From NCBI GenBank assembly GCA_947591215.1, contig CANQCZ010000001.1, positions 27,399 through 91,398 on the forward strand: a stretch of DNA of 64,000 bases, written 5' to 3'. The notes under the pieces are model-generated. The model searched no databases, was not told the DNA's origin, and saw nothing but the letters and a program-made list of their open reading frames with translations. Shown here in pieces: positions 1 through 64,000 of the stretch (position 1 is the stretch's first letter; every line of letters starts with the position of its first letter). A program made the translations under genes and the position numbers. This DNA comes from an uncultured Bacilli bacterium. Lineage in GTDB: Bacteria > Bacillota_I > Bacilli_A > RFN20 > CAG-449.

Positions 1-132
1 GCCGTGGTAAGTAAAGGAAAGATCGTTGAAGAAGGGAGTCACAACGAACTTTTGAAACGAAACGGAATTTATAAACGATTGTATTTGGCACAATTTAAGA
101 GCGATTATTTACTAGATCTTAACTTAGAATAG
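1..132 (+). CDS. 3' end of an ABC exporter ATP-binding/permease protein (MsbA-like); the 5' part lies outside the window
   Basis: Frame 1 translates to AVVSKGKIVEEGSHNELLKRNGIYKRLYLAQF... with a stop at 130-132. This is a typical C-terminus of ABC exporter nucleotide-binding domains. Confidence 0.6.
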   Translation, partial: AVVSKGKIVEEGSHNELLKRNGIYKRLYLAQFKSDYLLDLNLE

Positions 133-286
133 ACCAAAATACTTACTCGATCAGTACTTAAAAAATCAATAATTTATTTGGAAATTCGTCTTTTAATAGA
201 TTTACTTATAGGTCTATTATTATCAATGATTTTATCTAGCGAAACACTATTGATAGTGATATGATTAAAAAGGAGGTATACAGAAG

Positions 287-595
287 ATGGAATGGACAAC
301 GAAAAAGACGAATCTCCCTTCAGTGATGATTTCTTTGGAGTATGATGATTTTGCTACAGTAGAAGTTGAAAAAAAGAAAATGAAAAACTCTTCGTTAATG
401 CAATATGTCATTAACGTCGAAATCAAGGATTTGTTTTGTGAAAGTTTCATAATCGATGATTTTCAAGAAGTCGGGAAAGCTTTAAAGGAAATCAGAAAGC
501 AAATTGAAATTCTTTACGACAATCTTGACGAATATGACGAAGAGGATTTGAATGATTGGTGCGAAGTATTTTCTGATACCATACAAGAATTTTAA
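287..595 (+). CDS. Acidic hypothetical protein (102 aa)
   Basis: ORF preceded by an AAAGGAGGT ribosome-binding site (270-278). Acidic C-terminus; no recognisable family. Confidence 0.5.
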   Translation: MEWTTKKTNLPSVMISLEYDDFATVEVEKKKMKNSSLMQYVINVEIKDLFCESFIIDDFQEVGKALKEIRKQIEILYDNLDEYDEEDLNDWCEVFSDTIQEF

Positions 596-613
596 AATTG
601 AGGAGAAAAAGAT

Positions 614-1249
614 ATGAAAATTTTTATCGATACTGCCAATATTGAAGAAATAAAAGCAGTCAAAGATTTAGGAATCGTTAAAGGTGTGACGACCAATCCG
701 TCTTTGATCGCTAAAGAAGGGCGTAATTTGGAAGATGTGATTAAGGAGATTGTATCCTTAATCGATGGTCCGATTTCCGCTGAAGTAAATGAAGGTTCAA
801 TTGATGAAATGGAAAAACAAGCGATCGCTTTATCGAAAATCGATCCTAATATTGTCATCAAGGTACCGATGACCTTAGATGGTATCGCTTTGGTTTCGCG
901 ACTTGCAAAACTCAGAATCAAAACTAATGTGACCTTAGTGTTTTCAGTACCGCAGGCATTGATGGCGTGCGAAGCTGGAGCTACATATATTTCGCCCTTT
1001 ATGGGAAGAGTGGACGATTTTGGTGAATCGGGCGCAGATTTAATCGAAGATATTATGACGATGATAGTAAATTATGGTTATGAAACTGAGGTTATCGCGG
1101 CTTCAATTCGTAATACCGCACATGTTAAAGAAGCAGCTTTAAGAGGAGCGGATATCGCTACTATCCCGTATAAAGTTTTGATGCAAATGGTTAAACATCC
1201 ATTGACCGATAAAGGCTTAGAAATATTTGCTAACGCTTCAAAAAAGTAA
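614..1249 (+). CDS. tal: Transaldolase / fructose-6-phosphate aldolase (short-form Tal/Fsa family)
   Basis: N-terminus [14 protein letters not shown]...GVTTNPSL and a 211-aa length are the hallmark of short transaldolases. RBS GAGGAG upstream. Confidence 0.85.
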
Positions 1250-1385
1250 TTTAAATATTAAGCACTTTTTATCTAGAACGCAAAGTTGTCAGTGAAAAGT
1301 GCTTTTTTATTGAGAAAATTAATTTAATACTAATTTTATTTTTGCATTTGTTTTTGTGGTGCATATAAATAAATGAGGTGAACTT

Positions 1386-1802
1386 ATGAGAGTAAGATAT
1401 CGTGATACTGATGTGAGTCTGCTTGGAAGACTGATGCGCTCGGAAGCTGTCGGTGAAGGAAAATTCGGAATGCAGTTAGTCGGAAATGTAGTTGTAAATC
1501 GTGTGGTTACTAGTTGTGACACATTTAAAAATATCAATAACATCTACGATGCGGTTTTTCAAAAAGGACAATTTGAAGGAACGCAGACTCCTTTGTTTTC
1601 GGCGCGAGCCACGGAAAAAGAGAAGCAAATGGCATTAAACGTTATCAAATATTGGAGAGCAGATCCTGCTTACGATGCGCTTTATTTCCAAAATCCGGGT
1701 AAAGGAAAAAATTGTAAGACTAATTTTTGGGGAGTCTTTGCCGGAAGATGGAAAAACCATTGTTTTTATGATCCGGAAAATCCTGAAAAATGTGGATTAT
1801 AG
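1386..1802 (+). CDS. Cell-wall hydrolase, SleB/CwlJ-type catalytic domain (Hydrolase_2), standalone 138 aa
   Basis: Motifs LLGRLMRSEA.GEG...VVNRV...IY...QFEG resemble the SleB C-terminal domain. RBS GAGGTG upstream. Confidence 0.65.
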   Translation: MRVRYRDTDVSLLGRLMRSEAVGEGKFGMQLVGNVVVNRVVTSCDTFKNINNIYDAVFQKGQFEGTQTPLFSARATEKEKQMALNVIKYWRADPAYDALYFQNPGKGKNCKTNFWGVFAGRWKNHCFYDPENPEKCGL

Positions 1803-1803
1803 T

Positions 1804-2619
1804 TTAATATTCTTTGATTCTATTTAATTTGTAGGAAGAGATAAGGCGATAGATGTCATCGTGAGTGTAGTGATACATCATCTCTGCCCAATAAAACCAT
1901 AATAGGTCAAGAATGGCAAAATAGTCATATAACTTTTGATAATTAAAAGATGAAGTGTCGTGCATACAATATTCATCGACAAAGGTTGTTATGGCTTTTT
2001 TTTCTAGAAGGTTATTTTCGCTTAAGAAACTAGCTATATCAAACATTGGATCATTATTCGAAGCATACTCATAATCAATAATGTAAGTTTTATTGCCATC
2101 AAAGAGGATGTTGCCTCCGACAAGATCGTTGTGACATAGAATTTTTGGAGCATTATTACTCCATTGTTTTGCTTTGTTGATGATTTTTTGAGCATAGTCT
2201 AGCGGCGGAATCAAAGATTTTTCTTGATAAATTTCAAGTCGATCGAAATATGAAAAATCGGTTTCAGAAACGATTTTTAAATTGTGCAAAGTTCTTATAG
2301 CTTTAGCTGCAAGACGAATGTGCTTTTTATCTTTAGAACTTTCGGCAAATGATTTGGCATTTTTGATAAAACGAGAAATTTTAATGCCGGATTCATCCAT
2401 ATATACCACATCTATCGAAAGAGGAAAAGTTTTGAGTTTGTCCTCGATTTTTTTCTCATTGACGTATGAATTAAAGGGTTGATGAAAATTTTTTGGAACC
2501 CTCATAATAAATTCTTCGTTAATCAAATAGTTATCGTTTGAAAGACCATTACGAAGATATTTCAAGGAGTAAACTTTTTGATTCATAATTTCTTCAAAAC
2601 GTTTGATTAAGTCTTGCAT
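1804..2619 (-). CDS. Choline/ethanolamine kinase-family phosphotransferase (APH fold)
   Basis: Brenner motif LCHNDLVGGNIL and IDYEYASNNDPMFDIASF, characteristic of LicA-type choline kinases. Confidence 0.7.
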   Translation of the reverse strand: MQDLIKRFEEIMNQKVYSLKYLRNGLSNDNYLINEEFIMRVPKNFHQPFNSYVNEKKIEDKLKTFPLSIDVVYMDESGIKISRFIKNAKSFAESSKDKKHIRLAAKAIRTLHNLKIVSETDFSYFDRLEIYQEKSLIPPLDYAQKIINKAKQWSNNAPKILCHNDLVGGNILFDGNKTYIIDYEYASNNDPMFDIASFLSENNLLEKKAITTFVDEYCMHDTSSFNYQKLYDYFAILDLLWFYWAEMMYHYTHDDIYRLISSYKLNRIKEY

Positions 2620-2694
2620 TTACTTCACCTAGGCTTAATTATAAGTTATTTGTGGCCTTTTTACATCAAAAAGTGCTATAATTTTACTCGAGGT

Positions 2695-3219
2695 ATGCAT
2701 ATGATTAATATCGTCTTATTTCAACCGGAAATTCCTCAAAACACCGGCAATATTTTTAGAACAGCGATGGCGATTAATGCGCGGTTGCATCTTATTAAGC
2801 CATTGGGTTTTTCTTTAGACGAAAAAAACCTTAAAAGGTCAGGAATGGACTATATCAAAGATGTCGAGTATCATGTTTATGAAAATCTAGAGGAATTTAT
2901 GGTAAAAAATCCAAACGCGGATATTTACTATATAACTCGTTACGCCAAAAGGAGTTATTCGGCATTTGATTTTTCTTCTCCGGTTCACGATTATTATTTT
3001 ATGTTTGGACGTGAATCGACTGGCATTCCTCATGAAGTATTAAGACAACACGAAGATCGCTTGTTACGAATCCCAATGGTTCCGTCTTCCCGCAGCTTGA
3101 ATCTTTCTAATTGCGTGGCTATCATCTGTTATGAAGCATTGCGGCAACAAAAATTTTTTGGACTTTCAACGATTGAAACTATCAAAGGTGAAAATTTCTT
3201 AGAGGAGGAAAGAAAATGA
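2695..3219 (+). CDS. trmL: tRNA 2'-O-methyltransferase TrmL (SpoU/TrmH family)
   Basis: MINIVLFQPEIPQNTGNI...GRESTG...LNLSN SpoU motifs and a length of about 170 aa. The start is likely ATG 2695 or 2701; the ORF track's upstream extension overlaps the convergent neighbour. Confidence 0.8.
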   Translation: MHMINIVLFQPEIPQNTGNIFRTAMAINARLHLIKPLGFSLDEKNLKRSGMDYIKDVEYHVYENLEEFMVKNPNADIYYITRYAKRSYSAFDFSSPVHDYYFMFGRESTGIPHEVLRQHEDRLLRIPMVPSSRSLNLSNCVAIICYEALRQQKFFGLSTIETIKGENFLEEERK

Positions 3220-3719
3220 AAAAAGCACTCATTCCATTATTCGCGATTACCTTGCTTAGCGGATGCATCAACAATTCAGCCAATTTGAATTATGAATCGA
3301 TCGATTATAAAACTTTTAATCAAAAGATCACCGTTTATCATAATAGTGAAATTCAATATCAAGATGTGACAATCGGCGAATATGAAAATAAAGTCAATAA
3401 CAAAGAAGATTTCGTGATTCTTTATTATGCTGAATCATGCAGTGCTTGTGAAGTTGCAAAAAAAGATTATTTAAATGGCTATCTTGCGGAAAAGGAATTT
3501 GCAATTTATCAAATAAACATCGAAATTCTTTCTAAAAATGAATTGATTCGCCTTTCAAATGTTACGGCAAATAGTAAATATCGTCCATATGATGATCAAG
3601 GCGGAGGTCCTTATACGCCTTATTTATATTTTTTCGTAGATGGTGAAGTTTTAGTTGGAGAACCGCATTTTACGAACTTTACGACTGCTTTAGAACAATT
3701 AATCGAAGTAAGCGAATGA
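3216..3719 (+). CDS. Thioredoxin-like lipoprotein (CxxC)
   Basis: Lipoprotein signal MKKALIPLFAITLLSGC and a CSAC motif (YYAESCSACEV). RBS GAGGAGG upstream. Confidence 0.6.
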   Translation: MKKALIPLFAITLLSGCINNSANLNYESIDYKTFNQKITVYHNSEIQYQDVTIGEYENKVNNKEDFVILYYAESCSACEVAKKDYLNGYLAEKEFAIYQINIEILSKNELIRLSNVTANSKYRPYDDQGGGPYTPYLYFFVDGEVLVGEPHFTNFTTALEQLIEVSE

Positions 3720-3720
3720 G

Positions 3721-5277
3721 TTATTTTAATTTTTTGAATAAATTAACGCTGCTTTCACGAATAGCGTGAATCGTAATCAAATCATATTTTAAAATGTTGA
3801 CGCGTCCGCGTGGAGACGCTTTTTTAACATCGCTTTTTATGGCATGCATCACGTCACCATCGCGAAAACCCGCAAAATAAATACTCGCTTCAGCGGCTAG
3901 AAGCAATGTTTCATTGTCCGGATTCAAATCAAAAACAATCACATGAGGCCCATGACGATCTTTGATATGAAAAAAATGATCGTCTTTATGAGCCATCGTA
4001 AAGGTTAGATGTTCGTTTTGTAGGGCGGTGAAACCTATACCGATCGTCGGTTGCTGTTCTCTTTTTAAAAGATGAATGTTTGGTTTTAAACTTTGATTAT
4101 GATGCTGTTTACGTTGCACTTTCAAATGTCTGTCTTGTTCCAATTCTTCCATTACTTCCAAGATGTCATCGTCGTTGCTATTCATGATTTCTGATTCTTT
4201 TTCTTCCCAGTAATCTAGTTCGTCTTCTGCCTTTTTTATTTGTTCGTCGATCATTGATAAACCGGTTTTAGCTTTACGATATAATTTGAAATAGCGTTCG
4301 GCATTTTGATATAAATTCAAACGAGGATCTAACTTTATTTCAATTTCTTCGATGTTGAGTAAAGAACTGCCATCAGTATATCGGTCGTAGTAAGTTAAAA
4401 GCAAAGTACCGAATTCATTGTAATGTAGATGTTTTTGATAAGTGATTCTTTCTTTTTGCAATGTTTGAATTTTTTTATTAAGCGACTTTTTTTTGTTTTT
4501 AATCAATTTCAAAAGATCGTGATAAGTGGTTCCTTTATGATCGGATTCCAATTTTTCTTCAATAATTGAAACGCTGTTTAAAGGGTCGATTTCTTTAAAA
4601 TTATCGTTATATTTATAAGCGACAATATCCTTACCGTCGAAATAAAAATTTTGACTTTGCTTGATAGCTTCGATGATTGCAGAAGAATCTTTACAATCGA
4701 TTAAATTTTCTTTTTCGTTTTTTGTAAGCATTAAAGAAAGAGGGTCTTCATTTTCATTGACTGGAGGAAAAGTATATTTAATTCCTCTCATCACGATTCG
4801 TTTAGCGGCTAAATCGGTTTTTTTCTTAGCATCGATAATCGTATCATCTTGATCTAAAATTAAAATATTTGCGCGATAAGGAATCAATTCGATAATTAAT
4901 TTCGATTTTATTTTTAAGAAAGATGGCATTGTTTTATTGATAATTAAAGTGATGATTCGATCGTTTGATAAAGCGTACATATCTTCGATAGTGCCGTGCT
5001 CGACATATTTTTTTAAAGAAAGGGTAAAAGCATCGCTGGGCATGATTAAATTATTTGCATTTTCTTTCGACAAAATAATCGGGAACCCGGGATTTAAGGA
5101 AATGATCAATTGTAAAATACTTTTATTATAACAATTAAAAGCGTAATCGTTGTTATCGATCGGTTGGATGGCGTTGATTTTAGCACCGATAAAAGAGGCG
5201 GCATATAATGTGGTTAATTTATTTAAGCAATAACATGAAATTGACATCAAATCACCATTTATTATTTTACTCTTCAA
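3721..5277 (-). CDS. rqcH: Ribosome quality-control factor RqcH (NFACT / fibronectin-binding protein A family)
   Basis: NFACT-N and NFACT-R-like sequence (…GAKINAIQPIDNNDYAFNCY…HGPHVIVF…RGRVNILKYDL). The start may be the internal ATG at 5247 rather than the TTG at 5277. Confidence 0.75.
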   Translation of the reverse strand: MKSKIINGDLMSISCYCLNKLTTLYAASFIGAKINAIQPIDNNDYAFNCYNKSILQLIISLNPGFPIILSKENANNLIMPSDAFTLSLKKYVEHGTIEDMYALSNDRIITLIINKTMPSFLKIKSKLIIELIPYRANILILDQDDTIIDAKKKTDLAAKRIVMRGIKYTFPPVNENEDPLSLMLTKNEKENLIDCKDSSAIIEAIKQSQNFYFDGKDIVAYKYNDNFKEIDPLNSVSIIEEKLESDHKGTTYHDLLKLIKNKKKSLNKKIQTLQKERITYQKHLHYNEFGTLLLTYYDRYTDGSSLLNIEEIEIKLDPRLNLYQNAERYFKLYRKAKTGLSMIDEQIKKAEDELDYWEEKESEIMNSNDDDILEVMEELEQDRHLKVQRKQHHNQSLKPNIHLLKREQQPTIGIGFTALQNEHLTFTMAHKDDHFFHIKDRHGPHVIVFDLNPDNETLLLAAEASIYFAGFRDGDVMHAIKSDVKKASPRGRVNILKYDLITIHAIRESSVNLFKKLK

Positions 5278-5375
5278 TCCTCATGAATAAAAGAAAAGAT
5301 TTCTAAAGAGCGATAGCGATTGATTTCTAAACTATTAAAAAGCTATAATATCTTGTGTATTTTAAGGAGATAAAA

Positions 5376-5945
5376 ATGAATCGTGGCTTATTGATTGTTC
5401 TTTCCGGCCCTTCTGGAGTGGGAAAAGGAACTGTCAGAAAAGAAGTGTTCAAAAATAAAAATCTAAATCTTGCTTATTCTATCTCGATGACTACTAGAAC
5501 CCCTAGAGCTCACGAAAAAGACGGAGAAGATTATTTTTTTGTAAGCGAAAAAACCTTCTTGGAAAATTTAAAAAAAGATAATTTTTTAGAACATGCGACA
5601 TTTGTCGGAAATTATTATGGGACACCGCGCAATTATGTTGAACAATTGCGTGACGAAGGGAAAAACGTCTTCTTGGAAATTGAAGTCGAAGGAGCTAAAC
5701 AAGTTTTAAGTAAATATCCTGACGATGAAGTGATTTCAATTTTCCTCTTACCACCATCTCTAGCGGAACTTGAAAAAAGAATCAGAGGACGGCGTAGCGA
5801 ACCGGAAGATATTATTCAAGAACGATTAGGAAAAGCCAAAAGAGAGATGGGATTAAAGAAAAATTACCAATATACCGTGCTTAATCGCAATGTTAAAGAA
5901 GCGGCTAGAGAAATCGTTAAAATCATTGAAAACCGAATTAAATAA
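5376..5945 (+). CDS. gmk: Guanylate kinase
   Basis: LSGPSGVGKGT P-loop. RBS AAGGAGA is 7 nt upstream of ATG 5376; the ORF track's earlier start has no RBS. Confidence 0.9.
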   Translation: MNRGLLIVLSGPSGVGKGTVRKEVFKNKNLNLAYSISMTTRTPRAHEKDGEDYFFVSEKTFLENLKKDNFLEHATFVGNYYGTPRNYVEQLRDEGKNVFLEIEVEGAKQVLSKYPDDEVISIFLLPPSLAELEKRIRGRRSEPEDIIQERLGKAKREMGLKKNYQYTVLNRNVKEAAREIVKIIENRIK

Positions 5946-5965
5946 TTAAAAAGGGGGCGACAATC

Positions 5966-8164
5966 TTGTTGATCTTAGAAGTTTTAATCGAATATGGAAC
6001 AGCAAGTTTAAATCGTCCTTTTTCTTATGCTTATTTGGGTGATTTGCCAATTTTTAAAGGAGTGCGGGTTTTAGTTCCTTTTGCTAGTAAAAAAATCATC
6101 GGCTTTGTCAATCAAGTTTATAAAGTTTCAGAAAATCTTGAAGAATATAAAAGAAAAGTAGGATTTGAAGTTAAAGAAATCATCAGTGTTATTGACGAAA
6201 AACCATTATTTGATGATGAATTATTAGAATTAGCCAATAAGATTTCCTCGTATTATTTATGCAGTTTGATTTCCGTTTATCAAACGATGTTACCGCCATC
6301 CCTTAAACCTAAAGTCTCTTCTTTGAGTAAACCGAAAATCGCTTATGAACTGATGGTTGAAATTATAAATGATTCTACGCTTGATCTTACTCCTAGACAA
6401 GCTTCCTTACTTTTAGAATTAAAATCATTGAATCAACCAATCAAGAAAAAAACGATAAAAACTACGGCTTTAAAAGGCTTGATTGAAAAAAAGAAAGTGC
6501 GAGTGTTTAAACAAGAAGTAACTAGGTTCCAATTAGATAATATCGATTATGAAGAAGAAAAAAAATTGAATGAAGAACAAAGTGATGCTGTAAAACAAAT
6601 TTTAGAATCTAATGATAAAGTGTTTCTTCTTGAAGGAGTGACGGGATCCGGTAAAACCGAAGTCTATTTGCATGTTGCCAAAGAAATCTTAAATCGCGGT
6701 CAAAGCGTTTTGATGCTTGTCCCGGAGATAGCATTAACCGCGAAAACAATACGCCAGTTTCAAGCGCGATTTAAAAATCTTGCCGTTTTACATAGCGATC
6801 TAAGCGATGGTGAAAAATATGACGAATATCGTCGGATTGCTAAAGGCGAAGTTAACTTAGTGATAGGGGCTAGAAGTGCGATTTTTGCGCCACTTCAAAA
6901 CTTAGGTCTTATCATTATTGATGAGGAACATTCTGAAACATACAAACAAGATAACGCTCCATTTTATCATGTAAACAAAGTTTCGTTAATGCGCAGTGAA
7001 ATTTGTCAGTGCAAAGTTGTGTTTGGATCCGCGACGCCATCTTTAGAAACTAGAGTGCGAGCAATGCGGGGAATTTATCACCATCTTCGTTTAACGCGGA
7101 GAATCAATAATCAAGATTTACCGCATGCAGAAATTGTCGATATGTTGAATCCGAAAAATATCGATCGTGAATCGGTGATTTTTTCTAAGATTCTTCGAGA
7201 AAAAATCAAAGATCGCTTACAAAAAAAAGAGCAAGTTATCCTTTTGGTGAATCGCCGCGGTTATTTTACATATATCTCTTGTCGAAAATGCGGACATGTA
7301 ATCAAATGTCCCGAATGCGATATCCCATTAACATATCATCATCAAGAGCAAATTTTAAAATGTCATCATTGCGGATATGAAAGAGAGATGAGCGAAGAAT
7401 GTCCTAAGTGTCATTCACCTTATCTTTCTAAAACCGGATTTGGAACCGAACGTGTCGAAAAAGAAGTGGCACGTTTATTTCCCGATGCAAAATGTGCACG
7501 GCTTGATAGTGATGTCGGAAGACTAAAAAATAACATAAAAAAAATACTTGATGAATTTAGCGAACAAAAAATCGATATTTTGATCGGTACTCAAATGATT
7601 GCCAAAGGACACGATTTTGAAAATGTCACTTTGGTAGGTGTTGTTTTGGCAGATTTGACACTAGCATTACCATCTTATCGAGCAGGTGAAAAAACTTTTG
7701 CTTTAATTACTCAAGCTATCGGAAGAGCGGGGCGCAAAGATAAAATGGGAGAAGCGATAATTCAAACTAATAATCCACGTAATTATGCGATTTATGATTC
7801 AAGCACACAAGATTACGAAAGATTTTTTAATGAAGAAATGATCCGTAGAAAATTGCATCAAGATCCGCCTTTTACATATTTGACGCTTTTAACACTAAGC
7901 GCGGTCAAAGAAGAAGTTTTGATGGAACGTGTTTATGATGTGATATCCTTTTTGGAAGTTAAATTTGAAAATAAAAAAGTTTTGATTGTCGGACCGAGCG
8001 AACCTTTTATTTTGCGCTTGAACGGACATTATCGACGAAACATTCTATTGAAGTATAAAACAGATAAAGAAGTTAAATCAGTTCTTGAAGAATTGAATGA
8101 GATAATTTCCAAAAGAAGCGATTGTACTTTATCGATTAACATCGATCCATACGATGACTACTAG
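5966..8164 (+). CDS. priA: Primosomal protein N' (PriA helicase)
   Basis: Walker A LLEGVTGSGKTEVYL, DEEH box, two Cys4 zinc clusters (CRKCGH…CPECD, CHHCGY…CPKC). RBS AAAGGGGG precedes a TTG start. Confidence 0.9.
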   Translation: MLILEVLIEYGTASLNRPFSYAYLGDLPIFKGVRVLVPFASKKIIGFVNQVYKVSENLEEYKRKVGFEVKEIISVIDEKPLFDDELLELANKISSYYLCSLISVYQTMLPPSLKPKVSSLSKPKIAYELMVEIINDSTLDLTPRQASLLLELKSLNQPIKKKTIKTTALKGLIEKKKVRVFKQEVTRFQLDNIDYEEEKKLNEEQSDAVKQILESNDKVFLLEGVTGSGKTEVYLHVAKEILNRGQSVLMLVPEIALTAKTIRQFQARFKNLAVLHSDLSDGEKYDEYRRIAKGEVNLVIGARSAIFAPLQNLGLIIIDEEHSETYKQDNAPFYHVNKVSLMRSEICQCKVVFGSATPSLETRVRAMRGIYHHLRLTRRINNQDLPHAEIVDMLNPKNIDRESVIFSKILREKIKDRLQKKEQVILLVNRRGYFTYISCRKCGHVIKCPECDIPLTYHHQEQILKCHHCGYEREMSEECPKCHSPYLSKTGFGTERVEKEVARLFPDAKCARLDSDVGRLKNNIKKILDEFSEQKIDILIGTQMIAKGHDFENVTLVGVVLADLTLALPSYRAGEKTFALITQAIGRAGRKDKMGEAIIQTNNPRNYAIYDSSTQDYERFFNEEMIRRKLHQDPPFTYLTLLTLSAVKEEVLMERVYDVISFLEVKFENKKVLIVGPSEPFILRLNGHYRRNILLKYKTDKEVKSVLEELNEIISKRSDCTLSINIDPYDDY

Positions 8165-8229
8165 AGATGATTTATTTTACTTGTAAAATAAGATAAATTG
8201 CACGATAATAAAAACAAGGAGATACTACC

Positions 8230-8766
8230 ATGATAAATGTTACGTTAAAAGGTATTGATATTTATCTTGCCGGAGAATTTGATCGTGAAATTCATAGCAA
8301 ATTAGCTTCATTATTTCATGTGCGCTCTGAAGATATCATTACTACGGCTTTGGAATCTTTAGTATTTCATCAAGGAGTCGACCAAACTACTTACCAATTG
8401 GTTATTAAATTTGAACTTCCAGAATGTTATCGACAATATGAAAAAGTAGTTGCGGATTATGTTTTATCTGCGAGCAAAGATTTTTCGGTACACACGCTTT
8501 GTTATTTTATATATGTGAAAGAAGAAAATATCTATGAACGCATCGATGAAGATTATCCGCGGTTTATGGATGAAAAAAATATCGTCGAATATGACGAAGA
8601 TGATTCAAATGAGAGTGAAGAACAGGAAGTCTTTACCGGAAACATCTTTCAAAATTTTGATAAACATAGTGAGCATAAACACCATCACTGTTGCGATGAT
8701 GAAAGTTGCGATTGTGAGCATGATTGCGATGATGACAATTGCGAATGCGATTGTAAACATCACTGA
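8230..8766 (+). CDS. Hypothetical protein with an extreme Cys/His/Asp-rich C-terminal tail (HKHHHCCDDESCDCEHDCDDDNCECDCKHH)
   Basis: RBS AAGGAG upstream. The N-terminal 120 aa are globular with no recognised family. It sits between priA and the rsmB-like gene, where def-fmt are found in Bacillus. Confidence 0.6.
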   Translation: MINVTLKGIDIYLAGEFDREIHSKLASLFHVRSEDIITTALESLVFHQGVDQTTYQLVIKFELPECYRQYEKVVADYVLSASKDFSVHTLCYFIYVKEENIYERIDEDYPRFMDEKNIVEYDEDDSNESEEQEVFTGNIFQNFDKHSEHKHHHCCDDESCDCEHDCDDDNCECDCKHH

Positions 8767-8783
8767 TTGATCAAAATAAGGAG

Positions 8784-10073
8784 TTGAGAAATATGCAATT
8801 TTTAAATGAAGCAGTTACTTATTTAGAGGCTATCAAAAACAAGGATATATCTTTCACTAACGTTATCAACAAAAAAATCAATACTTTAGCGTTAGATAGC
8901 GATGAACTCGATAAGCTCAAGGGAACTCTAAAAAGCGTTATAAATTGCTACCATTTCCTTTTTTGGGAAATAAATTCTCACTTCTTTGAAAAAGACGAGG
9001 CAGTTAAAGATGCACTTATCGTCAGTTTGGCAGCTCTTCGCTACGTAAAAAATGTCGATGAAAGTGCCGTAAAAGAATTTTTAACCGCTTATAAAGAAAA
9101 TAAAGGTCTTGATTTTGATGTCGATGAAGCTATGAATTTTTTATTAAGCATCAAGGCTGAGTCTACTCCAATACCGGAAAAATATGAAAAAGCCTTTGCC
9201 AAAAAGATGGCTTTGAAATACGCTTATCCCGAGTGGATTGTGCGAATGTTAATCAAACATTTTGGCATTAAGCACACTTTTAAATCTTTGGCCTCTTCGC
9301 GAAAAGCGGTAAAGTTATCTTTGAGCGTTAATCCACTTAAAACTAATGTTTTTGATATCGTTAACAACAATAGCGATTTCACACTTGGAAAATTAGGTTC
9401 ACTATCCATGCGTTATGGTGGTAAAACAAAGCTTATTGAATATGCGGCTTTCAAAGACAATGAGTATTTCATGATGGATGAATCCAATCAATTTGCCATC
9501 GATCAATTAGAACCTTTAGATGGCGAAGAAGTGTTTGTTTATGGTGATGCTAAAGGGCTTATGGCTTGCGATTTAGCGTTGATGATGAATGATATCGGAA
9601 GAATTAACACTTGTCTTACAAACATCAACGATTTGAATGTGACGCGCAATATGATTCGTCGTTTCGGTCTTCGCTCGATTTATGCTTTTGAAGAAGCGTC
9701 ACTTAATCTTTTGATTACTCATATAGAGCCTAATAGTTTAGATAAAATGCTTTTACTAGCGCCTTCTTCTGAATTAGGTTTAATCAGAAGAAGTCCGGAT
9801 ATTTTATTGACTTTAAAGCGAGAAGATTTAGATGGAATTATCGATAATCAAAGAAAATTATTGGAAGAAACCGCGCCGTTTATTAAAGATGAAGGTCTTC
9901 TTCTTTACATGGTCAAAACGATGAATAAAAAGGAATCGACTAAGATCATTGAAGAATTTTTGACTAACCATTCGGAATTCACTCTAGTAGACGAAAGACA
10001 AGTCTTCCCATACGAATACTTCTGCGATGGTTTCTACTATGCCAAGCTTAAAAAAACAGGAAAAAATGAATAA
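8784..10073 (+). CDS. RsmB/Sun-family protein that appears catalytically degenerate (NusB-like N-domain plus a decayed methyltransferase domain)
   Basis: Positional orthologue of rsmB, immediately upstream of rlmN. ...MLLLAPSSELGLIRRSPDI aligns to the DAPCSGTGVIRRHPD motif IV with Cys changed to Ser. ...LYMVKTMNKK aligns to motif VI (TCS) with the Cys lost. Confidence 0.65.
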   Translation: MRNMQFLNEAVTYLEAIKNKDISFTNVINKKINTLALDSDELDKLKGTLKSVINCYHFLFWEINSHFFEKDEAVKDALIVSLAALRYVKNVDESAVKEFLTAYKENKGLDFDVDEAMNFLLSIKAESTPIPEKYEKAFAKKMALKYAYPEWIVRMLIKHFGIKHTFKSLASSRKAVKLSLSVNPLKTNVFDIVNNNSDFTLGKLGSLSMRYGGKTKLIEYAAFKDNEYFMMDESNQFAIDQLEPLDGEEVFVYGDAKGLMACDLALMMNDIGRINTCLTNINDLNVTRNMIRRFGLRSIYAFEEASLNLLITHIEPNSLDKMLLLAPSSELGLIRRSPDILLTLKREDLDGIIDNQRKLLEETAPFIKDEGLLLYMVKTMNKKESTKIIEEFLTNHSEFTLVDERQVFPYEYFCDGFYYAKLKKTGKNE

Positions 10074-11107
10074 TGATAAATTTATATGGACTTACTTTGG
10101 AAAAGCTCGAGGAGCTGATGCTTCTTGAAGGACAAAAAAAATATCGTGCAACTCAATTGTTCACATGGATTTATGAAAAAAAAACGACTACTTTTGATGA
10201 AATGAGCGATGTCTCGAAAAGTTTTCGGGAAGTTTTAAAACAAAAATTTTGCTTGCTGAAACCGAAAGTTTTTTTGCGGCAAAATGCTAAAGACGGCACC
10301 ATCAAACTTCTTTTGGAAATGGCAGACGGCGCAAAAGTCGAAACAGTATTGATGCGTTACAATTATGGTAATGTGATTTGTGTGTCTTCACAGGTCGGAT
10401 GCAACATGGGCTGTTCTTTTTGTGCTTCGGGTTTACTTAAAAAAACTCGTAATTTGACCGTAGACGAAATGGTTGGAGAAGTGCTTTGTGTCAATGATAT
10501 TCTTTTTGAAGAAAACGGAGAACGGGTAACGCACATTGTGGTTATGGGAACCGGAGAGCCGTTTGATAATTATGAAAATGTTATCGATTTTATAAAAATC
10601 GTCAATAATCAGAAGGCTTTTGCAATCGGTGCGCGCCATATCACCGTTTCGACATGCGGCATTCCCGATAAAATCATTCGCTATGGTCAAGAAGGACTGC
10701 AGGTTAACTTAGCCATTTCACTCCACGCCCCTAACGATACTTTGCGTTCAAAATTGATGAAGATCAATCGTGCTTATCCTTTAAAAGTGCTCATTGAAGC
10801 GGTAAAGCAATATATTGCTGATGCTTCGCGGAGAGTGACGTATGAATATATTTTATTGGATGGGGTGAATGATTCTTTAGAAGATGCTGATGAATTGAGC
10901 GAATTAATAAAGCCGACGTTTGCTTATGTTAATTTGATTCCATACAATGAAGTTACCGAAAATGAATTTAAACGTTCCAAAAATGCTAAAGCTTTTATGG
11001 ATCGTTTAATAAAAAACGGGGTCAATTGTACAATCAGAAAAGAATTCGGTGCCGATATCGATGCTGCCTGTGGTCAACTTCGGGCTAAACAGGAGAAAAT
11101 CATATGA
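10073..11107 (+). CDS. rlmN: 23S rRNA m2A2503 / tRNA methyltransferase RlmN (radical SAM)
   Basis: CNMGCSFCASG radical-SAM cluster motif. Conserved position upstream of stp/prkC. Confidence 0.9.
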   Translation: MINLYGLTLEKLEELMLLEGQKKYRATQLFTWIYEKKTTTFDEMSDVSKSFREVLKQKFCLLKPKVFLRQNAKDGTIKLLLEMADGAKVETVLMRYNYGNVICVSSQVGCNMGCSFCASGLLKKTRNLTVDEMVGEVLCVNDILFEENGERVTHIVVMGTGEPFDNYENVIDFIKIVNNQKAFAIGARHITVSTCGIPDKIIRYGQEGLQVNLAISLHAPNDTLRSKLMKINRAYPLKVLIEAVKQYIADASRRVTYEYILLDGVNDSLEDADELSELIKPTFAYVNLIPYNEVTENEFKRSKNAKAFMDRLIKNGVNCTIRKEFGADIDAACGQLRAKQEKII

Positions 11108-11829
11108 AGTGCGTATTTAAAACGGATGTCGGAAAAATTCGCAAGGTAAATGAAGATCAAGCCGTGGTCAAAAAGAATGAAACAGGTGATATCTTGCTTT
11201 TGGTTTTAGATGGTATGGGTGGTCATCAATATGGAAAATTAGCTTCATCAAAAGCGGCAGAGTTTATTGCCAAAAAATTCGAAAAGAAAAAAATTTTTAA
11301 GAATAGTCTTGTAGCTTATCGATGGTTGAAAAATACCATAAAAAATGCCAATCAATTGATCAATAAAATGGGTGAAGAAAATCCGCTTTATCGTGATATG
11401 GGTACGACCGTAGTCGCCGGGTTAATTGTTAAAGATAAACTGGTGATGGCCAATGTCGGTGATTCAAGAATCTATGGAATCAAAGAAAACATCATCCAAT
11501 TGAGCGATGACGAAACCTATGTTCAGTTTTTATATAAAACCGGTAAAATCACTAAAGAGGAAATGAAAACACATCCTAAAAAGCATGTACTGACCAATGC
11601 CCTTGGCACTTATCCATGTATGACTATTCAAATGAAAGTATTTGATCTTAATTTCGACTATTTGTTGCTTTGTTCCGATGGACTTTATAACGAAGTAAAC
11701 GAAGAAAAAATTCTTAAAATATTAAAAGAAGCGGTACCTTTAGAGGAAAAATGCGAAAGATTGATTTCATTAGCCAATAAGTGTGGTGGCAAGGACAATA
11801 TAACGGTTGTTTTATGGGAGGCAAACTGA
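11104..11829 (+). CDS. stp: PP2C-family Ser/Thr phosphatase (Stp/PrpC)
   Basis: MKCVFKTDVGKIRKVNEDQ...LDGMGGH...DNITVV PP2C motifs. Overlaps its neighbours by ATGA. Confidence 0.85.
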   Translation: MKCVFKTDVGKIRKVNEDQAVVKKNETGDILLLVLDGMGGHQYGKLASSKAAEFIAKKFEKKKIFKNSLVAYRWLKNTIKNANQLINKMGEENPLYRDMGTTVVAGLIVKDKLVMANVGDSRIYGIKENIIQLSDDETYVQFLYKTGKITKEEMKTHPKKHVLTNALGTYPCMTIQMKVFDLNFDYLLLCSDGLYNEVNEEKILKILKEAVPLEEKCERLISLANKCGGKDNITVVLWEAN

Positions 11830-12707
11830 TGAAACTAGGCGATATTATTGATGAAAGATATAAGATTAAAACTATATTAGGCGAAGGCGGAATGGCGATT
11901 GTTTATGCGGCAGAAGATCTGATTTCAAAAAAAGATGTAGCAATCAAGATCATCAAAGAAGAAACGATGAAAAATCCGGTTAATTTGACGCGATTTGAAC
12001 GTGAAGCACGAGCGGCGGCAAGCTTAAATCACCAAAATATTGTTCGGGTCATCAATTTAGGGACTCATGAAGGGAGACCCTATATGGTGACCGAACTTGT
12101 CAAAGGTCAAACTTTAAAAGAAGCGTTGAACGTACGCGGCAAATTTTCTTCAATGGAAGCTTGCGATATCATGTATCAGTTGTGTTCCGCGGTTCTTCAT
12201 GCTCACGAACACGGAGTGATTCATCGTGATATCAAACCGCAAAATGTTTTCATTATGGCTGATGGAACTATTAAACTTGGGGATTTTGGCATTGCTACTT
12301 TTCAACATGATGCGCGAATTACTCGAAGCGAAGTAGTCGTTGGTTCCGTCCATTATTTGGCTCCGGAAATTTCTAAAGGTGAATCGCAAGCTTCGCCTCA
12401 ATCGGATGTTTATGCTTTAGGAATCACTTTTTTCGAACTTATTACGGGACGTGTTCCTTTTGACGATGAATCGGCGGTTACCGTGGCTTTAAAACATATA
12501 AAAGAGAAGTTTCCGTCACCGAAAAAATATAATCCTAAGACTCCGGCGGTTATTGAAAAAATAATTGAAAAAGCTTGCCGCAAAGATCCTTCCGATCGCT
12601 ATCAAAGTGCGTTTGAAATGCGCGTGGATATCGAAAGAATTTTGCGCAATCCTTCAATAATTCAAAAACAATCGTTCTTCAAACGATTATTTTCGCATAA
12701 AAAATAA
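11829..12707 (+). CDS. Ser/Thr protein kinase (PrkC-like kinase domain only; no TM or PASTA region)
   Basis: GEGGMAIVY...AIK, HRDIKPQN, DFG, APE Hanks motifs. ATG 11829 overlaps the stp stop (ATGA). The protein ends after the kinase domain (292 aa). Confidence 0.85.
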   Translation: MKLGDIIDERYKIKTILGEGGMAIVYAAEDLISKKDVAIKIIKEETMKNPVNLTRFEREARAAASLNHQNIVRVINLGTHEGRPYMVTELVKGQTLKEALNVRGKFSSMEACDIMYQLCSAVLHAHEHGVIHRDIKPQNVFIMADGTIKLGDFGIATFQHDARITRSEVVVGSVHYLAPEISKGESQASPQSDVYALGITFFELITGRVPFDDESAVTVALKHIKEKFPSPKKYNPKTPAVIEKIIEKACRKDPSDRYQSAFEMRVDIERILRNPSIIQKQSFFKRLFSHKK

Positions 12708-12709
12708 AA

Positions 12710-13567
12710 ATGGAAGGTAAAGTTTTAGCGGTAAGCGGTGGAATTTATCGCATCTTAAATAGTCAAAAAACGATCATTACTTGCAAACCACGAGGAATCT
12801 TTCGTCATCACAATAAAAAACCATTGGTTGGCGATCAAGTAATCCTTGATGATGAGAATATGATCGTTCAAATTAAGGAGCGGAAAAATGTCCTTATTCG
12901 TCCTACTATTGCCAATCTTGATTTTGCGTTTGTAGTGACATCTTTAAAAGAACCGGATTTTTCATCTTTGTTACTCGATAAGTTTCTATCGATGCTTTCT
13001 TTAAATAATGTTGAAACCGTGATTATTCTCAGCAAATATGATTTAGTTAAAGAAGATAATATCGCTATGATAGTGGATTCTTATCAATCGTTAGGTTATA
13101 AAGTAATACGATATAGCAAAAAGACGCAGGAAGGCCTAAAGGAAATAAAGGCGATGATGAAAGATAAAACCGTCGCTTTCATCGGGCAGACCGGAGTGGG
13201 AAAATCCAGTTTAATCAACCTTATTGATCCAAATTACAATCGAGCCGTGGGAGAATATTCCTTAGCTCTAGGTAGAGGTAAGCATCAGACTAAAGAAGTG
13301 GTGATTTTTCCTTACGGAGAAGGATATTTAGCGGATACGCCAGGTTTTTCTTCATTGGAATTACAATGCTTTAAAGAAGATTTGGCGAGATGCTTTCCAT
13401 CATTTTCTCATTATGTTAATGAATGTTATTTTACCGATTGTTTGCATCAAAATGAAAAGAACTGCAAAGTTAAAGAACATTTGCAAAGCGGAAAGATCTC
13501 AAAAGAACATTATCAAAATTACTTAACTTTACTTAAAGATTTACCATATAGAAAGGATCGTTATTAA
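12710..13567 (+). CDS. rsgA: Ribosome small-subunit biogenesis GTPase RsgA (YloQ/CpgA)
   Basis: Circularly permuted GTPase: G4 before G1 (GQTGVGKSSLIN) and a C-terminal Cys zinc cluster CYFTDCLHQNEKNC. Confidence 0.85.
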   Translation: MEGKVLAVSGGIYRILNSQKTIITCKPRGIFRHHNKKPLVGDQVILDDENMIVQIKERKNVLIRPTIANLDFAFVVTSLKEPDFSSLLLDKFLSMLSLNNVETVIILSKYDLVKEDNIAMIVDSYQSLGYKVIRYSKKTQEGLKEIKAMMKDKTVAFIGQTGVGKSSLINLIDPNYNRAVGEYSLALGRGKHQTKEVVIFPYGEGYLADTPGFSSLELQCFKEDLARCFPSFSHYVNECYFTDCLHQNEKNCKVKEHLQSGKISKEHYQNYLTLLKDLPYRKDRY

Positions 13568-14226
13568 TGAAAAGAAATATCGCTGTTGCTCCTTCAATTT
13601 TAGCGGCTGATTTCTGGAACTTAGAACAAGAAATCACCCGTGTCGCAGAGACTGAAGCTACTTATTTACATTTTGATGTAATGGATGGTCACTTTGTTAA
13701 CAACATCAGTTTTGGTGTTCCGGTTTTGAAAGCCATCGCCAAGAAACATCATTTGATTAATGATGTTCATTTGATGATTGAAAACGTCGCCCGATATTTA
13801 GATGCTTTTATGGACGCAGGAGCCGATATCATCACTTTTCATCTTGAGGCGGTTAATGAAGACGAGATTGAAAAATTAATTTTAAGAATTCACGAACGAG
13901 GATTAAAAGCAGGAATTTCATTGAAGCCCAAAACCGCTGTAAAAGAGATTTTACCATATTTAAATCAAATTGATTTGGTCCTTGTAATGTCGGTTGAACC
14001 GGGTTTTGGAGGTCAAAGTTTCATTGAAGAATCTTTGAATAAAATAAGTGAGTTAAGAGAATTCATCGATAATCACAACTTATCGTGTTTAATAGAAGTT
14101 GATGGTGGAATCAACGATATGACGGCTCCAAGGTGCATTCAACGCGGCGCAGATATATTAGTCAGCGGTTCGTACATCTTCGGTGCTAACAATATAAAAG
14201 AAAGCGTTAAAAAATTAATCAAATGA
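13567..14226 (+). CDS. rpe: Ribulose-phosphate 3-epimerase
   Basis: MKRNIAVAPSILAADF...HFDVMDGHFV...VDGG conserved Rpe motifs. Confidence 0.9.
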   Translation: MKRNIAVAPSILAADFWNLEQEITRVAETEATYLHFDVMDGHFVNNISFGVPVLKAIAKKHHLINDVHLMIENVARYLDAFMDAGADIITFHLEAVNEDEIEKLILRIHERGLKAGISLKPKTAVKEILPYLNQIDLVLVMSVEPGFGGQSFIEESLNKISELREFIDNHNLSCLIEVDGGINDMTAPRCIQRGADILVSGSYIFGANNIKESVKKLIK

Positions 14227-14837
14227 AAAGAGTAATTATTGTAACTGCTTTTTCAAGCGAGCGATTAATTGATCAATATCGTGACTTTCCTTTTATCGCG
14301 GTTGAAGGCGGTGTTGAAAAATTAACTAAAAAAGGTATTGTTCCTTTTAAAGTAATCGGGGATTTTGATAGTTATGATCTTTTGAACGTTTATCAAGTTG
14401 TAAAAAAAGATCGAGTTACGATATTGCCTTCAAATAAAGATTATTCAGATTCGGAGATGGCCATAACTTTAGCGCAAAAGTTAAATTTTGACGAAGTGAT
14501 AATCCTTAATGATTTTAAGGGTCGTTTTGACCATATTTATAGCCTTGTATTGTGCTTAAAAAAATATTATCCGCTTAAAATTTTTCTTGAAGATGATCAC
14601 AATCGTCTTCGTTATTGGCCTAATGGCGAATATCGATTAAAAAAGGAAAATTATCGTTATTTTGGAATTTTTGCTTTTCCAAAAGCTAACATCACTTTAT
14701 CTAGTGTCGCGTATCCTTTAAAAGAACGAGAAATAAATTTTGACGAAACCTTGGTCTTATCAAATGAAATCAAAGGAGAGTGGGCTTCTATAATTGTAGA
14801 AAGCGGCGGAGTCCTTTTGATAGAAAGCAGAGATTAA
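14223..14837 (+). CDS. Thiamine pyrophosphokinase
   Basis: KVIGDFDS motif and the conserved position after rpe. Confidence 0.75.
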   Translation: MKRVIIVTAFSSERLIDQYRDFPFIAVEGGVEKLTKKGIVPFKVIGDFDSYDLLNVYQVVKKDRVTILPSNKDYSDSEMAITLAQKLNFDEVIILNDFKGRFDHIYSLVLCLKKYYPLKIFLEDDHNRLRYWPNGEYRLKKENYRYFGIFAFPKANITLSSVAYPLKEREINFDETLVLSNEIKGEWASIIVESGGVLLIESRD

Positions 14838-14839
14838 CT

Positions 14840-15484
14840 ATGGTTATTTTATTTAATGGTATTGTAACTTGTCTAATTTTAGTTTCGATGATGCTTATTG
14901 GAATTCTTAATTATCGTCAAACGGAAAAGAAAAATTTTAATTTTTTGAGATGTTTTCCTTTTGAATTACAAAACAATCCAGGATTTCATTTTAATTTTGT
15001 TTATCGAATGGTAATGGCGCTTTTTTCCGGAAGTGTAGTCTTATTTGCTTTTAACGTGTTTGTTTTTCCGCTTGTGATTAAACAAGCTTATGTGGAAGCA
15101 GTGCTTATCGTTTTGACTGTGCTTTTTTGGATGGCAACTTTTATGGTCGATTTTCGCCAATATCGTTTGCATTTTATCGCCAGCAGTTGCTATATGGTGT
15201 TACAATTGTTTGATTTTCTTTTTTTAGGATACTATGTCCTTATTGATCCATATCATATTTTTGATATTTCATTGGCGGTTGTATCTTTTGCTATCGGGGG
15301 CTTTTTACTGATTATTCTTATCGTTCCTTTGTTGAGTGAATGGTGGAAGCTTGAAAGAAACAAAGAAGGAGATACAGAAACACTGAACAGAAAAAAATAT
15401 AATCTTTATGCGATAAGCGAATGGATATATTTTATTTTTACGGAAATATTTATTGTGATTTTGACGATTTATAGTTTGGTATAA
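14840..15484 (+). CDS. Polytopic membrane protein, unknown function (5-6 TM)
   Basis: ATG 14840 follows the thiamine pyrophosphokinase stop. Highly hydrophobic. Followed by a bidirectional terminator. Confidence 0.5.
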   Translation: MVILFNGIVTCLILVSMMLIGILNYRQTEKKNFNFLRCFPFELQNNPGFHFNFVYRMVMALFSGSVVLFAFNVFVFPLVIKQAYVEAVLIVLTVLFWMATFMVDFRQYRLHFIASSCYMVLQLFDFLFLGYYVLIDPYHIFDISLAVVSFAIGGFLLIILIVPLLSEWWKLERNKEGDTETLNRKKYNLYAISEWIYFIFTEIFIVILTIYSLV

Positions 15485-15486
15485 AA

Positions 15487-15512
15487 AAAGTTAGCCGATC
15501 GCTAACTTTTTA
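15487..15512. terminator. Bidirectional rho-independent terminator between the membrane-protein gene and rpmB
   Basis: A-run, then AGTTAGC-CGATC-GCTAACT hairpin, then T-run. Confidence 0.7.
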
Positions 15513-15522
15513 AATTACTTAA

Positions 15523-15717
15523 TTATTGAGCCTTTTGTGTTTTGTTTAGGGTCTTAATCGCGCGGGCAGACATTCTAACTGTCATGACGCGGCCGTCAAC
15601 TTCGACTTTAACGCGCTGTAAGTTAACATTCCATCTCCGGCGGGTCGCGATTAAGGAGTGGGAGCGCTTATTGCCACTAAGTGGTCCTTTTCCAGTAACT
15701 GGACAAACTCTTGACAT
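15523..15717 (-). CDS. rpmB: 50S ribosomal protein L28
   Basis: MSRVCPVTGKGPLSGNKRSHS...NLQ. is the L28 signature. RBS AGGAGG upstream. Confidence 0.9.
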   Translation of the reverse strand: MSRVCPVTGKGPLSGNKRSHSLIATRRRWNVNLQRVKVEVDGRVMTVRMSARAIKTLNKTQKAQ

Positions 15718-16040
15718 TCTTCATACCTCCTTAAAATTTGATACGTCAGTTTCGCATACTTTGATAGTTTATCATTAAATATTTTATTATGCAAATCTTT
15801 TCAATTAACTTTTCTAAATAATCGCCAAAAAATTGATTTATTGAAAAAGATGATTAAATAAATGCTTTTTAAAGTTATAGAAATTTTATAATTAAATTGA
15901 CAAATGACATATAATACTAATAAAATAAATTTGCGTGTAAGCTTTTAATAAGAATTTATGCTTTTAAAAGACCATGCTTTCAACTCAATACGTTTTTAAG
16001 AGTGGGAAAACCCGCTCTTTGTTTTTTAGGAGGATATAGA

Positions 16041-16511
16041 TTGAACGAATTCTTAGAAAAAATAAAAAGAGAAATCGAGCCTTTAATCGAGCAAGAGAAC
16101 TTAAAGCTTGATTATCTTAATTATGTAAAAAGAGGCAAAGATTTTTACTTGGAAGTATATGTTGAAAGCGATGATCGGACGGTTGATTTTGATGAAATTG
16201 TAAAAATCAGTGGGATTATTTCTTCTAAACTGGATGAGATCGATTTAATTAAAGATAGTTATTATCTTGATGTTTCCACTTCGGGAGCTGAAAAAGAAAT
16301 TAAAGATCTAAGCAAATTACCACAATATCTAAACCGGTATATGCGGTTTAAACTTCAAAATCCGGTTGCAGGACAAAATCTTTTAGAAGGTGTTTTGGTG
16401 GCTATCGACGATGAGCGATTGACCATCGAATATAAAGTTAAAGCACGAACTAAAAAAGCAGTAATTGAATTAAAGAACATTTTAAAAGCTAATTTGGCTG
16501 TAAAACTATAG
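16041..16511 (+). CDS. rimP: Ribosome maturation factor RimP
   Basis: RimP-like sequence directly upstream of nusA. RBS AGGAGGA is 8 nt before the in-frame TTG at 16041; the ORF track's ATG 16002 lacks an RBS. Confidence 0.8.
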   Translation: MNEFLEKIKREIEPLIEQENLKLDYLNYVKRGKDFYLEVYVESDDRTVDFDEIVKISGIISSKLDEIDLIKDSYYLDVSTSGAEKEIKDLSKLPQYLNRYMRFKLQNPVAGQNLLEGVLVAIDDERLTIEYKVKARTKKAVIELKNILKANLAVKL

Positions 16512-16525
16512 GAGGAAAAAATAAA

Positions 16526-18136
16526 ATGTTAGATGTCAAAGGATTCCTTAGCGCTATTTCTTCTTTAGAAGATGCCGGAATTCCAAAAGAGGTGACTCTC
16601 AACGCTTTAAAAGAGTCGTTTGAAAGTATCATTAAAAAGAAAAATTACGAAGATTCAGTGGTAAAAGTCGACATTTTACCGGAAGAAGGTCGCATCGATA
16701 TCTTTAATATCAAAAAGGTTGTTGAAGATGTCGAAGACGATAATCTTGAAATTTCTTTAGAAGATGCTTTGCTTGTCGATCCAAATACTAAGGTCGGTGA
16801 AGAAGTTGCTCTTAGAATCGAAGTCGATTCTTTTTCTAAAGCCGATGCGATCAAATTCCAATCGATTTTTAAGCAAAAGATTAAAGAAGCCGAAAAAGCA
16901 CAAACTTATGCTCAATTTATCGATAAAAAAGGTGAATTAATCACCGGGTATGTTGAAAAAATAGAGCAACGCTATACGATTTTGTCGATTAATAACAAGA
17001 CTTCTGTCAGTTTAGCCGACAATCATAAAATCGGTGATGAAACTTTCACGATCGGACAACCGGTACGACTTTATTTAGCGGAAGTTAATTCATCATCTTC
17101 CGGACCGCATCTATTTGTTTCGCGCTCGGACCCGGGATTTTTAAGAAGATTATTTGAAGAAGAAATTCATGATATATACGATGGAACTGTCGTCATTAAA
17201 GATATCGCTCGTGAAGCCGGCGAAAGAAGTAAAGTTTCGGTATATAGCAACGATCCCAATGTTGATCCGATCGGTTCTTGTATTGGACAAGGCGGTACAA
17301 AGATACAGAAGATTTGTTCACAGCTCAATCATGAAAAGATCGATATCGTTGCTTACCATCATCATCCGGGACTTTTTATTGCGGAAGCATTAAAACCTGC
17401 TCAAGTGATCGGTGTTGAAATCAATGAAAAAGAGCACAGCGCAGTTGCAGTCGTCAATAACGGCGAATTGCGAGTTGCAATCGGTAAAAAAGGTGTTAAT
17501 GCACGCTTGACCGTCAAACTTACCGGATGGAAAGTTGACATCAAAGAATTAGATGATGCATTAGCTTCAAATATCCATTATAAAACTATCGACAATATGG
17601 AAACTGAAGAAAAAATTATGATTTTTGATGAGCAACTGAAAGCTAAAGAGCAAAAAATTGAAGTGATTGAAGAAAAAGAACAAGTTCAAGGGGCAGAAAA
17701 TGAAGAAGCAGTCGCTCCTGAAGTTGAAGATTTCGCGGTGGTTGAAGAAGAACAAGAATCGGAAGAAGAAACGCCAAGTGAAAAGATTGAACAACAAAAT
17801 GAAGAAGAAAAACCATTTGTTTTAAAACCGGTACAACCTTCATTCTCTCTTGCTGATTTTGAAAAGGAGATTGAAGAAGAAAAGAAACGTAAAAATTCGC
17901 AAACTCCTAGAAATTTCAAGAAAAACACCAAAAAAGAAGAACCTGTGGAAGAAAAACCTGAAGAAGTCGTCAAAAAAGTCGATCCAAGCAAATATATGGA
18001 CATTTACACTGAAGACGAATTGAAGGCCATGGAAGAAGAAGAGGAAGAAGAATCCTTATATGAAGACGAAGAAATCGATTACGATGAATTCGCAGATTTC
18101 TATGAAGACGATAAAGTGACAAACAGAAAGAGGTGA
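16526..18136 (+). CDS. nusA: Transcription elongation factor NusA with an unusual acidic (Glu-rich) C-terminal extension of about 180 aa
   Basis: NusA N-terminal, S1 and KH (GIGSCIGQGG...) domains. The sequence then continues with EEKEQVQGAENEEAVAPEVEDF...EEEEEEES... instead of AR1/AR2 repeats. Confidence 0.9.
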   Translation: MLDVKGFLSAISSLEDAGIPKEVTLNALKESFESIIKKKNYEDSVVKVDILPEEGRIDIFNIKKVVEDVEDDNLEISLEDALLVDPNTKVGEEVALRIEVDSFSKADAIKFQSIFKQKIKEAEKAQTYAQFIDKKGELITGYVEKIEQRYTILSINNKTSVSLADNHKIGDETFTIGQPVRLYLAEVNSSSSGPHLFVSRSDPGFLRRLFEEEIHDIYDGTVVIKDIAREAGERSKVSVYSNDPNVDPIGSCIGQGGTKIQKICSQLNHEKIDIVAYHHHPGLFIAEALKPAQVIGVEINEKEHSAVAVVNNGELRVAIGKKGVNARLTVKLTGWKVDIKELDDALASNIHYKTIDNMETEEKIMIFDEQLKAKEQKIEVIEEKEQVQGAENEEAVAPEVEDFAVVEEEQESEEETPSEKIEQQNEEEKPFVLKPVQPSFSLADFEKEIEEEKKRKNSQTPRNFKKNTKKEEPVEEKPEEVVKKVDPSKYMDIYTEDELKAMEEEEEEESLYEDEEIDYDEFADFYEDDKVTNRKR

Positions 18137-18143
18137 TTGATCG

Positions 18144-18410
18144 ATGAAAAAAATCCCACTCCGAAAATGTGTGGCGACGCAAGAACAATTACCGAAAAGT
18201 GAATTGATTCGCATCGTTAAAAACAACGAGGGTCAAGTCTTTATCGATCCGACCTCTAAAGCCAATGGTCGCGGTGCTTACTTAAAAAAAAGTTTAGAGG
18301 CAATTGAATTAGCACAAAAACGAAAAGCGTTAGACCGGGCTTTAGGCGTTAAAATTGATGATGAGTTATACGAGAGGTTAAAACTTTATGTTAACTCAAG
18401 CAAAAATTGA
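18144..18410 (+). CDS. ylxR: YlxR/RnpM (DUF448) RNA-binding protein
   Basis: KIPLRKCVATQE...GRGAYL DUF448 signature and the conserved nusA-ylxR-ylxQ-infB order. Confidence 0.8.
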   Translation: MKKIPLRKCVATQEQLPKSELIRIVKNNEGQVFIDPTSKANGRGAYLKKSLEAIELAQKRKALDRALGVKIDDELYERLKLYVNSSKN

Positions 18411-18699
18411 CGCTTTAATCGGTTTTGCGATTAAAGCCCGACGCATTGCTTTAGGAGAAACTATTCTGATTAAAGCTCGCGAAGGAAAATGTCGTTTAGT
18501 CCTCTTGGCTAATGATGCATCGGAAGGTACACAAAAAAAATTCTTAGACAAATTAGGGTATTATCAATGTTCAACGCTTACGTACGGAACTAAAGAATCT
18601 CTGGGAAACTTGCTTAATAAAGAGGCGGTTTCGGCACTTGCGATCTTGGATAACAACATCGCTAAACAAATTGAAAAAATTGCAAAGGTGGGTGATTAA
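18388..18699 (+). CDS. ylxQ: L7Ae-family RNA-binding protein YlxQ
   Basis: KARRIALGE...LVLLANDASE L7Ae fold motifs. Conserved position before infB. Confidence 0.75.
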   Translation: MLTQAKIDALIGFAIKARRIALGETILIKAREGKCRLVLLANDASEGTQKKFLDKLGYYQCSTLTYGTKESLGNLLNKEAVSALAILDNNIAKQIEKIAKVGD

Positions 18700-18701
18700 A
18701 A

Positions 18702-20579
18702 ATGGCAAAAAAGAACAATTATGGTAACAAAAAAAATCAAGGCAATCAACAACGTGTCTCCAATTTGCCACACTACAACAACAATAAGAAGAACAAGGCT
18801 CCTTCAAACGTAATTACAGGAGGTGTTTTTCATTACTCCGGTATGATGACCGTGAGCGAATTAGCAAAAGAGTTGGGACTCAATGCGACTGATATCATCA
18901 AGTATCTCTTTATGGAAAGAAAATTGATGACGAATCTCAACACTACCCTCGATGATGAACTGATCGGAGAGGTTTGCTTGAATTGGAATTTTGACTTTAA
19001 AAAAGAAAAAATCGTCGATTTCGAAAACTTTGAAGAGTTGGAAATTGTCGACGATGCTAATGATCTTGTCGAAAGACCGCCGATTGTCGTAATCATGGGA
19101 CATGTCGATCATGGTAAAACAACTTTGATCGATACCATCAGGGATTCGCATATCGCCGAAGGTGAAGTGGGTTTAATCACGCAACAAATCGGGGCGTATC
19201 AAAAAGACGTCAATGGTAAAAAAATCACATTCTTAGATACTCCAGGACACGAAGCCTTTACGGCTATGCGCGCTAGAGGAGCTTCGATTACCGATATCGC
19301 GATCATCGTGGTTGCCGCAGACGATGGAGTCATGCCTCAAACTAAAGAGGCAATCGATCATGCTCGGGCGGCCGGTGTCAAAATCATCGTTTGTATCAAC
19401 AAGATCGATAAACCGACTGCAGATGTCGAAAGAGTGAAGGCCGAATTGGCTCAAGAAAATATCATCTCCGAAGAGTGGGGTGGCGATATCATTTTCAAGG
19501 AAATTTCCGCCAAGAAAAAGATCGGAATCGACGACCTTTTGGAAACGATTCTTTTAGTAAGCGAAATCGAGGAATACAAGGCTAATCCTAAACGTTACGC
19601 TTTAGGCACAGTCATCGAAGCTTCGCTTGATCGTAACGAAGGACCTAAAGCGACGGTTTTAGTGCAAAACGGAACTTTGAATGTCGGAGATTCGGTGGTG
19701 GTAGGCACTGCTTTCTGTAAAGTTCGAAAGATGGTCAACGAATACAAAAAATCGCTTAAAAGTGCCGGACCTTCGACACCAGTTGTCATTACCGGACTTG
19801 ATGAAGTGCCGATTGCCGGCGATCGTTTCATGGCTTATAGCAATGAAAAAATCGCACGTGAAGTGGCTGAAAAGCGTAAACTTAAGGCTCGTAGTCAATC
19901 GATGAAAAATTCAGCGGCTCTATCGCTTGAAGATCTTTACAGTCAAATTCACGAAGGGGAAATTTCAAAGATTAACATTGTTCTTCGCGCTGACTTACAG
20001 GGTTCGGTAGAAGCGGTAAAATCAGCCTTAGAAAAAATTTCAATCGAAGGTGTAAAAATAAATATCATAAGAGCGACGGCCGGTGCCATCACCGAAAGCG
20101 ATGTTTTACTTGCGTCGGCATCGCAAGCTATCATCTATGGTTTTAATGTACGACCGGATGCTAAAGTCAGAGCTAAAGCTCAAGAAGAAAAGGTTGAGAT
20201 TCGTTTGCATAGTATCATCTACGCCTTGATAGAAGAAATCGAAGCGGCGATGAAAGGTAAACTGAAACCAATCGAAAAAGAGGTCGTTTTAGGACAAGCT
20301 GAAGTGAGAAATCTTATCAAAATTTCAAAAGTTGGTGTAATTGCCGGATCCTATGTAACTGAAGGAATCATCAAACGCGATTGCCTTGTACGACTAATAA
20401 GAGATGGTGTTGTCATCTACACCGGTAAACTAGGAAGCCTTCGTCGCTTTAAGGATGATGTAAGTAAAGTTAACCAAGGCTTTGAGTGTGGTTTAACGAT
20501 CGCCGATTACAATGATTTAAAAGAAGGAGACATTGTTGAAGCGTATGAATTACAAGAGGTGAAAGCTGATGGCCAATAA
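18702..20579 (+). CDS. infB: Translation initiation factor IF-2 (short N-terminus form, 625 aa)
   Basis: [13 protein letters not shown]1, DTPGH, NKID G-domain motifs. Confidence 0.9.
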
Positions 20580-20907
20580 ACATCAAAGAGTTGCCAGCTT
20601 AATTCAGAAAAACATTTCAGATATCATTCTTTTTGAAATGAAGAGTCCGTTGATGAAATTAGTATCCGTTAATTATTGTACGGTCACTAACGATTATTCG
20701 TACGCCAAAATTTATGTTTCTCATCTTAAAGAATCCGAGACGGATAAAGTGGTGGAAGTTTTGAATAAAAGCAAAGGTTTAATCAGATCCTTGCTCAGTA
20801 AAAAAATGGATATTTATAAAGTCCCGGAACTTCAATTCTATAAAGATGATACTTATGAAAAAGGTCAAAGAATTGAAGCGATAATCGCAGATATAAATAA
20901 AAAATAA
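20569..20907 (+). CDS. rbfA: Ribosome-binding factor A
   Basis: 112-aa protein directly after infB (overlap). KH-like RbfA-length protein. Confidence 0.8.
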   Translation: MANKHQRVASLIQKNISDIILFEMKSPLMKLVSVNYCTVTNDYSYAKIYVSHLKESETDKVVEVLNKSKGLIRSLLSKKMDIYKVPELQFYKDDTYEKGQRIEAIIADINKK

Positions 20908-20913
20908 ATAATT

Positions 20914-20950
20914 ATAAAAAAAATAGCGATCCATGTGATCGCTATTTTTA
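20914..20950. terminator. Bidirectional rho-independent terminator (end of the infB-rbfA operon and of the convergent ABC gene)
   Basis: AAAAAAA, then ATAGCGATC-CATGT-GATCGCTAT (9-bp stem), then TTTTTA. Confidence 0.8.
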
Positions 20951-20957
20951 TGGATTT

Positions 20958-23459
20958 TTATTCGCTTCTTAAGGCGATTACCGGATCTCTTTTGGCAGCT
21001 ACTCGAGCTGGGAATAAACCAGAGACGATGGTAAGAAGCACTGAAATAACAATCAGTCCTAATCCGTGAAGAGGATTTAAAGCCGCTAAAGAGTCGATTT
21101 CAACTAAACTGTATAATAGAGAATTTATCGGGAACGACAAGAGTAATGTTGCTCCAACACCGATTACCCCGGCTAATAAACCGATGATGAAGGTCTCGGC
21201 ATTGAAAACGCGCGAAATATCTTTTTTGCGAGCACCGATACTTCTTAAAATACCGATCTCTTTAGTCCGTTCTAGAACTGAAATGTAAGTGATGATTCCA
21301 ATCATAATGCTTGAAACAATGAGAGAAATTGAAGTAAAAGCGATAAGTACATAAGATATCGAATTAATCATCGTGTTGATGGAACCGATGAAAATATCCA
21401 TGATATCGGAATAGTAAATTTTTTTAACTTCATCGGTTTGCGCTTCGTTGAAAGCATCAAGATAGGCTTTGATTTCTGCTTTATCATTGAATGACCGCGG
21501 ATATATTGAAACTGAATCGGGTGTGGAAACATTGCCCAATAATGTCAGATTATTTTGATATTGTTCTTCAATACTCACGCTCGTCCCTTGCGCATTGGGA
21601 TATTCTTCAAATTTTGCCCCGGAGAAAATATCGATAGTAGGATTAGCGATTTGATCTTTGACTATTTGTGAATTACGTTGGGTCTCAATCAGTTCTTTAA
21701 TTAGATCTTTATGGTAACCGAGAGTCGAATTCAAGGCTCCAGAAGTGGTGTCTTCTTTGAGTCTCACGATTCCTACAATCTTCAGTTCTTTACCGGAATT
21801 AAAGGTATTTTGATCAATCATCGTCACCCCATCCATCATTTGCATATCTTTGCTTTGATAGTGGTTATCACCTATTTTAGCGTATAAATTATCGTTATCA
21901 ATTAGACGATAGACACCGTTCTTTTTAATATCTTCAAAAGTAAATTTTTGAGTGCGCTCTTCAGGAGCTTTTTGGAATTCTTCGGCTCCGATTAAGCCTA
22001 ATTGGTATAGAGTAACGTCGCTTATTTGATTGTATCGATCGACGATCAAGACTAATTCATCGGATTTTGTCGGCAGATGACCACCGGTATCGGCATCTAA
22101 AATATCATATTGATCTTCGAGAAGTTCACTGCTATCGATAACTTGCCCCCAAACATCACCATAAAGCGATGAGAAAGTCGAAATAAAAGTATTTGAGGAA
22201 CTTTGTAAACCCAAAGAAGTCTCCATTTTCAAACATAGTTCACGGCCCATATAATCGACCTTTTTATAAATGTTTAAAGGGAAATTATAAGTATAATCGA
22301 TAGAATAATAAAGCTTAGGATCAATTTTATTTATTACATTTTCAATGTATTCATTGGTCAATTCATTTTGTTTGGTCAGCAATTCAGTTTGAGTCGAGAC
22401 GCTATTGACATAGATTTCTTTGGCGGTGGGGAATTTCTCGCGATGATTTCCTTCTTGAAGTTGTTTTCTTATCGCGTCGAAATCGATGGTCGCTTTGGAA
22501 ATGGTTATCGGGTAAGCTGAAAGAGTGTCGGCTTGCAACTTATCGACATATCCTTGAAATCCGGAAGATAAAGCCAAAATTAAAGCGATACCGATAATAC
22601 CGATAGAACCGGCAAAAGCGGTAAGAATGGTCCTGGCTTTTTTAGTTAATAAATTTTTAAAAGAGAGCGATAAAGCCGTAAGAAATGACATTGAAGTTTT
22701 GTTTTTAACTTTGATTTCTTTATCTGGTTTCTGATTGCTTTTTTCAAAGAAATGCTTTGCTTGCTCTTTCAATTCCTCTTCAGTCAAAGGGCGAGTGTCA
22801 TCGGTAATATTTCCATCTAAGAAACGAATGATTCTTGAGGAATATTGTTCAGCCAAAGAAGGATTGTGAGTAACCATAATCACTAATTTTTCTTTGCTGA
22901 TTTCTTTTAAAATCTTCATGACTTGATGACTGGTTTCGGTATCTAGAGCACCGGTTGGTTCATCTGCCAAAATAATTTCAGGATTGTTGACGATGGCTCT
23001 TGCAATAGCGACACGTTGCATTTGACCACCGCTCATTTGATTCGGCTTTTTTCGATATAGACCTTTAAGCCCGACTTTGTCAAGCGCTTCTTTAGCGCGA
23101 CGCCGACGTTCTTTTTTGGAAATGCCAGATAGTGTTAACGCCATTTCGACATTGCTTAAAACAGTTTGATGAGATTTTAAATTGTAATTTTGAAATACAA
23201 ATCCGATCGATTGGTTACGATAAGTATCCCAAGAGGAATCTTTATATTCTTTGGTGGAAATACCATTGATAAATAGATCGCCTTCAGTGTATTTGTCAAG
23301 CCCACCGATAATGTTTAAAAGGGTGGTTTTACCACATCCTGAAGGTCCAAGAATAGACACAAATTCACTATCTCTAAACTGCATGCTGATATTGTTTAAG
23401 GCAACTACTTTGGTATCACCGGTTTCATAAACTTTAGTGATATTTTTAAGTTTTAACAT
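20958..23459 (-). CDS. Fused ABC transporter ATPase-permease with a large extracytoplasmic domain (MacB/FtsX-type)
   Basis: N-terminal nucleotide-binding domain (GPSGCGKTT, LSGGQMQRVAIARA, ILADEPTGALD), then a TM helix, a roughly 400-aa extracellular domain and C-terminal FtsX-like 3-4 TM. The likely start is ATG 23459 (MLKLKNITKVY) with RBS AAAGGAGGA. Confidence 0.8.
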   Translation of the reverse strand: MLKLKNITKVYETGDTKVVALNNISMQFRDSEFVSILGPSGCGKTTLLNIIGGLDKYTEGDLFINGISTKEYKDSSWDTYRNQSIGFVFQNYNLKSHQTVLSNVEMALTLSGISKKERRRRAKEALDKVGLKGLYRKKPNQMSGGQMQRVAIARAIVNNPEIILADEPTGALDTETSHQVMKILKEISKEKLVIMVTHNPSLAEQYSSRIIRFLDGNITDDTRPLTEEELKEQAKHFFEKSNQKPDKEIKVKNKTSMSFLTALSLSFKNLLTKKARTILTAFAGSIGIIGIALILALSSGFQGYVDKLQADTLSAYPITISKATIDFDAIRKQLQEGNHREKFPTAKEIYVNSVSTQTELLTKQNELTNEYIENVINKIDPKLYYSIDYTYNFPLNIYKKVDYMGRELCLKMETSLGLQSSSNTFISTFSSLYGDVWGQVIDSSELLEDQYDILDADTGGHLPTKSDELVLIVDRYNQISDVTLYQLGLIGAEEFQKAPEERTQKFTFEDIKKNGVYRLIDNDNLYAKIGDNHYQSKDMQMMDGVTMIDQNTFNSGKELKIVGIVRLKEDTTSGALNSTLGYHKDLIKELIETQRNSQIVKDQIANPTIDIFSGAKFEEYPNAQGTSVSIEEQYQNNLTLLGNVSTPDSVSIYPRSFNDKAEIKAYLDAFNEAQTDEVKKIYYSDIMDIFIGSINTMINSISYVLIAFTSISLIVSSIMIGIITYISVLERTKEIGILRSIGARKKDISRVFNAETFIIGLLAGVIGVGATLLLSFPINSLLYSLVEIDSLAALNPLHGLGLIVISVLLTIVSGLFPARVAAKRDPVIALRSE

Positions 23460-23472
23460 AAATCCTCCTTTC

Positions 23473-24291
23473 TTAGATGACAGAGCATCCATTTAATATT
23501 TTTTTAAGAACGTAAGCGACTCCATCTTCATCGTTAGTAAATTCACTAACTACATCTGCTTTGAGTTTTATATCGTCTTCGGCATTTTTCATGGCAATTC
23601 CGATTCCAAAATGTTCGATCATCTCTAAATCGTTTGAAGCATCACCGATAGTGATGACTTGTTGTTTTGGAATATTATAGTATGTCGCAATTTTTTGTAA
23701 AGCATTAGCTTTATTTGTCGATTCAAAGTAAATTTCCGAGAAACAATTCCAATCTCCAGACCAAAAGCGACATTTCAATCCCTGATGTGATTCGATGGCT
23801 TTTTGAATAATATCGTTATATTTTAAATCGACTGTTTGAATAATCATCGTCATCGGATCTTGATTTAAGGTTTCTTCAATTTCACCATAGATTACGTTCA
23901 TTCCGTCATGAATAAAAAAGTCATTAAGGAATTCATCTTCTTGAATCAACCAAATTTCATGATTGGTCTCACACATCACATTGACGATTTTATCGCGTCC
24001 GATATCTTTTATGATCTCTTTAATAATATGACGAGGAAAGCTTAAGGCGTAACTGGAAAATTTGGGATCTTGAGAATGAATATAAGCACCATTATAACAA
24101 ATTACGGGAGTATTTAAATCCAACATTTCATAATATTTTTTGATAGCTCTAAAAGGACGTCCGGAAGCGATGACGATTATGTGTCCTTGACGTTGAAGAT
24201 CTTTTATAGTTTCGATAGTGTGCGCGGATATGGTTTTATCGCTTTTCAATAAAGTACCATCCATATCGATTGCAATAAGATATTGATTCAT
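23473..24291 (-). CDS. HAD-superfamily Cof-type phosphatase
   Basis: IAIDMDGTLL (motif I), ...GDASNDLEM (motif IV). RBS GGAGGA upstream. Co-oriented with, and 13 nt from, the ABC gene. Confidence 0.8.
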   Translation of the reverse strand: MNQYLIAIDMDGTLLKSDKTISAHTIETIKDLQRQGHIIVIASGRPFRAIKKYYEMLDLNTPVICYNGAYIHSQDPKFSSYALSFPRHIIKEIIKDIGRDKIVNVMCETNHEIWLIQEDEFLNDFFIHDGMNVIYGEIEETLNQDPMTMIIQTVDLKYNDIIQKAIESHQGLKCRFWSGDWNCFSEIYFESTNKANALQKIATYYNIPKQQVITIGDASNDLEMIEHFGIGIAMKNAEDDIKLKADVVSEFTNDEDGVAYVLKKILNGCSVI

Positions 24292-24349
24292 TGAATCCTC
24301 CGTATCATAAAACTGTATGACTATTTGTAGAATAATAATGGTGATAGAG

Positions 24350-24595
24350 ATGTTTTATCGCATTTTAATCTTTTGTTTAGGATTGTTTTCAGTAGTGATG
24401 GGAATCACATTTTGTGTCATCTATTGCGGTTTGTTTAACCTCGGTTTTGATTTGAATATGTATTTCACTTTCATATTCTATCATTTTGAACCCTATTTAA
24501 TACCGATAGGAATCATTCTTCTGATTTTTTCTTTAGGGTTTGATAATCTTTGGTCAAGTTTTATAAAACGCCGTAAAGACCGATGGCACGCTTGA
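24350..24595 (+). CDS. Possible small hydrophobic protein (about 82 aa, 2-3 TM); weak call
   Basis: ORF with a weak GGTGA RBS. Its 3' end overlaps the convergent trpS by 35 nt, and its composition is low-complexity and hydrophobic. Confidence 0.2.
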   Translation: MFYRILIFCLGLFSVVMGITFCVIYCGLFNLGFDLNMYFTFIFYHFEPYLIPIGIILLIFSLGFDNLWSSFIKRRKDRWHA

Positions 24596-25547
24596 CATCG
24601 TTTAAAGTTTTCGAAGATAGTTCCCTTGCCTTAATGGCACCGAATTTAAGCACTTTATCGATGAGATCGCTATTGATGATTTCGTAATAGCGTTTTTGAA
24701 ATGCTCCTAAAATATCGACGGTAACATCCGCGACGGCTTTTTTGAAGGTGCCATAATTAGCACCGACAAATTCTTTCTCGGCTTCTTCAATGGAAATTTC
24801 TTTTAAAGAAGCGTAGATCGTCAAAAGGTTAGAAATACCGGGCTTGTTTTCTCGATCAAAGTTTACTTCACAACCGGTATCTGTTTTAGCTTGCATGATT
24901 TTTTTACGAATGACCGCTAAATCGTCCTTTAAGAAAATGTCGCCTTTAGGATCGGATTTGGACATTTTTTTAGTAGGATCGCTCAAGGACATAATTCGAG
25001 CGCCGACTTTAGAAATCACCGGTTCAGGTTTGACTAATATTTCACCATAAATGTGATTGAAACGTTCGACGATATCGCGAGTTAACTCGACATGTTGCTT
25101 TTGATCTTCGCCAACCGGAATCTTTTTGGCTTGATATAAGACGATATCGCTAGCCATCAAAACTGGATAAGTGAATAAACCAAGACCGATGTTTTTTTCG
25201 TTCAACGACCGCGATTTATCTTTAAATTGCGTCATTCTCGATAATTCGCCCATATGAACATAATTTCCTAAAATGGTCGCTAGTTCAGCGTGAGCGGGAA
25301 CCTGCGATTGCAAAAAAATCGTGCATTTTTCAGGGTCTAACCCGGCAGCAAGATAAAAGGCACAAATATCGCGAGTATTAGTGTATAAAACTTGAGGATC
25401 AATCGGCAAGGTTAAAGCGTGATAATCGGCGATAAAAATCAAAACATCGTTATCTTCTTGATACTTCGGAAAGTTCTTTAAAGCTCCGATATAGTTGCCT
25501 AATGTTAACTGTCCCGTAGGTTTAATAGCACTTAAAACTTTATCCAT
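24561..25547 (-). CDS. trpS: Tryptophan--tRNA ligase
   Basis: Class I motifs: the HIGH-equivalent TGQLTLGNYIGA and KMSKS. RBS AAAGGA is 8 nt upstream. Confidence 0.9.
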   Translation of the reverse strand: MDKVLSAIKPTGQLTLGNYIGALKNFPKYQEDNDVLIFIADYHALTLPIDPQVLYTNTRDICAFYLAAGLDPEKCTIFLQSQVPAHAELATILGNYVHMGELSRMTQFKDKSRSLNEKNIGLGLFTYPVLMASDIVLYQAKKIPVGEDQKQHVELTRDIVERFNHIYGEILVKPEPVISKVGARIMSLSDPTKKMSKSDPKGDIFLKDDLAVIRKKIMQAKTDTGCEVNFDRENKPGISNLLTIYASLKEISIEEAEKEFVGANYGTFKKAVADVTVDILGAFQKRYYEIINSDLIDKVLKFGAIKARELSSKTLNDVKRAIGLYGVL

Positions 25548-25652
25548 AAATGTAATCCTTTCATCATGCTTAGTATTTTAAAATAATTGATATGTATTTT
25601 CAATAAATCAATGTACTTTATAAGATGAATTTATCAATTAATTTATTTTCTT

Positions 25653-25672
25653 CTAGATGTTAACACATCTAG
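25653..25672. promoter_or_regulatory. Perfect 20-bp palindrome CTAGATGTTAACACATCTAG in the divergent trpS/spx-like intergenic region (candidate operator)
   Basis: Its reverse complement equals itself. It lies between a TTGAAA-17-TAAAAT promoter for trpS (minus strand) and the RBS of the spx-like gene. Neither gene ends here, so it is not a terminator. Confidence 0.45.
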
Positions 25673-25704
25673 TATTTTACAATATAGGTAGAGGTTGATA
25701 TTAA

Positions 25705-26139
25705 ATGCTTAAGATTTTTATTTCTCCATCATGCTCATCGTGTCGTAAAGTCAAACAATGGTTAGACGAACAAAAAATCAGTTATCAAGAACGCAATATA
25801 TTTTCAAGTGCCTTGAACGAGAAAGAGTTAAAAGATATTTTATATAAATCTGAAAATGGCACTGAAGATATCATTTCGACAAGAAGTAAAGTTTGTCGTG
25901 AAAAAAATATCGATTTTGATGAAATGACTATTTCTGAATTAATCGAATTTATTAAATCAAACCCCTCAATATTAAAACGCCCGATCATCGTTGATGATAG
26001 GCGCATTCAAGTTGGATATGATGAAGAAGAAATCCGTAGCTTTATTCCAGAAGCAAGGCGGATTGCAAAAATCAATTGTTCTAGAGAAAATTGTCCGACC
26101 TACGATGTGTGTGAACATCGTAAAATCAGCGAAGAATAA
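25705..26139 (+). CDS. spx: Spx/ArsC-family redox-sensitive transcriptional regulator with a Cys-rich C-terminal extension
   Basis: N-terminal CxxC (SPSCSSCRK) typical of Spx. At 144 aa it carries an extra tail NCSRENCPTYDVCEH. Confidence 0.7.
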   Translation: MLKIFISPSCSSCRKVKQWLDEQKISYQERNIFSSALNEKELKDILYKSENGTEDIISTRSKVCREKNIDFDEMTISELIEFIKSNPSILKRPIIVDDRRIQVGYDEEEIRSFIPEARRIAKINCSRENCPTYDVCEHRKISEE

Positions 26140-26718
26140 TTATTTTTTCAAAGCATCGATCGCACGAGCTTGCTTAGAAACACGATTAAAAGTAAATTCT
26201 TTAATTCCGATTTCATTAAGCAATTCTTTAATTAATTCTTCGGCGCCGGCCATCGAGGTATGTTCCATTTCTAGTTCATAATCGACTTGGTTCGAATAAG
26301 CATTGCGATCTAGTGAGAGAAGACCATCTTTGTAATTCAATTCGATTCTTTCGGTTTGTAATGAAGCGATGATTTTTAATTGATCGACAGCGATTCCTAA
26401 AATTTCAAGGAAGTTTTTAATCGGTCCTTCAGGAAATACACCTCGTTTATCAAGAGCGTCGTATTCTCTCCATGAAATCGTTTGATTTTTTTCAAGTAGT
26501 CCTTCACTCAACGGAGTTTTTAACGTTAAATTAAATTCTTCATTTTCGCGAATCCGTAAGGCGATGCCGTTCTTCTTTAAAATGCGTGATTCACTGTCGA
26601 TGTAGAAATTGGTTTGCCGTACACGACGATAACGTTCGAGATGCAAATGGTTGATAACTTTTTCGTAATCCTCTTCCGAAAGTAAAACTTTTGCTTCAAT
26701 CTCAATATTAGAACTCAT
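26140..26718 (-). CDS. CYTH-domain protein (triphosphate tunnel metalloenzyme, YjbK-like)
   Basis: EIEAKVLL ExExK motif at the N-terminus and a 192-aa length. The spx-CYTH-nadK neighbourhood mirrors the B. subtilis yjb region. Confidence 0.7.
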   Translation of the reverse strand: MSSNIEIEAKVLLSEEDYEKVINHLHLERYRRVRQTNFYIDSESRILKKNGIALRIRENEEFNLTLKTPLSEGLLEKNQTISWREYDALDKRGVFPEGPIKNFLEILGIAVDQLKIIASLQTERIELNYKDGLLSLDRNAYSNQVDYELEMEHTSMAGAEELIKELLNEIGIKEFTFNRVSKQARAIDALKK

Positions 26719-26801
26719 AATGATTCTCCTTGTTTTTATTTATAATTTATCCGCTACTATGATACAATATTTATGCTAATTTTGCTAGAAGGAGATTGCG
26801 T

Positions 26802-27578
26802 ATGCGATATTTTATCTTTAGTAAAAACGATAAGCGTTCATCGGAAACAAAAAAAATTTTGAATGATAATCTTTTAAAATTGGAATTTGAAGAAGATGAA
26901 AACAATCCCGAAGTTGTATTTACTATCGGTGGCGATGGGACGATTTTAAGAGCAATTCATAAATATATTAATAAATTGGAACAAGTATCTTTTGTTGGCA
27001 TTCATAGTGGAAAGCTCGGCTTCTATTGCGACTATACAATCGACGAAATCGATGCTCTGGTCGATGATTTAAAACGACAAGATTATAAAATCGAAAAGAT
27101 CCATTTGCTTCAAGCACAAGTGGAAAATGAGATTTATTACGGACTTAACGAAATTCGAATTGAAAGTCCTTTTACAACATTTAGATGCCTTATTAAAATC
27201 GATAATCAAAACTTTGAACATTTTAGAGGCAATGGATTAAACTTTGCTACGACCTTCGGTTCAACGGCTTACAATCGATCATTGGGTGGTCCGGTCATTG
27301 AAAATAACCTTGAATGCATCGTGATGCAAGAAGTCGCGGGAATTAATCATAATATCTATCATTCGCTTAATTCACCTTTAGTGCTCGAAAAATCGCATCA
27401 AATTACACTAGAAGGTTCTTTCAAAAGAGCGGTTATCGGTTTTGATCATCGCTATCATGAATTAGATGATAGCGTCAATTCGATGACGATTTCATTAAGT
27501 GAACGATGTGTTCAGTTTATTAGGATACGCCAAGTTGCTTATTTTGAAAGACTTAAGCGTTCATTTATTACGGATTAG
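26802..27578 (+). CDS. nadK: NAD kinase
   Basis: GGDGT motif (VVFTIGGDGTILRA) and NE/DG regions. RBS AAGGAGA is 6 nt before ATG 26802. Confidence 0.85.
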   Translation: MRYFIFSKNDKRSSETKKILNDNLLKLEFEEDENNPEVVFTIGGDGTILRAIHKYINKLEQVSFVGIHSGKLGFYCDYTIDEIDALVDDLKRQDYKIEKIHLLQAQVENEIYYGLNEIRIESPFTTFRCLIKIDNQNFEHFRGNGLNFATTFGSTAYNRSLGGPVIENNLECIVMQEVAGINHNIYHSLNSPLVLEKSHQITLEGSFKRAVIGFDHRYHELDDSVNSMTISLSERCVQFIRIRQVAYFERLKRSFITD

Positions 27579-27587
27579 GAGAAATTT

Positions 27588-27923
27588 ATGGAAATTTACT
27601 ATTATATTTTTGGTGTCTTATTAACGGCAATCATCCTCGGTTGTTGTATCTTTTTGGTAATCAGAAGCAAAAAGAAAACGGAAGTTAAAGAGCAAGCTAA
27701 TCTTTATGTAGAATTTCTGAAACTACTTGGTGGTCAAGATAATATCGTCGAAGTTGAAGCCAAAGGTTCTAGGTTGAATCTGGTGTTGAAAGATTACTCG
27801 TTAATGGATGAAAAAAAATTAAAGGAACTCGGAGTCTCTTCAATCATTAAAATGACCAAAAAAGTGACATTAGTTGTCGGAAATATGGCTGAAGAACTCG
27901 CTTGTAAATTGAAAACAAAATAA
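27588..27923 (+). CDS. Membrane-anchored protein with a PTS-EIIB-like domain that lacks the phospho-Cys
   Basis: N-terminal TM helix, then LLGGQDNIVEVEAKGSRLNLVLKD. This resembles the glucose-family EIIB motif (LGGKENI...C.TRLR), but the Cys position is Gly/Ser. Confidence 0.55.
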   Translation: MEIYYYIFGVLLTAIILGCCIFLVIRSKKKTEVKEQANLYVEFLKLLGGQDNIVEVEAKGSRLNLVLKDYSLMDEKKLKELGVSSIIKMTKKVTLVVGNMAEELACKLKTK

Positions 27924-27950
27924 AAATTTCATCGTGAGATGAAATTTTTT
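27922..27950. terminator. Bidirectional terminator between convergent genes
   Basis: AAATTTCATC-GTGA-GATGAAATTT 10-bp stem flanked by A/T runs. Confidence 0.75.
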
Positions 27951-28290
27951 AATTTTGGGGAGTCGTTTGATACATCGGTCCGGCTGGAGTGACACTGTTG
28001 ATATAAGTTGGTGGATAATATGTATTGTTTACCGGATAAGGGTAAGGTGGATATGGCTGATAATAAATCGGTTGTTGATATGGATATGGTTGAGGACCAC
28101 CATAGTAATTTCCGCCACCTTTAGGTGGAGCAAATAAACCGCCGATTAAAAGACCACCGACAAAAGGCAATAAAATTCCTCCGACTCGATTAGTTGAATT
28201 CTCGGTAGTAGTCATCGGATATGTAGAACGATAGAAATAATTATTCATTTCTTCGCTTGACCATGGATAACGATAGAAATTCTGGGTCAT
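27949..28290 (-). CDS. Small Pro/Tyr/Gly-rich membrane-anchored protein
   Basis: One TM segment (GGILLPFVGGLLIGGLF), then low-complexity YPYQQPIYYQPYPPYPYP. Its AGGAGG RBS lies inside the upstream terminator hairpin. Confidence 0.5.
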   Translation of the reverse strand: MTQNFYRYPWSSEEMNNYFYRSTYPMTTTENSTNRVGGILLPFVGGLLIGGLFAPPKGGGNYYGGPQPYPYQQPIYYQPYPPYPYPVNNTYYPPTYINSVTPAGPMYQTTPQN

Positions 28291-28320
28291 ATAAAAACCT
28301 CCTAGACTTAGTCTATGAGG
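28291..28320 (-). terminator. Rho-independent terminator of the rnj-maf operon; its 3' arm contains the RBS (AGGAGG) of the downstream small gene
   Basis: On the minus strand: CCUCAUAGAC-UAA-GUCUAGGAGG (9 bp plus 1 mismatch), then UUUUUAU, then AUG. Confidence 0.6.
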
Positions 28321-28324
28321 TTTT

Positions 28325-28876
28325 TTAGGCGTTTTTTAGGCGAATACCTATTTTAAGTAAATCTTCTTTAAGTTCTTCAAGCGGAAGGCCGACAACATTG
28401 GTGTAACTACCTTCAATTTTGGCAATTAAGTTAAATCCGTCTTGAATTCCGTAAGCGCCGGCTTTATCAAGAGGAGATCCGGTAGCGACATATTCATCAA
28501 TTAAAGATTGAGATAATGAGTTGAAATAAACATCGGTTACGACCTTTTTAGTAATCTGTATTTTAGACTCTTCACACAAGATCGTATAGTAAGTAATTAC
28601 TTGATGCTTTCGTGATGATAAAGTATTTAAAATTCTTTTAGCATCCTCATTGTCCTTGGGTTTTCCAATCGCTTGATTATCAAGTATCACGATAGTATCG
28701 GCGGCAATGATTAAATCGTGAGGATGGTTATGAGCAATTTTTTGCGCCTTTAAAAGCGATAACTTATCTAAAGGTAAACCATTTTCATCGATCAAAGAGG
28801 GAATCACTTCAAATTCATCGATTAATTCCTTTAATAATTGATACCTTCGCGGCGATTTAGAGGCTAAGATAATCAT
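28325..28876 (-). CDS. maf: Maf-family nucleoside triphosphate pyrophosphatase
   Basis: MIILASKSPRRYQLL N-terminus and a length of about 185 aa. Overlaps the rnj stop. Confidence 0.8.
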   Translation of the reverse strand: MIILASKSPRRYQLLKELIDEFEVIPSLIDENGLPLDKLSLLKAQKIAHNHPHDLIIAADTIVILDNQAIGKPKDNEDAKRILNTLSSRKHQVITYYTILCEESKIQITKKVVTDVYFNSLSQSLIDEYVATGSPLDKAGAYGIQDGFNLIAKIEGSYTNVVGLPLEELKEDLLKIGIRLKNA

Positions 28877-30576
28877 TTTGTTGCCTCGACGCGATTCATG
28901 ATAATGGGGATAATCATCGGATGCCGTCTGGTGTGAATATAAAGGTAACGAAGAAGCGTATTTCTGATCGTGTTTTTTATTTCTCCGAAAGTGACTTTAT
29001 TTGTTTCCATCAATTGATTCAATTCGCGTTCGACTTCTTCTCCGGCGTGTTTTAACAATGTGGCGGAACTGCTGTCCAAAGACAAAAAACCTTTTGAAAT
29101 TACTTGAGGTTTTTTCACTATTGAATTGTTCCTAGAATCGATTGAAACAAAGATAGCGACCATACCGTCATTCGATAGAACATTCCTATCGCGAATCACT
29201 GCGGTGGAAAGACCGGTGATATCTTTTCCATCGATATAAATATCGTCGGTTTGAATACGTCGTCCTTCAGTTATTTGATGATTTTTTAAGAGCAAGGTAT
29301 CACCATTAGCTAAAACAAAGGTATGATCTTTCGGTATACCTAATGTTTGCGCTAATTCGGCGTGAAGACGCAACATACGGTATTCACCATGTGCCGGCAT
29401 GAAATAATGCGGTTTAAATAACTTAATCATCAAGCGCAATTCTTGCTTAGAAGGGTGACCGGAAGCATGCAAATTCGAAAAAATCGAATTGGTTAAGACA
29501 TTGGCACCAATTCTAGTCAATTGATTTACGACACGATTGATAGAGGCCGTATTGCCCGGGATCGGTGAAGAGGAGAAGACGACAGTATCGCCCGGCATTA
29601 TTTTGATAAAGTTATGTTCGCCATTAGCAATCCGCGATAAAGCCGCCATCGATTCACCTTGGGAACCGGTACAAAGAATTACCAGTTCTTCATTTTTGAT
29701 ATTTTTAATTTGATCTGGTGAGACGATAGCGCTATCGGGAATGTGGATATAACCATAATGTCGGGCCATCGTTATGGTTGATTCCATCGATCTTCCTAAA
29801 ATGATTATTTTACGCTTGTAAGTAACACATGCTTCGACGATTTGTTGAATGCGGGAAATATTGCTGGAGAAAGTTGAAATTACCAATCTTCCCGTAGCTT
29901 TGGCAAATATTTCATTAATCGAGTTAATTACCGATTTTTCTGATTGAGTATAGCCTTCTTTTTCGGCGTTAGTGGAATCGGAAAGCAATAAATCGACTCC
30001 TTCTTCTCCAAGACGCGCAATTTTCGATAAAGAAATATCGGCGCCGATTGGAGTCAAATCGATTTTAAAATCACCGGTGGTAACGATTCGACCTTGCGAG
30101 GTGTCAACACAAATGCCATAGGAATCGGGAATGGAGTGAGTCACATGGAAAAATTGAACTTTGAATGTTCCCACTTCAATATTCGAGGATTCGTCATATT
30201 CAACGATCGTCACTCTTTCTTTTATATTATTTTCTTGCAGTTTATGTCTAATCATCGCTGCCGCTAACTTTGGAGCGTAGATAATAGGAACGTAGACCGT
30301 TTGAATTAAGAAAGGAATACCACCAATATGATCTTCGTGTCCATGAGTAATAAATAAGGCTTTGATTTTACTTCTGACATTTTTTAAATGAGTATAATCA
30401 GGAATCACATAGTTGACGCCAAGAATATTTTCTTCGGGAAACATAACTCCAGCGTCGATAATGATTAGATTATTTTCATCTTCAATACAATAAGTGTTTT
30501 TTCCGACTTCACCTAAACCACCTAAAGCATAAATCAAAACAGACTTAGAGGTGTTTTGCGAATCTTGTTTATCCAT
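28873..30576 (-). CDS. rnj: Ribonuclease J (metallo-beta-lactamase / beta-CASP)
   Basis: HGHEDHIGG motif, beta-CASP region and a 567-aa length. Confidence 0.9.
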   Translation of the reverse strand: MDKQDSQNTSKSVLIYALGGLGEVGKNTYCIEDENNLIIIDAGVMFPEENILGVNYVIPDYTHLKNVRSKIKALFITHGHEDHIGGIPFLIQTVYVPIIYAPKLAAAMIRHKLQENNIKERVTIVEYDESSNIEVGTFKVQFFHVTHSIPDSYGICVDTSQGRIVTTGDFKIDLTPIGADISLSKIARLGEEGVDLLLSDSTNAEKEGYTQSEKSVINSINEIFAKATGRLVISTFSSNISRIQQIVEACVTYKRKIIILGRSMESTITMARHYGYIHIPDSAIVSPDQIKNIKNEELVILCTGSQGESMAALSRIANGEHNFIKIMPGDTVVFSSSPIPGNTASINRVVNQLTRIGANVLTNSIFSNLHASGHPSKQELRLMIKLFKPHYFMPAHGEYRMLRLHAELAQTLGIPKDHTFVLANGDTLLLKNHQITEGRRIQTDDIYIDGKDITGLSTAVIRDRNVLSNDGMVAIFVSIDSRNNSIVKKPQVISKGFLSLDSSSATLLKHAGEEVERELNQLMETNKVTFGEIKNTIRNTLLRYLYIHTRRHPMIIPIIMNRVEATK

Positions 30577-30761
30577 ATTAAGTCATCTCCATAAACTTTC
30601 ATCAATATTGTTATAGCTCTAAAATCGATTGCTATTATAAAACGAAATAAATAAATTGTAAAGCAAAATAATGATTACTTCTTGTTAAAATATTTCATAG
30701 ATTAAGAGATAGTAAAATTTAATTATTATTATTTTACGCATAATTAAAAAAATTAGACGTC

Positions 30762-31301
30762 TTAAATTAATACCGCGTTGCCTTTGCGTTTAAAGCGATC
30801 GTTACGATCGATTCGATCGTAATACAAAATTCCATCCAAATGATCGATCTCGTGCTGTAAGACGATCGCATCATATCCTTTAGCGTCGATTTCGATTTGC
30901 TTATCTTGAAGTAAATCGTAAGCACTCACTTTGATTTTGTAGGATCGATAGACATATCCTTTATGATCGTCAGGAACCGAAAGACATCCTTCGCCATTAC
31001 TTAAGGCGACCTCTTTCAGTGAGTTTTGAATAATTTTCGGATTGACTAAACAATATTCGATTTTTTTATCATCGTAGGTATATGAAATGGCAATCATTCT
31101 TTTATTGATTCCAACTTGTGGGGCCGCAAGTCCGACACCGGAACGGATTTTGTGTTTTTCACAATATTCTTCATTTGAGGATTTCCGCAAATAATCAAGC
31201 ATTTCAAGCAAAACCTTTTTCTCGTCCTCCTTCAAAGGAAGGTCACAAGGGAAAGATTTTTTTCGCAACGATTTTACTTTATCGGTAACAATTTTAAGCA
31301 T
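30762..31301 (-). CDS. def: Peptide deformylase
   Basis: GVGLAAPQVG, EGCLSVP, HEIDHLDG motifs. Confidence 0.9.
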   Translation of the reverse strand: MLKIVTDKVKSLRKKSFPCDLPLKEDEKKVLLEMLDYLRKSSNEEYCEKHKIRSGVGLAAPQVGINKRMIAISYTYDDKKIEYCLVNPKIIQNSLKEVALSNGEGCLSVPDDHKGYVYRSYKIKVSAYDLLQDKQIEIDAKGYDAIVLQHEIDHLDGILYYDRIDRNDRFKRKGNAVLI

Positions 31302-31395
31302 CGTAATTACCTCTTCTATCTAAGTTTAAAAAATCTTGCTCCCTTTGTCAAAACAAAAACTATCCTTTCTTTTTATAAAATAAAAGAAGCGGGTT

Positions 31396-31608
31396 TTAGT
31401 AACCCGCTCCTTGGCATCCACAGCCACATCCGTTTGATCCTAGAAATGTTTGTCCTTGATTGCTGGAACATCCGCAACCGATGATGACTAAAAGTATGAA
31501 GAGAACAAGGATGATGGCAAAGACTCCACCCCAGCCGTTACTAGAACCGGAAGAAGGATACGCATATCCGCCTTGTGGATAACCGTAATTTTGACCGTAA
31601 TAGTACAT
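31396..31608 (-). CDS. Tiny Gly/Tyr-rich membrane protein (YjcZ-like family)
   Basis: MYYYGQNYGYPQGGYAYP…FAIILVLFILLVIIG is the pattern of small YjcZ-type Firmicutes proteins. A Cys-Gly-rich tail follows. The terminator hairpin GCGGGTT-TTAGT-AACCCGC overlaps the stop. Confidence 0.55.
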   Translation of the reverse strand: MYYYGQNYGYPQGGYAYPSSGSSNGWGGVFAIILVLFILLVIIGCGCSSNQGQTFLGSNGCGCGCQGAGY

Positions 31609-31737
31609 AGAGCACCTCCTAACTAGTCTATTGTATGAGAATTATTTTTAAATGTCTCAAAATTTACAAATTTGATATTTTTCTACAGGGTTAGTTTACT
31701 TTTAACTAACATATCATATTCTATAAAGGTGATTGAA

Positions 31738-32106
31738 ATGAATAAATTTGAAGAATTTAAAGCATTCGCCCATACAAAACCCTTTTTAAAGGAACGTGTA
31801 AGTCGCCATGAAACAACATGGCAAGAGTTATACGAAAGATACGATATTTATGGAGAAGATGATGAAGTTTTTAAAGAAAAACCACCTGAGGATACCTCTT
31901 CTAAGAAGGAAGAAAAAGACACTAAAGACGGTGGTTTAGGTTCTCTTTTTGACGTCATCGCTTCATTTGATGCCGATAAGATCAGCGAAGGGTTGAATGG
32001 TATGAAAAAAATTCTCAATGTACTAGCGGAAGTCACCGCTTCTGATGAGCCAAGCGTGATGTCTAAAAGAAAAATGACACGGCCGTATTCGAGGGATGAT
32101 GATTAA
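31738..32106 (+). CDS. Hypothetical protein (YlbD-like by position)
   Basis: RBS AAAGGTGA before ATG 31738. Acidic 122-aa protein upstream of YlbE/YlbF-like genes. Confidence 0.45.
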   Translation: MNKFEEFKAFAHTKPFLKERVSRHETTWQELYERYDIYGEDDEVFKEKPPEDTSSKKEEKDTKDGGLGSLFDVIASFDADKISEGLNGMKKILNVLAEVTASDEPSVMSKRKMTRPYSRDDD

Positions 32107-32315
32107 TGAGAAGTGAGATTATAATGGCATTGGATAAAGATGTTGATTATTATGTTTTCATGAGAGAAAACCCCAAGTGGTATCGGATCTTAAGCCGCGA
32201 TCCAACTCAGTTAAAAGCTTTTTTTGAAGAATACAAATTAGTTCGTAGAAAACGTGTCGTCGATCGCATCGAAGATATTTCAATGATGGTTAATTTGGCA
32301 AAAGAGTTAATGTAA
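32106..32315 (+). CDS. Small protein, YlbE-like
   Basis: 69 aa, overlapping its neighbours by start/stop. Synteny with the ylbD-ylbE-ylbF arrangement. Confidence 0.45.
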   Translation: MRSEIIMALDKDVDYYVFMRENPKWYRILSRDPTQLKAFFEEYKLVRRKRVVDRIEDISMMVNLAKELM

Positions 32316-32345
32316 CAAAATCGAGGATTATGATATACTTTAAAT

Positions 32346-32699
32346 ATGCAACAAGATGATTTAGAAAATAAAATCGAAGCGATAGCGCACGAAATAAAAA
32401 ACATGGATGAAAGAAAAAAACTTGTGGAACTTTCCACTAAAATGGAAAATGATCCGGAAGTGATAAAGCTTTCATTAATTTTTCAAAATGCCCAAGAAAA
32501 TTATAATTTTGTTTTAAAGCATTTTAAAGAGGATAGCGAAGAAGTAAAAAAAGCCCAAAAAAGCCTTTACGAAGCTAAAAAAAATTTAGATGAACATCCG
32601 TTAGTAAGAGAGTATAACGCTTTTTATGTCGCATCCAACGAACCTTTAAGATATTTAGAACTAAATTTGATTTATAAATTAAATTCAAAAAAATTATGA
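32346..32699 (+). CDS. YheA/YmcA/YlbF-family regulatory protein
   Basis: 117-aa helical protein (…KLVELSTKMENDPEVIKL…YNAFY…) matching the Com_YlbF family pattern. Confidence 0.6.
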   Translation: MQQDDLENKIEAIAHEIKNMDERKKLVELSTKMENDPEVIKLSLIFQNAQENYNFVLKHFKEDSEEVKKAQKSLYEAKKNLDEHPLVREYNAFYVASNEPLRYLELNLIYKLNSKKL

Positions 32700-33093
32700 A
32701 ATACTTCGTAGGAAGTATTTTTAATTTGCTCAGAAAATGGTATTCGAAAGTGAAAAGGGGAATGGGAGTTCAATCAAATAATGTGGTATTGTTTTTTAGA
32801 AGTTTTTTCCTTAAATTCTTTTCAAAAAATAGTAAATATATCTTTAATAGATACATCGTTTTCAAGCTTTTTAGCATAATAACAATTATTAAGTTTTCTT
32901 ACTCATTATAAAATGCTTCTTTACCATAAAAAGAAGCTATTTTAATTGTAATCTAAAAATTGAATGCTAATTCAAGTTCTTATCGATTGTTAAATCGATT
33001 TTGTTCTATAAAAATTTTTACAATTTATTTGTTGCGCCGGCAATTCTATTGATAATAAATTATTGATGTGTATTGTTATTAGGGAAATTAAAT

Positions 33094-33369
33094 ATGATAA
33101 AAAGAGGGAATATAGCAAATTTAGAAAAATTTTCTAATCAAAATATTTTTAAAATTTCTTATGTATTAAAGGTAGTAGATTATGCAACGGGAACGATTTA
33201 TTATTCCGAGTTTTATTATGCTTATGTAAGTAAACAAATAATTACAATGGAAAAAATTTCGGAGCGATTAAATATATCGAATAATACTTTAAAGCAACAC
33301 ATAAAGAAAATTAATAGCATTATAAATGCCGTAGAAACAATTACAGATGATGATTTTATAAAAATATAA
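33094..33369 (+). CDS. Small hypothetical protein with a helix-turn-helix-like segment
   Basis: …MEKISERLNISNNTLKQHIKKIN… resembles an HTH. First gene of the AT-rich island. Confidence 0.4.
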   Translation: MIKRGNIANLEKFSNQNIFKISYVLKVVDYATGTIYYSEFYYAYVSKQIITMEKISERLNISNNTLKQHIKKINSIINAVETITDDDFIKI

Positions 33370-33401
33370 TAAATTTCAAATTTATCATATTTTTGCTTAT
33401 G

Positions 33402-33428
33402 TTACCAGCCCGATTTTATGGCTGGTAA
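33402..33428 (+). terminator. Possible terminator hairpin
   Basis: TTACCAGCC-CGATTTTAT-GGCTGGTAA 9-bp stem. The downstream U-run is weak. Confidence 0.35.
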
Positions 33429-33476
33429 ATAGTATTTAATATTGCTTATCATAAAAGTGTCGAAAGGAGTCGGAAA

Positions 33477-33938
33477 ATGAATCTTGAGGAATTGCAAGAC
33501 TTTAAATTTTATTTATCATTAAGCTTTGTGATAGTGTTATCATCTATACTTACTATCATTACGGTGGAAATTATAAAGCTAATTCTTAAAAAGAAAAAAA
33601 TAATCACCGAAGAAACAGACGCAGATAAAAAAGACCAGTTACTAATTAAAATCGGTCGATTTGTAGCGCTTCTAATTTATACCATAGTATATCTTATAAA
33701 AGAATTTCTTCTTAAGCATGATCTCATATTCAATGAAGCGTTATTTATCGGACTTCTTTCTGGAGGTGCAGTTACCTTAACAGTTGCTAAAGGATTATAT
33801 ACATCCTTTAGACAAAGTCAAAAAAAGAAAAAGGTGTTCGATAAATTAACTGAAGCGGAAAGTAAGTTAGAAGCTTTACAAAAAGAAGCGCTTGAAAAGC
33901 AAACGAAGATAATATTAACCAGAAAGGAGAGGAACTAA
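33477..33938 (+). CDS. Membrane protein (3 TM) with a C-terminal Lys-rich coiled coil; holin-like architecture
   Basis: RBS AAAGGAG upstream. TM segments, then …KVFDKLTEAESKLEALQKEALEKQTK. Confidence 0.5.
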   Translation: MNLEELQDFKFYLSLSFVIVLSSILTIITVEIIKLILKKKKIITEETDADKKDQLLIKIGRFVALLIYTIVYLIKEFLLKHDLIFNEALFIGLLSGGAVTLTVAKGLYTSFRQSQKKKKVFDKLTEAESKLEALQKEALEKQTKIILTRKERN

Positions 33939-33939
33939 C

Positions 33940-34605
33940 GTGAAATTATTAATGTCATCAATTATTGTACCTAAAATACAACTCCAATATATAAGGGATA
34001 GCAATAAAATTTTTAGAGTAATATCTGAAAGCATTGATCCATTATTTAAACAATTGTTATCTGATAAAAGTATTCGTGTGCAAGTATGGTTGGAACGTGA
34101 AGTTAGAAAATTATCTAATTCAAGAATAAAAAGAAGTTGGGTTCATTCATGCGATATGTCAAATAAAAGACCGACCAAGTTATTTACTAACGGAGAGTAT
34201 AATTATGGTGGTGGCAATGGCTGGGGTTGGAAAGGTAATGATGTGCCATCTTATACAACAACGAATGGAATTGTACCAACTGAATTTGAGGTCACATTAT
34301 CAGATATACAAAATGATTTATTAGTTATAAAGTTTCCTGTAGTTGATATATTTAGCAATATTTTAAAAAAGAAAAAAAGTGGCACATCCGCTAAAGATGG
34401 TGATTTGATTGAGGATTTAGCAATTATATCTAGAGGACGAGCCACGTACCAAATTATAAGAGCTAAATTAGTAGTTAATTATGCTGGTAAAGTCATAATG
34501 AGTGAACCAAGTAATTCGATTATGCTTGGGATTCATAGGAAAAAAGACGCTGTCTTTGATTCGAAAAACTTAGAAAGTTTTATAAAGATCGGAAGGTTCA
34601 TTTAG
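33940..34605 (+). CDS. Hypothetical protein (221 aa)
   Basis: GTG start 6 nt after RBS AAAGGAGAGG, adjacent to the previous stop. No recognised family. Confidence 0.5.
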   Translation: MKLLMSSIIVPKIQLQYIRDSNKIFRVISESIDPLFKQLLSDKSIRVQVWLEREVRKLSNSRIKRSWVHSCDMSNKRPTKLFTNGEYNYGGGNGWGWKGNDVPSYTTTNGIVPTEFEVTLSDIQNDLLVIKFPVVDIFSNILKKKKSGTSAKDGDLIEDLAIISRGRATYQIIRAKLVVNYAGKVIMSEPSNSIMLGIHRKKDAVFDSKNLESFIKIGRFI

Positions 34606-34727
34606 TATAAAGAACATTGATTGTTTGTCCATTAGCTCTAATTATTACTATATTCAAGATAGTTTTAATTTTGATATTTGGCAACCTGTCTAAGCCATGG
34701 TGTGAAACGTTCTAATTCTTATACTAT

Positions 34728-34750
34728 AAATCGGAGTTTAAATCCGATTT
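34728..34750 (+). promoter_or_regulatory. Hairpin immediately upstream of the rhs-operon RBS
   Basis: AAATCGGA-GTTTAAA-TCCGATTT stem-loop, 25 nt before ATG 34776. Possible terminator or attenuator separating the upstream three-gene module. Confidence 0.3.
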
Positions 34751-34775
34751 TTAATATTAAGAAAGGAAAATAAAA

Positions 34776-36323
34776 ATGAAATCATTTACACTTAAAGACA
34801 AAACAAATAAAAACATTAATATTGAAACAGCGAAGTTGGATATTGAAAATTCACGTCAAGAAGATATTTCGAAGCGTACGTTATTTGCTAAGCATTTTAT
34901 TAACGATGATGGAACTTACACTATGGAAGTAAGTCCATTCCCAATTCATTATTACGATACTAAAACTAAATCTTATGAAGAGATTGATAATACCCTTGAA
35001 GAATCTAATGGTAAGTTCTCAATTAAAAAAAATAAGATGAAATTATCATTTAATAAAGAAATTAGCGATGATGCTCCATTGTTTAATATCGAAAAAAAAG
35101 GACATCGTTTTCAACTTTTTTATCTTGGTAAAAAAGAGAAGGTTGGAAATAAAGTTTTAAGAAAAGTAAAAGGGAAAACTAAACGTTTTACAAAACAGAT
35201 AAGTAACTTAACTTATGAAGAAATTGAACCAAAAATCGATTTAGAATATAGCGTTCAATACAATAGAATTAAAGAAAACATTATTATTAAAGAACGGCAA
35301 GAAAGCTATGAATTTTCTTTTTTAGTAAATGTAGGGACATTAACTGTCAGTTTAAAAAAAGATGATTCATGTATTGAATTAGTAGATGCACATCAAGAGG
35401 TTCAATATATAATTCCCTCACCGATCATGTTTGATCAAAATAATAATTCTTCTACCGATTTAGGATATGAAATCGAAATAAGTGAAGATGGTAATCTTAT
35501 TTTCACCTTAAAAGCAGATGCTGATTGGATCAATTCTAATGAACGGGCTTTTCCCGTCGTTATTGATCCGCAAGTTGTGATAACAATTGATGATAATAAT
35601 ATCACAAAACATTTTCAGATAAAAAATAATGTTGCTTCAGTAGCGGGTACCAAGGGATATATAGATAATTCATCGTCATCGAATGCATATTTAATTGCTA
35701 TTGATGTAAGTAGTCTCTTATCGACAAAAATATCTTATGCTGAACTGATTTTTGAAAATGCTAATACTATGCCAAATAGTGCGTCGATACAGGCAAAGTA
35801 CTACAATATTAATAATGATGAAGTAAATAGTTCTTCTTTTACGATTAATACATCTAAGGAAAGCAATTTTACAAGTTTCACAGGACCAACATCAGGAAAA
35901 GCCTCACTTATTATGCCGGGAGCTTTAAATAAATGGATAAGCGAAAAAAAACAAATTGGAGCATTATTATTTAGATCGACAGGTTTATATGCTGGTTCAT
36001 ACACTTTTTATCCACCGACATTAAGTATTAAATATACTTTACAAATTTCAGCTCCTAGTTTTTATATCAATTTGAAAAATGATTGTATTACAGAAATCGT
36101 TACTGGCGCTGACGTCGGATTAAGATACGCTGCTAGAGAAAAAGGAGTTTTAACTACTTATGTCGATCAAACAAGTAGTAAAGTTTATCAAATTTTAAAT
36201 ATACAAGACAGGATTTATACGCGAAGAAATAATAACGATTTAGATAATTGGAACGAGTGGGAAAAACATAGTTTACGGGCTAAATTACAAAATGGTAATT
36301 TGTATTTAACAGATGAAGATTAA
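34776..36323 (+). CDS. Hypothetical 515-aa protein co-oriented with, and 15 nt upstream of, the Rhs gene (putative Rhs partner/accessory protein)
   Basis: RBS GAAAGGAAAA upstream. No signal peptide. Beta-rich, Asn/Ser-rich sequence. Tight linkage to rhs suggests an operon. Confidence 0.55.
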   Translation: MKSFTLKDKTNKNINIETAKLDIENSRQEDISKRTLFAKHFINDDGTYTMEVSPFPIHYYDTKTKSYEEIDNTLEESNGKFSIKKNKMKLSFNKEISDDAPLFNIEKKGHRFQLFYLGKKEKVGNKVLRKVKGKTKRFTKQISNLTYEEIEPKIDLEYSVQYNRIKENIIIKERQESYEFSFLVNVGTLTVSLKKDDSCIELVDAHQEVQYIIPSPIMFDQNNNSSTDLGYEIEISEDGNLIFTLKADADWINSNERAFPVVIDPQVVITIDDNNITKHFQIKNNVASVAGTKGYIDNSSSSNAYLIAIDVSSLLSTKISYAELIFENANTMPNSASIQAKYYNINNDEVNSSSFTINTSKESNFTSFTGPTSGKASLIMPGALNKWISEKKQIGALLFRSTGLYAGSYTFYPPTLSIKYTLQISAPSFYINLKNDCITEIVTGADVGLRYAAREKGVLTTYVDQTSSKVYQILNIQDRIYTRRNNNDLDNWNEWEKHSLRAKLQNGNLYLTDED

Positions 36324-36338
36324 TGGAGAAAATAAATA

Positions 36339-39300
36339 ATGGACAAGGATTTTCAAGATATTGAGAGAGTTTTTTATAATGGTAATGAAGTTGAAAGAGT
36401 ATTTTATAATGGTCAAGAAATAGTGAAAAACATCTATTATCGTTTTTCTAATGAAAAAAGCCGCATTGGACAAACTGAATTAAGTTATCAATGTGGGGTA
36501 GGAGAGGCAAAAGTAAATGTTTATACAGGACGCCTATCTTTAATTCATCCGGATATTAATATAGGCGCGGGTAATTTTGAAATCGGGATATCTCATATTT
36601 ACAATAGTTCTTGGTCAACTAAATTTGATAATGTGATGGGAAATGGTTGGAAACTTAATTTACAGCAATATTGTTATCCATATGATGATAACGATGAAGA
36701 AAGACTTCTTGGTTATGAAAAAGGAGATTATGTTTATATAGATGCTGAAGGTTATAAACATCGTTTCGTTATATATAAAGAAAAAGATGGTGTAGCATAT
36801 TATTACGATGATGCAAAAAATAATTTAATCTTAAAGAAAATATCAGAAAGCAAATTAGAGATCAGCAATCCAACAGGCTCTACATTATGCTTTAACAAAG
36901 ATGGTCAATTATATTCTATTGTTTCTCCATACAATACAACTATTGTTAAACATATTGAATACAAGGATGGTAAAATAGATTCTGTATATGATAAACGTAA
37001 CTCAAATCGAGTGCTTTATTTTAAGTATAATAAAGAGGATTTACTAAGTGAAATTAGTTGTGAAGAAAATTCAATTATATTAAAGACATTACATTATTTT
37101 TATGATTCAGATAATAATCTTATTAGAATCACTAAGCAAGTTAATACATCTACTAAGACGGTAGCTTTTTTTAGCTATGATTCAAATGATTTAATTCATA
37201 TAATGGATGGAGAAGATAATTCGGCAATATTATTCTCATATAAAAATTTCGATGATAAATATGTAACTAATGTTAAAATCGGCACAGGTAAAAAAACATT
37301 TTCAAATTCTTCAAAAATTGATTTAAAAGAAATTAAAAATGAAACAAAGTTTGATTATGAATCGACCTCTAATACTTTAGTGACGACTGAAAAGGGAATC
37401 ACATATCTTTATCAATTTAATAAACGTGGATTTACTTCAGCAATTTTTGAAAAAGATGGTCATAATTTACGTACTTTAACAAAGGAAAATGGTTGGTCAT
37501 TAAGCAATGGTAATCAAACTACCTCAATCAATGGAAAACATAGTGAAATTGTATATGGTGAAACTTACTTATTAACTAAAGAAAAATTGTACAATTTTCT
37601 AAATATATTTGCTGGTGCAACTAATTATTCTTATGTTGAAAATTATACGTTATCATTTTGGATTAAATTGAAATCAGTAGTATATAATGATGTTTTGGCA
37701 AGATTAAAGATTATTACTGTTCCAGCTCTTCAAGAAGTAACCTTAAATTTTAAAAGTAGGATTGATCATACAGCTTATGATGTGTGGCAACATGTGACTA
37801 TCCCGATTGATTTCCAATTATTCGAAGCTAATTATGATAATTCTGTGGACTATAGTGAATCTGGAATTCAAAATGAAGTCCCTAAATTAAAGGAAAACAT
37901 AAATGAAATGCGAATTAGCTTAGAAGGTATTCCATTGGATTCCTCTTTTGAAATTGCAGATATTCAAATAGCGGTTGGATCTCAAAATCATTTAGTTATA
38001 GCTGGAAAAAATTTTGAAGATGCCGATTATATTTATTGTTATATTGGTAATAAGTGTGAAAAGAAGGCTATTAATTCAAACTTTTTTATGACTTTGCAAG
38101 ATGTCATTTTAACATATCTTAATATGCATAAATGCGCAAATGAAAATGATAAATTTGATATGGTTGCTTGCGATGGAACAAAAGTAATCGAGGTAAACGC
38201 TATATCGTTTACAACACCTAAATTTAATGAATGTAAGTTTAAATTTTTAGATGATGGTAAACCAAATTTCTATTTAGTATGTAAAAATCGTAGAGCTCAA
38301 AGTCAATGGTTAGTAACCGAAACTGATTTTACATTTCGCAATGATTATATCGAGCAAAGAACTTCGGTTGATGTGATAGAAAAATATTATATTTGTATTG
38401 ATGAAAATAGCAAATCTAGAAATTATAGCTGGTATTTTTACAATGGTTTATTAAAAGCTCAAAAAGACGCATATGGAGTAATCACTGAAAATAAATATGA
38501 TGATTATGGAAATCTTATTGAAATAGTTATTTACAATGAAAATGATTCAAATAAACTAATTAGAACTATTACATTTGATGAATTTCAACTTAATGATTCG
38601 AAATTAAGTAAAGTTCAATATCAAATAAATGACAATGGCGTTTTAAGTAAACAAACTTTTAATTTACCATTTTTTCAATTGGATTCTGAGACTGTATTTA
38701 ATGGTGATACGACTTTATATGAAAAATGCTACATATATGATGATATTTTTGGTGACAAATTAACTAAAATATCTGTAAAAAGCGATTTGAAAAAGATTGA
38801 TACGTATTTTAAATATACTGATGAAGGATATTTAAATGATATTTCTGATGATTCTAAAAATCATTATCAGTTTGAGTATGATATTTTTGGAGACATTACC
38901 TCATATAACTTGATTGATGAAGATAATAATGTTACTGAATTATTGCAAAAAGAAAATATAAACTATGATAATCATTTCGAGGCCATTATCGAAAAATATC
39001 CATCGGATAATTCATCATTCACTAGAGAGTATTTGTATGATCAATATAATAGACTTACATCGATTCGCGAAAATGAAGAACATATTAAATTTGATTATGA
39101 ATCAAACGAAGAAAGCCGGATGTTGGCTCAAGTAGAATATATTGATGACCCGTATACAAAACAAAAAAATGTTATTAAGTATGATTCAAATACTGGATTA
39201 TATACGTATAGTACAATTAATGAAGAGAGTAGTACTAGTAATCAAGGTTTATCAATCGTTCAAATTGGACAAAATAAAACAAAATATATATTATGTGATG

Positions 39301-41066
39301 GAGAAAACAAAACTGAGCGAATCAGTGAATTTATTTATGATGATAATGAAGAAATAGAAAACAAAATATATCTTAACCCACGTCTTGCAAAGACTAAAGA
39401 TTACCTAGTCGATAATGAATCTGAAGAATTTAATTTTTCGTATGAATGGGATGGATTAGGTAGATTAAAAAAACAACAATATTCTGATGAAACTAAATTT
39501 TATGAATATTCCTATAATGATTGTGGAAGAATCAATAAAGTTGAATTTCATTTTAATGAGAATAATTTTGTTTTTCAATATACATACGATTCTATAGGTA
39601 ATATAAAAACTATCAAGGAAAATATCAATAATGATAATAAAATAGAATATACTTATGATTCATTTAATCAATTATTATCAGAAGTTAATTCAAAATTAGG
39701 TATTAATAATAAATATACTTATGATTCTAAAGGAAGATTATATGAAATTAATATAAATAATTCTACAAAGAAAATTTTCAATTACCATAGTAAAGGTAGG
39801 CTAATAGAACTACAATCCGGTAATACGACCTATAAGTATACCTATACATCAAATGGTAATTTAGAAAAAATATATATAAATCAACTAGATACGCTAGATA
39901 CATTAGAGCATGTATTGATATGGGAAAGACATAGTTTACTTAAAGAATACGATAAAAATCAGTATTTCTATAATTATCAAGGAATAAGATATAAAAAGAT
40001 TGTTAATGGAATAACTAAATTCTATTATCTAAGTGGTGAAAAAATTTTAGGTGAAGATTGGTCAAATGGAATTAAAATACGTTATTTCTATGATGCAAAT
40101 GGTATTGCAGGTTTTACATATAAAGGAAAAACATATCATTACATAAAAGATATACAACAAAATATCAGAGCAATTCAAAAAGAATGTGATATAATATGTA
40201 CATACGAATATGATGCTTATGGGAATTGTTATACAGCAACTTATGAAGACATTGATGATATTGCCACCATAAATCCATTTAGATATCGTGGATACTATTT
40301 TGATGTGGAGACAGGACTATATTATTGCAACTCTAGGTATTATTCACCAGAACTATGTAGATGGCTTACACCTGATTCAATTGAATATTTAGACCCTGAA
40401 TCTATTAATGGCTTAAATCTATATTGTTATTGTTATAATAATCCAGTAATGTACGCAGATCCTAGTGGACATTTACCAGAATGGGCTTGGAAATTAATTA
40501 TTGGTACAAGTTTCATTTTAGTTGGTGCATTGGTTACAGCAGCTACTGCAGGAGCAGGAGCAACTTTTTGGGCAACCTTTGGTTCAGCATTATTAACATC
40601 AACTATTCAAACTGGAATAAGTGCTGCTGTTAGTGCTAGCCTTGGTTTTATTGTTGGAGGTATTTCCACTGGTACGTTGGAAGGTGCTTTTACTGGAATG
40701 ATTGATGGTACGGTTGATGGTTATATGTGGGGAGGTATTATTTCTGGCGGTTCGCAAATTCTAAGTGGTTTAATGAAAGTTGGAAATGGTATATCTTCTG
40801 GTAGGATTGAGGCATTGTATAAGTCTGAAAATTCAACAACATTATTTAATTATAATAATGCTGCTGGAAAGAGTAAATTCAGAATAGATGTCGCTAAAGG
40901 TAAAGTTAAATATCCCGGTGGCAAAACAGGTTTCTTGAGTGGGAAAGAACTATATGGGTTACATTACCATTTTGGTAAAACTAATTCTCTAAGGGAACTA
41001 CATAGATTCTTTACTCCTGGTGTTGTTAATGGATTTATTTCTTCTTTGTTAGATTATTTATTTTAA
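36339..41066 (+). CDS. Rhs/YD-repeat polymorphic toxin: Rhs core ending in …YCYNNPVMYADPSGH, then a roughly 197-aa variable C-terminal toxin domain
   Basis: Multiple YD repeats (YTYDSIGNI, YTYDSFNQL, YTYDSKGRLYE, YEYDAYGNCY), the RHS repeat-associated core (…FRYRGYYFDVETGLYYCNSRYYSPELCRWLTPDSI…) and a DPxG-type cleavage motif (ADPSGH) at aa 1373-1378. The sequence downstream of that point is unrelated among the five copies. Confidence 0.9.
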   Translation: MDKDFQDIERVFYNGNEVERVFYNGQEIVKNIYYRFSNEKSRIGQTELSYQCGVGEAKVNVYTGRLSLIHPDINIGAGNFEIGISHIYNSSWSTKFDNVMGNGWKLNLQQYCYPYDDNDEERLLGYEKGDYVYIDAEGYKHRFVIYKEKDGVAYYYDDAKNNLILKKISESKLEISNPTGSTLCFNKDGQLYSIVSPYNTTIVKHIEYKDGKIDSVYDKRNSNRVLYFKYNKEDLLSEISCEENSIILKTLHYFYDSDNNLIRITKQVNTSTKTVAFFSYDSNDLIHIMDGEDNSAILFSYKNFDDKYVTNVKIGTGKKTFSNSSKIDLKEIKNETKFDYESTSNTLVTTEKGITYLYQFNKRGFTSAIFEKDGHNLRTLTKENGWSLSNGNQTTSINGKHSEIVYGETYLLTKEKLYNFLNIFAGATNYSYVENYTLSFWIKLKSVVYNDVLARLKIITVPALQEVTLNFKSRIDHTAYDVWQHVTIPIDFQLFEANYDNSVDYSESGIQNEVPKLKENINEMRISLEGIPLDSSFEIADIQIAVGSQNHLVIAGKNFEDADYIYCYIGNKCEKKAINSNFFMTLQDVILTYLNMHKCANENDKFDMVACDGTKVIEVNAISFTTPKFNECKFKFLDDGKPNFYLVCKNRRAQSQWLVTETDFTFRNDYIEQRTSVDVIEKYYICIDENSKSRNYSWYFYNGLLKAQKDAYGVITENKYDDYGNLIEIVIYNENDSNKLIRTITFDEFQLNDSKLSKVQYQINDNGVLSKQTFNLPFFQLDSETVFNGDTTLYEKCYIYDDIFGDKLTKISVKSDLKKIDTYFKYTDEGYLNDISDDSKNHYQFEYDIFGDITSYNLIDEDNNVTELLQKENINYDNHFEAIIEKYPSDNSSFTREYLYDQYNRLTSIRENEEHIKFDYESNEESRMLAQVEYIDDPYTKQKNVIKYDSNTGLYTYSTINEESSTSNQGLSIVQIGQNKTKYILCDGENKTERISEFIYDDNEEIENKIYLNPRLAKTKDYLVDNESEEFNFSYEWDGLGRLKKQQYSDETKFYEYSYNDCGRINKVEFHFNENNFVFQYTYDSIGNIKTIKENINNDNKIEYTYDSFNQLLSEVNSKLGINNKYTYDSKGRLYEININNSTKKIFNYHSKGRLIELQSGNTTYKYTYTSNGNLEKIYINQLDTLDTLEHVLIWERHSLLKEYDKNQYFYNYQGIRYKKIVNGITKFYYLSGEKILGEDWSNGIKIRYFYDANGIAGFTYKGKTYHYIKDIQQNIRAIQKECDIICTYEYDAYGNCYTATYEDIDDIATINPFRYRGYYFDVETGLYYCNSRYYSPELCRWLTPDSIEYLDPESINGLNLYCYCYNNPVMYADPSGHLPEWAWKLIIGTSFILVGALVTAATAGAGATFWATFGSALLTSTIQTGISAAVSASLGFIVGGISTGTLEGAFTGMIDGTVDGYMWGGIISGGSQILSGLMKVGNGISSGRIEALYKSENSTTLFNYNNAAGKSKFRIDVAKGKVKYPGGKTGFLSGKELYGLHYHFGKTNSLRELHRFFTPGVVNGFISSLLDYLF
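40308..40472 (+). repeat. rhs core-end repeat, master copy (inside rhs)
   Basis: About 162 nt encoding ETGLYYCNSRYYSPELCRWLTPDSIEYLDPESINGLNLYCYCYNNPVMYADPSGH. It is repeated four more times downstream at about 93 % identity. Confidence 0.9.
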
Positions 41067-41081
41067 TTATTGGGTGATATT

Positions 41082-41417
41082 ATGAGAATTGAATCTTTAA
41101 AGCAACTTTATGAGATAATATTAAAAAAAATGCCGAGTTATAAGATAGTGTTAAATGAAAGCAATTTAATTATTGAAAATTCGGCGAATCACTTTATTAA
41201 AATAGTTTTTAACCATGGTTTCTTTGATGTTTATATTGATAATTTTCATTATTATGATGTTGATACGTGGGATATAGAAGACACTATCGAGTCTATTATG
41301 ACAGAAGAATACATTTTATTTAAGAATAATACAGTTTATACTTTATCGCAAAAACAATACGAAAAAGTTATAAAAAAAGATAAGAAGGCATGTATAATTA
41401 AATTTAATAATGATTAA
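41082..41417 (+). CDS. Candidate immunity protein for the main Rhs C-terminal toxin
   Basis: Small ORF starting 16 nt after the rhs stop and co-oriented. No family recognised. Position is typical of Rhs immunity genes. Confidence 0.5.
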   Translation: MRIESLKQLYEIILKKMPSYKIVLNESNLIIENSANHFIKIVFNHGFFDVYIDNFHYYDVDTWDIEDTIESIMTEEYILFKNNTVYTLSQKQYEKVIKKDKKACIIKFNND

Positions 41418-41616
41418 TATTTATGATGTGTCATTTCCTTATAAAATAGAAAAAATCAATAGTGGATGGGTTTATTGTAGGTAGGTTCTATGGTAGAGCA
41501 ATTAAAAAGAGTTTTAAATAGTGTTAAAGAAGAGATAAAAGTGAAAATTTCATTTGGGATAAAGAAAAAATAATTTCTGTTGCGAAACCTAAAAATGGAA
41601 GAATTATAGTCCAGTC

Positions 41617-41931
41617 GAAACAGGACTATATTATTGCAATTCTAGATATTATTCACCAGAACTTTGTAGATGGTTAACACCTGATTCCATTGATTATTTA
41701 GACCCTAAATCTATTAATGGATTAAATCTATATTGTTATTGTTATAATAATCCAGTAATGTACGCTGATCCTAGTGGACATTTTGTGATAACACTGATTG
41801 CAGGTTTAACAATATCGTTTTTAATAGGTGCTATATCGAGTACAATTAGTCAATATGTTCAATATGGTGAAGTAAACTGTCTTCAAGCAGGAGTTGATGG
41901 ATTGTTTGCTTTAGCAAAAAATAGAAAATAG
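41617..41931 (+). other. Orphan rhs C-terminal cassette 2: core-end repeat (41617-41781) fused to a short, probably truncated 50-aa C-terminal domain. No in-frame start upstream of the internal Met.
   Basis: In-frame stop at 41590-92. Then ETGLYYCNSRYYSPELCRWLTPDSIDYLDPKSINGLNLYCYCYNNPVMYADPSGH, followed by FVITLIAGLTISFLIGAISS…AKNRK and a stop at 41929-31. Confidence 0.7.
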
Positions 41932-41980
41932 TGAAAGACTTTCACGAGCAAAATAATTTTATAAAAGGAGGATGTTAAGT

Positions 41981-42430
41981 ATGAAAATATATTATAAATT
42001 AAGTGATAATTATAATCCAAATTATATAGTAAAATATGATGATAACTCTTTTGGAGCTTATGGAGTGTATTTTGATTTTCAAGTTGTATTAACATCAGCT
42101 GGTTCAGTTATTTTAAATTTTGATCTTTATTCAAAGAGATGTGAATCATGTGAAGGATATCTAGCAATTAAAATTAATAAGAAAACTAAATACGAAAATA
42201 TAGATATTGAAAATTATAGTAATGGTGAATTATTAATTGAACTAGATGATTTTGAAAAAGAGGTACCTATGTGTGAATACTTATTAGACGGTAAGTTTAA
42301 ATATGATATTAACAAATCACGAATTTGCATAGGTAATATTAATAGTAACGAAGTTATTATGTTTGGCAAAGGTCAATATGCATCCTTTCAAAATGGCAAA
42401 TTAATTGGTGTAATTATAGATTTAAAATAA
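41981..42430 (+). CDS. Candidate immunity protein of cassette 2
   Basis: RBS AAAGGAGG is 9 nt before ATG 41981. 150 aa, contains CESCEGY. Follows the orphan C-terminal domain. Confidence 0.5.
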   Translation: MKIYYKLSDNYNPNYIVKYDDNSFGAYGVYFDFQVVLTSAGSVILNFDLYSKRCESCEGYLAIKINKKTKYENIDIENYSNGELLIELDDFEKEVPMCEYLLDGKFKYDINKSRICIGNINSNEVIMFGKGQYASFQNGKLIGVIIDLK

Positions 42431-42470
42431 ATAGCAAATTACTTTCACAAGCACAATATGTAAGTTTACT

Positions 42471-43196
42471 GAAACAGGACTATATTATTGCAACTCTAGG
42501 TATTATTCACCAGAACTATGTAGATGGCTAACACCTGATTCAATTGATTATTTAGACCCTAAATCTATTAATGGCTTAAATTTATATTGTTATTGTTATA
42601 ATAATCCTATAATGTACGCAGATCCTAGTGGGCATTTTGGAATATTAGCATTGATTGCAATAACTGGATTTTCAATGCTAATAGGTGGAGCTGTTCAGCT
42701 GATATCAAATGCGATGGCTGGTAAAACTGGAAGTGAATTATGGCACGGAGTTGCAGGAGCGACCTTAGGAACTGGTGCTAATGCCTTAGCATTGTGGTTG
42801 TCACCATTTACGGGCGGAGCATCATTAGCTTTTGCTACAGTAATATCGGCTGGCATTCAAACTGGTGTTGATACGCTTGAAACAATCATCAGAGGTGAAA
42901 AAAATAAATGGATGGCAAACTATTGCTGATTTTGGTATTAATTTTGCAACAATATTTGCAGGCAACTATATAGGTAGCAAATTAATTTCAATAAATTAAG
43001 GATGGTTTCAACCTAAAAAGTTTTTGAGTGTTTTTACAAAATCATATGGTCAAAAAATCTTATTGCAATCATCAATAGGTGCTGGACTATCTGGAATAGT
43101 AAACTTAATAAAAAAATTTGATTTTAATAGACTTGAGTTGAAAGACTTTATTCCAAACATACCTGTTCCAATGATTCCAAATATTTTCGGAGATTA
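42471..43196 (+). pseudogene. Orphan rhs C-terminal cassette 3, disrupted by two frameshifts
   Basis: Core-end repeat 42471-42635 (…MYADPSGH), then a Gly/Ala-rich hydrophobic region. The reading frame breaks at about 42929 (…MANYC stop) and continues in the +1 frame (WQTIADFGINFATIFAGNYIGSKLISIN) and then another frame (GWFQPKKF…PNIFGD stop 43196). Confidence 0.65.
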
Positions 43197-43211
43197 AGGA
43201 GATTAAAAATT

Positions 43212-43598
43212 ATGATTATAAAAGATAAATTAATAAAAGAATATCCATTAACTAAAAAAATAGATTGCTTTTTTGAATGTTTTGAAGTTATAAAAAGAAG
43301 ATATGTTATTTTCTATGATGAAAAAATTAATAAAGAAAATATTAAATCTTTACTTGATGTATTTAATGAAAATACAAATAATAATTTTTCTAAGAAAAAA
43401 ACATTAATTGTTGTTGCATGTACTAATGAACAGTTTAATAAAGAAGATTTATTATTTTTTAATGGTGTAGATACATTTATTGTATATTATTTAATAAATG
43501 AAAATACAAATGAAATTTATTTTAATGATCAAAAGATGTTGTGGTTTAGTATAGATTGGAAAAAAATAATTAAAAAATTTAATGAAATATTAAAATAA
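43212..43598 (+). CDS. Candidate immunity protein of cassette 3
   Basis: RBS AAGGAG upstream. 128-aa Lys/Asn-rich protein with no family. Confidence 0.5.
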   Translation: MIIKDKLIKEYPLTKKIDCFFECFEVIKRRYVIFYDEKINKENIKSLLDVFNENTNNNFSKKKTLIVVACTNEQFNKEDLLFFNGVDTFIVYYLINENTNEIYFNDQKMLWFSIDWKKIIKKFNEILK

Positions 43599-44019
43599 TT
43601 ATCAAATTACTTTCACAAGCAAAATAATTTTATCAAAGATAACGCTATTAACAATTTTATTCATTTAAAACAAATAATTAGAGATATGCTCATAAAAATA
43701 TTAAATATAAACAAAAGAAATAATAATATGATAAAATATAGATGTCTAGTTCTATGCTTTATTTTACGAGAGGTAAAATGAAACAAAAAGAATTATATAA
43801 GACAGCAATATATAACTAGAACTACTGGTATTGCAGCAAAAGCTTTAAAACTATTAGGTCAAAATTTAGTTAAACAATAGAATAAAATGGTTATTGACCA
43901 AGTAGGGAAAAATTTTAGGAAAGCATTATCATTTGGTGGAATAGCATTATTATTTGGAACTGTTTTGGTAAAAGATTACTATACGACTGGATTAATGATA
44001 ATTTCTAGGGGGACTTAAT

Positions 44020-44493
44020 ATGTTAGATAATATTTTGATTATAACAATTTTATTTTCTATAGTATTAAGTTTTTTAATAGTTAAAGTTTGGCGAAAAAAA
44101 CACTTTGTAAAATCGTTATACATTGATCAAGGCGTTTCAATAACATTTTATGTCATTGCGCTTGCTTTCACAATTGTCTTACTAACAATATATTACATAC
44201 AAGCATATAATTGGTTGTTTTTGCTAATGCTATTATTATATGATTTATGTTCATTATTTATATTTTGCATTTTAACAACTACTTGTATTTATTTAAAAGA
44301 TAACGTTGTGATTAAAAAAAATATTTTTATTACAAAAAAAATATTGCTTAATAAAGAAACGAAAATAATCGAAAAAGCAACCAAAACAATTATTAAATCT
44401 AAAAATAAATCCATTTCTATTAGTTCAAGACATTTAAATGGAAGTATAAGAAGGTTTATATATGATATTAAGATAATAATTAATGAGTCATAA
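44020..44493 (+). CDS. Membrane protein (4 TM), possible orphan membrane immunity protein
   Basis: RBS AGGGGGA upstream. Hydrophobic. Sits between cassettes 3 and 4. Confidence 0.45.
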   Translation: MLDNILIITILFSIVLSFLIVKVWRKKHFVKSLYIDQGVSITFYVIALAFTIVLLTIYYIQAYNWLFLLMLLLYDLCSLFIFCILTTTCIYLKDNVVIKKNIFITKKILLNKETKIIEKATKTIIKSKNKSISISSRHLNGSIRRFIYDIKIIINES

Positions 44494-44535
44494 TAAGATA
44501 ATAAAGTCGAATAGCATTATATTAGATTTTTTTAC

Positions 44536-45191
44536 GTTACTATTCACTAGAACTATGTAGATGGATTACACCTGATTCAATTGATTATTTAGATCCAGAA
44601 TCTATTAATGGCTTAAATCTATATTGTTATTGTTATAATAATCCAGTAATGTACGCTGATCCTAGTGGACATTTTGCAATTAGTTTAACATTACTTGGAT
44701 TAATTGTTGGAGCCGTGGTTGGAGCAACAATAGGAGGAATCGCTGCTTATAATATTGCAAAGGATCATGGTGCTGAAGGATGGGAATTATTTGGATGGAC
44801 TATGGCAGGTATAGTTGGAGGAGGTATAATTGGTGGCGCTTTAGGTGCGGGAATTGGAGCGATTGTTACAAAAGTGACTGGAGTTATAGGTTTATCAATA
44901 ACGAAATATTCTATTATACCAATTAAAGGTACAACAATTTTAGGAGATATGCCTGGATATATTGGAGCAGCACAAGCAACGGGTTTAGGATATTATTTAA
45001 TTTCAAATAAATTGTGGGAAAACTTAGATGCAACTCAACGCTGGCTTAACAATATGCAATATATTAAAGATGCTAATACATTAGGATCTCAATTTGCGTT
45101 GGTTCCTGATTTTGTGGTTAAAGCAGGCACAACATTATGGCAGGAAATACAATATTTAATTGAAAACGGCATTCCTTGGATATTATTCTAA
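44536..45191 (+). other. Orphan rhs C-terminal cassette 4: 5'-truncated core-end repeat (44536-44672, starting at RYYSLELCRW) plus a roughly 170-aa C-terminal domain
   Basis: …NPVMYADPSGH, then FAISLTLLGLIVGAVVGATIGGIAAYNIA… (Gly-zipper hydrophobic segment), then a variable domain. Upstream in-frame stop; the only Met is the internal MYADPSGH. Confidence 0.7.
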
Positions 45192-45218
45192 AAACAATTT
45201 GGAGGGTAAGTAATAATT

Positions 45219-45518
45219 ATGTATAATAATTTACTTTATAAGACATTTGATAAAAAATATAAAGAAAAATACAATAAATTTTTATTGTTGTGTAATAAAT
45301 ATAATGCAAAAATTATTAAATTTGATTATTACAAAAAAGTATTTGGAAATTTTGTAATTGAGATAGAATATAACGAAAAACATCACATAATTATAACGGA
45401 TAGAGGAGACATAATTTTTAATGGAAAATATATATGTGATAACTCGTATCTTAGTACAGGACAAGACACATTTAATAAATTACTTGAGATGATAGAAAAA
45501 AATCTGTTTAACAAATAA
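45219..45518 (+). CDS. Candidate immunity protein of cassette 4
   Basis: RBS GGAGGG upstream. 99 aa. Confidence 0.5.
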   Translation: MYNNLLYKTFDKKYKEKYNKFLLLCNKYNAKIIKFDYYKKVFGNFVIEIEYNEKHHIIITDRGDIIFNGKYICDNSYLSTGQDTFNKLLEMIEKNLFNK

Positions 45519-45685
45519 ATCACATATTGGTAAAATAAAAATTTTGATTATAGAAATCTAAATTTAAAAAACAACAAAAATAATTTAAAAAAATGAATAG
45601 TTAGCAAATTACTTTCACAAGCAAAATAATTTTATTAAAATTAACTTTATTAACAAATTTATTAGTTAAAATAAAAATTAATTAT

Positions 45686-46510
45686 GATGTTGAAACAGGA
45701 CTATACTATTGCAACTCTAGGTACTATTCACCAGAATTTTGTAGATGGATTACACCTGATTCAATTGAATATTTAGACCCTGAAAGTATTAATGGCTTAA
45801 ATCTATATTGTTATTGTTATAATAATCCTATAATGTACGCAAATCCTAGTGGACATGCTCCTTGGTGGAGTTGGGCATTATCAGGATTACAATTAGTAGC
45901 AGGAGTTGCATTATGCTTTGTTCCAGGCATGCAAGGATTAGGTGTTTCATTAGCAATTGGCGGTGCAACTGGATTAATTATGAATGTGTTAGAGCCACAA
46001 TTAGCTCAAGCAATTGGAGGAGTAGGATCTATGGCAAATGGCTATGGCGCCATTTCTACAGGTATTAGTTTGATGAGCTTAGGTGGATGGGTAGTAGTTG
46101 CTGGTTTGTGCTTAACAGTAATTGGTTTTGGAACAATGGCTTTTGGTGCAAACGAGGTTATAGATGCTATGACTGATACAAATTACATTCAAAAGTGGAC
46201 TGGTATGAGTGATTCGGCATATGCTTGGTCATATTTGGGATTAAACTTTGCATCAAGCATCGGTCAAGCAGCAGGTAATGTGTATCGTTTACATGCTACA
46301 AGAGAAATAAGATTTAATCATAGTGGCACTGAAATTAGAGGATATAGATATCGTGATAGAAAAGGTAATCCATTCTTTGATTTTGATTATCCACATAAAG
46401 ATATACCTTATAATCATTGGCATGGATGGGATGGGCCTAGATTAACTAATAGAACAGGAGATCATTGGAGTTACTTAAGATTAATTTTGTGGATGTTAGG
46501 AGGAATGTAA
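45686..46510 (+). other. Orphan rhs C-terminal cassette 5: core-end repeat (45686-45856) plus a roughly 217-aa C-terminal domain
   Basis: …NYDVETGLYYCNSRYYSPEFCRWITPDSIEYLDPESINGLNLYCYCYNNPIMYANPSGH, then APWWSWALSGLQLVAGVALCFVPG… (hydrophobic Gly-rich segment), then a His/Trp-rich domain (…HWHGWDGP…). Confidence 0.7.
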
Positions 46511-46864
46511 ATGAAATTAAAACGTAAATTTAAACATAATTATGGTAGTGACATACTAAATGAAGCTTATGAAAAACTTTTTAATGGAGAACATATGTCC
46601 TATGAGGAATTTGTAATTATGCTTTCAACAAATGATGAACTATATTTTTATTATATTGAAAAAGATGGTGAAAAAGAATATCAAGTTGAACATTGGGGTG
46701 ATGGCACTGTATATATGTGTGTTACTAGATATGAAGATGGTAAAAAGATTCTAGAAAGAAATGAAAAATTTAATTCTATTATTGAACTATTAAATGATTT
46801 TAGAATTGAAGGTAAAAGCATATACGAAATATGGCCAGATGTTATGTTTGCAAAGTCAAGATAA
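46511..46864 (+). CDS. Candidate immunity protein of cassette 5
   Basis: RBS AGGAGGA is 7 nt upstream. ATG immediately follows the cassette-5 stop (TAAATG). Confidence 0.55.
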   Translation: MKLKRKFKHNYGSDILNEAYEKLFNGEHMSYEEFVIMLSTNDELYFYYIEKDGEKEYQVEHWGDGTVYMCVTRYEDGKKILERNEKFNSIIELLNDFRIEGKSIYEIWPDVMFAKSR

Positions 46865-46991
46865 CAAAATAATTATGTTTTAACACAAACTTGCAGGGGT
46901 GTGTCTATTCAATGGAAAATCTTTTATCAGCTCATTAATGATAATCATATATGGTTAAAATGGTTTAGTTATTATTTATAGGAGAAATCAA

Positions 46992-47402
46992 ATGGAATTC
47001 GTTATTTATAAAGAAAATTTTGTTGAAGAATTTCACAAAAACTTTTTACCATTATTTTCAATTAAAAAATTAAAAAAATTAAATTGTTATGCTCCTAACC
47101 ATGGCTATTTATGGAATGCTTGTGAACATAATCTAGTTGAAAATTTAAAGGGCAAAGATGCAATGTTAGCATATGATAATATTGATAAGACAGGTGCAAT
47201 AGAATTTCAATATGATAATGGATTTATGGGTGATGATATTTCAAAACCACTTTCAAAAGAAAATGATAATTCAATAAAAATTCAAAATAATGGTTTGATT
47301 GAATTTTATGTAATTGGTTTAAATTTCTCATGGTGTTATATTGTGACACACGAGCCAGATGGTTGTGGTCCATATTTTATTATTAATAAAAATAAAAGTT
47401 GA
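46992..47402 (+). CDS. Hypothetical protein (136 aa), possible orphan immunity gene
   Basis: RBS AGGAGAAA upstream. Last gene of the AT-rich island. Confidence 0.45.
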   Translation: MEFVIYKENFVEEFHKNFLPLFSIKKLKKLNCYAPNHGYLWNACEHNLVENLKGKDAMLAYDNIDKTGAIEFQYDNGFMGDDISKPLSKENDNSIKIQNNGLIEFYVIGLNFSWCYIVTHEPDGCGPYFIINKNKS

Positions 47403-47422
47403 ATTAAATTATTTAGAATATA

Positions 47423-50400
47423 TTATATTCTTACAAAAGTGAAATTATTGACGATTAGTGCTTGAGAGACCTCTATTTTAAGATTGTGCTTGCCGTAAAA
47501 ATGCAAGGCGGCACCTTTGACATTGACATTATCGTCTTTAGGAATTTCTAGAATATCGATAAGAGATCCTTTATCATCAAATAGTTTAATATATAAATTT
47601 TCATCGGTAGGATTGATAACATTTAATGCTAAGTGATAAGTTGTATTTTCTTTAAAATACAAACAGAAAGAATATGATATCATTCCGTTATCATTTTGAA
47701 TTGTTTGGGCTTCAGTAAATGATATCGTGCTTTCAGCATCTAGTCTTTCATGAATTGTTCCCGATTTATAAGGATCGACACGACAAATGGTGTGAGGTGC
47801 GACACTGATAGTCGAAATTGCATTTCCATCCTTATAAAATGTCACATCTTTTATTGTAGATGATAAGTTGTTAATGATTGAAACAGTTTCACCATCTTTT
47901 GTATAAGTCGATGAGGGTAATCCGCTAGAATAGATTTCTTTAGATCTAGTGCCTAGGGATTTAAAAGCGTGAATCAAGTAATAGACATTGAATAATTCAG
48001 TGGAATTTTGAATCTCGTCTAATCTTGTTTGGAGCCGCTCTAAGGCGCTATCAGGATCAAAAAGGGCAAGAATTACCCAATAGATATGCTGATACCCATC
48101 TTCGGCTTGATGTCCGGTCCAATTTTCTTCTTCTTTGATGTAATCTTCATAAAGCGAAGCTAGTTTTTCTTTTTCAGTTTCTCCAAGAGCATAAGAACTT
48201 AAATATTCACCTCCGGGCAAAAGGTGAATTCCGTAAATGTAAGTAGGGTCACCATTGAAGAAGGTACCGTAGAAGTTACTTCCACCGTAAATTTGACCGA
48301 CGCCGTGATAAGGATAATCATCGCTGTAAGAGTCCTCATCATAGTTAAACCAGTATTGTTTAATGCTTGATAATTCTGTGACATAACAATATATCGCAGC
48401 ATCTTGCATTTCTTGATTGTCGGTCACTTGACTATAAAGATAAGCGGCTTGATATGAATTCAAAGCCTCGGAAGCCGATTCTTGATTGTTGCCACCATCT
48501 GAATCAGCATAACCTCCAGCCCAAGAATGACCGGCATAATAATCAAAGTTGCGGAAATCACAAAAAGTTGATGTATCATCGGTATAGTTGAGATAATCGA
48601 GAATTAAAAAATCCGCCATCGGTTGATAATCTTGCTTGAAGGTTTCATCAAAACTGAAGCATACCATCGTAGCAAAAGCAAAATACCCGTACGTGAAATG
48701 ATGATCGGCAATCGCAGTATTGGCGCCAAATTCACTGGCGCGATAATATAAAGTGCCCCATTCATTGTCGTAATAAAAATAATATCGATCATTTGGCCCA
48801 GAATAAGTGTACCAATCACTTAAAATGTTCTTGAGACGTTCTAAATATTGATTTCGTAAATCGATATAACCTAAATTATCGGCAATCAAAATACCATTAG
48901 CTAACGGATGTAAACTTTTACCTTGCCAATAGGCATCTTCTCCTAAAAGATTGTTTTGAGTATCACGTAAAAGCTTTTCAAGATATTGGCGCATAATGTC
49001 TTTTGAATATGTCGTATCGAAGGGTTCGTCGGGAATTGCCGCGATTCCGTAAAATTGATCGGTGGTCACAAATGAACTACCTTCAACCACATGAAGATCG
49101 CCACGGACCGATTTGTAAAAAACATCAGAGTACAAAGTGGTGGCTTTTTTTCTTTGATGCGGCAACATCACTACTTTTGATTCTTGATGTAAGTCGCTTT
49201 GAAAATAATCGTGATAATAATAAGTGGTAGTCACTTTAGAAGTGTCATCTACTTTGTAATTGACGGTGCTTCTTAAAATGGCATCCAATGAAGATCGATA
49301 ATAACTTTCAATATCACTGCCACTTTCTAATGGACATATCGACAAATAATTATTTTGAAGGTCAATTGAAAGTCCACCTTCCTCACGGGTAAAAGTAGCC
49401 ATTTTGGAAGTAGAAATCAAATATTGGCGATCTTCGTAAACTTCTTGTTGCAGTCCATTGTTATTTTTATAACCGGTAAGAGAAGAAAGGGAGATAACAG
49501 CGTATAAAGTTTCAACACTTTCGCCATTATTAAGGATTCTAGTTCCATCGCTCACGATAGCGTCATCTTTGAAAGTGATTTTCGCTTTTTTATCTGCGAA
49601 AAAGGAACTGATAAAAGGCGAACCTTGTGAAAAATAATTGACCATTTTATCAGCAGTGGTATCTGAAAAAGAAACTCCGAAAGTCATATCCGAATCATCA
49701 ATTAAAGCAGTGGAAGTTTCTTGAAGTTCGCAATTTGGAAATAGCGTCAAATCGATCGTATTTGTGACCGTTTGACTACGATTGTAAGTCGTCTCGAAAT
49801 AACCTTCGCCGGGATAAGAGATTCCTAATCCGTTTGAAGTATATTTTACTCTTAAAGGATATAAGTACATCGCATGACCGAAATTGTTGATTAACAATGA
49901 TTGATAAATTCCGTTTGACGGAACGGCTCCGTCTTTTTGACGATCGTCATAAGCGATGTAACGGGCGGTAGGAAAGTAAATGTCATCTTTGGCGTAACTG
50001 CCTTTCCCTAAAGTCGTAGTCGAGATTGTTGGAAGATCTTTGATATTAAAAGAATATGGTTTTGTCAAAGGATTGATTGAATGAACGACGATACTTTCTA
50101 AGCGATGGCGATACATGGAATTTTTTGAATACTCTGTAATTTTAATAAAACGGGTATTGCAAGAAAGACTGACATTTTGTAAAGCCGTGGCTCCATGCAG
50201 TTCTCGATAACGCAAAGTATATTTGATACCATCTTCCGATACTTCGATATCGTAAATTTTTCCGTAGTTGGTTTCAAACAAAAGGTCGATTTCACCGACG
50301 TCTTTAACGCTTCCAAGATCGATAATTAAACTATCTTGTTGTTCGTCTCGATAATCGCTAGCCCAAAAATTCCCGTAGTTGTTTTTGGCAAGTTCCGGAC

Positions 50401-51631
50401 GATGTTCTTCTTTAAACGATGAAGCGGAAAAAACACATCCGTCAAGAGACACTTCTTCATCATTGTTATAAATTTTTATTTCTGATACTCGGTAACAATA
50501 AGATTTTAAAGGTCGAGATATGAATTCATAACGTACCTTAGTGAAACTTGAAAGAGCAAAATTGACATTGCTTCCGTTACCGAGATAAACTTCGTGATAA
50601 GCATTGTTTGAAAAAAGTGAAATGCGGTAGCTAGAAGGACCAAGATCATAGAAAGAAGTGTTGATTCTTGTAGCGGACACGGAAGTATTAAAATCTAATT
50701 CTAAGTACTGCTCATCAGCGATCACTTTTTCATCGAATAAATCAGGGTACATGTTTTTGGGAATCGCTAAACCGCGTTTCCCATATATTTCAATTTCATA
50801 GATTGAAAAACCATAGGCGCTATACGATTTGTCCATCAGACAAAATCGAACATAACGACCTTTTCCGTTGATGGTTTGATCATCGATTCTTGCCCCGTAA
50901 CTTCCTTCAAAAGAAGCTAAATCCGTAAACGATCGATTATCTTCAGACACAGCAATCGTGTAGTGTTTACTAGAAGCATTTTCCCAGTTGATTACGATTC
51001 TTTCAAATGAAAGAGAGGCGCCTAAGTCGATTGTGACATAGGATATATCTTCTTCCCATGGACTTTCATAACGCGTGGCGCTATCACCGTCAACTAAAAA
51101 ACTTGGAGAATTATTATCACGATAAGTTCCGTATGCTTTAGCACCGGTTGAAATTACATAAGCCGTGTCGGATTCATAAATATACGGCTCTTCTTTTTTA
51201 CCATATTGATCATCTTTTATTACTGTAACTTTTCGAGTTTTACTAGTAACTTTTCCTTCGTCTTCTAAAGTATATTTAATTTCATAGATACCGGGAGTAC
51301 CATAATCGATATTGCCGCTTACCTTGATTTTAGGCGTGATATCTTCACCTTGAACACTAAAACCTTTTATATCTTTTAACGGCGAGAAAAAAACGCCTTG
51401 CATGATCGAGATATCATCAATATTGGTGATTATCGGTTTTTCTTCCAGTGTAGGTGAACTAGTACTAGAAGTACTAGAGGAGGCATTATCACTTGAAGCT
51501 TCACTACCTGTAGAAGATGACACGTCATTGTTTGATGAGTGATTGAAGAAGGAGAAACAAATTCCTACAGATAGAGCGATAATCACTGCTAAAGAAGAGA
51601 AAATTATCGATTTTCGCAAGGTGTTTTTCAT
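47423..51631 (-). CDS. Secreted GH81-family endo-beta-1,3-glucanase with N-terminal F5/8 type C (discoidin/CBM32-like) modules, 1402 aa
   Basis: Signal/anchor MKNTLRKSIIFSSLAVIIALSVG. F5/8 type C pattern (…DGDSATRYESPWEEDISYVTIDLG…YEIEIYG). GH81 signatures IADHHFTYGYF (DHHFHYGY box), RNFDYYAGHSWAGG and QESASEAL (ESxSEA catalytic Glu pair). Confidence 0.8.
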   Translation of the reverse strand: MKNTLRKSIIFSSLAVIIALSVGICFSFFNHSSNNDVSSSTGSEASSDNASSSTSSTSSPTLEEKPIITNIDDISIMQGVFFSPLKDIKGFSVQGEDITPKIKVSGNIDYGTPGIYEIKYTLEDEGKVTSKTRKVTVIKDDQYGKKEEPYIYESDTAYVISTGAKAYGTYRDNNSPSFLVDGDSATRYESPWEEDISYVTIDLGASLSFERIVINWENASSKHYTIAVSEDNRSFTDLASFEGSYGARIDDQTINGKGRYVRFCLMDKSYSAYGFSIYEIEIYGKRGLAIPKNMYPDLFDEKVIADEQYLELDFNTSVSATRINTSFYDLGPSSYRISLFSNNAYHEVYLGNGSNVNFALSSFTKVRYEFISRPLKSYCYRVSEIKIYNNDEEVSLDGCVFSASSFKEEHRPELAKNNYGNFWASDYRDEQQDSLIIDLGSVKDVGEIDLLFETNYGKIYDIEVSEDGIKYTLRYRELHGATALQNVSLSCNTRFIKITEYSKNSMYRHRLESIVVHSINPLTKPYSFNIKDLPTISTTTLGKGSYAKDDIYFPTARYIAYDDRQKDGAVPSNGIYQSLLINNFGHAMYLYPLRVKYTSNGLGISYPGEGYFETTYNRSQTVTNTIDLTLFPNCELQETSTALIDDSDMTFGVSFSDTTADKMVNYFSQGSPFISSFFADKKAKITFKDDAIVSDGTRILNNGESVETLYAVISLSSLTGYKNNNGLQQEVYEDRQYLISTSKMATFTREEGGLSIDLQNNYLSICPLESGSDIESYYRSSLDAILRSTVNYKVDDTSKVTTTYYYHDYFQSDLHQESKVVMLPHQRKKATTLYSDVFYKSVRGDLHVVEGSSFVTTDQFYGIAAIPDEPFDTTYSKDIMRQYLEKLLRDTQNNLLGEDAYWQGKSLHPLANGILIADNLGYIDLRNQYLERLKNILSDWYTYSGPNDRYYFYYDNEWGTLYYRASEFGANTAIADHHFTYGYFAFATMVCFSFDETFKQDYQPMADFLILDYLNYTDDTSTFCDFRNFDYYAGHSWAGGYADSDGGNNQESASEALNSYQAAYLYSQVTDNQEMQDAAIYCYVTELSSIKQYWFNYDEDSYSDDYPYHGVGQIYGGSNFYGTFFNGDPTYIYGIHLLPGGEYLSSYALGETEKEKLASLYEDYIKEEENWTGHQAEDGYQHIYWVILALFDPDSALERLQTRLDEIQNSTELFNVYYLIHAFKSLGTRSKEIYSSGLPSSTYTKDGETVSIINNLSSTIKDVTFYKDGNAISTISVAPHTICRVDPYKSGTIHERLDAESTISFTEAQTIQNDNGMISYSFCLYFKENTTYHLALNVINPTDENLYIKLFDDKGSLIDILEIPKDDNVNVKGAALHFYGKHNLKIEVSQALIVNNFTFVRI

Positions 51632-51640
51632 AAAACCAAA

Positions 51641-53779
51641 TTATTCTTCAGCGACAGTATAAGCAAAACTATCGGTCAATGGATAAAAATAAGAATCTTC
51701 ACGATCGCTATTTTCAACGGCAATCAATTTGACGCTAAAGCGATATGAACCACTTGAAAGACCTAAATCTTTTAAAGCTTTTTCAATATCTTTTTTATAG
51801 GTAAATTGAGTTCCGTTACGATAATCAACGATAAAGGATCCTAAAGCTTTTTCTTCTGTGGCTTCGGTTTCATCATCGTTAAAAATATAAACTTCCATAT
51901 GATCTACAAAAGCAGCTTCAGGGTTAACACCATCCTTAAATATTTCCCATGGCCATATTAATCGACCGGTTTCACTATCAATTGAAATCTCGCCATAATT
52001 ATTTAAATGATAATCGACTTCATAAGTATAACTGCCATCGAGAATCACAAAGTCGCTTGAAGCATATAAACTATCTTCGCTTGCCACAAAACGCATTGCC
52101 ATTTTGATTTCGTGGGCTCCTTTAACATTATGGTCTTTTAATACTGTGAGGATATCGTCTTTGTCAATAAACCCGCTTTCAACAACCTCCATGATGGCTA
52201 TGGTTTCGGTTTCTTCACCGACAAATTCCAATTCGGCATCGTAAAGTCTGATTTCCAAATAAGCGACATCGCCGTTTTTCCATTCTTGATTTGCGGTAAT
52301 TAATTCCCAGCGGTAATCCAAATCACCATTATCCATAATGTTTGGTTGTGTACTATCGATTTCTAGCGGTGAAGAAAGTTTTAATTCTTCAATTGTAATC
52401 GACTTAGTTCCCGAGAAGGCTTCGTTAGTAACTTTACTGGTTCTTCCATCAGCGGTAACAAGTTCAATCATCAAGCGATATTCGATGGTTTGATTGGTGT
52501 AACCGGCTTCGCCTAATGCGCGATATAAAGCCTTTTGATCGATCGGTTGTCCGGTTTCAAAACTGGCAAGCGGCATTCCATAAAGCATGACTTGTCCGTT
52601 TTCAAAAGCGACATCATCATTACGATAAATCGTGGCTCTCCAATGATCGCGAAGGGCGAGAGCATCATTGCCGATAAAGCCGAAATTATCGTCTACTCCG
52701 ACAGCGCGACCATCGACCGGTTCAAGATATAAAGCGTCGGTTACTTTTTCATTACCATAGAAAATTTCAACGTCTTGTTGAATATTGGTGTAATAAAAAC
52801 CGTCTTCTCCGTTTAACGGAACTGATACATTGTTGAGTTTGACTTCAGGAGCTGCCTCAGACAATTTATCGCCTAAAATGTTTTCGCCATAAGCGTAAAT
52901 AAATAGGTGACCGACAGCATCTTGATCGTAAATTATTTGATGTTCAACACTTGAATTGATCACGATTTTTAACGCGTTGACTACTTCATCGACAGTGTTG
53001 TCTAATAATGATTCATAGTAATCTTTAGCATCGTTAATCAAAGTTTCGCGTTCCCCATCGGCCGCTTTAGTAACGTTAGAGACTAAAAGGGCAAAATATT
53101 CGCCGTCTTTTTTGCAAAGCAGATCGTAAGAATCTTTGACTTCTTCTAAAAGTTTATCGATATCTGAAAGAAGTTCATAGGCGCTTTTGGCTTCGTTAAT
53201 GAGAGTGAGCGAATCTTCTGAAACATTGCCGATTGATGCGACTTTTTCAACAAAAGCAGCGGCATTTTGCTTGTTTGCACCATGAATGTAAGTAACAGCT
53301 TGACTATAGGAAGATATTAAATGCTCTTCCGTTTCGTTAACACGAACTTCGAAAGTATTTTCGCCGTTTGTCAATAGGGAAGTGTCACTTAATATTTCAT
53401 AGTTATTCGATGTAACATCTTTCGTTTGTTCGCTATTGATGCGAATGCGATATCCATTTGTCGCACCGGTAACGGCATCCCATGTAAGCACATCGTCTTC
53501 GATTTTTACATTAGTCGGAATGTCAAAAGCAACACGAGTCGAACTACTGTGACTTTCAGAATCAGTACTGCTGGTTTGTTCGTTGCCGACGCTAGAAGTA
53601 GAAGCATCGATACTGGACTCTGAAGAGGTAATTTCAGGTTGTTCAGAAGTTTCATTGCTTGAAACCTGACTTGAAGGTTCTTCTTGAGATCCGCTAGAAG
53701 AAGGTTGCGGTTCGTTATTGGCACATCCGGCAATAGCTAAAAGGCCAATAAGCAATAAGGATAATTGACTTTTCTTCAT
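51641..53779 (-). CDS. Surface lipoprotein with a Ser/Thr-rich linker, unknown function (same operon as GH81)
   Basis: RBS AAAGGAG. Lipobox LLAIAGC after MKKSQLSLLLIG. Long S/T/E-rich low-complexity linker, then about 600 aa of globular sequence. Confidence 0.65.
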   Translation of the reverse strand: MKKSQLSLLLIGLLAIAGCANNEPQPSSSGSQEEPSSQVSSNETSEQPEITSSESSIDASTSSVGNEQTSSTDSESHSSSTRVAFDIPTNVKIEDDVLTWDAVTGATNGYRIRINSEQTKDVTSNNYEILSDTSLLTNGENTFEVRVNETEEHLISSYSQAVTYIHGANKQNAAAFVEKVASIGNVSEDSLTLINEAKSAYELLSDIDKLLEEVKDSYDLLCKKDGEYFALLVSNVTKAADGERETLINDAKDYYESLLDNTVDEVVNALKIVINSSVEHQIIYDQDAVGHLFIYAYGENILGDKLSEAAPEVKLNNVSVPLNGEDGFYYTNIQQDVEIFYGNEKVTDALYLEPVDGRAVGVDDNFGFIGNDALALRDHWRATIYRNDDVAFENGQVMLYGMPLASFETGQPIDQKALYRALGEAGYTNQTIEYRLMIELVTADGRTSKVTNEAFSGTKSITIEELKLSSPLEIDSTQPNIMDNGDLDYRWELITANQEWKNGDVAYLEIRLYDAELEFVGEETETIAIMEVVESGFIDKDDILTVLKDHNVKGAHEIKMAMRFVASEDSLYASSDFVILDGSYTYEVDYHLNNYGEISIDSETGRLIWPWEIFKDGVNPEAAFVDHMEVYIFNDDETEATEEKALGSFIVDYRNGTQFTYKKDIEKALKDLGLSSGSYRFSVKLIAVENSDREDSYFYPLTDSFAYTVAEE

Positions 53780-53795
53780 ATTAACTCCTTTTTTG

Positions 53796-53811
53796 TGGAA
53801 ATCGATTTCCA
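53796..53811. promoter_or_regulatory. LacI-type operator, perfect 16-bp palindrome TGGAAATCGATTTCCA, abutting the RBS of the lipoprotein/GH81 operon
   Basis: Self-complementary with a central CG. Two near-identical copies occur at 57201-57216 and 57368-57383, each directly 5' of an RBS. Confidence 0.6.
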
Positions 53812-53903
53812 TACACATTTATATTAACATAAAGCGCTTACAATGTCAAAAATAAAAAAAGGCAAATGCAGGCTTTTTAAATCGAAGTTAAGTGATAAGA
53901 AAA

Positions 53904-54923
53904 TCAATGACTTGGTTTATCGATCGAAGGGGTAAAAATCAACTCGGATTGAATGACCTTAATGCTTTTGGTTTTGTCATGACCTTTATTGTCAATTTGA
54001 TCGATCAATTCTTGCGCCAGTTGTTTGCCTAATAAATCGGTGTTTTGTTTAACCGTGGTAATCGAAGGGTGAATCGATCTTCCGATATCGGTGCCATCAA
54101 AACCGACGACGGAAATATCGTTTGGAACATTTAAACCCATTTCATCTATCGCGGCTAATCCGCCTAAAGAAGAATAATCGTCGGGATATAGGATCGCGGT
54201 TGGAGGATTGCTTTGTTTTAAAATTTTTAAAGTGGCCTCGTGATTGGCATTGACGTTATAATAACCGGTTTCAACAATCATATTGTCATTAAAAGGAATC
54301 GAGTTTTTACTTAAAGCATCTTTAAAACCTCTGATTCTTTCATCGGTGACAATATTTTTTTCGCCGTGTAAAAACACGATATTTTGATGTCCGAGTTCGA
54401 TTAATTTTTTGGTTAATTCAAAGTATTTTTCATAAGAATCGCTAGTTACACCGCATATTTTAGTTCCGATATAGTCAAATCCGACTTTTGGAATTGAAGA
54501 AAGCATCAGCAATTCTTTTACTTCTTCTTTATAATAATTTCCAAAAATCAAAATACCGTCAACTCTTCTTTTTTCGATGTGGCTTAAATAAGAATAAGTT
54601 CCATCTTTGGATTTTGTCTTAGTGAGCAATATTAAATCATAGCCTTCTTTTTGAATTACTTCTTGAAAAGAATTCAATATGTTCATTAAAAGCAATTGAT
54701 TAGTGCCAACGCGGCCGTCTAAAGCGAAGATCACACCGATTGAGTATGATTTTGAAGTACGCAAAGAGCGCGCTGCAGTATTGGGATGGTAACCCATCTC
54801 TTTGGCAACAGCGATAATTTTTTTCTTAGATGCTTCATTGACTCCGTTGTAATTATTTAATGCTTTGCTTACAGTAGCCGGAGCGAAGCCGCTTTTTTTT
54901 GCAATGTCATAAATTGTAGCCAT
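53904..54923 (-). CDS. LacI-family transcriptional regulator
   Basis: N-terminal HTH MATIYDIAKKSGFAPATVSKALNNYNGV…TAARSLRT plus a periplasmic-binding-protein-type sugar-binding domain. Confidence 0.85.
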   Translation of the reverse strand: MATIYDIAKKSGFAPATVSKALNNYNGVNEASKKKIIAVAKEMGYHPNTAARSLRTSKSYSIGVIFALDGRVGTNQLLLMNILNSFQEVIQKEGYDLILLTKTKSKDGTYSYLSHIEKRRVDGILIFGNYYKEEVKELLMLSSIPKVGFDYIGTKICGVTSDSYEKYFELTKKLIELGHQNIVFLHGEKNIVTDERIRGFKDALSKNSIPFNDNMIVETGYYNVNANHEATLKILKQSNPPTAILYPDDYSSLGGLAAIDEMGLNVPNDISVVGFDGTDIGRSIHPSITTVKQNTDLLGKQLAQELIDQIDNKGHDKTKSIKVIQSELIFTPSIDKPSH

Positions 54924-55039
54924 GTAAACTTAACTCCCAAGCATAATTGCTTAATTCATCGCTAATTTAGAATGTTATCATAATCAGTTAATGTTTTTCA
55001 ATAACTCTGTATTGTAAAAAGTTGAACATAGGAACAAAA

Positions 55040-55067
55040 ATCCTTTTAAGGAGAGCCTTAAAAGGAT
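55040..55067. terminator. Bidirectional rho-independent terminator
   Basis: ATCCTTTTAAGG-AGAG-CCTTAAAAGGAT 12-bp stem with T-runs on both sides. Ends the minus-strand operon upstream of lacI. Confidence 0.8.
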
Positions 55068-55075
55068 TAGTATTT

Positions 55076-55303
55076 TTAAACTATTTCTCCCCAATCAAAT
55101 GAGTCATCTTCATTATTTTGTTTGCTTTCAAAAGTATTTTTATTACTTGAAGAAGATTCTTCTTCACTTTGAAGAGAACTAAAATGTTCATTGGAAGTAA
55201 CGTTAGATTCTAAGCTAGTCGTTTGATTAGGTTTTGAATCGTTATTGGTACAACCAAACAATAAAACTGCTGTTAATATCGAAAAAATAACTAGTTTTTT
55301 CAT
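55076..55303 (-). CDS. Small lipoprotein (75 aa)
   Basis: MKKLVIFSILTAVLLFGC lipobox. Ser/Asn-rich. Overlaps the upstream gene stop (ATGA). Confidence 0.5.
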   Translation of the reverse strand: MKKLVIFSILTAVLLFGCTNNDSKPNQTTSLESNVTSNEHFSSLQSEEESSSSNKNTFESKQNNEDDSFDWGEIV

Positions 55304-57030
55304 TCTGCTCTAGATAAAGCTCCATTTTCATAATTATAAGTTATCGTTTGATATTGAAGATCATTGACTTTTAAAGTAATTTCATAAGTTCCGTCTAAAA
55401 TACCAATTAAAGTGAAAGAGAAGAAGTAATAATTACCTTCAGTATCTTCAGCCATAATATCATCGGCATTTAATGTAACGTCTAATACTCCATTTAAACT
55501 TGTTGTAAGAGTTTTATAGTAATTATTGATTGAAACTTTCCGTGGACCAAATGTTTTATCACCTTTATAAGTTAACTCTAATACTACATCATCAGAATAA
55601 GTGTTTACATCTTCGATTCTAGCAAGACCAATAAAACGAATGGCTTTAGCATTATCACTTTTGCCTACTTGAGCACCATATAATAAATGATCTGAAGGTG
55701 TAAATGCTTCAATTTCGTATAAGTTATAACCCCAATCGCCGTAAACTTCTTCCCTAGCTTCGACGGTTTGTAACAATACATATCTTGCTAAAATAGGTTG
55801 ATCTAAACTTATGTTATCGGTATGAATTGCTTCTTCACATTTTACATTTTGAAATAAAGTCCAATCACTCCAAGTTTCACTCGAATCAGTAATATATTCA
55901 AAAGATTCAAGATCATCTATTTGGTTTGTAGAGACAAAAATATTATATTCAGTTGGACAAGCTCTTTCCCAATAAATATTCATTTTATCTAAAGCATATA
56001 TCTGATCAAGATCCCAAATATAATAAGTGTCTTTTTGTTGATTTTCTTTTATTTGAAATCCATCAGTAGTTGTACCATTAGTATAAACTTTTGGATCAGT
56101 AGGATTTGTCGTAGAATAAACCTCTTTATTAAAAAGTACATTGTTACCACTTGTTGAATTTTTATCGATACTTGAAAGATATTCAAGACGATAATATCCA
56201 TTGTATTCAGAACTCTTATCATTAGTTAAAGGAATAAAATTTTCATGATTTCTAAAAGAGAATTGCAATTTGTAAGTACCACTTGTTTCAATGTTTATTA
56301 TAGCAAATTCTCTTCTTTTCTCAAAATCCTTTTCCTTATTGCCATCTTCTTGTGTACTTAATAAATATAATCTAAATTCACCTTTGGAGAACTTATATTC
56401 TATGGAGTAGATTTCATCATCTAACTTGAGCATTGTGTTTGCATCAAAGTCCCAATTTTTTTCTGTCGCTCCACCAAATATATAAACATTGTAATCTTTT
56501 GAATTAATATATTCTATATTATAAGTATAACTAATTTCTTCTCCTGCAAGATTAGTAACGATATAATAGTCACTATTTAAATAACCTTCTACTTTAGCAA
56601 GATATCGGATAGCGACTTTTACAGTACTGGATGAAGGATAATTTGCGGATTTTAAAGCCCCTATAATATCACCAGGAAGAACATTACCTTGATTTTCTCG
56701 AACTATTGTGGCATATGTACCATCTTCTGAAAAGGTTTCACTTGCAAGAAAAAATTTGATTTCTAACGAAGCAATATCTTTTACTAAAATTTCTGTATCA
56801 CCGTATTTTTTGTATACACTAGTTAAATATTCATAAGCAAGTTCTAGTTCACCATTTTCATGGAATCCTTGATTGGGTGATGGCGTAGCAACCACGTTTG
56901 GTGTTGATAATTTTTCTTTTTCTTCAGCGGCTTCCACAATAGGAATATTATCACCATTGTACTTTGAGTTGAGAGTCAACATTCCCATTGATGAAAAAGC
57001 AATAAGTAAAGTTACTAATAATCTTTTCAT
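55300..57030 (-). CDS. Secreted protein with a C-terminal F5/8 type C (discoidin) domain
   Basis: Signal peptide MKRLLVTLLIAFSSMGML. …WSDWTLFQ…ARYVLLQTVE…GYNLYEIEAF discoidin pattern. RBS AGGAGGA. Confidence 0.65.
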   Translation of the reverse strand: MKRLLVTLLIAFSSMGMLTLNSKYNGDNIPIVEAAEEKEKLSTPNVVATPSPNQGFHENGELELAYEYLTSVYKKYGDTEILVKDIASLEIKFFLASETFSEDGTYATIVRENQGNVLPGDIIGALKSANYPSSSTVKVAIRYLAKVEGYLNSDYYIVTNLAGEEISYTYNIEYINSKDYNVYIFGGATEKNWDFDANTMLKLDDEIYSIEYKFSKGEFRLYLLSTQEDGNKEKDFEKRREFAIINIETSGTYKLQFSFRNHENFIPLTNDKSSEYNGYYRLEYLSSIDKNSTSGNNVLFNKEVYSTTNPTDPKVYTNGTTTDGFQIKENQQKDTYYIWDLDQIYALDKMNIYWERACPTEYNIFVSTNQIDDLESFEYITDSSETWSDWTLFQNVKCEEAIHTDNISLDQPILARYVLLQTVEAREEVYGDWGYNLYEIEAFTPSDHLLYGAQVGKSDNAKAIRFIGLARIEDVNTYSDDVVLELTYKGDKTFGPRKVSINNYYKTLTTSLNGVLDVTLNADDIMAEDTEGNYYFFSFTLIGILDGTYEITLKVNDLQYQTITYNYENGALSRAE

Positions 57031-57042
57031 TTTCTTTTCCTC

Positions 57043-57186
57043 CTAGTTAGTTGATTCAAATACTTCGCCCCAGAAGTCATCCCAATTATAGATGTCTCCT
57101 TCACCTTTATCTAAAAGCGAGGCGAGAATAATATCGTTAATGCAGATATTATCGATTTTAAGAGTAGGTTTTTGATAAGTCTTCAT
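57043..57186 (-). CDS. Small ORF (47 aa) with a strong RBS, first gene of the minus-strand operon
   Basis: GGGAGGT is 6 nt before the ATG. MKTYQKPTLKIDNICINDIILASLLDKGEGDIYNWDDFWGEVFESTN. Its stop overlaps the RBS of the next gene. Too short for the ORF track. Confidence 0.4.
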   Translation of the reverse strand: MKTYQKPTLKIDNICINDIILASLLDKGEGDIYNWDDFWGEVFESTN

Positions 57187-57200
57187 CTAATTACCTCCCA

Positions 57201-57216
57201 TGGAAAACGATTTCCA
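57201..57216. promoter_or_regulatory. LacI-type operator copy 2, TGGAAAACGATTTCCA
   Basis: 15/16 match to the palindrome at 53796. Lies just 5' of the RBS of the 57186 operon (minus strand). Confidence 0.55.
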
Positions 57217-57367
57217 TATTTACCATAAGTATACTGACAAAGTTAATCGTATGTCAACAACAAGAAGAAATTATTTTTTACAAAGTAAGCGATTACAATG
57301 GCAATGAAACCGATTTCATTTTATTATTGACAATTTTTGTTCTTCATTATATGATTAACATAGATAA

Positions 57368-57383
57368 AGGAAATCGATTTCTA
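57368..57383. promoter_or_regulatory. LacI-type operator copy 3, AGGAAATCGATTTCTA
   Basis: 14/16 match. Lies 7 nt 5' of RBS AAAGGAG of the ABC substrate-binding protein gene. Confidence 0.5.
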
Positions 57384-57407
57384 TCAAACGAAAGGAGATA
57401 TCTTAAA

Positions 57408-58844
57408 ATGAAGAAGTTGAAACTAATTCCATTTTTGGCACTGGCGGTCGCTACGACATTGACTGCTTGTGGTGGTGGAAGAGAACGTCCACGTGAAGGC
57501 GGCTTCCTCAGCATCGTCGCTTATAATGGTGGCTACGGTGATGAATGGTTACAAGCAATTGCCCAAGAATTTACTAATCAAACCGGAACCAGAGTCGAAT
57601 TTGAAACGGACTCTTTGATTCTTGAAAAGATCGACGAACAATTGACCGGCGTTAGCAATTACGATATTTACATGTCACATGGTCTCAATTGGCAAAACTA
57701 CGCTTCGCGTGGTTTATTAGCTAATCTTGATGATTTATATGACACGGTCGTCGATGAAAGCACCGGTAAAAAATTTGTGGATCGTTTTTCTAACGGAGCG
57801 CCTGAATTGAGTCGTTATAAAAATGAAAACGGGGAAGAACATTATTATAAAGTTAACTGGACTCAAGGTGCCGGAGGATTGGTTTATAACTCTTCAATGT
57901 TTGAAAAATATGGTTGGGAAGTACCGACCACCTATGATGAATTGGTTACGTTATGTTCAAAGATAGTTTCGGATACTAATGGAACGGTAACACCGTTTGT
58001 TTGGGCCGGCGGTCCAAATTCCAGAGACTACTATTGGGATTATGTAATATATGAATGGTGGGCTGAACTAGAAGGGGTTGAAAACTTCAATAAGTGGATG
58101 ACTTTCCAAAGCGATGACGGAACTTATAGTAATAGTTATGAAAACTTCAATCCCGATGGTCGTGGCGCTAACTTTAAAAAAGCATTTAAAATGTGGCACG
58201 ATTTAATCGCAAAAAATCCACAATACTCAAATAGTGAACCATATGGTACCAGTTTATCGACCGCACAAACTGATTTCTATTTGGAAAAGGCGGCCATGAT
58301 TCCATATGGACAATGGGCCAAAAGAGAAATTCAACAGATGTTAAAAGCCGATTTCACATTCGACGTTAAGTTTATGAGAACACCACGCGTCAGTGCTGAA
58401 AGCGATTATTATAATTTCATGGTCGGATTTGGAGATTCGATTCTTATTCCGGAAAATTCACCAAGCAAAGATCTCGCTAAGGAATTTATCCTTTTCTTAC
58501 AGACCGAATGGGCTTGTAAAAAATTCGTCGAATTGTCGGAAGGACCATTCCTTGCCTTCGATTACAGTTCCTTCGACATGAGCGATTTAGCGGCGAAAGA
58601 TAAATACATCGCTTCGATGATTGAAATATTGGGCGATTCTGTGAACATTTCTAATGCGACTAATTCGCCATTAGTTATCGCTAATGGTGATACTGATGTC
58701 TGCTGCTGGATCAATAATACCCGTTATTACAATGATGCGATGCTTGATCCGGTTGCCTACAGCGTTGATCGAGTAATGAACGACGTATACAATGCCGCTA
58801 AAGGATCTTGGGCTCGTTTCTGTAACGCAGCGATGGTGAGTTAA
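57408..58844 (+). CDS. ABC transporter extracellular solute-binding lipoprotein (family 1, carbohydrate)
   Basis: MKKLKLIPFLALAVATTLTACGGG lipobox, about 480 aa. RBS AAAGGAGA. Confidence 0.8.
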   Translation: MKKLKLIPFLALAVATTLTACGGGRERPREGGFLSIVAYNGGYGDEWLQAIAQEFTNQTGTRVEFETDSLILEKIDEQLTGVSNYDIYMSHGLNWQNYASRGLLANLDDLYDTVVDESTGKKFVDRFSNGAPELSRYKNENGEEHYYKVNWTQGAGGLVYNSSMFEKYGWEVPTTYDELVTLCSKIVSDTNGTVTPFVWAGGPNSRDYYWDYVIYEWWAELEGVENFNKWMTFQSDDGTYSNSYENFNPDGRGANFKKAFKMWHDLIAKNPQYSNSEPYGTSLSTAQTDFYLEKAAMIPYGQWAKREIQQMLKADFTFDVKFMRTPRVSAESDYYNFMVGFGDSILIPENSPSKDLAKEFILFLQTEWACKKFVELSEGPFLAFDYSSFDMSDLAAKDKYIASMIEILGDSVNISNATNSPLVIANGDTDVCCWINNTRYYNDAMLDPVAYSVDRVMNDVYNAAKGSWARFCNAAMVS

Positions 58845-58845
58845 T

Positions 58846-59778
58846 ATGAGCAGTGTCTTTGTAAAAAAAGAAAATGGAGTAAATGAAAAACGCAAGCGCA
58901 AATTTCCGCGTACTGCGTTTTTCGTTATTTTAATGCTGGCTTATCCGGTATTCCATTTTTGCTTGATGTGGTTTGGAGTAAACATCAATTCTATTCTATT
59001 GACGTTTCAATGGGTGCGAAATTCGCGTCTCGAATGGGTTCCGATGAATCAGTTGTTCTATAACTATAATAATTTATTTCAAGAATTTTCGGATCCTGTT
59101 ATATCAAATATGTATAAAGCGAGTTTAGTATACTTTGTCTTAAACTGCTTGATTACTTTGCCGATATCTTTATTATTTGCGTATTTTATCTTTAAAAAAA
59201 TATATGCAGCCGGTGCTTTTAAGGTCATCTTCTACTTGCCTTCGATTCTTCCGATCGTGGCTTTGACGCTCGTGTACAAAACCGCTTTTGAAAACAATGG
59301 ATTTTTAACTCCGATTTTCAACTTTTTCGGGCTTAAAAGTTCCACTTTCTTCATGGGTGATACGGCTCAATGGATGGTATGGATTTTCTGCTTTTGGACC
59401 GGTATTGGATACAATGTTATGATGCTTACTGCCGGAATGGCAAGAATTCCTCGGGATATTTTGGAGTCTTCTAAAATGGACGGAGTTCCGCCTTTAAAAG
59501 AGTTCGTCCATGTTATTATTCCGTTAACTTGGCCGACGATTACCACACTATTTATTTTCGGCATGATGGGTGTCTTTGGTACTTATTTACAACCGATGTT
59601 ATTGACGGCGGGGCAAAACAACACTAATACAATCGGATTACAAATTTTCCGTGAATCGACTAACGTCGCTAAAAACCATCCAGCGACGATTGGGTTATTT
59701 TGTACCATTATCGGTACCCCGATCGTGCTTGGAACTAGAGCTTTGCTCAATCACTTCTTTAAGGAGGTGAATTTCTAA
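58846..59778 (+). CDS. ABC sugar transporter permease (MalF/UgpA-type)
   Basis: 6 TM and an EAA-loop region …SSKMDGVPPLKEFVHVIIPL. Confidence 0.8.
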   Translation: MSSVFVKKENGVNEKRKRKFPRTAFFVILMLAYPVFHFCLMWFGVNINSILLTFQWVRNSRLEWVPMNQLFYNYNNLFQEFSDPVISNMYKASLVYFVLNCLITLPISLLFAYFIFKKIYAAGAFKVIFYLPSILPIVALTLVYKTAFENNGFLTPIFNFFGLKSSTFFMGDTAQWMVWIFCFWTGIGYNVMMLTAGMARIPRDILESSKMDGVPPLKEFVHVIIPLTWPTITTLFIFGMMGVFGTYLQPMLLTAGQNNTNTIGLQIFRESTNVAKNHPATIGLFCTIIGTPIVLGTRALLNHFFKEVNF

Positions 59779-60722
59779 TGTCTATCTCAACATTTTTTAA
59801 ACAAAAAGTCAAAGCCAAGAAAAATGCAATTCGCCAAAGCGATTATGAACGTAAAAACGATTTGCTTTATAAACGACATCGCGGCGAGAAAATTTTATTC
59901 GTATTTATGTTCATCATTTTCTTGTTCTTTGCAATCACTTATATTTATCCGTTTATTTGGGTTTTCTACAATTCTTTTAAAACGCGGATCAATTACGCTC
60001 AAGATTACATAGGTTTACCGACTTCGTGGACATTTGACAATTTCTTAGAAGCATTCACTTATTCGAGTTCGGAAACGCATTACTTCAATATTTTCCAAAT
60101 GCTCGGAATGTCTGTTCTTATTTGTTCGCTTGGCACTCTAGTGACAGTGTTTGTTTCAAGCTGTGCGGCCTATGTCGTTGCTAAATACGAATTTCCGGGT
60201 CGGAATGTCATTTTTTCAGTCGTCATTTTCTCGATGATAATTCCCATCGTCGGTTCGTTACCAAGTCAAATTCAATTGATGAAAAATCTCGGTTTGGACG
60301 GAACGATAATCGGCGTTATCTTCTTGTATAGCGGCGGTTTTGGAATGAATTTCATGCTGTTGTATTCATTCTTTAAGAATTTGTCGTGGACTTATGTAGA
60401 AGCGGCAAAAATCGATGGAGCATCCGATTTTAAAATCTTCTTCTCGATTATATTGCCGATGGCTAAAGGTCCAATCATTGCGATATCGGTAATTACCTTG
60501 ATTGGACAATGGAACGATTACATGACTCCGATGATTTATTTGCCGGATATGCCGACCATCGCTGTCGGTTTAAGGCTCCTTGCCGATCAAATGCAGCAAG
60601 AAGGGAACTACGTCTTGTTATTTTCAACGATAACTTTGGCGATTATTCCGATAATTTTAATGTTCTGTTTCTTTTCGAAAACGATTATGGAAAACACCTC
60701 AGTCGGTGGTTTGAAAGGTTAA
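59778..60722 (+). CDS. ABC sugar transporter permease (MalG/UgpE-type)
   Basis: EAA motif EAAKIDGASDFKIFFSIILPMAKGP. RBS AAGGAGG. Confidence 0.8.
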   Translation: MSISTFFKQKVKAKKNAIRQSDYERKNDLLYKRHRGEKILFVFMFIIFLFFAITYIYPFIWVFYNSFKTRINYAQDYIGLPTSWTFDNFLEAFTYSSSETHYFNIFQMLGMSVLICSLGTLVTVFVSSCAAYVVAKYEFPGRNVIFSVVIFSMIIPIVGSLPSQIQLMKNLGLDGTIIGVIFLYSGGFGMNFMLLYSFFKNLSWTYVEAAKIDGASDFKIFFSIILPMAKGPIIAISVITLIGQWNDYMTPMIYLPDMPTIAVGLRLLADQMQQEGNYVLLFSTITLAIIPIILMFCFFSKTIMENTSVGGLKG

Positions 60723-60741
60723 TAATAAAGGAGATAAAAAT

Positions 60742-62166
60742 ATGAAAACCTCAAAATTGATGATTCTATCCTTAAGTTTACTCTTAGTCGGAGTGACAAC
60801 CTTAAGCGGTTGTTCGCAAGGCAACAACGATGATGTTGACGAAAATAAAATTACACTTTCGATTTCAGGACCGACTTCAGTACAAGTCGGGGCCTCGATA
60901 AGATTAGTAATCGATATTACAAACGATGATAATCGTGACGGCTATACGATTGCTAGCAGCGATGATTCAGTGGCAACTGTCGATCAAAACGGAATCGTGA
61001 CCGGTGTTAAAGTTGGTACGGTTCAAATTACCGTCACTTCCAGAGCTGATGAAACGGTTATTAAAACATATATGGTCGATGTCATTGAATCGACGATTCC
61101 GACTCTCGATATCGAAGTTAACGTTGATAGTCCGTCTATAGTCGGACAAAAACCGATATTTACCGCGAAATTGCATAATCCTCAAAACTTCGATGTTAAA
61201 TATCATTGGTCAAATGAGTATGAAAAAGGGACTTTTATCGGTAATGGCGGAAGCGAACAAGAGTTTCATCCGACTTTAGCCGGAACCGAGATCATTCATC
61301 TTGAAGCGGAAGTGGGACCATATGTGTTAAGAGCACAAAAAAGCATCTATATCCGCGAAGATTATTCTACCGGATGGCAAGAGATCGGCACCAAAGCCGA
61401 ATTCCTGGCAGCGTTTAAAAATCGTGGTTCAGAACCGCTTGAAACTAAATATTATTTGACAAGCGACATCGATTTAGAAGGTGAAACCTTTGTGAGCAAT
61501 AACACCGTTTTTGCGGGTGTTTTGGATGGTCGCGGATACAAAGTTTATAATTTCAAAATCGAAAGTTCTGCAAGCGGTCATGCAAATGCCGGACTATTTT
61601 CGAAAATCACGATGCACCATGGACATCAAATTCCTCATTTTGGACAAAGTGGTATTGTTCGTAATCTCGGACTTGAATGTGAGATTCCGGAAAATGGCTC
61701 TGGATGGGGAACGGGAGCCTTGACGGCCGGTTGTGACGGATTGATTGAAAATTGTTACTTTAAAGTCAATCATTCGTTTGATACGGGAAAATGGGCCACT
61801 GAAGAAAACAATTATTATGTTCCTTTCTGTTCCGCGATCGCGGGTAATTTAGATGGCACTATTCGTGATGTCGTCGTTGAAATTGCCGATACCGAAGGCA
61901 AAAGCACAATTTATTCAGATGTCGCTTATCCAAATGGCGGTGACACTTTAATGACTAAACAAAACGCTAAAGTGACGAATCTTTACACCAATCAAGGCGC
62001 TTCGAATATCGGTGGTCAAGCTTACGAATATGGGGCACCGATCAAGGATTTAAGCACATACCATATCAATCTGAATTATGCCTCAACTAAAGCTTCCGAT
62101 TATAGCTTAAACGAAACTATTTGGAACTTAACCGATAATCAGATGCCGTCTTTAAAAAATATTTAA
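60742..62166 (+). CDS. Surface lipoprotein with a Big_2 (bacterial Ig-like) domain and a Cys-containing beta-rich domain
   Basis: Lipobox LSGC. …ASSDDSVATVDQNGIVTGVKVGTVQITV (Big_2). The C-terminal region is paralogous to the next gene (G.VRN…C…G…AG.C.G.IEN). Confidence 0.6.
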   Translation: MKTSKLMILSLSLLLVGVTTLSGCSQGNNDDVDENKITLSISGPTSVQVGASIRLVIDITNDDNRDGYTIASSDDSVATVDQNGIVTGVKVGTVQITVTSRADETVIKTYMVDVIESTIPTLDIEVNVDSPSIVGQKPIFTAKLHNPQNFDVKYHWSNEYEKGTFIGNGGSEQEFHPTLAGTEIIHLEAEVGPYVLRAQKSIYIREDYSTGWQEIGTKAEFLAAFKNRGSEPLETKYYLTSDIDLEGETFVSNNTVFAGVLDGRGYKVYNFKIESSASGHANAGLFSKITMHHGHQIPHFGQSGIVRNLGLECEIPENGSGWGTGALTAGCDGLIENCYFKVNHSFDTGKWATEENNYYVPFCSAIAGNLDGTIRDVVVEIADTEGKSTIYSDVAYPNGGDTLMTKQNAKVTNLYTNQGASNIGGQAYEYGAPIKDLSTYHINLNYASTKASDYSLNETIWNLTDNQMPSLKNI

Positions 62167-62188
62167 TGAAATTTAAGGACAAAAGAAT

Positions 62189-63544
62189 ATGAAGAAGAAA
62201 ATAATAACATCGCTATTATTAGCGGTATCAATGGTAAGTGGATGTGGTGCTTTAAGCGCGTGTGCTTCAAGCCCCAAAAATGTGTATTTAGAAAAGGGCG
62301 ATCGCTATTTTACGAAAACTCCTTATGTCGATCTTTCTAACATTCCCGAAAAGATTTCTTTTAAAGTGGATATTGAGGAAAATATTCTTGATATTTCAAT
62401 CGGAAGAATCTTAATTTACGAAGAAGATTTTGATTATCGAGACGGAATTCTTTCAATCAATAGCGATGTGCTGAAAGATGAAAACGGAAAGCTTTTAATC
62501 GCTTCCGGAGACAATCGCTTTGGCATTCGGGTTGAAGGAAGAATGATTTACCAAGATTGTTTTATGGTCGACAAGGTCATTAACACACCTGACGATTTAC
62601 AAGACATCAACAATCGTCCTATGGGTTCTTATATTTTAGGTAAAGATATCGATTTATCCGGGGTTTCTAATTTCGAACCTTTAGGATATTCAGAAAGTGA
62701 TTCTCACTACAATCAAGAATTCGGCGGTATCTTCGATGGTAATGGATTTGCAATTAAAAACATTTCAACCAAATATTCCTTGCACCCCGAAAGCACCGAA
62801 GAACAATATCATGGTCGTGGATACGTTTTTGAAGATGAATCTCATCGCGAAGGCACTGAATTTGGAGTATTCCAAAATATCGGACCTAGCGGTGTTGTGC
62901 GCAACGTTTCTTTCATGAATTGCGATATTGTCGGAAAGACGATAGTAGGGGTGGTTGCCGGAACTTGCAATGGCATTATTGAAAATGTCTTTGTTGACAA
63001 AGATTGTTCGGCGATTGCTTCGACTCACTTCTATGATGACGATTGCAATGTCGGCGGGATTGTCGGACTTCAAGGAAGCGGGGAAATACGGAACGTCATA
63101 AGTCTTGCCAAAGCGGAAATTTTACCGCAGTTTACCGATTTTGACGATGAAAGTTACGATAATCCTGAAACTGAAGATGTCGTTGAAGTTTCACACATTT
63201 TTTATAACGGTGAAAAGGGATGGACAGATTCAAACGGATTGATTACTACCGGTGTCTATGCCGGAATCGGCAAAAGCTGGGCGACAGCGTCAAATTGCGT
63301 TGCTTTAGCCTTCAATGAAGGTTCATATGGCATAAGACCATTTGGTCAAACGCATTTAGCGGCCAATAACTTTAATGGAAACAGCGGCAATGAAGATATG
63401 GGTCATTTCATCAATTGTGTGGTTAAAACCGAAGACGAAATGAAAAGCAGTAGCCTTTATTCCTCTTTCTCCACTGAAATATGGAATATTGTCGAGGGTG
63501 GAATTCCAACTTTCAGAAATCCATATCCGACAGCTATTTATTAA
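62189..63544 (+). CDS. Surface lipoprotein, paralogue of the preceding gene
   Basis: Lipobox VSGCGALSAC. Shared motifs FGG.FDG.G…N, GVVRNVSFMNCDIVG…VAGTCNGIIENV. Confidence 0.6.
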   Translation: MKKKIITSLLLAVSMVSGCGALSACASSPKNVYLEKGDRYFTKTPYVDLSNIPEKISFKVDIEENILDISIGRILIYEEDFDYRDGILSINSDVLKDENGKLLIASGDNRFGIRVEGRMIYQDCFMVDKVINTPDDLQDINNRPMGSYILGKDIDLSGVSNFEPLGYSESDSHYNQEFGGIFDGNGFAIKNISTKYSLHPESTEEQYHGRGYVFEDESHREGTEFGVFQNIGPSGVVRNVSFMNCDIVGKTIVGVVAGTCNGIIENVFVDKDCSAIASTHFYDDDCNVGGIVGLQGSGEIRNVISLAKAEILPQFTDFDDESYDNPETEDVVEVSHIFYNGEKGWTDSNGLITTGVYAGIGKSWATASNCVALAFNEGSYGIRPFGQTHLAANNFNGNSGNEDMGHFINCVVKTEDEMKSSSLYSSFSTEIWNIVEGGIPTFRNPYPTAIY

Positions 63545-63572
63545 TTTTTTAGAAGTTTAAAGGAGATACGAC

Positions 63573-64000
63573 ATGGTCAAGTACTATTTTACCGGGGAAA
63601 CATTTGTGATTGAAGATTATCAAAACGCTAAAACGTTTTCATCTTTTTTTCCTGCGGTCAGCGGAGTAGATGGAAAGCCGATGTGGACTTTTTATTGCTC
63701 TCGCGGTCAAGCTATTTCTTCTTTCGGAGTCAATTCCAAGTCGACGCCGATTATTCCTTTCGATAGTGCGACATTAGCCTATCAAAATATCAATTTAAAA
63801 GCCTTTAGGACTTTCTTAAAAATCAACGGAAAGTATTTTGAGCCTTTTGCTTCACTTGATAATCACAAAACCAAAATGGCGATCGATAAAGCTAAACTCA
63901 CCATTGAAACCATCGAAAAAAATGTCCGTGTTACAATTAGTTATAGCAACGTGCCACATCGTCCTTATAGTGGACTTATAAGAAAAGTAACGATTGAAAA
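63573..64000 (+). CDS. 5' part of a cytoplasmic protein, possibly a glycoside hydrolase/phosphorylase for the imported oligosaccharides (truncated by the window end)
   Basis: RBS AAAGGAGA. No signal peptide. The functional guess rests on operon context only. Confidence 0.35.
   Translation, partial: MVKYYFTGETFVIEDYQNAKTFSSFFPAVSGVDGKPMWTFYCSRGQAISSFGVNSKSTPIIPFDSATLAYQNINLKAFRTFLKINGKYFEPFASLDNHKTKMAIDKAKLTIETIEKNVRVTISYSNVPHRPYSGLIRKVTIE

Follow-up and report, generated by a model that had tools for sequence, protein, structure and literature searches.

A likely beta-1,3-glucan utilisation locus with three putatively LacI-repressed transcription units in an uncultured Bacilli bacterium

The 64-kb stretch of DNA analysed here (the window) very probably carries a locus for the utilisation of beta-1,3-glucan of the laminarin, callose or fungal-wall type, organised in three sigma-70-type transcription units that are all probably repressed by a local LacI-family regulator. 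This reading is drawn from sequence. Open reading frames, Pfam domains, motif counts and promoters were read in the window, and related loci (L001 to L207) served for comparison. Gene content, family assignments, motif positions and motif conservation are established directly, and from them we infer the substrate, the identity of the inducer, the binding of this LacI to these boxes and what the lipoproteins do. Gram-positive-type polysaccharide utilisation loci are defined by the co-location of one or more polysaccharide-degrading enzymes, a carbohydrate transporter and a transcriptional regulator. In the window, a GH81 enzyme, an ABC importer and a LacI regulator lie within 16 kb according to Pfam, with GH161, GH16 and GH30 genes downstream; this agrees with the initial annotation, which had called the region a locus of this type and whose nine listed open reading frames were all recovered at their coordinates in an ORF check. 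The host, an uncultured bacterium of the rabbit gut, is a low-GC member of the Bacilli.

The locus had been closed at 63544, but its plus-strand operon runs on into a gene with a ribosome-binding site (RBS) and ATG at 63573 (63573..64000, +), of which the first 142 codons precede the end of the window. The encoded N terminus is 99% identical to a 1,031-amino-acid protein of L081, a strain about 96% identical, and that protein matches PDB 9qqk ("GH161A") over residues 8 to 1030 with an E value of 1.6e-197. Similarity to GH161 is full length when followed through the L081 protein, and the gene is predicted to encode a cytoplasmic phosphorylase acting on beta-1,3-glucan. Beyond the DNA of the window itself, the order in L081 continues with a GH16 laminarinase, a MalK-type ATPase, three membrane proteins and a GH30 enzyme. 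The best PDB matches of the GH16 protein are all laminarinases (E value of ~1e-44) and it has a lipobox; the GH30 protein lacks a signal peptide and most resembles the SrfJ/glucosylceramidase type.

The ATPase (ABC_tran, OB_MalK and TOBE_2 domains) is seen only in L081, ~4.5 kb past the end of the window. The earlier statement that the importer has no ATPase gene is thus an artefact of the window edge, since the operon continues with one in the nearly identical strain. The description of the importer as CUT1 type otherwise stands. It comprises a lipoprotein solute-binding protein (57408..58844, +; SBP_bac_1, 1.3e-19) and two permeases with Pfam BPD_transp_1 domains, one MalF/UgpA-like (58846..59778, +) and one MalG/UgpE-like (59778..60722, +), so that with the L081 ATPase all components of such a system (binding protein, two MalF/MalG-type permeases and a MalK/MsmX-type ATPase) are accounted for. 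The binding protein scores weakly against the NgcE and CPR_0540 families without reaching either cut-off, and its matches in the PDB are remote only, with no close characterised relative among them.

Comparison of the loci also shifts the centre of the system. The locus had been described as built around the giant GH81 enzyme, but GH81 and its lipoprotein are confined to the clade of the window and so are not the centre. Gene order is common to three species of this clade (L002, L003/L081 and L207), and L076, L078, L084, L085 and L086 have this same order, but without GH81. The conserved core consists of the binding protein, two permeases, beta-helix lipoproteins, GH161, GH16, ATPase, GH30 and LacI; GH81 is, on this comparison, a clade-specific addition.

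The GH81 protein (1,402 amino acids; 47423..51631, −) is assigned as a surface endo-beta-1,3-glucanase from Pfam, PDB matches and motifs. Its layout is an N-terminal signal/anchor, a Ser-rich linker, an Ig-like domain (Bact_surface_Ig-like, E value of 2.2e-10), at least two discoidin modules of the F5/8C, CBM32-like kind (F5_F8_type_C in two stretches, E value of 2.1e-24), the catalytic region and a C-terminal beta-sandwich. The family assignment, for which a check against GH81 models had been proposed, is upheld by Glyco_hydro81C (PF17652; 139.2 bits against a cut-off of 25.6, E value of 2.7e-40) and by phmmer matches over ~520 residues to PDB 6fop (E value of 1.7e-68) and BH0236 (E value of 7e-51). 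In BH0236, the segments NDHHFHYGYF and NNQESSSEA are the column-by-column counterparts of ADHHFTYGYF and NNQESASEA in this protein; we take the Asp of DHHF and the two Glu residues of ESxSE to be the catalytic residues, as in published GH81 structures. There was no Pfam match in the protein to the GH81 N-terminal beta-sandwich (PF03639), and the N-domains of 6fop and 5v1w aligned weakly (1 to 2 bits); ~190 residues upstream of the matched region are available for such a domain. We infer that the protein would hydrolyse beta-1,3-glucan. CtLam81A (6fop) and BhGH81/BH0236 (5t49) share the homologous catalytic region and both motifs, but the present protein is about twice their length and has its own Ig-like domain, discoidin modules and membrane anchor; CtLam81A carries a dockerin and BH0236 CBM6 and CBM56 modules instead.

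The first gene of the GH81 operon encodes a 712-amino-acid lipoprotein (51641..53779, −; lipobox IAGC, Ser/Thr/Glu linker) that is probably a noncatalytic surface protein, with FN3, helical-bundle and beta-sandwich domains and three repeated modules. Its true start is the ATG at 53779, preceded by GGAG, which places the palindrome at 53796 upstream of the gene and not within it.

Two further lipoproteins follow the permeases: one of 474 amino acids with a Big_2 domain (2.6e-11) and, by hhalign, a C-terminal parallel beta-helix (60742..62166, +), and one of 451 amino acids with a beta-sandwich and a parallel beta-helix (62189..63544, +). Both had been described as paralogous Big_2/Cys-repeat lipoproteins. 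The paralogy, remote but real, is borne out (BLASTP E value of 3e-7; hhalign, 97.9% for the 474-amino-acid protein against the 451-amino-acid family profile), whereas Big_2 is present in only one of them and the "Cys-repeat" is the rung motif of the parallel beta-helix. Neither PF05342 (M26_N) nor PF07581 (GLUG) reached its Pfam threshold in these proteins. The 451-amino-acid type has at least 140 homologues, neither a name nor a Pfam family, and invariant Asp, His and Cys positions that include a THFYDDDCN motif; in all related loci examined its gene is found in this position, always between the permease genes and GH161.

The unit transcribed from the second promoter, P2, proved to contain two genes missed earlier. 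It opens with an acidic 47-amino-acid open reading frame that has no signal peptide (57043..57186, −) and in which M-K-x-Y-x-x-P ... D-x-F is conserved in L001, L003, L002 and L084; L207 has a 42-amino-acid gene in this slot. It ends with a Ser/Thr-rich mini-lipoprotein of 75 amino acids (55076..55303, −; lipobox LFGC), which is 93% identical in L001 and whose slot holds a 75- or 95-amino-acid gene in L084 and L207. Between them lies a secreted protein of 576 amino acids (55300..57030, −), previously listed as a discoidin-domain protein; the gene is there, but the F5/8C domain is weak and below threshold (23 bits against a cut-off of 27.8). This gene is a hypervariable cassette: the protein is 73% identical in L001, 35% in L003 and 27% in L002, against 94 to 100% or 50 to 85% for its neighbours, and 36% identical to a 560-amino-acid protein of L084. 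No DNA match to L003 was found over 55120 to 57015, between flanks that are 95% identical.

The regulator (339 amino acids; 53904..54923, −) joins an N-terminal LacI helix-turn-helix (HTH; PF00356, 51.9 bits against a cut-off of 27, E value of 6.3e-14) to a periplasmic-binding-protein-like effector domain (Peripla_BP_3, PF13377, 98.7 bits, E value of 4.9e-28; Peripla_BP_1, PF00532, 72.8 bits), both above the Pfam cut-offs, which confirms its earlier placement in the LacI/GalR family. It does not score as CcpA (TIGR01481, 145.6 bits against a cut-off of 442), and no NCBIfam equivalog reached its cut-off. The HTH pattern TIYDIA..P.TVSK..N.Y is invariant in orthologues from six loci, despite overall identities of 32 to 41%. 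A candidate promoter of the gene (TTGAAA-18 nt-TAACAT; 54972..55001, −) matches the consensus weakly, at 9 of 12 positions, and a hairpin with a 13-bp stem, terminator-like in both directions, separates the gene from that of the mini-lipoprotein (55039..55068). Between 54924 and 55075 there is no site resembling GAAANCGNTTTC, and no palindrome lies near the candidate promoter.

Three 16-mer palindromes had been reported at 53796, 57201 and 57368, directly 5' of the RBS in three transcription units; they are present exactly as written, and their placement is phylogenetically conserved. Each lies at about +5 to +20 of a sigma-70-like promoter, and these promoters are the best matches in the region. 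Candidate operator O1, TGGAAATCGATTTCCA (53796..53811), is at about +6 to +21 of P1, the promoter of the lipoprotein-GH81 operon (TTGACA-17 nt-TAATAT with a TG extension; 53821..53849, −), and 7 nt upstream of a GGAG RBS. O2, TGGAAAACGATTTCCA (57201..57216), is at about +5 to +20 of P2 (TTGACA-18 nt-TATACT, 11 of 12 consensus positions; 57228..57257, −), directly upstream of a GGGAGG RBS. O3, AGGAAATCGATTTCTA (57368..57383), is at about +6 to +21 of P3, the promoter of the transporter operon (TTGACA-17 nt-TATGAT, 11 of 12; 57327..57355, +), and 9 nt upstream of an AGGAG RBS; the TTG at 57327 belongs to the −35 hexamer TTGACA, and the binding-protein gene starts at ATG 57408. A fourth box, TGAAACCGATTTCA (57305..57318), 9 nt upstream of the P3 −35 hexamer, had been overlooked. 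The three 16-bp palindromes and this 14-bp box have the form of an operator, a palindrome of 14 to 20 bp with a central CG. The core GAAANCGNTTTC has four perfect matches in 64 kb against 0.24 expected, all within two promoter regions and none elsewhere in the window, and none of 100 shuffles reached four; a degenerate pattern gave six strand-matches against 0.85 expected, again reached in none of 100 shuffles.

Three sister species and five distant loci have kept these palindromes at the same promoters, and all of them encode a LacI orthologue whose DNA-reading head is invariant. Every perfect core in ~190 kb of related loci falls in the promoter region of such a locus. In L002 and L207 they are identical or nearly so where the surrounding noncoding DNA has diverged beyond alignment. 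O1 is conserved in L001, L003, L002 and L207, and both P1 hexamers are invariant in L002; O2 is an identical 18-mer in L003 and L002 amid otherwise unalignable sequence and is also found in L207; P3 is kept in L002 and L003. The local LacI probably represses the three promoters through these putative operators.

A second kind of site, missed in the initial annotation, accompanies the palindromes. The cre-like box TGTAAGCGCTTTA (53830..53842, −) lies within the −35/−10 spacer of P1 and is invariant in L001, L002 and L003, and comparable overlaps of TTGACA-NCGCTTACA occur in L078, L084 and L207. Another, AGTAAGCGATTACA (TGTAATCGCTTACT on the minus strand; 57284..57297), is in the middle of the divergent region. 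The search with a cre-like pattern gave two matches against 0.23 expected. Measured against the cre consensus TGWAANCGNTNWCA, box 57305 is perfect, 57284 differs at one position and 53830 at two. Box 57305, which also matches the operator core perfectly, aligns with TGAAAGCGATTACA in L002 and TGTAATCGCTTTCT in L207. Neither a ccpA gene nor another catabolic operon was found in the 64-kb window.

It is conceivable, if quite unlikely, that the GGAAANCGATTTCC palindromes are the cre sites of this lineage, bound by CcpA in global catabolite repression, which would leave the TGTAAGCGNTTAC-type boxes, or some other target, to the local LacI. Of the 14 positions in the cre consensus the operator core matches 12, which would allow CcpA as the binder, and box 57305 fits both motifs perfectly. 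Cre sites are frequently situated past the transcription start, as roadblocks, and this too speaks for CcpA. Local LacI sites can themselves be cre-like, and hard to distinguish from cre by sequence (PMC5483248). However, the outermost T-G...C-A of cre is replaced by G-G...C-C in the best copies, boxes nearer to canonical cre (TGTAAGCGCTGTCA and TGACACCGCTTACA) coexist at the same promoters, the motif is missing from the rest of the window and from the flanks of related loci, and in every locus examined the motif accompanies a LacI orthologue with the invariant reading head. That the palindromes are chance or structural elements (RNA hairpins) with no regulatory role, the genes being constitutive, is extremely improbable: an exact-match scan, uninformative in itself, does find the 16-mer in many unrelated metagenomic contigs, but the observed counts were reached in none of the shuffles, the sites of different species stay at the same place relative to promoter and RBS although their flanks diverge, and a loop-less 8+8 palindrome would form only a weak hairpin.

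The substrate might also differ or be broader than laminarin or curdlan, such as whole fungal cell wall (beta-1,3/1,6-glucan with chitosan) or mixed-linkage cereal glucan, which we regard as rather unlikely. The GH81 discoidin modules most resemble the DD modules with which a Paenibacillus glucanase/chitosanase binds chitosan (2rva and 4zz5, E value of ~6e-11), the binding protein has its weak similarity to the chitobiose binder NgcE, GH30 and SKN1/KRE6-like GH16 signatures occur in related loci, and the habitat is a herbivore gut. The catalytic families (GH81, laminarinase-type GH16 and GH161) nevertheless point first to beta-1,3 linkages, the GH30 enzyme is cytoplasmic and of the beta-glucosidase type rather than a secreted GH30_3 beta-1,6-glucanase, and chitinase or chitosanase is absent.

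With a beta-1,3-glucan as the preferred substrate, the membrane-anchored GH81 enzyme would be tethered to it outside the cell by its discoidin modules and, with the lipoprotein GH16 laminarinase encoded just past the window, would cut it to oligosaccharides. Capture may be aided by surface lipoproteins that are noncatalytic or of unassigned role: the 712-amino-acid FN3-repeat protein, the variable discoidin-like protein and the two beta-helix lipoproteins. The oligosaccharides would be imported by the binding protein and permeases, driven by the downstream-encoded ATPase; GH161 would phosphorolyse them to glucose-1-phosphate in the cytoplasm, and the GH30_1-like beta-glucosidase would complete their breakdown. 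Without substrate, a LacI dimer on (A/T)GGAAANCGATTTC(C/T)(A/T), at about +5 to +20 of each promoter, would block transcription until released by an imported oligosaccharide, plausibly laminaribiose or laminaritriose. The second set of boxes, which are cre-like and either overlap the −35 hexamers or lie immediately upstream of them, probably contributes CcpA-type catabolite repression or auxiliary operators.

Among the closest known systems are the GH161 clusters of Acholeplasma laidlawii and Paenibacillus spp. (Kuhaudomlarp et al. 2019, PMC6484121), likewise low-GC Gram-positive or wall-less Bacilli. In these, a cytoplasmic GH161 phosphorylase lies beside ABC permeases, a GH16 laminarinase and a beta-glucosidase of family GH30, GH3 or GH1, and the same succession of extracellular endo-cleavage, import and phosphorolysis is proposed. 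Relative to the cluster features cited from that work, the present locus adds the GH81 operon, a LacI regulator with candidate operators, an in-operon MalK-type ATPase, two beta-helix lipoproteins and the module of small open reading frame, discoidin-like protein and mini-lipoprotein. GlyR3 of the Clostridium thermocellum GlyR3-celC-licA system (PMC5483248 and the work of Newcomb et al. cited there) is also a LacI-family repressor whose gene lies among genes active on beta-1,3-glucan, and laminaribiose frees it from a cre-like palindrome close to the celC transcription start; the likeness considered here is one of context and site. GlyR3 is autoregulated within its operon and has one main site, TGAACGCGCGTACA; the present lacI gene is not preceded by such a box, and a GGAAANCGATTTCC box together with a second cre-like box is found at each of three promoters. 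Beta-glucan loci of Bacteroides (e.g., the B. uniformis laminarin locus; PMC7553746) follow the same logic of surface endo-glucanase, accessory surface lipoproteins, dedicated importer and local sensor/regulator, but with TonB-dependent SusC/D import and another type of regulator in place of ABC import and LacI.

The beta-helix lipoproteins match BACOVA_03286 (PDB 3n6z) and the N-terminal beta-helix domain of M26 IgA1 proteases (7uvk and 7jgj) below Pfam thresholds; unlike those proteases they have no protease domain, and their genomic context is carbohydrate uptake. They are not homologous to the SusE/F surface glycan-binding lipoproteins, and any likeness would be functional only. We tentatively suggest that the two may represent a new functional class tied to the import of beta-1,3-glucan by low-GC or wall-less Bacilli, either an ABC counterpart of SusE/F-type capture proteins or an undescribed family of beta-helix glucanases. 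If this is true, the operator-controlled module of small open reading frame, hypervariable discoidin-like protein and mini-lipoprotein would be a strain-variable cassette for substrate recognition.

The initial annotation read the region 47423-63544 as a LacI-controlled locus for beta-1,3-glucan utilization, built around a giant GH81 glucanase and lacking an ATPase gene. The underlying observation was confirmed, including the open reading frame map, and the interpretation was right in outline and wrong in several particulars. Pfam searches recovered the GH81 C-terminal catalytic domain in the 1,402-aa protein (47423-51631, minus strand; 139 bits against a cutoff of 25.6), so the GH81 assignment stands, together with two F5/8 type C stretches and a surface Ig-like domain. 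LacI HTH and sugar-binding domains were found in the LacI gene product (53904-54923, minus strand), SBP_bac_1 in that of the solute-binding protein (SBP) gene (57408-58844, plus strand), BPD_transp_1 in those of each of the two permease genes that follow it, and a Big_2 domain in the 474-aa lipoprotein (60742-62166, plus strand). The 576-aa protein (55300-57030, minus strand) gave only a subthreshold discoidin signal, and no Pfam domain was found in the 712-aa lipoprotein. NCBIfam had no name for the GH81 protein, the lipoproteins, or the small open reading frame (ORF) of 47 aa (57043-57186) that lies between the palindrome at 57201 and the 576-aa gene, and a comparison of the SBP with PDB sequences returned only remote sugar binders. 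A 75-aa lipoprotein gene (55076-55303) comes after the 576-aa gene.

The operon continues beyond the window. A ribosome-binding site (RBS) and an ATG at 63573 lie 28 bases past the stop of the 451-aa lipoprotein gene, and over the 142 codons from there to the window end the identity is 99% to the N-terminal part of a 1,031-aa protein on L081, a contig of a strain with ~96% DNA identity to the window. The full length of this protein aligns with the solved phosphorylase 9qqk ("GH161A"; E value, 1.6e-197). It is followed in L081 by a lipoprotein with Big_2 and GH16 domains (best PDB matches all laminarinases; E value, about 1e-44), and the operon also encodes a MalK-type ATPase (ABC_tran, OB_MalK, TOBE_2), three membrane or unassigned proteins without a Pfam family, and a GH30 of the SrfJ/glucosylceramidase type without a signal. 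Since the operon runs on past GH161 to an ATPase gene, the apparent lack of one was a window-edge artifact; the full locus is predicted to span about 25 kb. In all related loci, including L076, L078, L084, and L085, the ATPase and GH30 genes are separated by the three consecutive small genes (in L081, 12357-14296, just past the window end; about 160, 215, and 275 aa). At least two of them clearly encode membrane proteins, no Pfam family covers any of the three, and they may constitute an unrecognized transporter or sensor component.

A genome scan with the LacI protein identified three close relatives, all uncultured Bacilli metagenome-assembled genomes from the rabbit ("Lapin") gut, with LacI identities of 98% (L003), 96% (L001), and 70% (L002); a further species, L207, was reached via the 712-aa protein. 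The full gene order of the window, lipoprotein-GH81 pair included, is found in L002, L003, and L207. L001 is limited to a portion of the locus; the transporter operon is on L081, which belongs to the same assembly. The 451-aa lipoprotein family has more distant members (34 to 44% identity) in five further loci (L076, L078, L084, L085, and L086), which share a core of the SBP, two permeases, one or more lipoproteins, a 451-aa-type lipoprotein, a ~1,040-aa GH161-like protein, GH16, the MalK-type ATPase, the three small membrane proteins, GH30, and LacI. GH81 is absent from all five. Because these loci have the core without GH81, the enzyme is an accessory module of one clade and not, as had been proposed, the center of the system. 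Still more distant LacI relatives (≤38% identity; Lachnospiraceae, Treponema, and Halobacillus) were left out as nonorthologous, since the other locus genes were missing there apart from weak generic ABC-permease matches. In Acholeplasma and Paenibacillus, Kuhaudomlarp et al. (PMC6484121) described GH161 clusters that include ABC permeases, GH16, and GH30 or GH3, for which they proposed the same degradative logic as here.

Comparison of the GH81 catalytic region with solved enzymes gave E values of 1.7e-68 for CtLam81A (6fop) and 7e-51 for BH0236. In a residue-level alignment with BH0236, ADHHFTYGYF and NNQESASEA pair with its DHHF and ESSSE motifs, which in published GH81 structures hold the catalytic Asp and Glu pair. 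The N-terminal GH81 beta-sandwich gave no recognized match in this protein. Its discoidin modules are similar to DD modules of the CBM32 type in a Paenibacillus glucanase/chitosanase (E value, about 6e-11). In L002, a second, shorter GH81 gene (17463-20414, minus strand; 983 aa) lies beside, and is convergent with, that for the 1,396-aa GH81.

The three 16-mer palindromes at 53796, 57201, and 57368 were letter for letter as first described. None of 100 dinucleotide shuffles reached the observed count of the 16-mer pattern, and the 12-nt core GAAANCGNTTTC has four perfect copies in 64 kb against 0.24 expected, all within the two promoter regions. The best sigma-70 matches across the 17-kb region are three promoters, P1 (53849-53821, minus strand) of the 712-aa lipoprotein-GH81 operon, P2 (57257-57228, minus strand) of the small-ORF/576-aa unit, and P3 (57327-57355, plus strand) of the transporter operon, and downstream of each comes a single palindrome, at roughly +5 to +20, ahead of the RBS. 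Two gene starts had to be revised: the 712-aa lipoprotein begins at ATG 53779, preceded by GGAG, so the palindrome at 53796 lies upstream of the gene and not inside it, and the supposed TTG start of the SBP gene at 57327 is the −35 hexamer TTGACA, the true start being ATG 57408. Between the P2 unit and the LacI gene lies a hairpin (55039-55068); the LacI gene has its own promoter candidate, a weak one, and no palindrome. An inverted-repeat search of the two promoter regions was empty, 8+8 loop-less palindromes being below the search settings.

In L002 and L207, where much of the noncoding DNA has diverged past alignment, the palindromes are kept at the same three places: before the small ORF (TGGAAAACGATTTCCA in L002 and TGGAAATCGTTTTCCA in L207), before the SBP gene ((A/T)AGAAATCGATTTCT), and before the lipoprotein-GH81 operon ((T/A)AGAAATCGATTTCC). 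The distant loci have the same core before the SBP gene and before divergent glucanase or discoidin genes, often as three sites spaced 57 to 70 bp apart, and every perfect core in roughly 190 kb of related loci falls in such a promoter region. LacI orthologs from six loci share only 32 to 41% overall identity, and their reading head (TIYDIA..P.TVSK..N.Y) is invariant, which fits a conserved DNA target. This is good phylogenetic-footprint evidence, short of proof, for the palindromes as candidate operators of the locus LacI, and we consider it likely that LacI binds the GGAAANCGATTTCC class of boxes. The palindrome type itself is generic to the LacI family, because the 16-mer adjoins unrelated LacI-family genes of other taxa in a few metagenomic contigs (L122, where it lies at 5311-5326, 30 nt upstream of a LacI homolog, and four other loci). 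Exact matches to TGGAAANCGATTTCCA occurred as single copies in at least 120 metagenome contigs from all kinds of environments; among the matches listed, none had a homolog of the locus genes and five were near unrelated LacI genes. A one-mismatch core (TAAAACGTTTTC) at 63629-63640, in the GH161 gene and within 70 nt of its start, also occurs in L003 and is probably due to chance.

A second class of boxes at the same promoters is closer to canonical cre than the palindromes are: TGTAAGCGCTTTA at 53830 within the P1 spacer, TGTAATCGCTTACT at 57284, and the TGAACCGATTTCA-type box TGAAACCGATTTCA at 57305, 9 nt upstream of the P3 −35 element, which fits both the cre consensus and the operator core. 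Equivalent boxes recur in L002, L078, L084, and L207, often as TTGACA-NCGCTTACA overlapping the −35 element. These may be CcpA sites that add catabolite repression to local control, or else auxiliary operators that support looping; the two boxes at P3 are 64 bp apart, center to center, or about six helical turns. The operator core matches cre at 12 of 14 positions, and GlyR3 of Clostridium thermocellum is a precedent for a local LacI that responds to laminaribiose and uses a cre-like site (PMC5483248), so the assignment of proteins to boxes is tentative. Positions 1-32700 of the window are all housekeeping (PriA, IF-2, RNase J, Trp-tRNA synthetase, HAD phosphatase, and an ABC/FtsX fusion) and therefore provide no further catabolic operon as a specificity control for either motif.

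The 451-aa lipoprotein (62189-63544, plus strand) combines a beta-sandwich with a parallel beta-helix that is shared by the 474-aa lipoprotein (hhalign, 97.9%), and what had been called a Cys repeat is the recurring ...NC... rung motif of this helix. Residues D153, D155, H280, D283, and C286 are invariant in the family of the 451-aa lipoprotein. A literature search found no relevant paper on this unnamed family. The 712-aa lipoprotein (51641-53779, minus strand) is found in only a handful of lineages. Its confident model (pLDDT, 91) comprises an FN3 domain, a helical bundle, a beta-sandwich, and three repeated modules, one of which recurs at the N terminus of the 576-aa protein; a fold search gave nothing informative besides FN3, and a PDB sequence search with the 712-aa and 576-aa proteins gave no match. 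None of the beta-helix lipoproteins or the 712-aa lipoprotein looks like a known enzyme, and putative substrate capture at the cell surface is an economical guess for their role. The stretch 55120-57015, with the 576-aa gene and the 75-aa lipoprotein gene, is a hypervariable cassette that has no DNA similarity to L003 although both flanks are ~95% identical. Identity of the 576-aa protein is 73% in L001, 35% in L003 (688 aa), and 27% in L002, against 94 to 100% or 50 to 85% for its neighbors, which suggests that a surface protein has undergone allelic replacement or diversifying selection. The small ORF (minus strand) encodes a conserved acidic product of 42 to 48 aa (M-K-x-Y-x-x-P ... D-x-F) with no signal peptide; it always sits between an operator and the discoidin-like gene, immediately 5' of the latter (L001, L002, L003, L084, and L207), and a family search gave no match.

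The low-GC block next to GH81 was rejected as part of the locus because L003 and L207 lack it and have GH81 directly beside the YlbF-like 117-aa gene. It is an RHS-toxin island (32728-47422; 14.7 kb, 25 to 30% GC) inserted exactly at the GH81 stop codon and partly present in L001. The island holds an RHS/DUF6531 polymorphic toxin of 1,575 aa (36339-41066), ~170-nt repeats (40297-40472, 41614-41781, and 42470-42635), and many small ORFs that are probably immunity or orphan-toxin cassettes.

From the observed gene content, motifs, and conservation, we infer each biochemical step of the following scheme. Surface GH81 and GH16 would cut beta-1,3-glucan, the lipoproteins and SBP would capture the oligosaccharides, the ABC importer would take them in, and GH161 and GH30 would convert them to glucose-1-phosphate and glucose. 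LacI on the downstream operators would block P1 to P3 until released by imported oligosaccharide, and the cre-like boxes would add glucose repression. Gram-positive polysaccharide utilization loci (PULs), GH161-type beta-1,3-glucan clusters, and LacI/cre-like operators are already known, as are LacI control of such PULs and LacI repressors that respond to laminaribiose, and no current view is challenged. What novelty there is lies in the beta-helix lipoprotein family, which has no name, in the hypervariable discoidin module with its small ORF, and in the 712-aa protein, which is restricted to the clade. In practical terms the value is modest: a locus type that recurs can be annotated better, as can a widespread lipoprotein family that is blank in current databases, and the conserved operator motif is usable for regulon prediction across all related genomes. 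For these uncultured gut Bacilli, the locus offers a complete and testable parts list (GH81, GH16, ABC importer, GH161, and GH30) for the use of beta-1,3-glucan, whose sources include yeast and fungal walls, callose, and algal laminarin.
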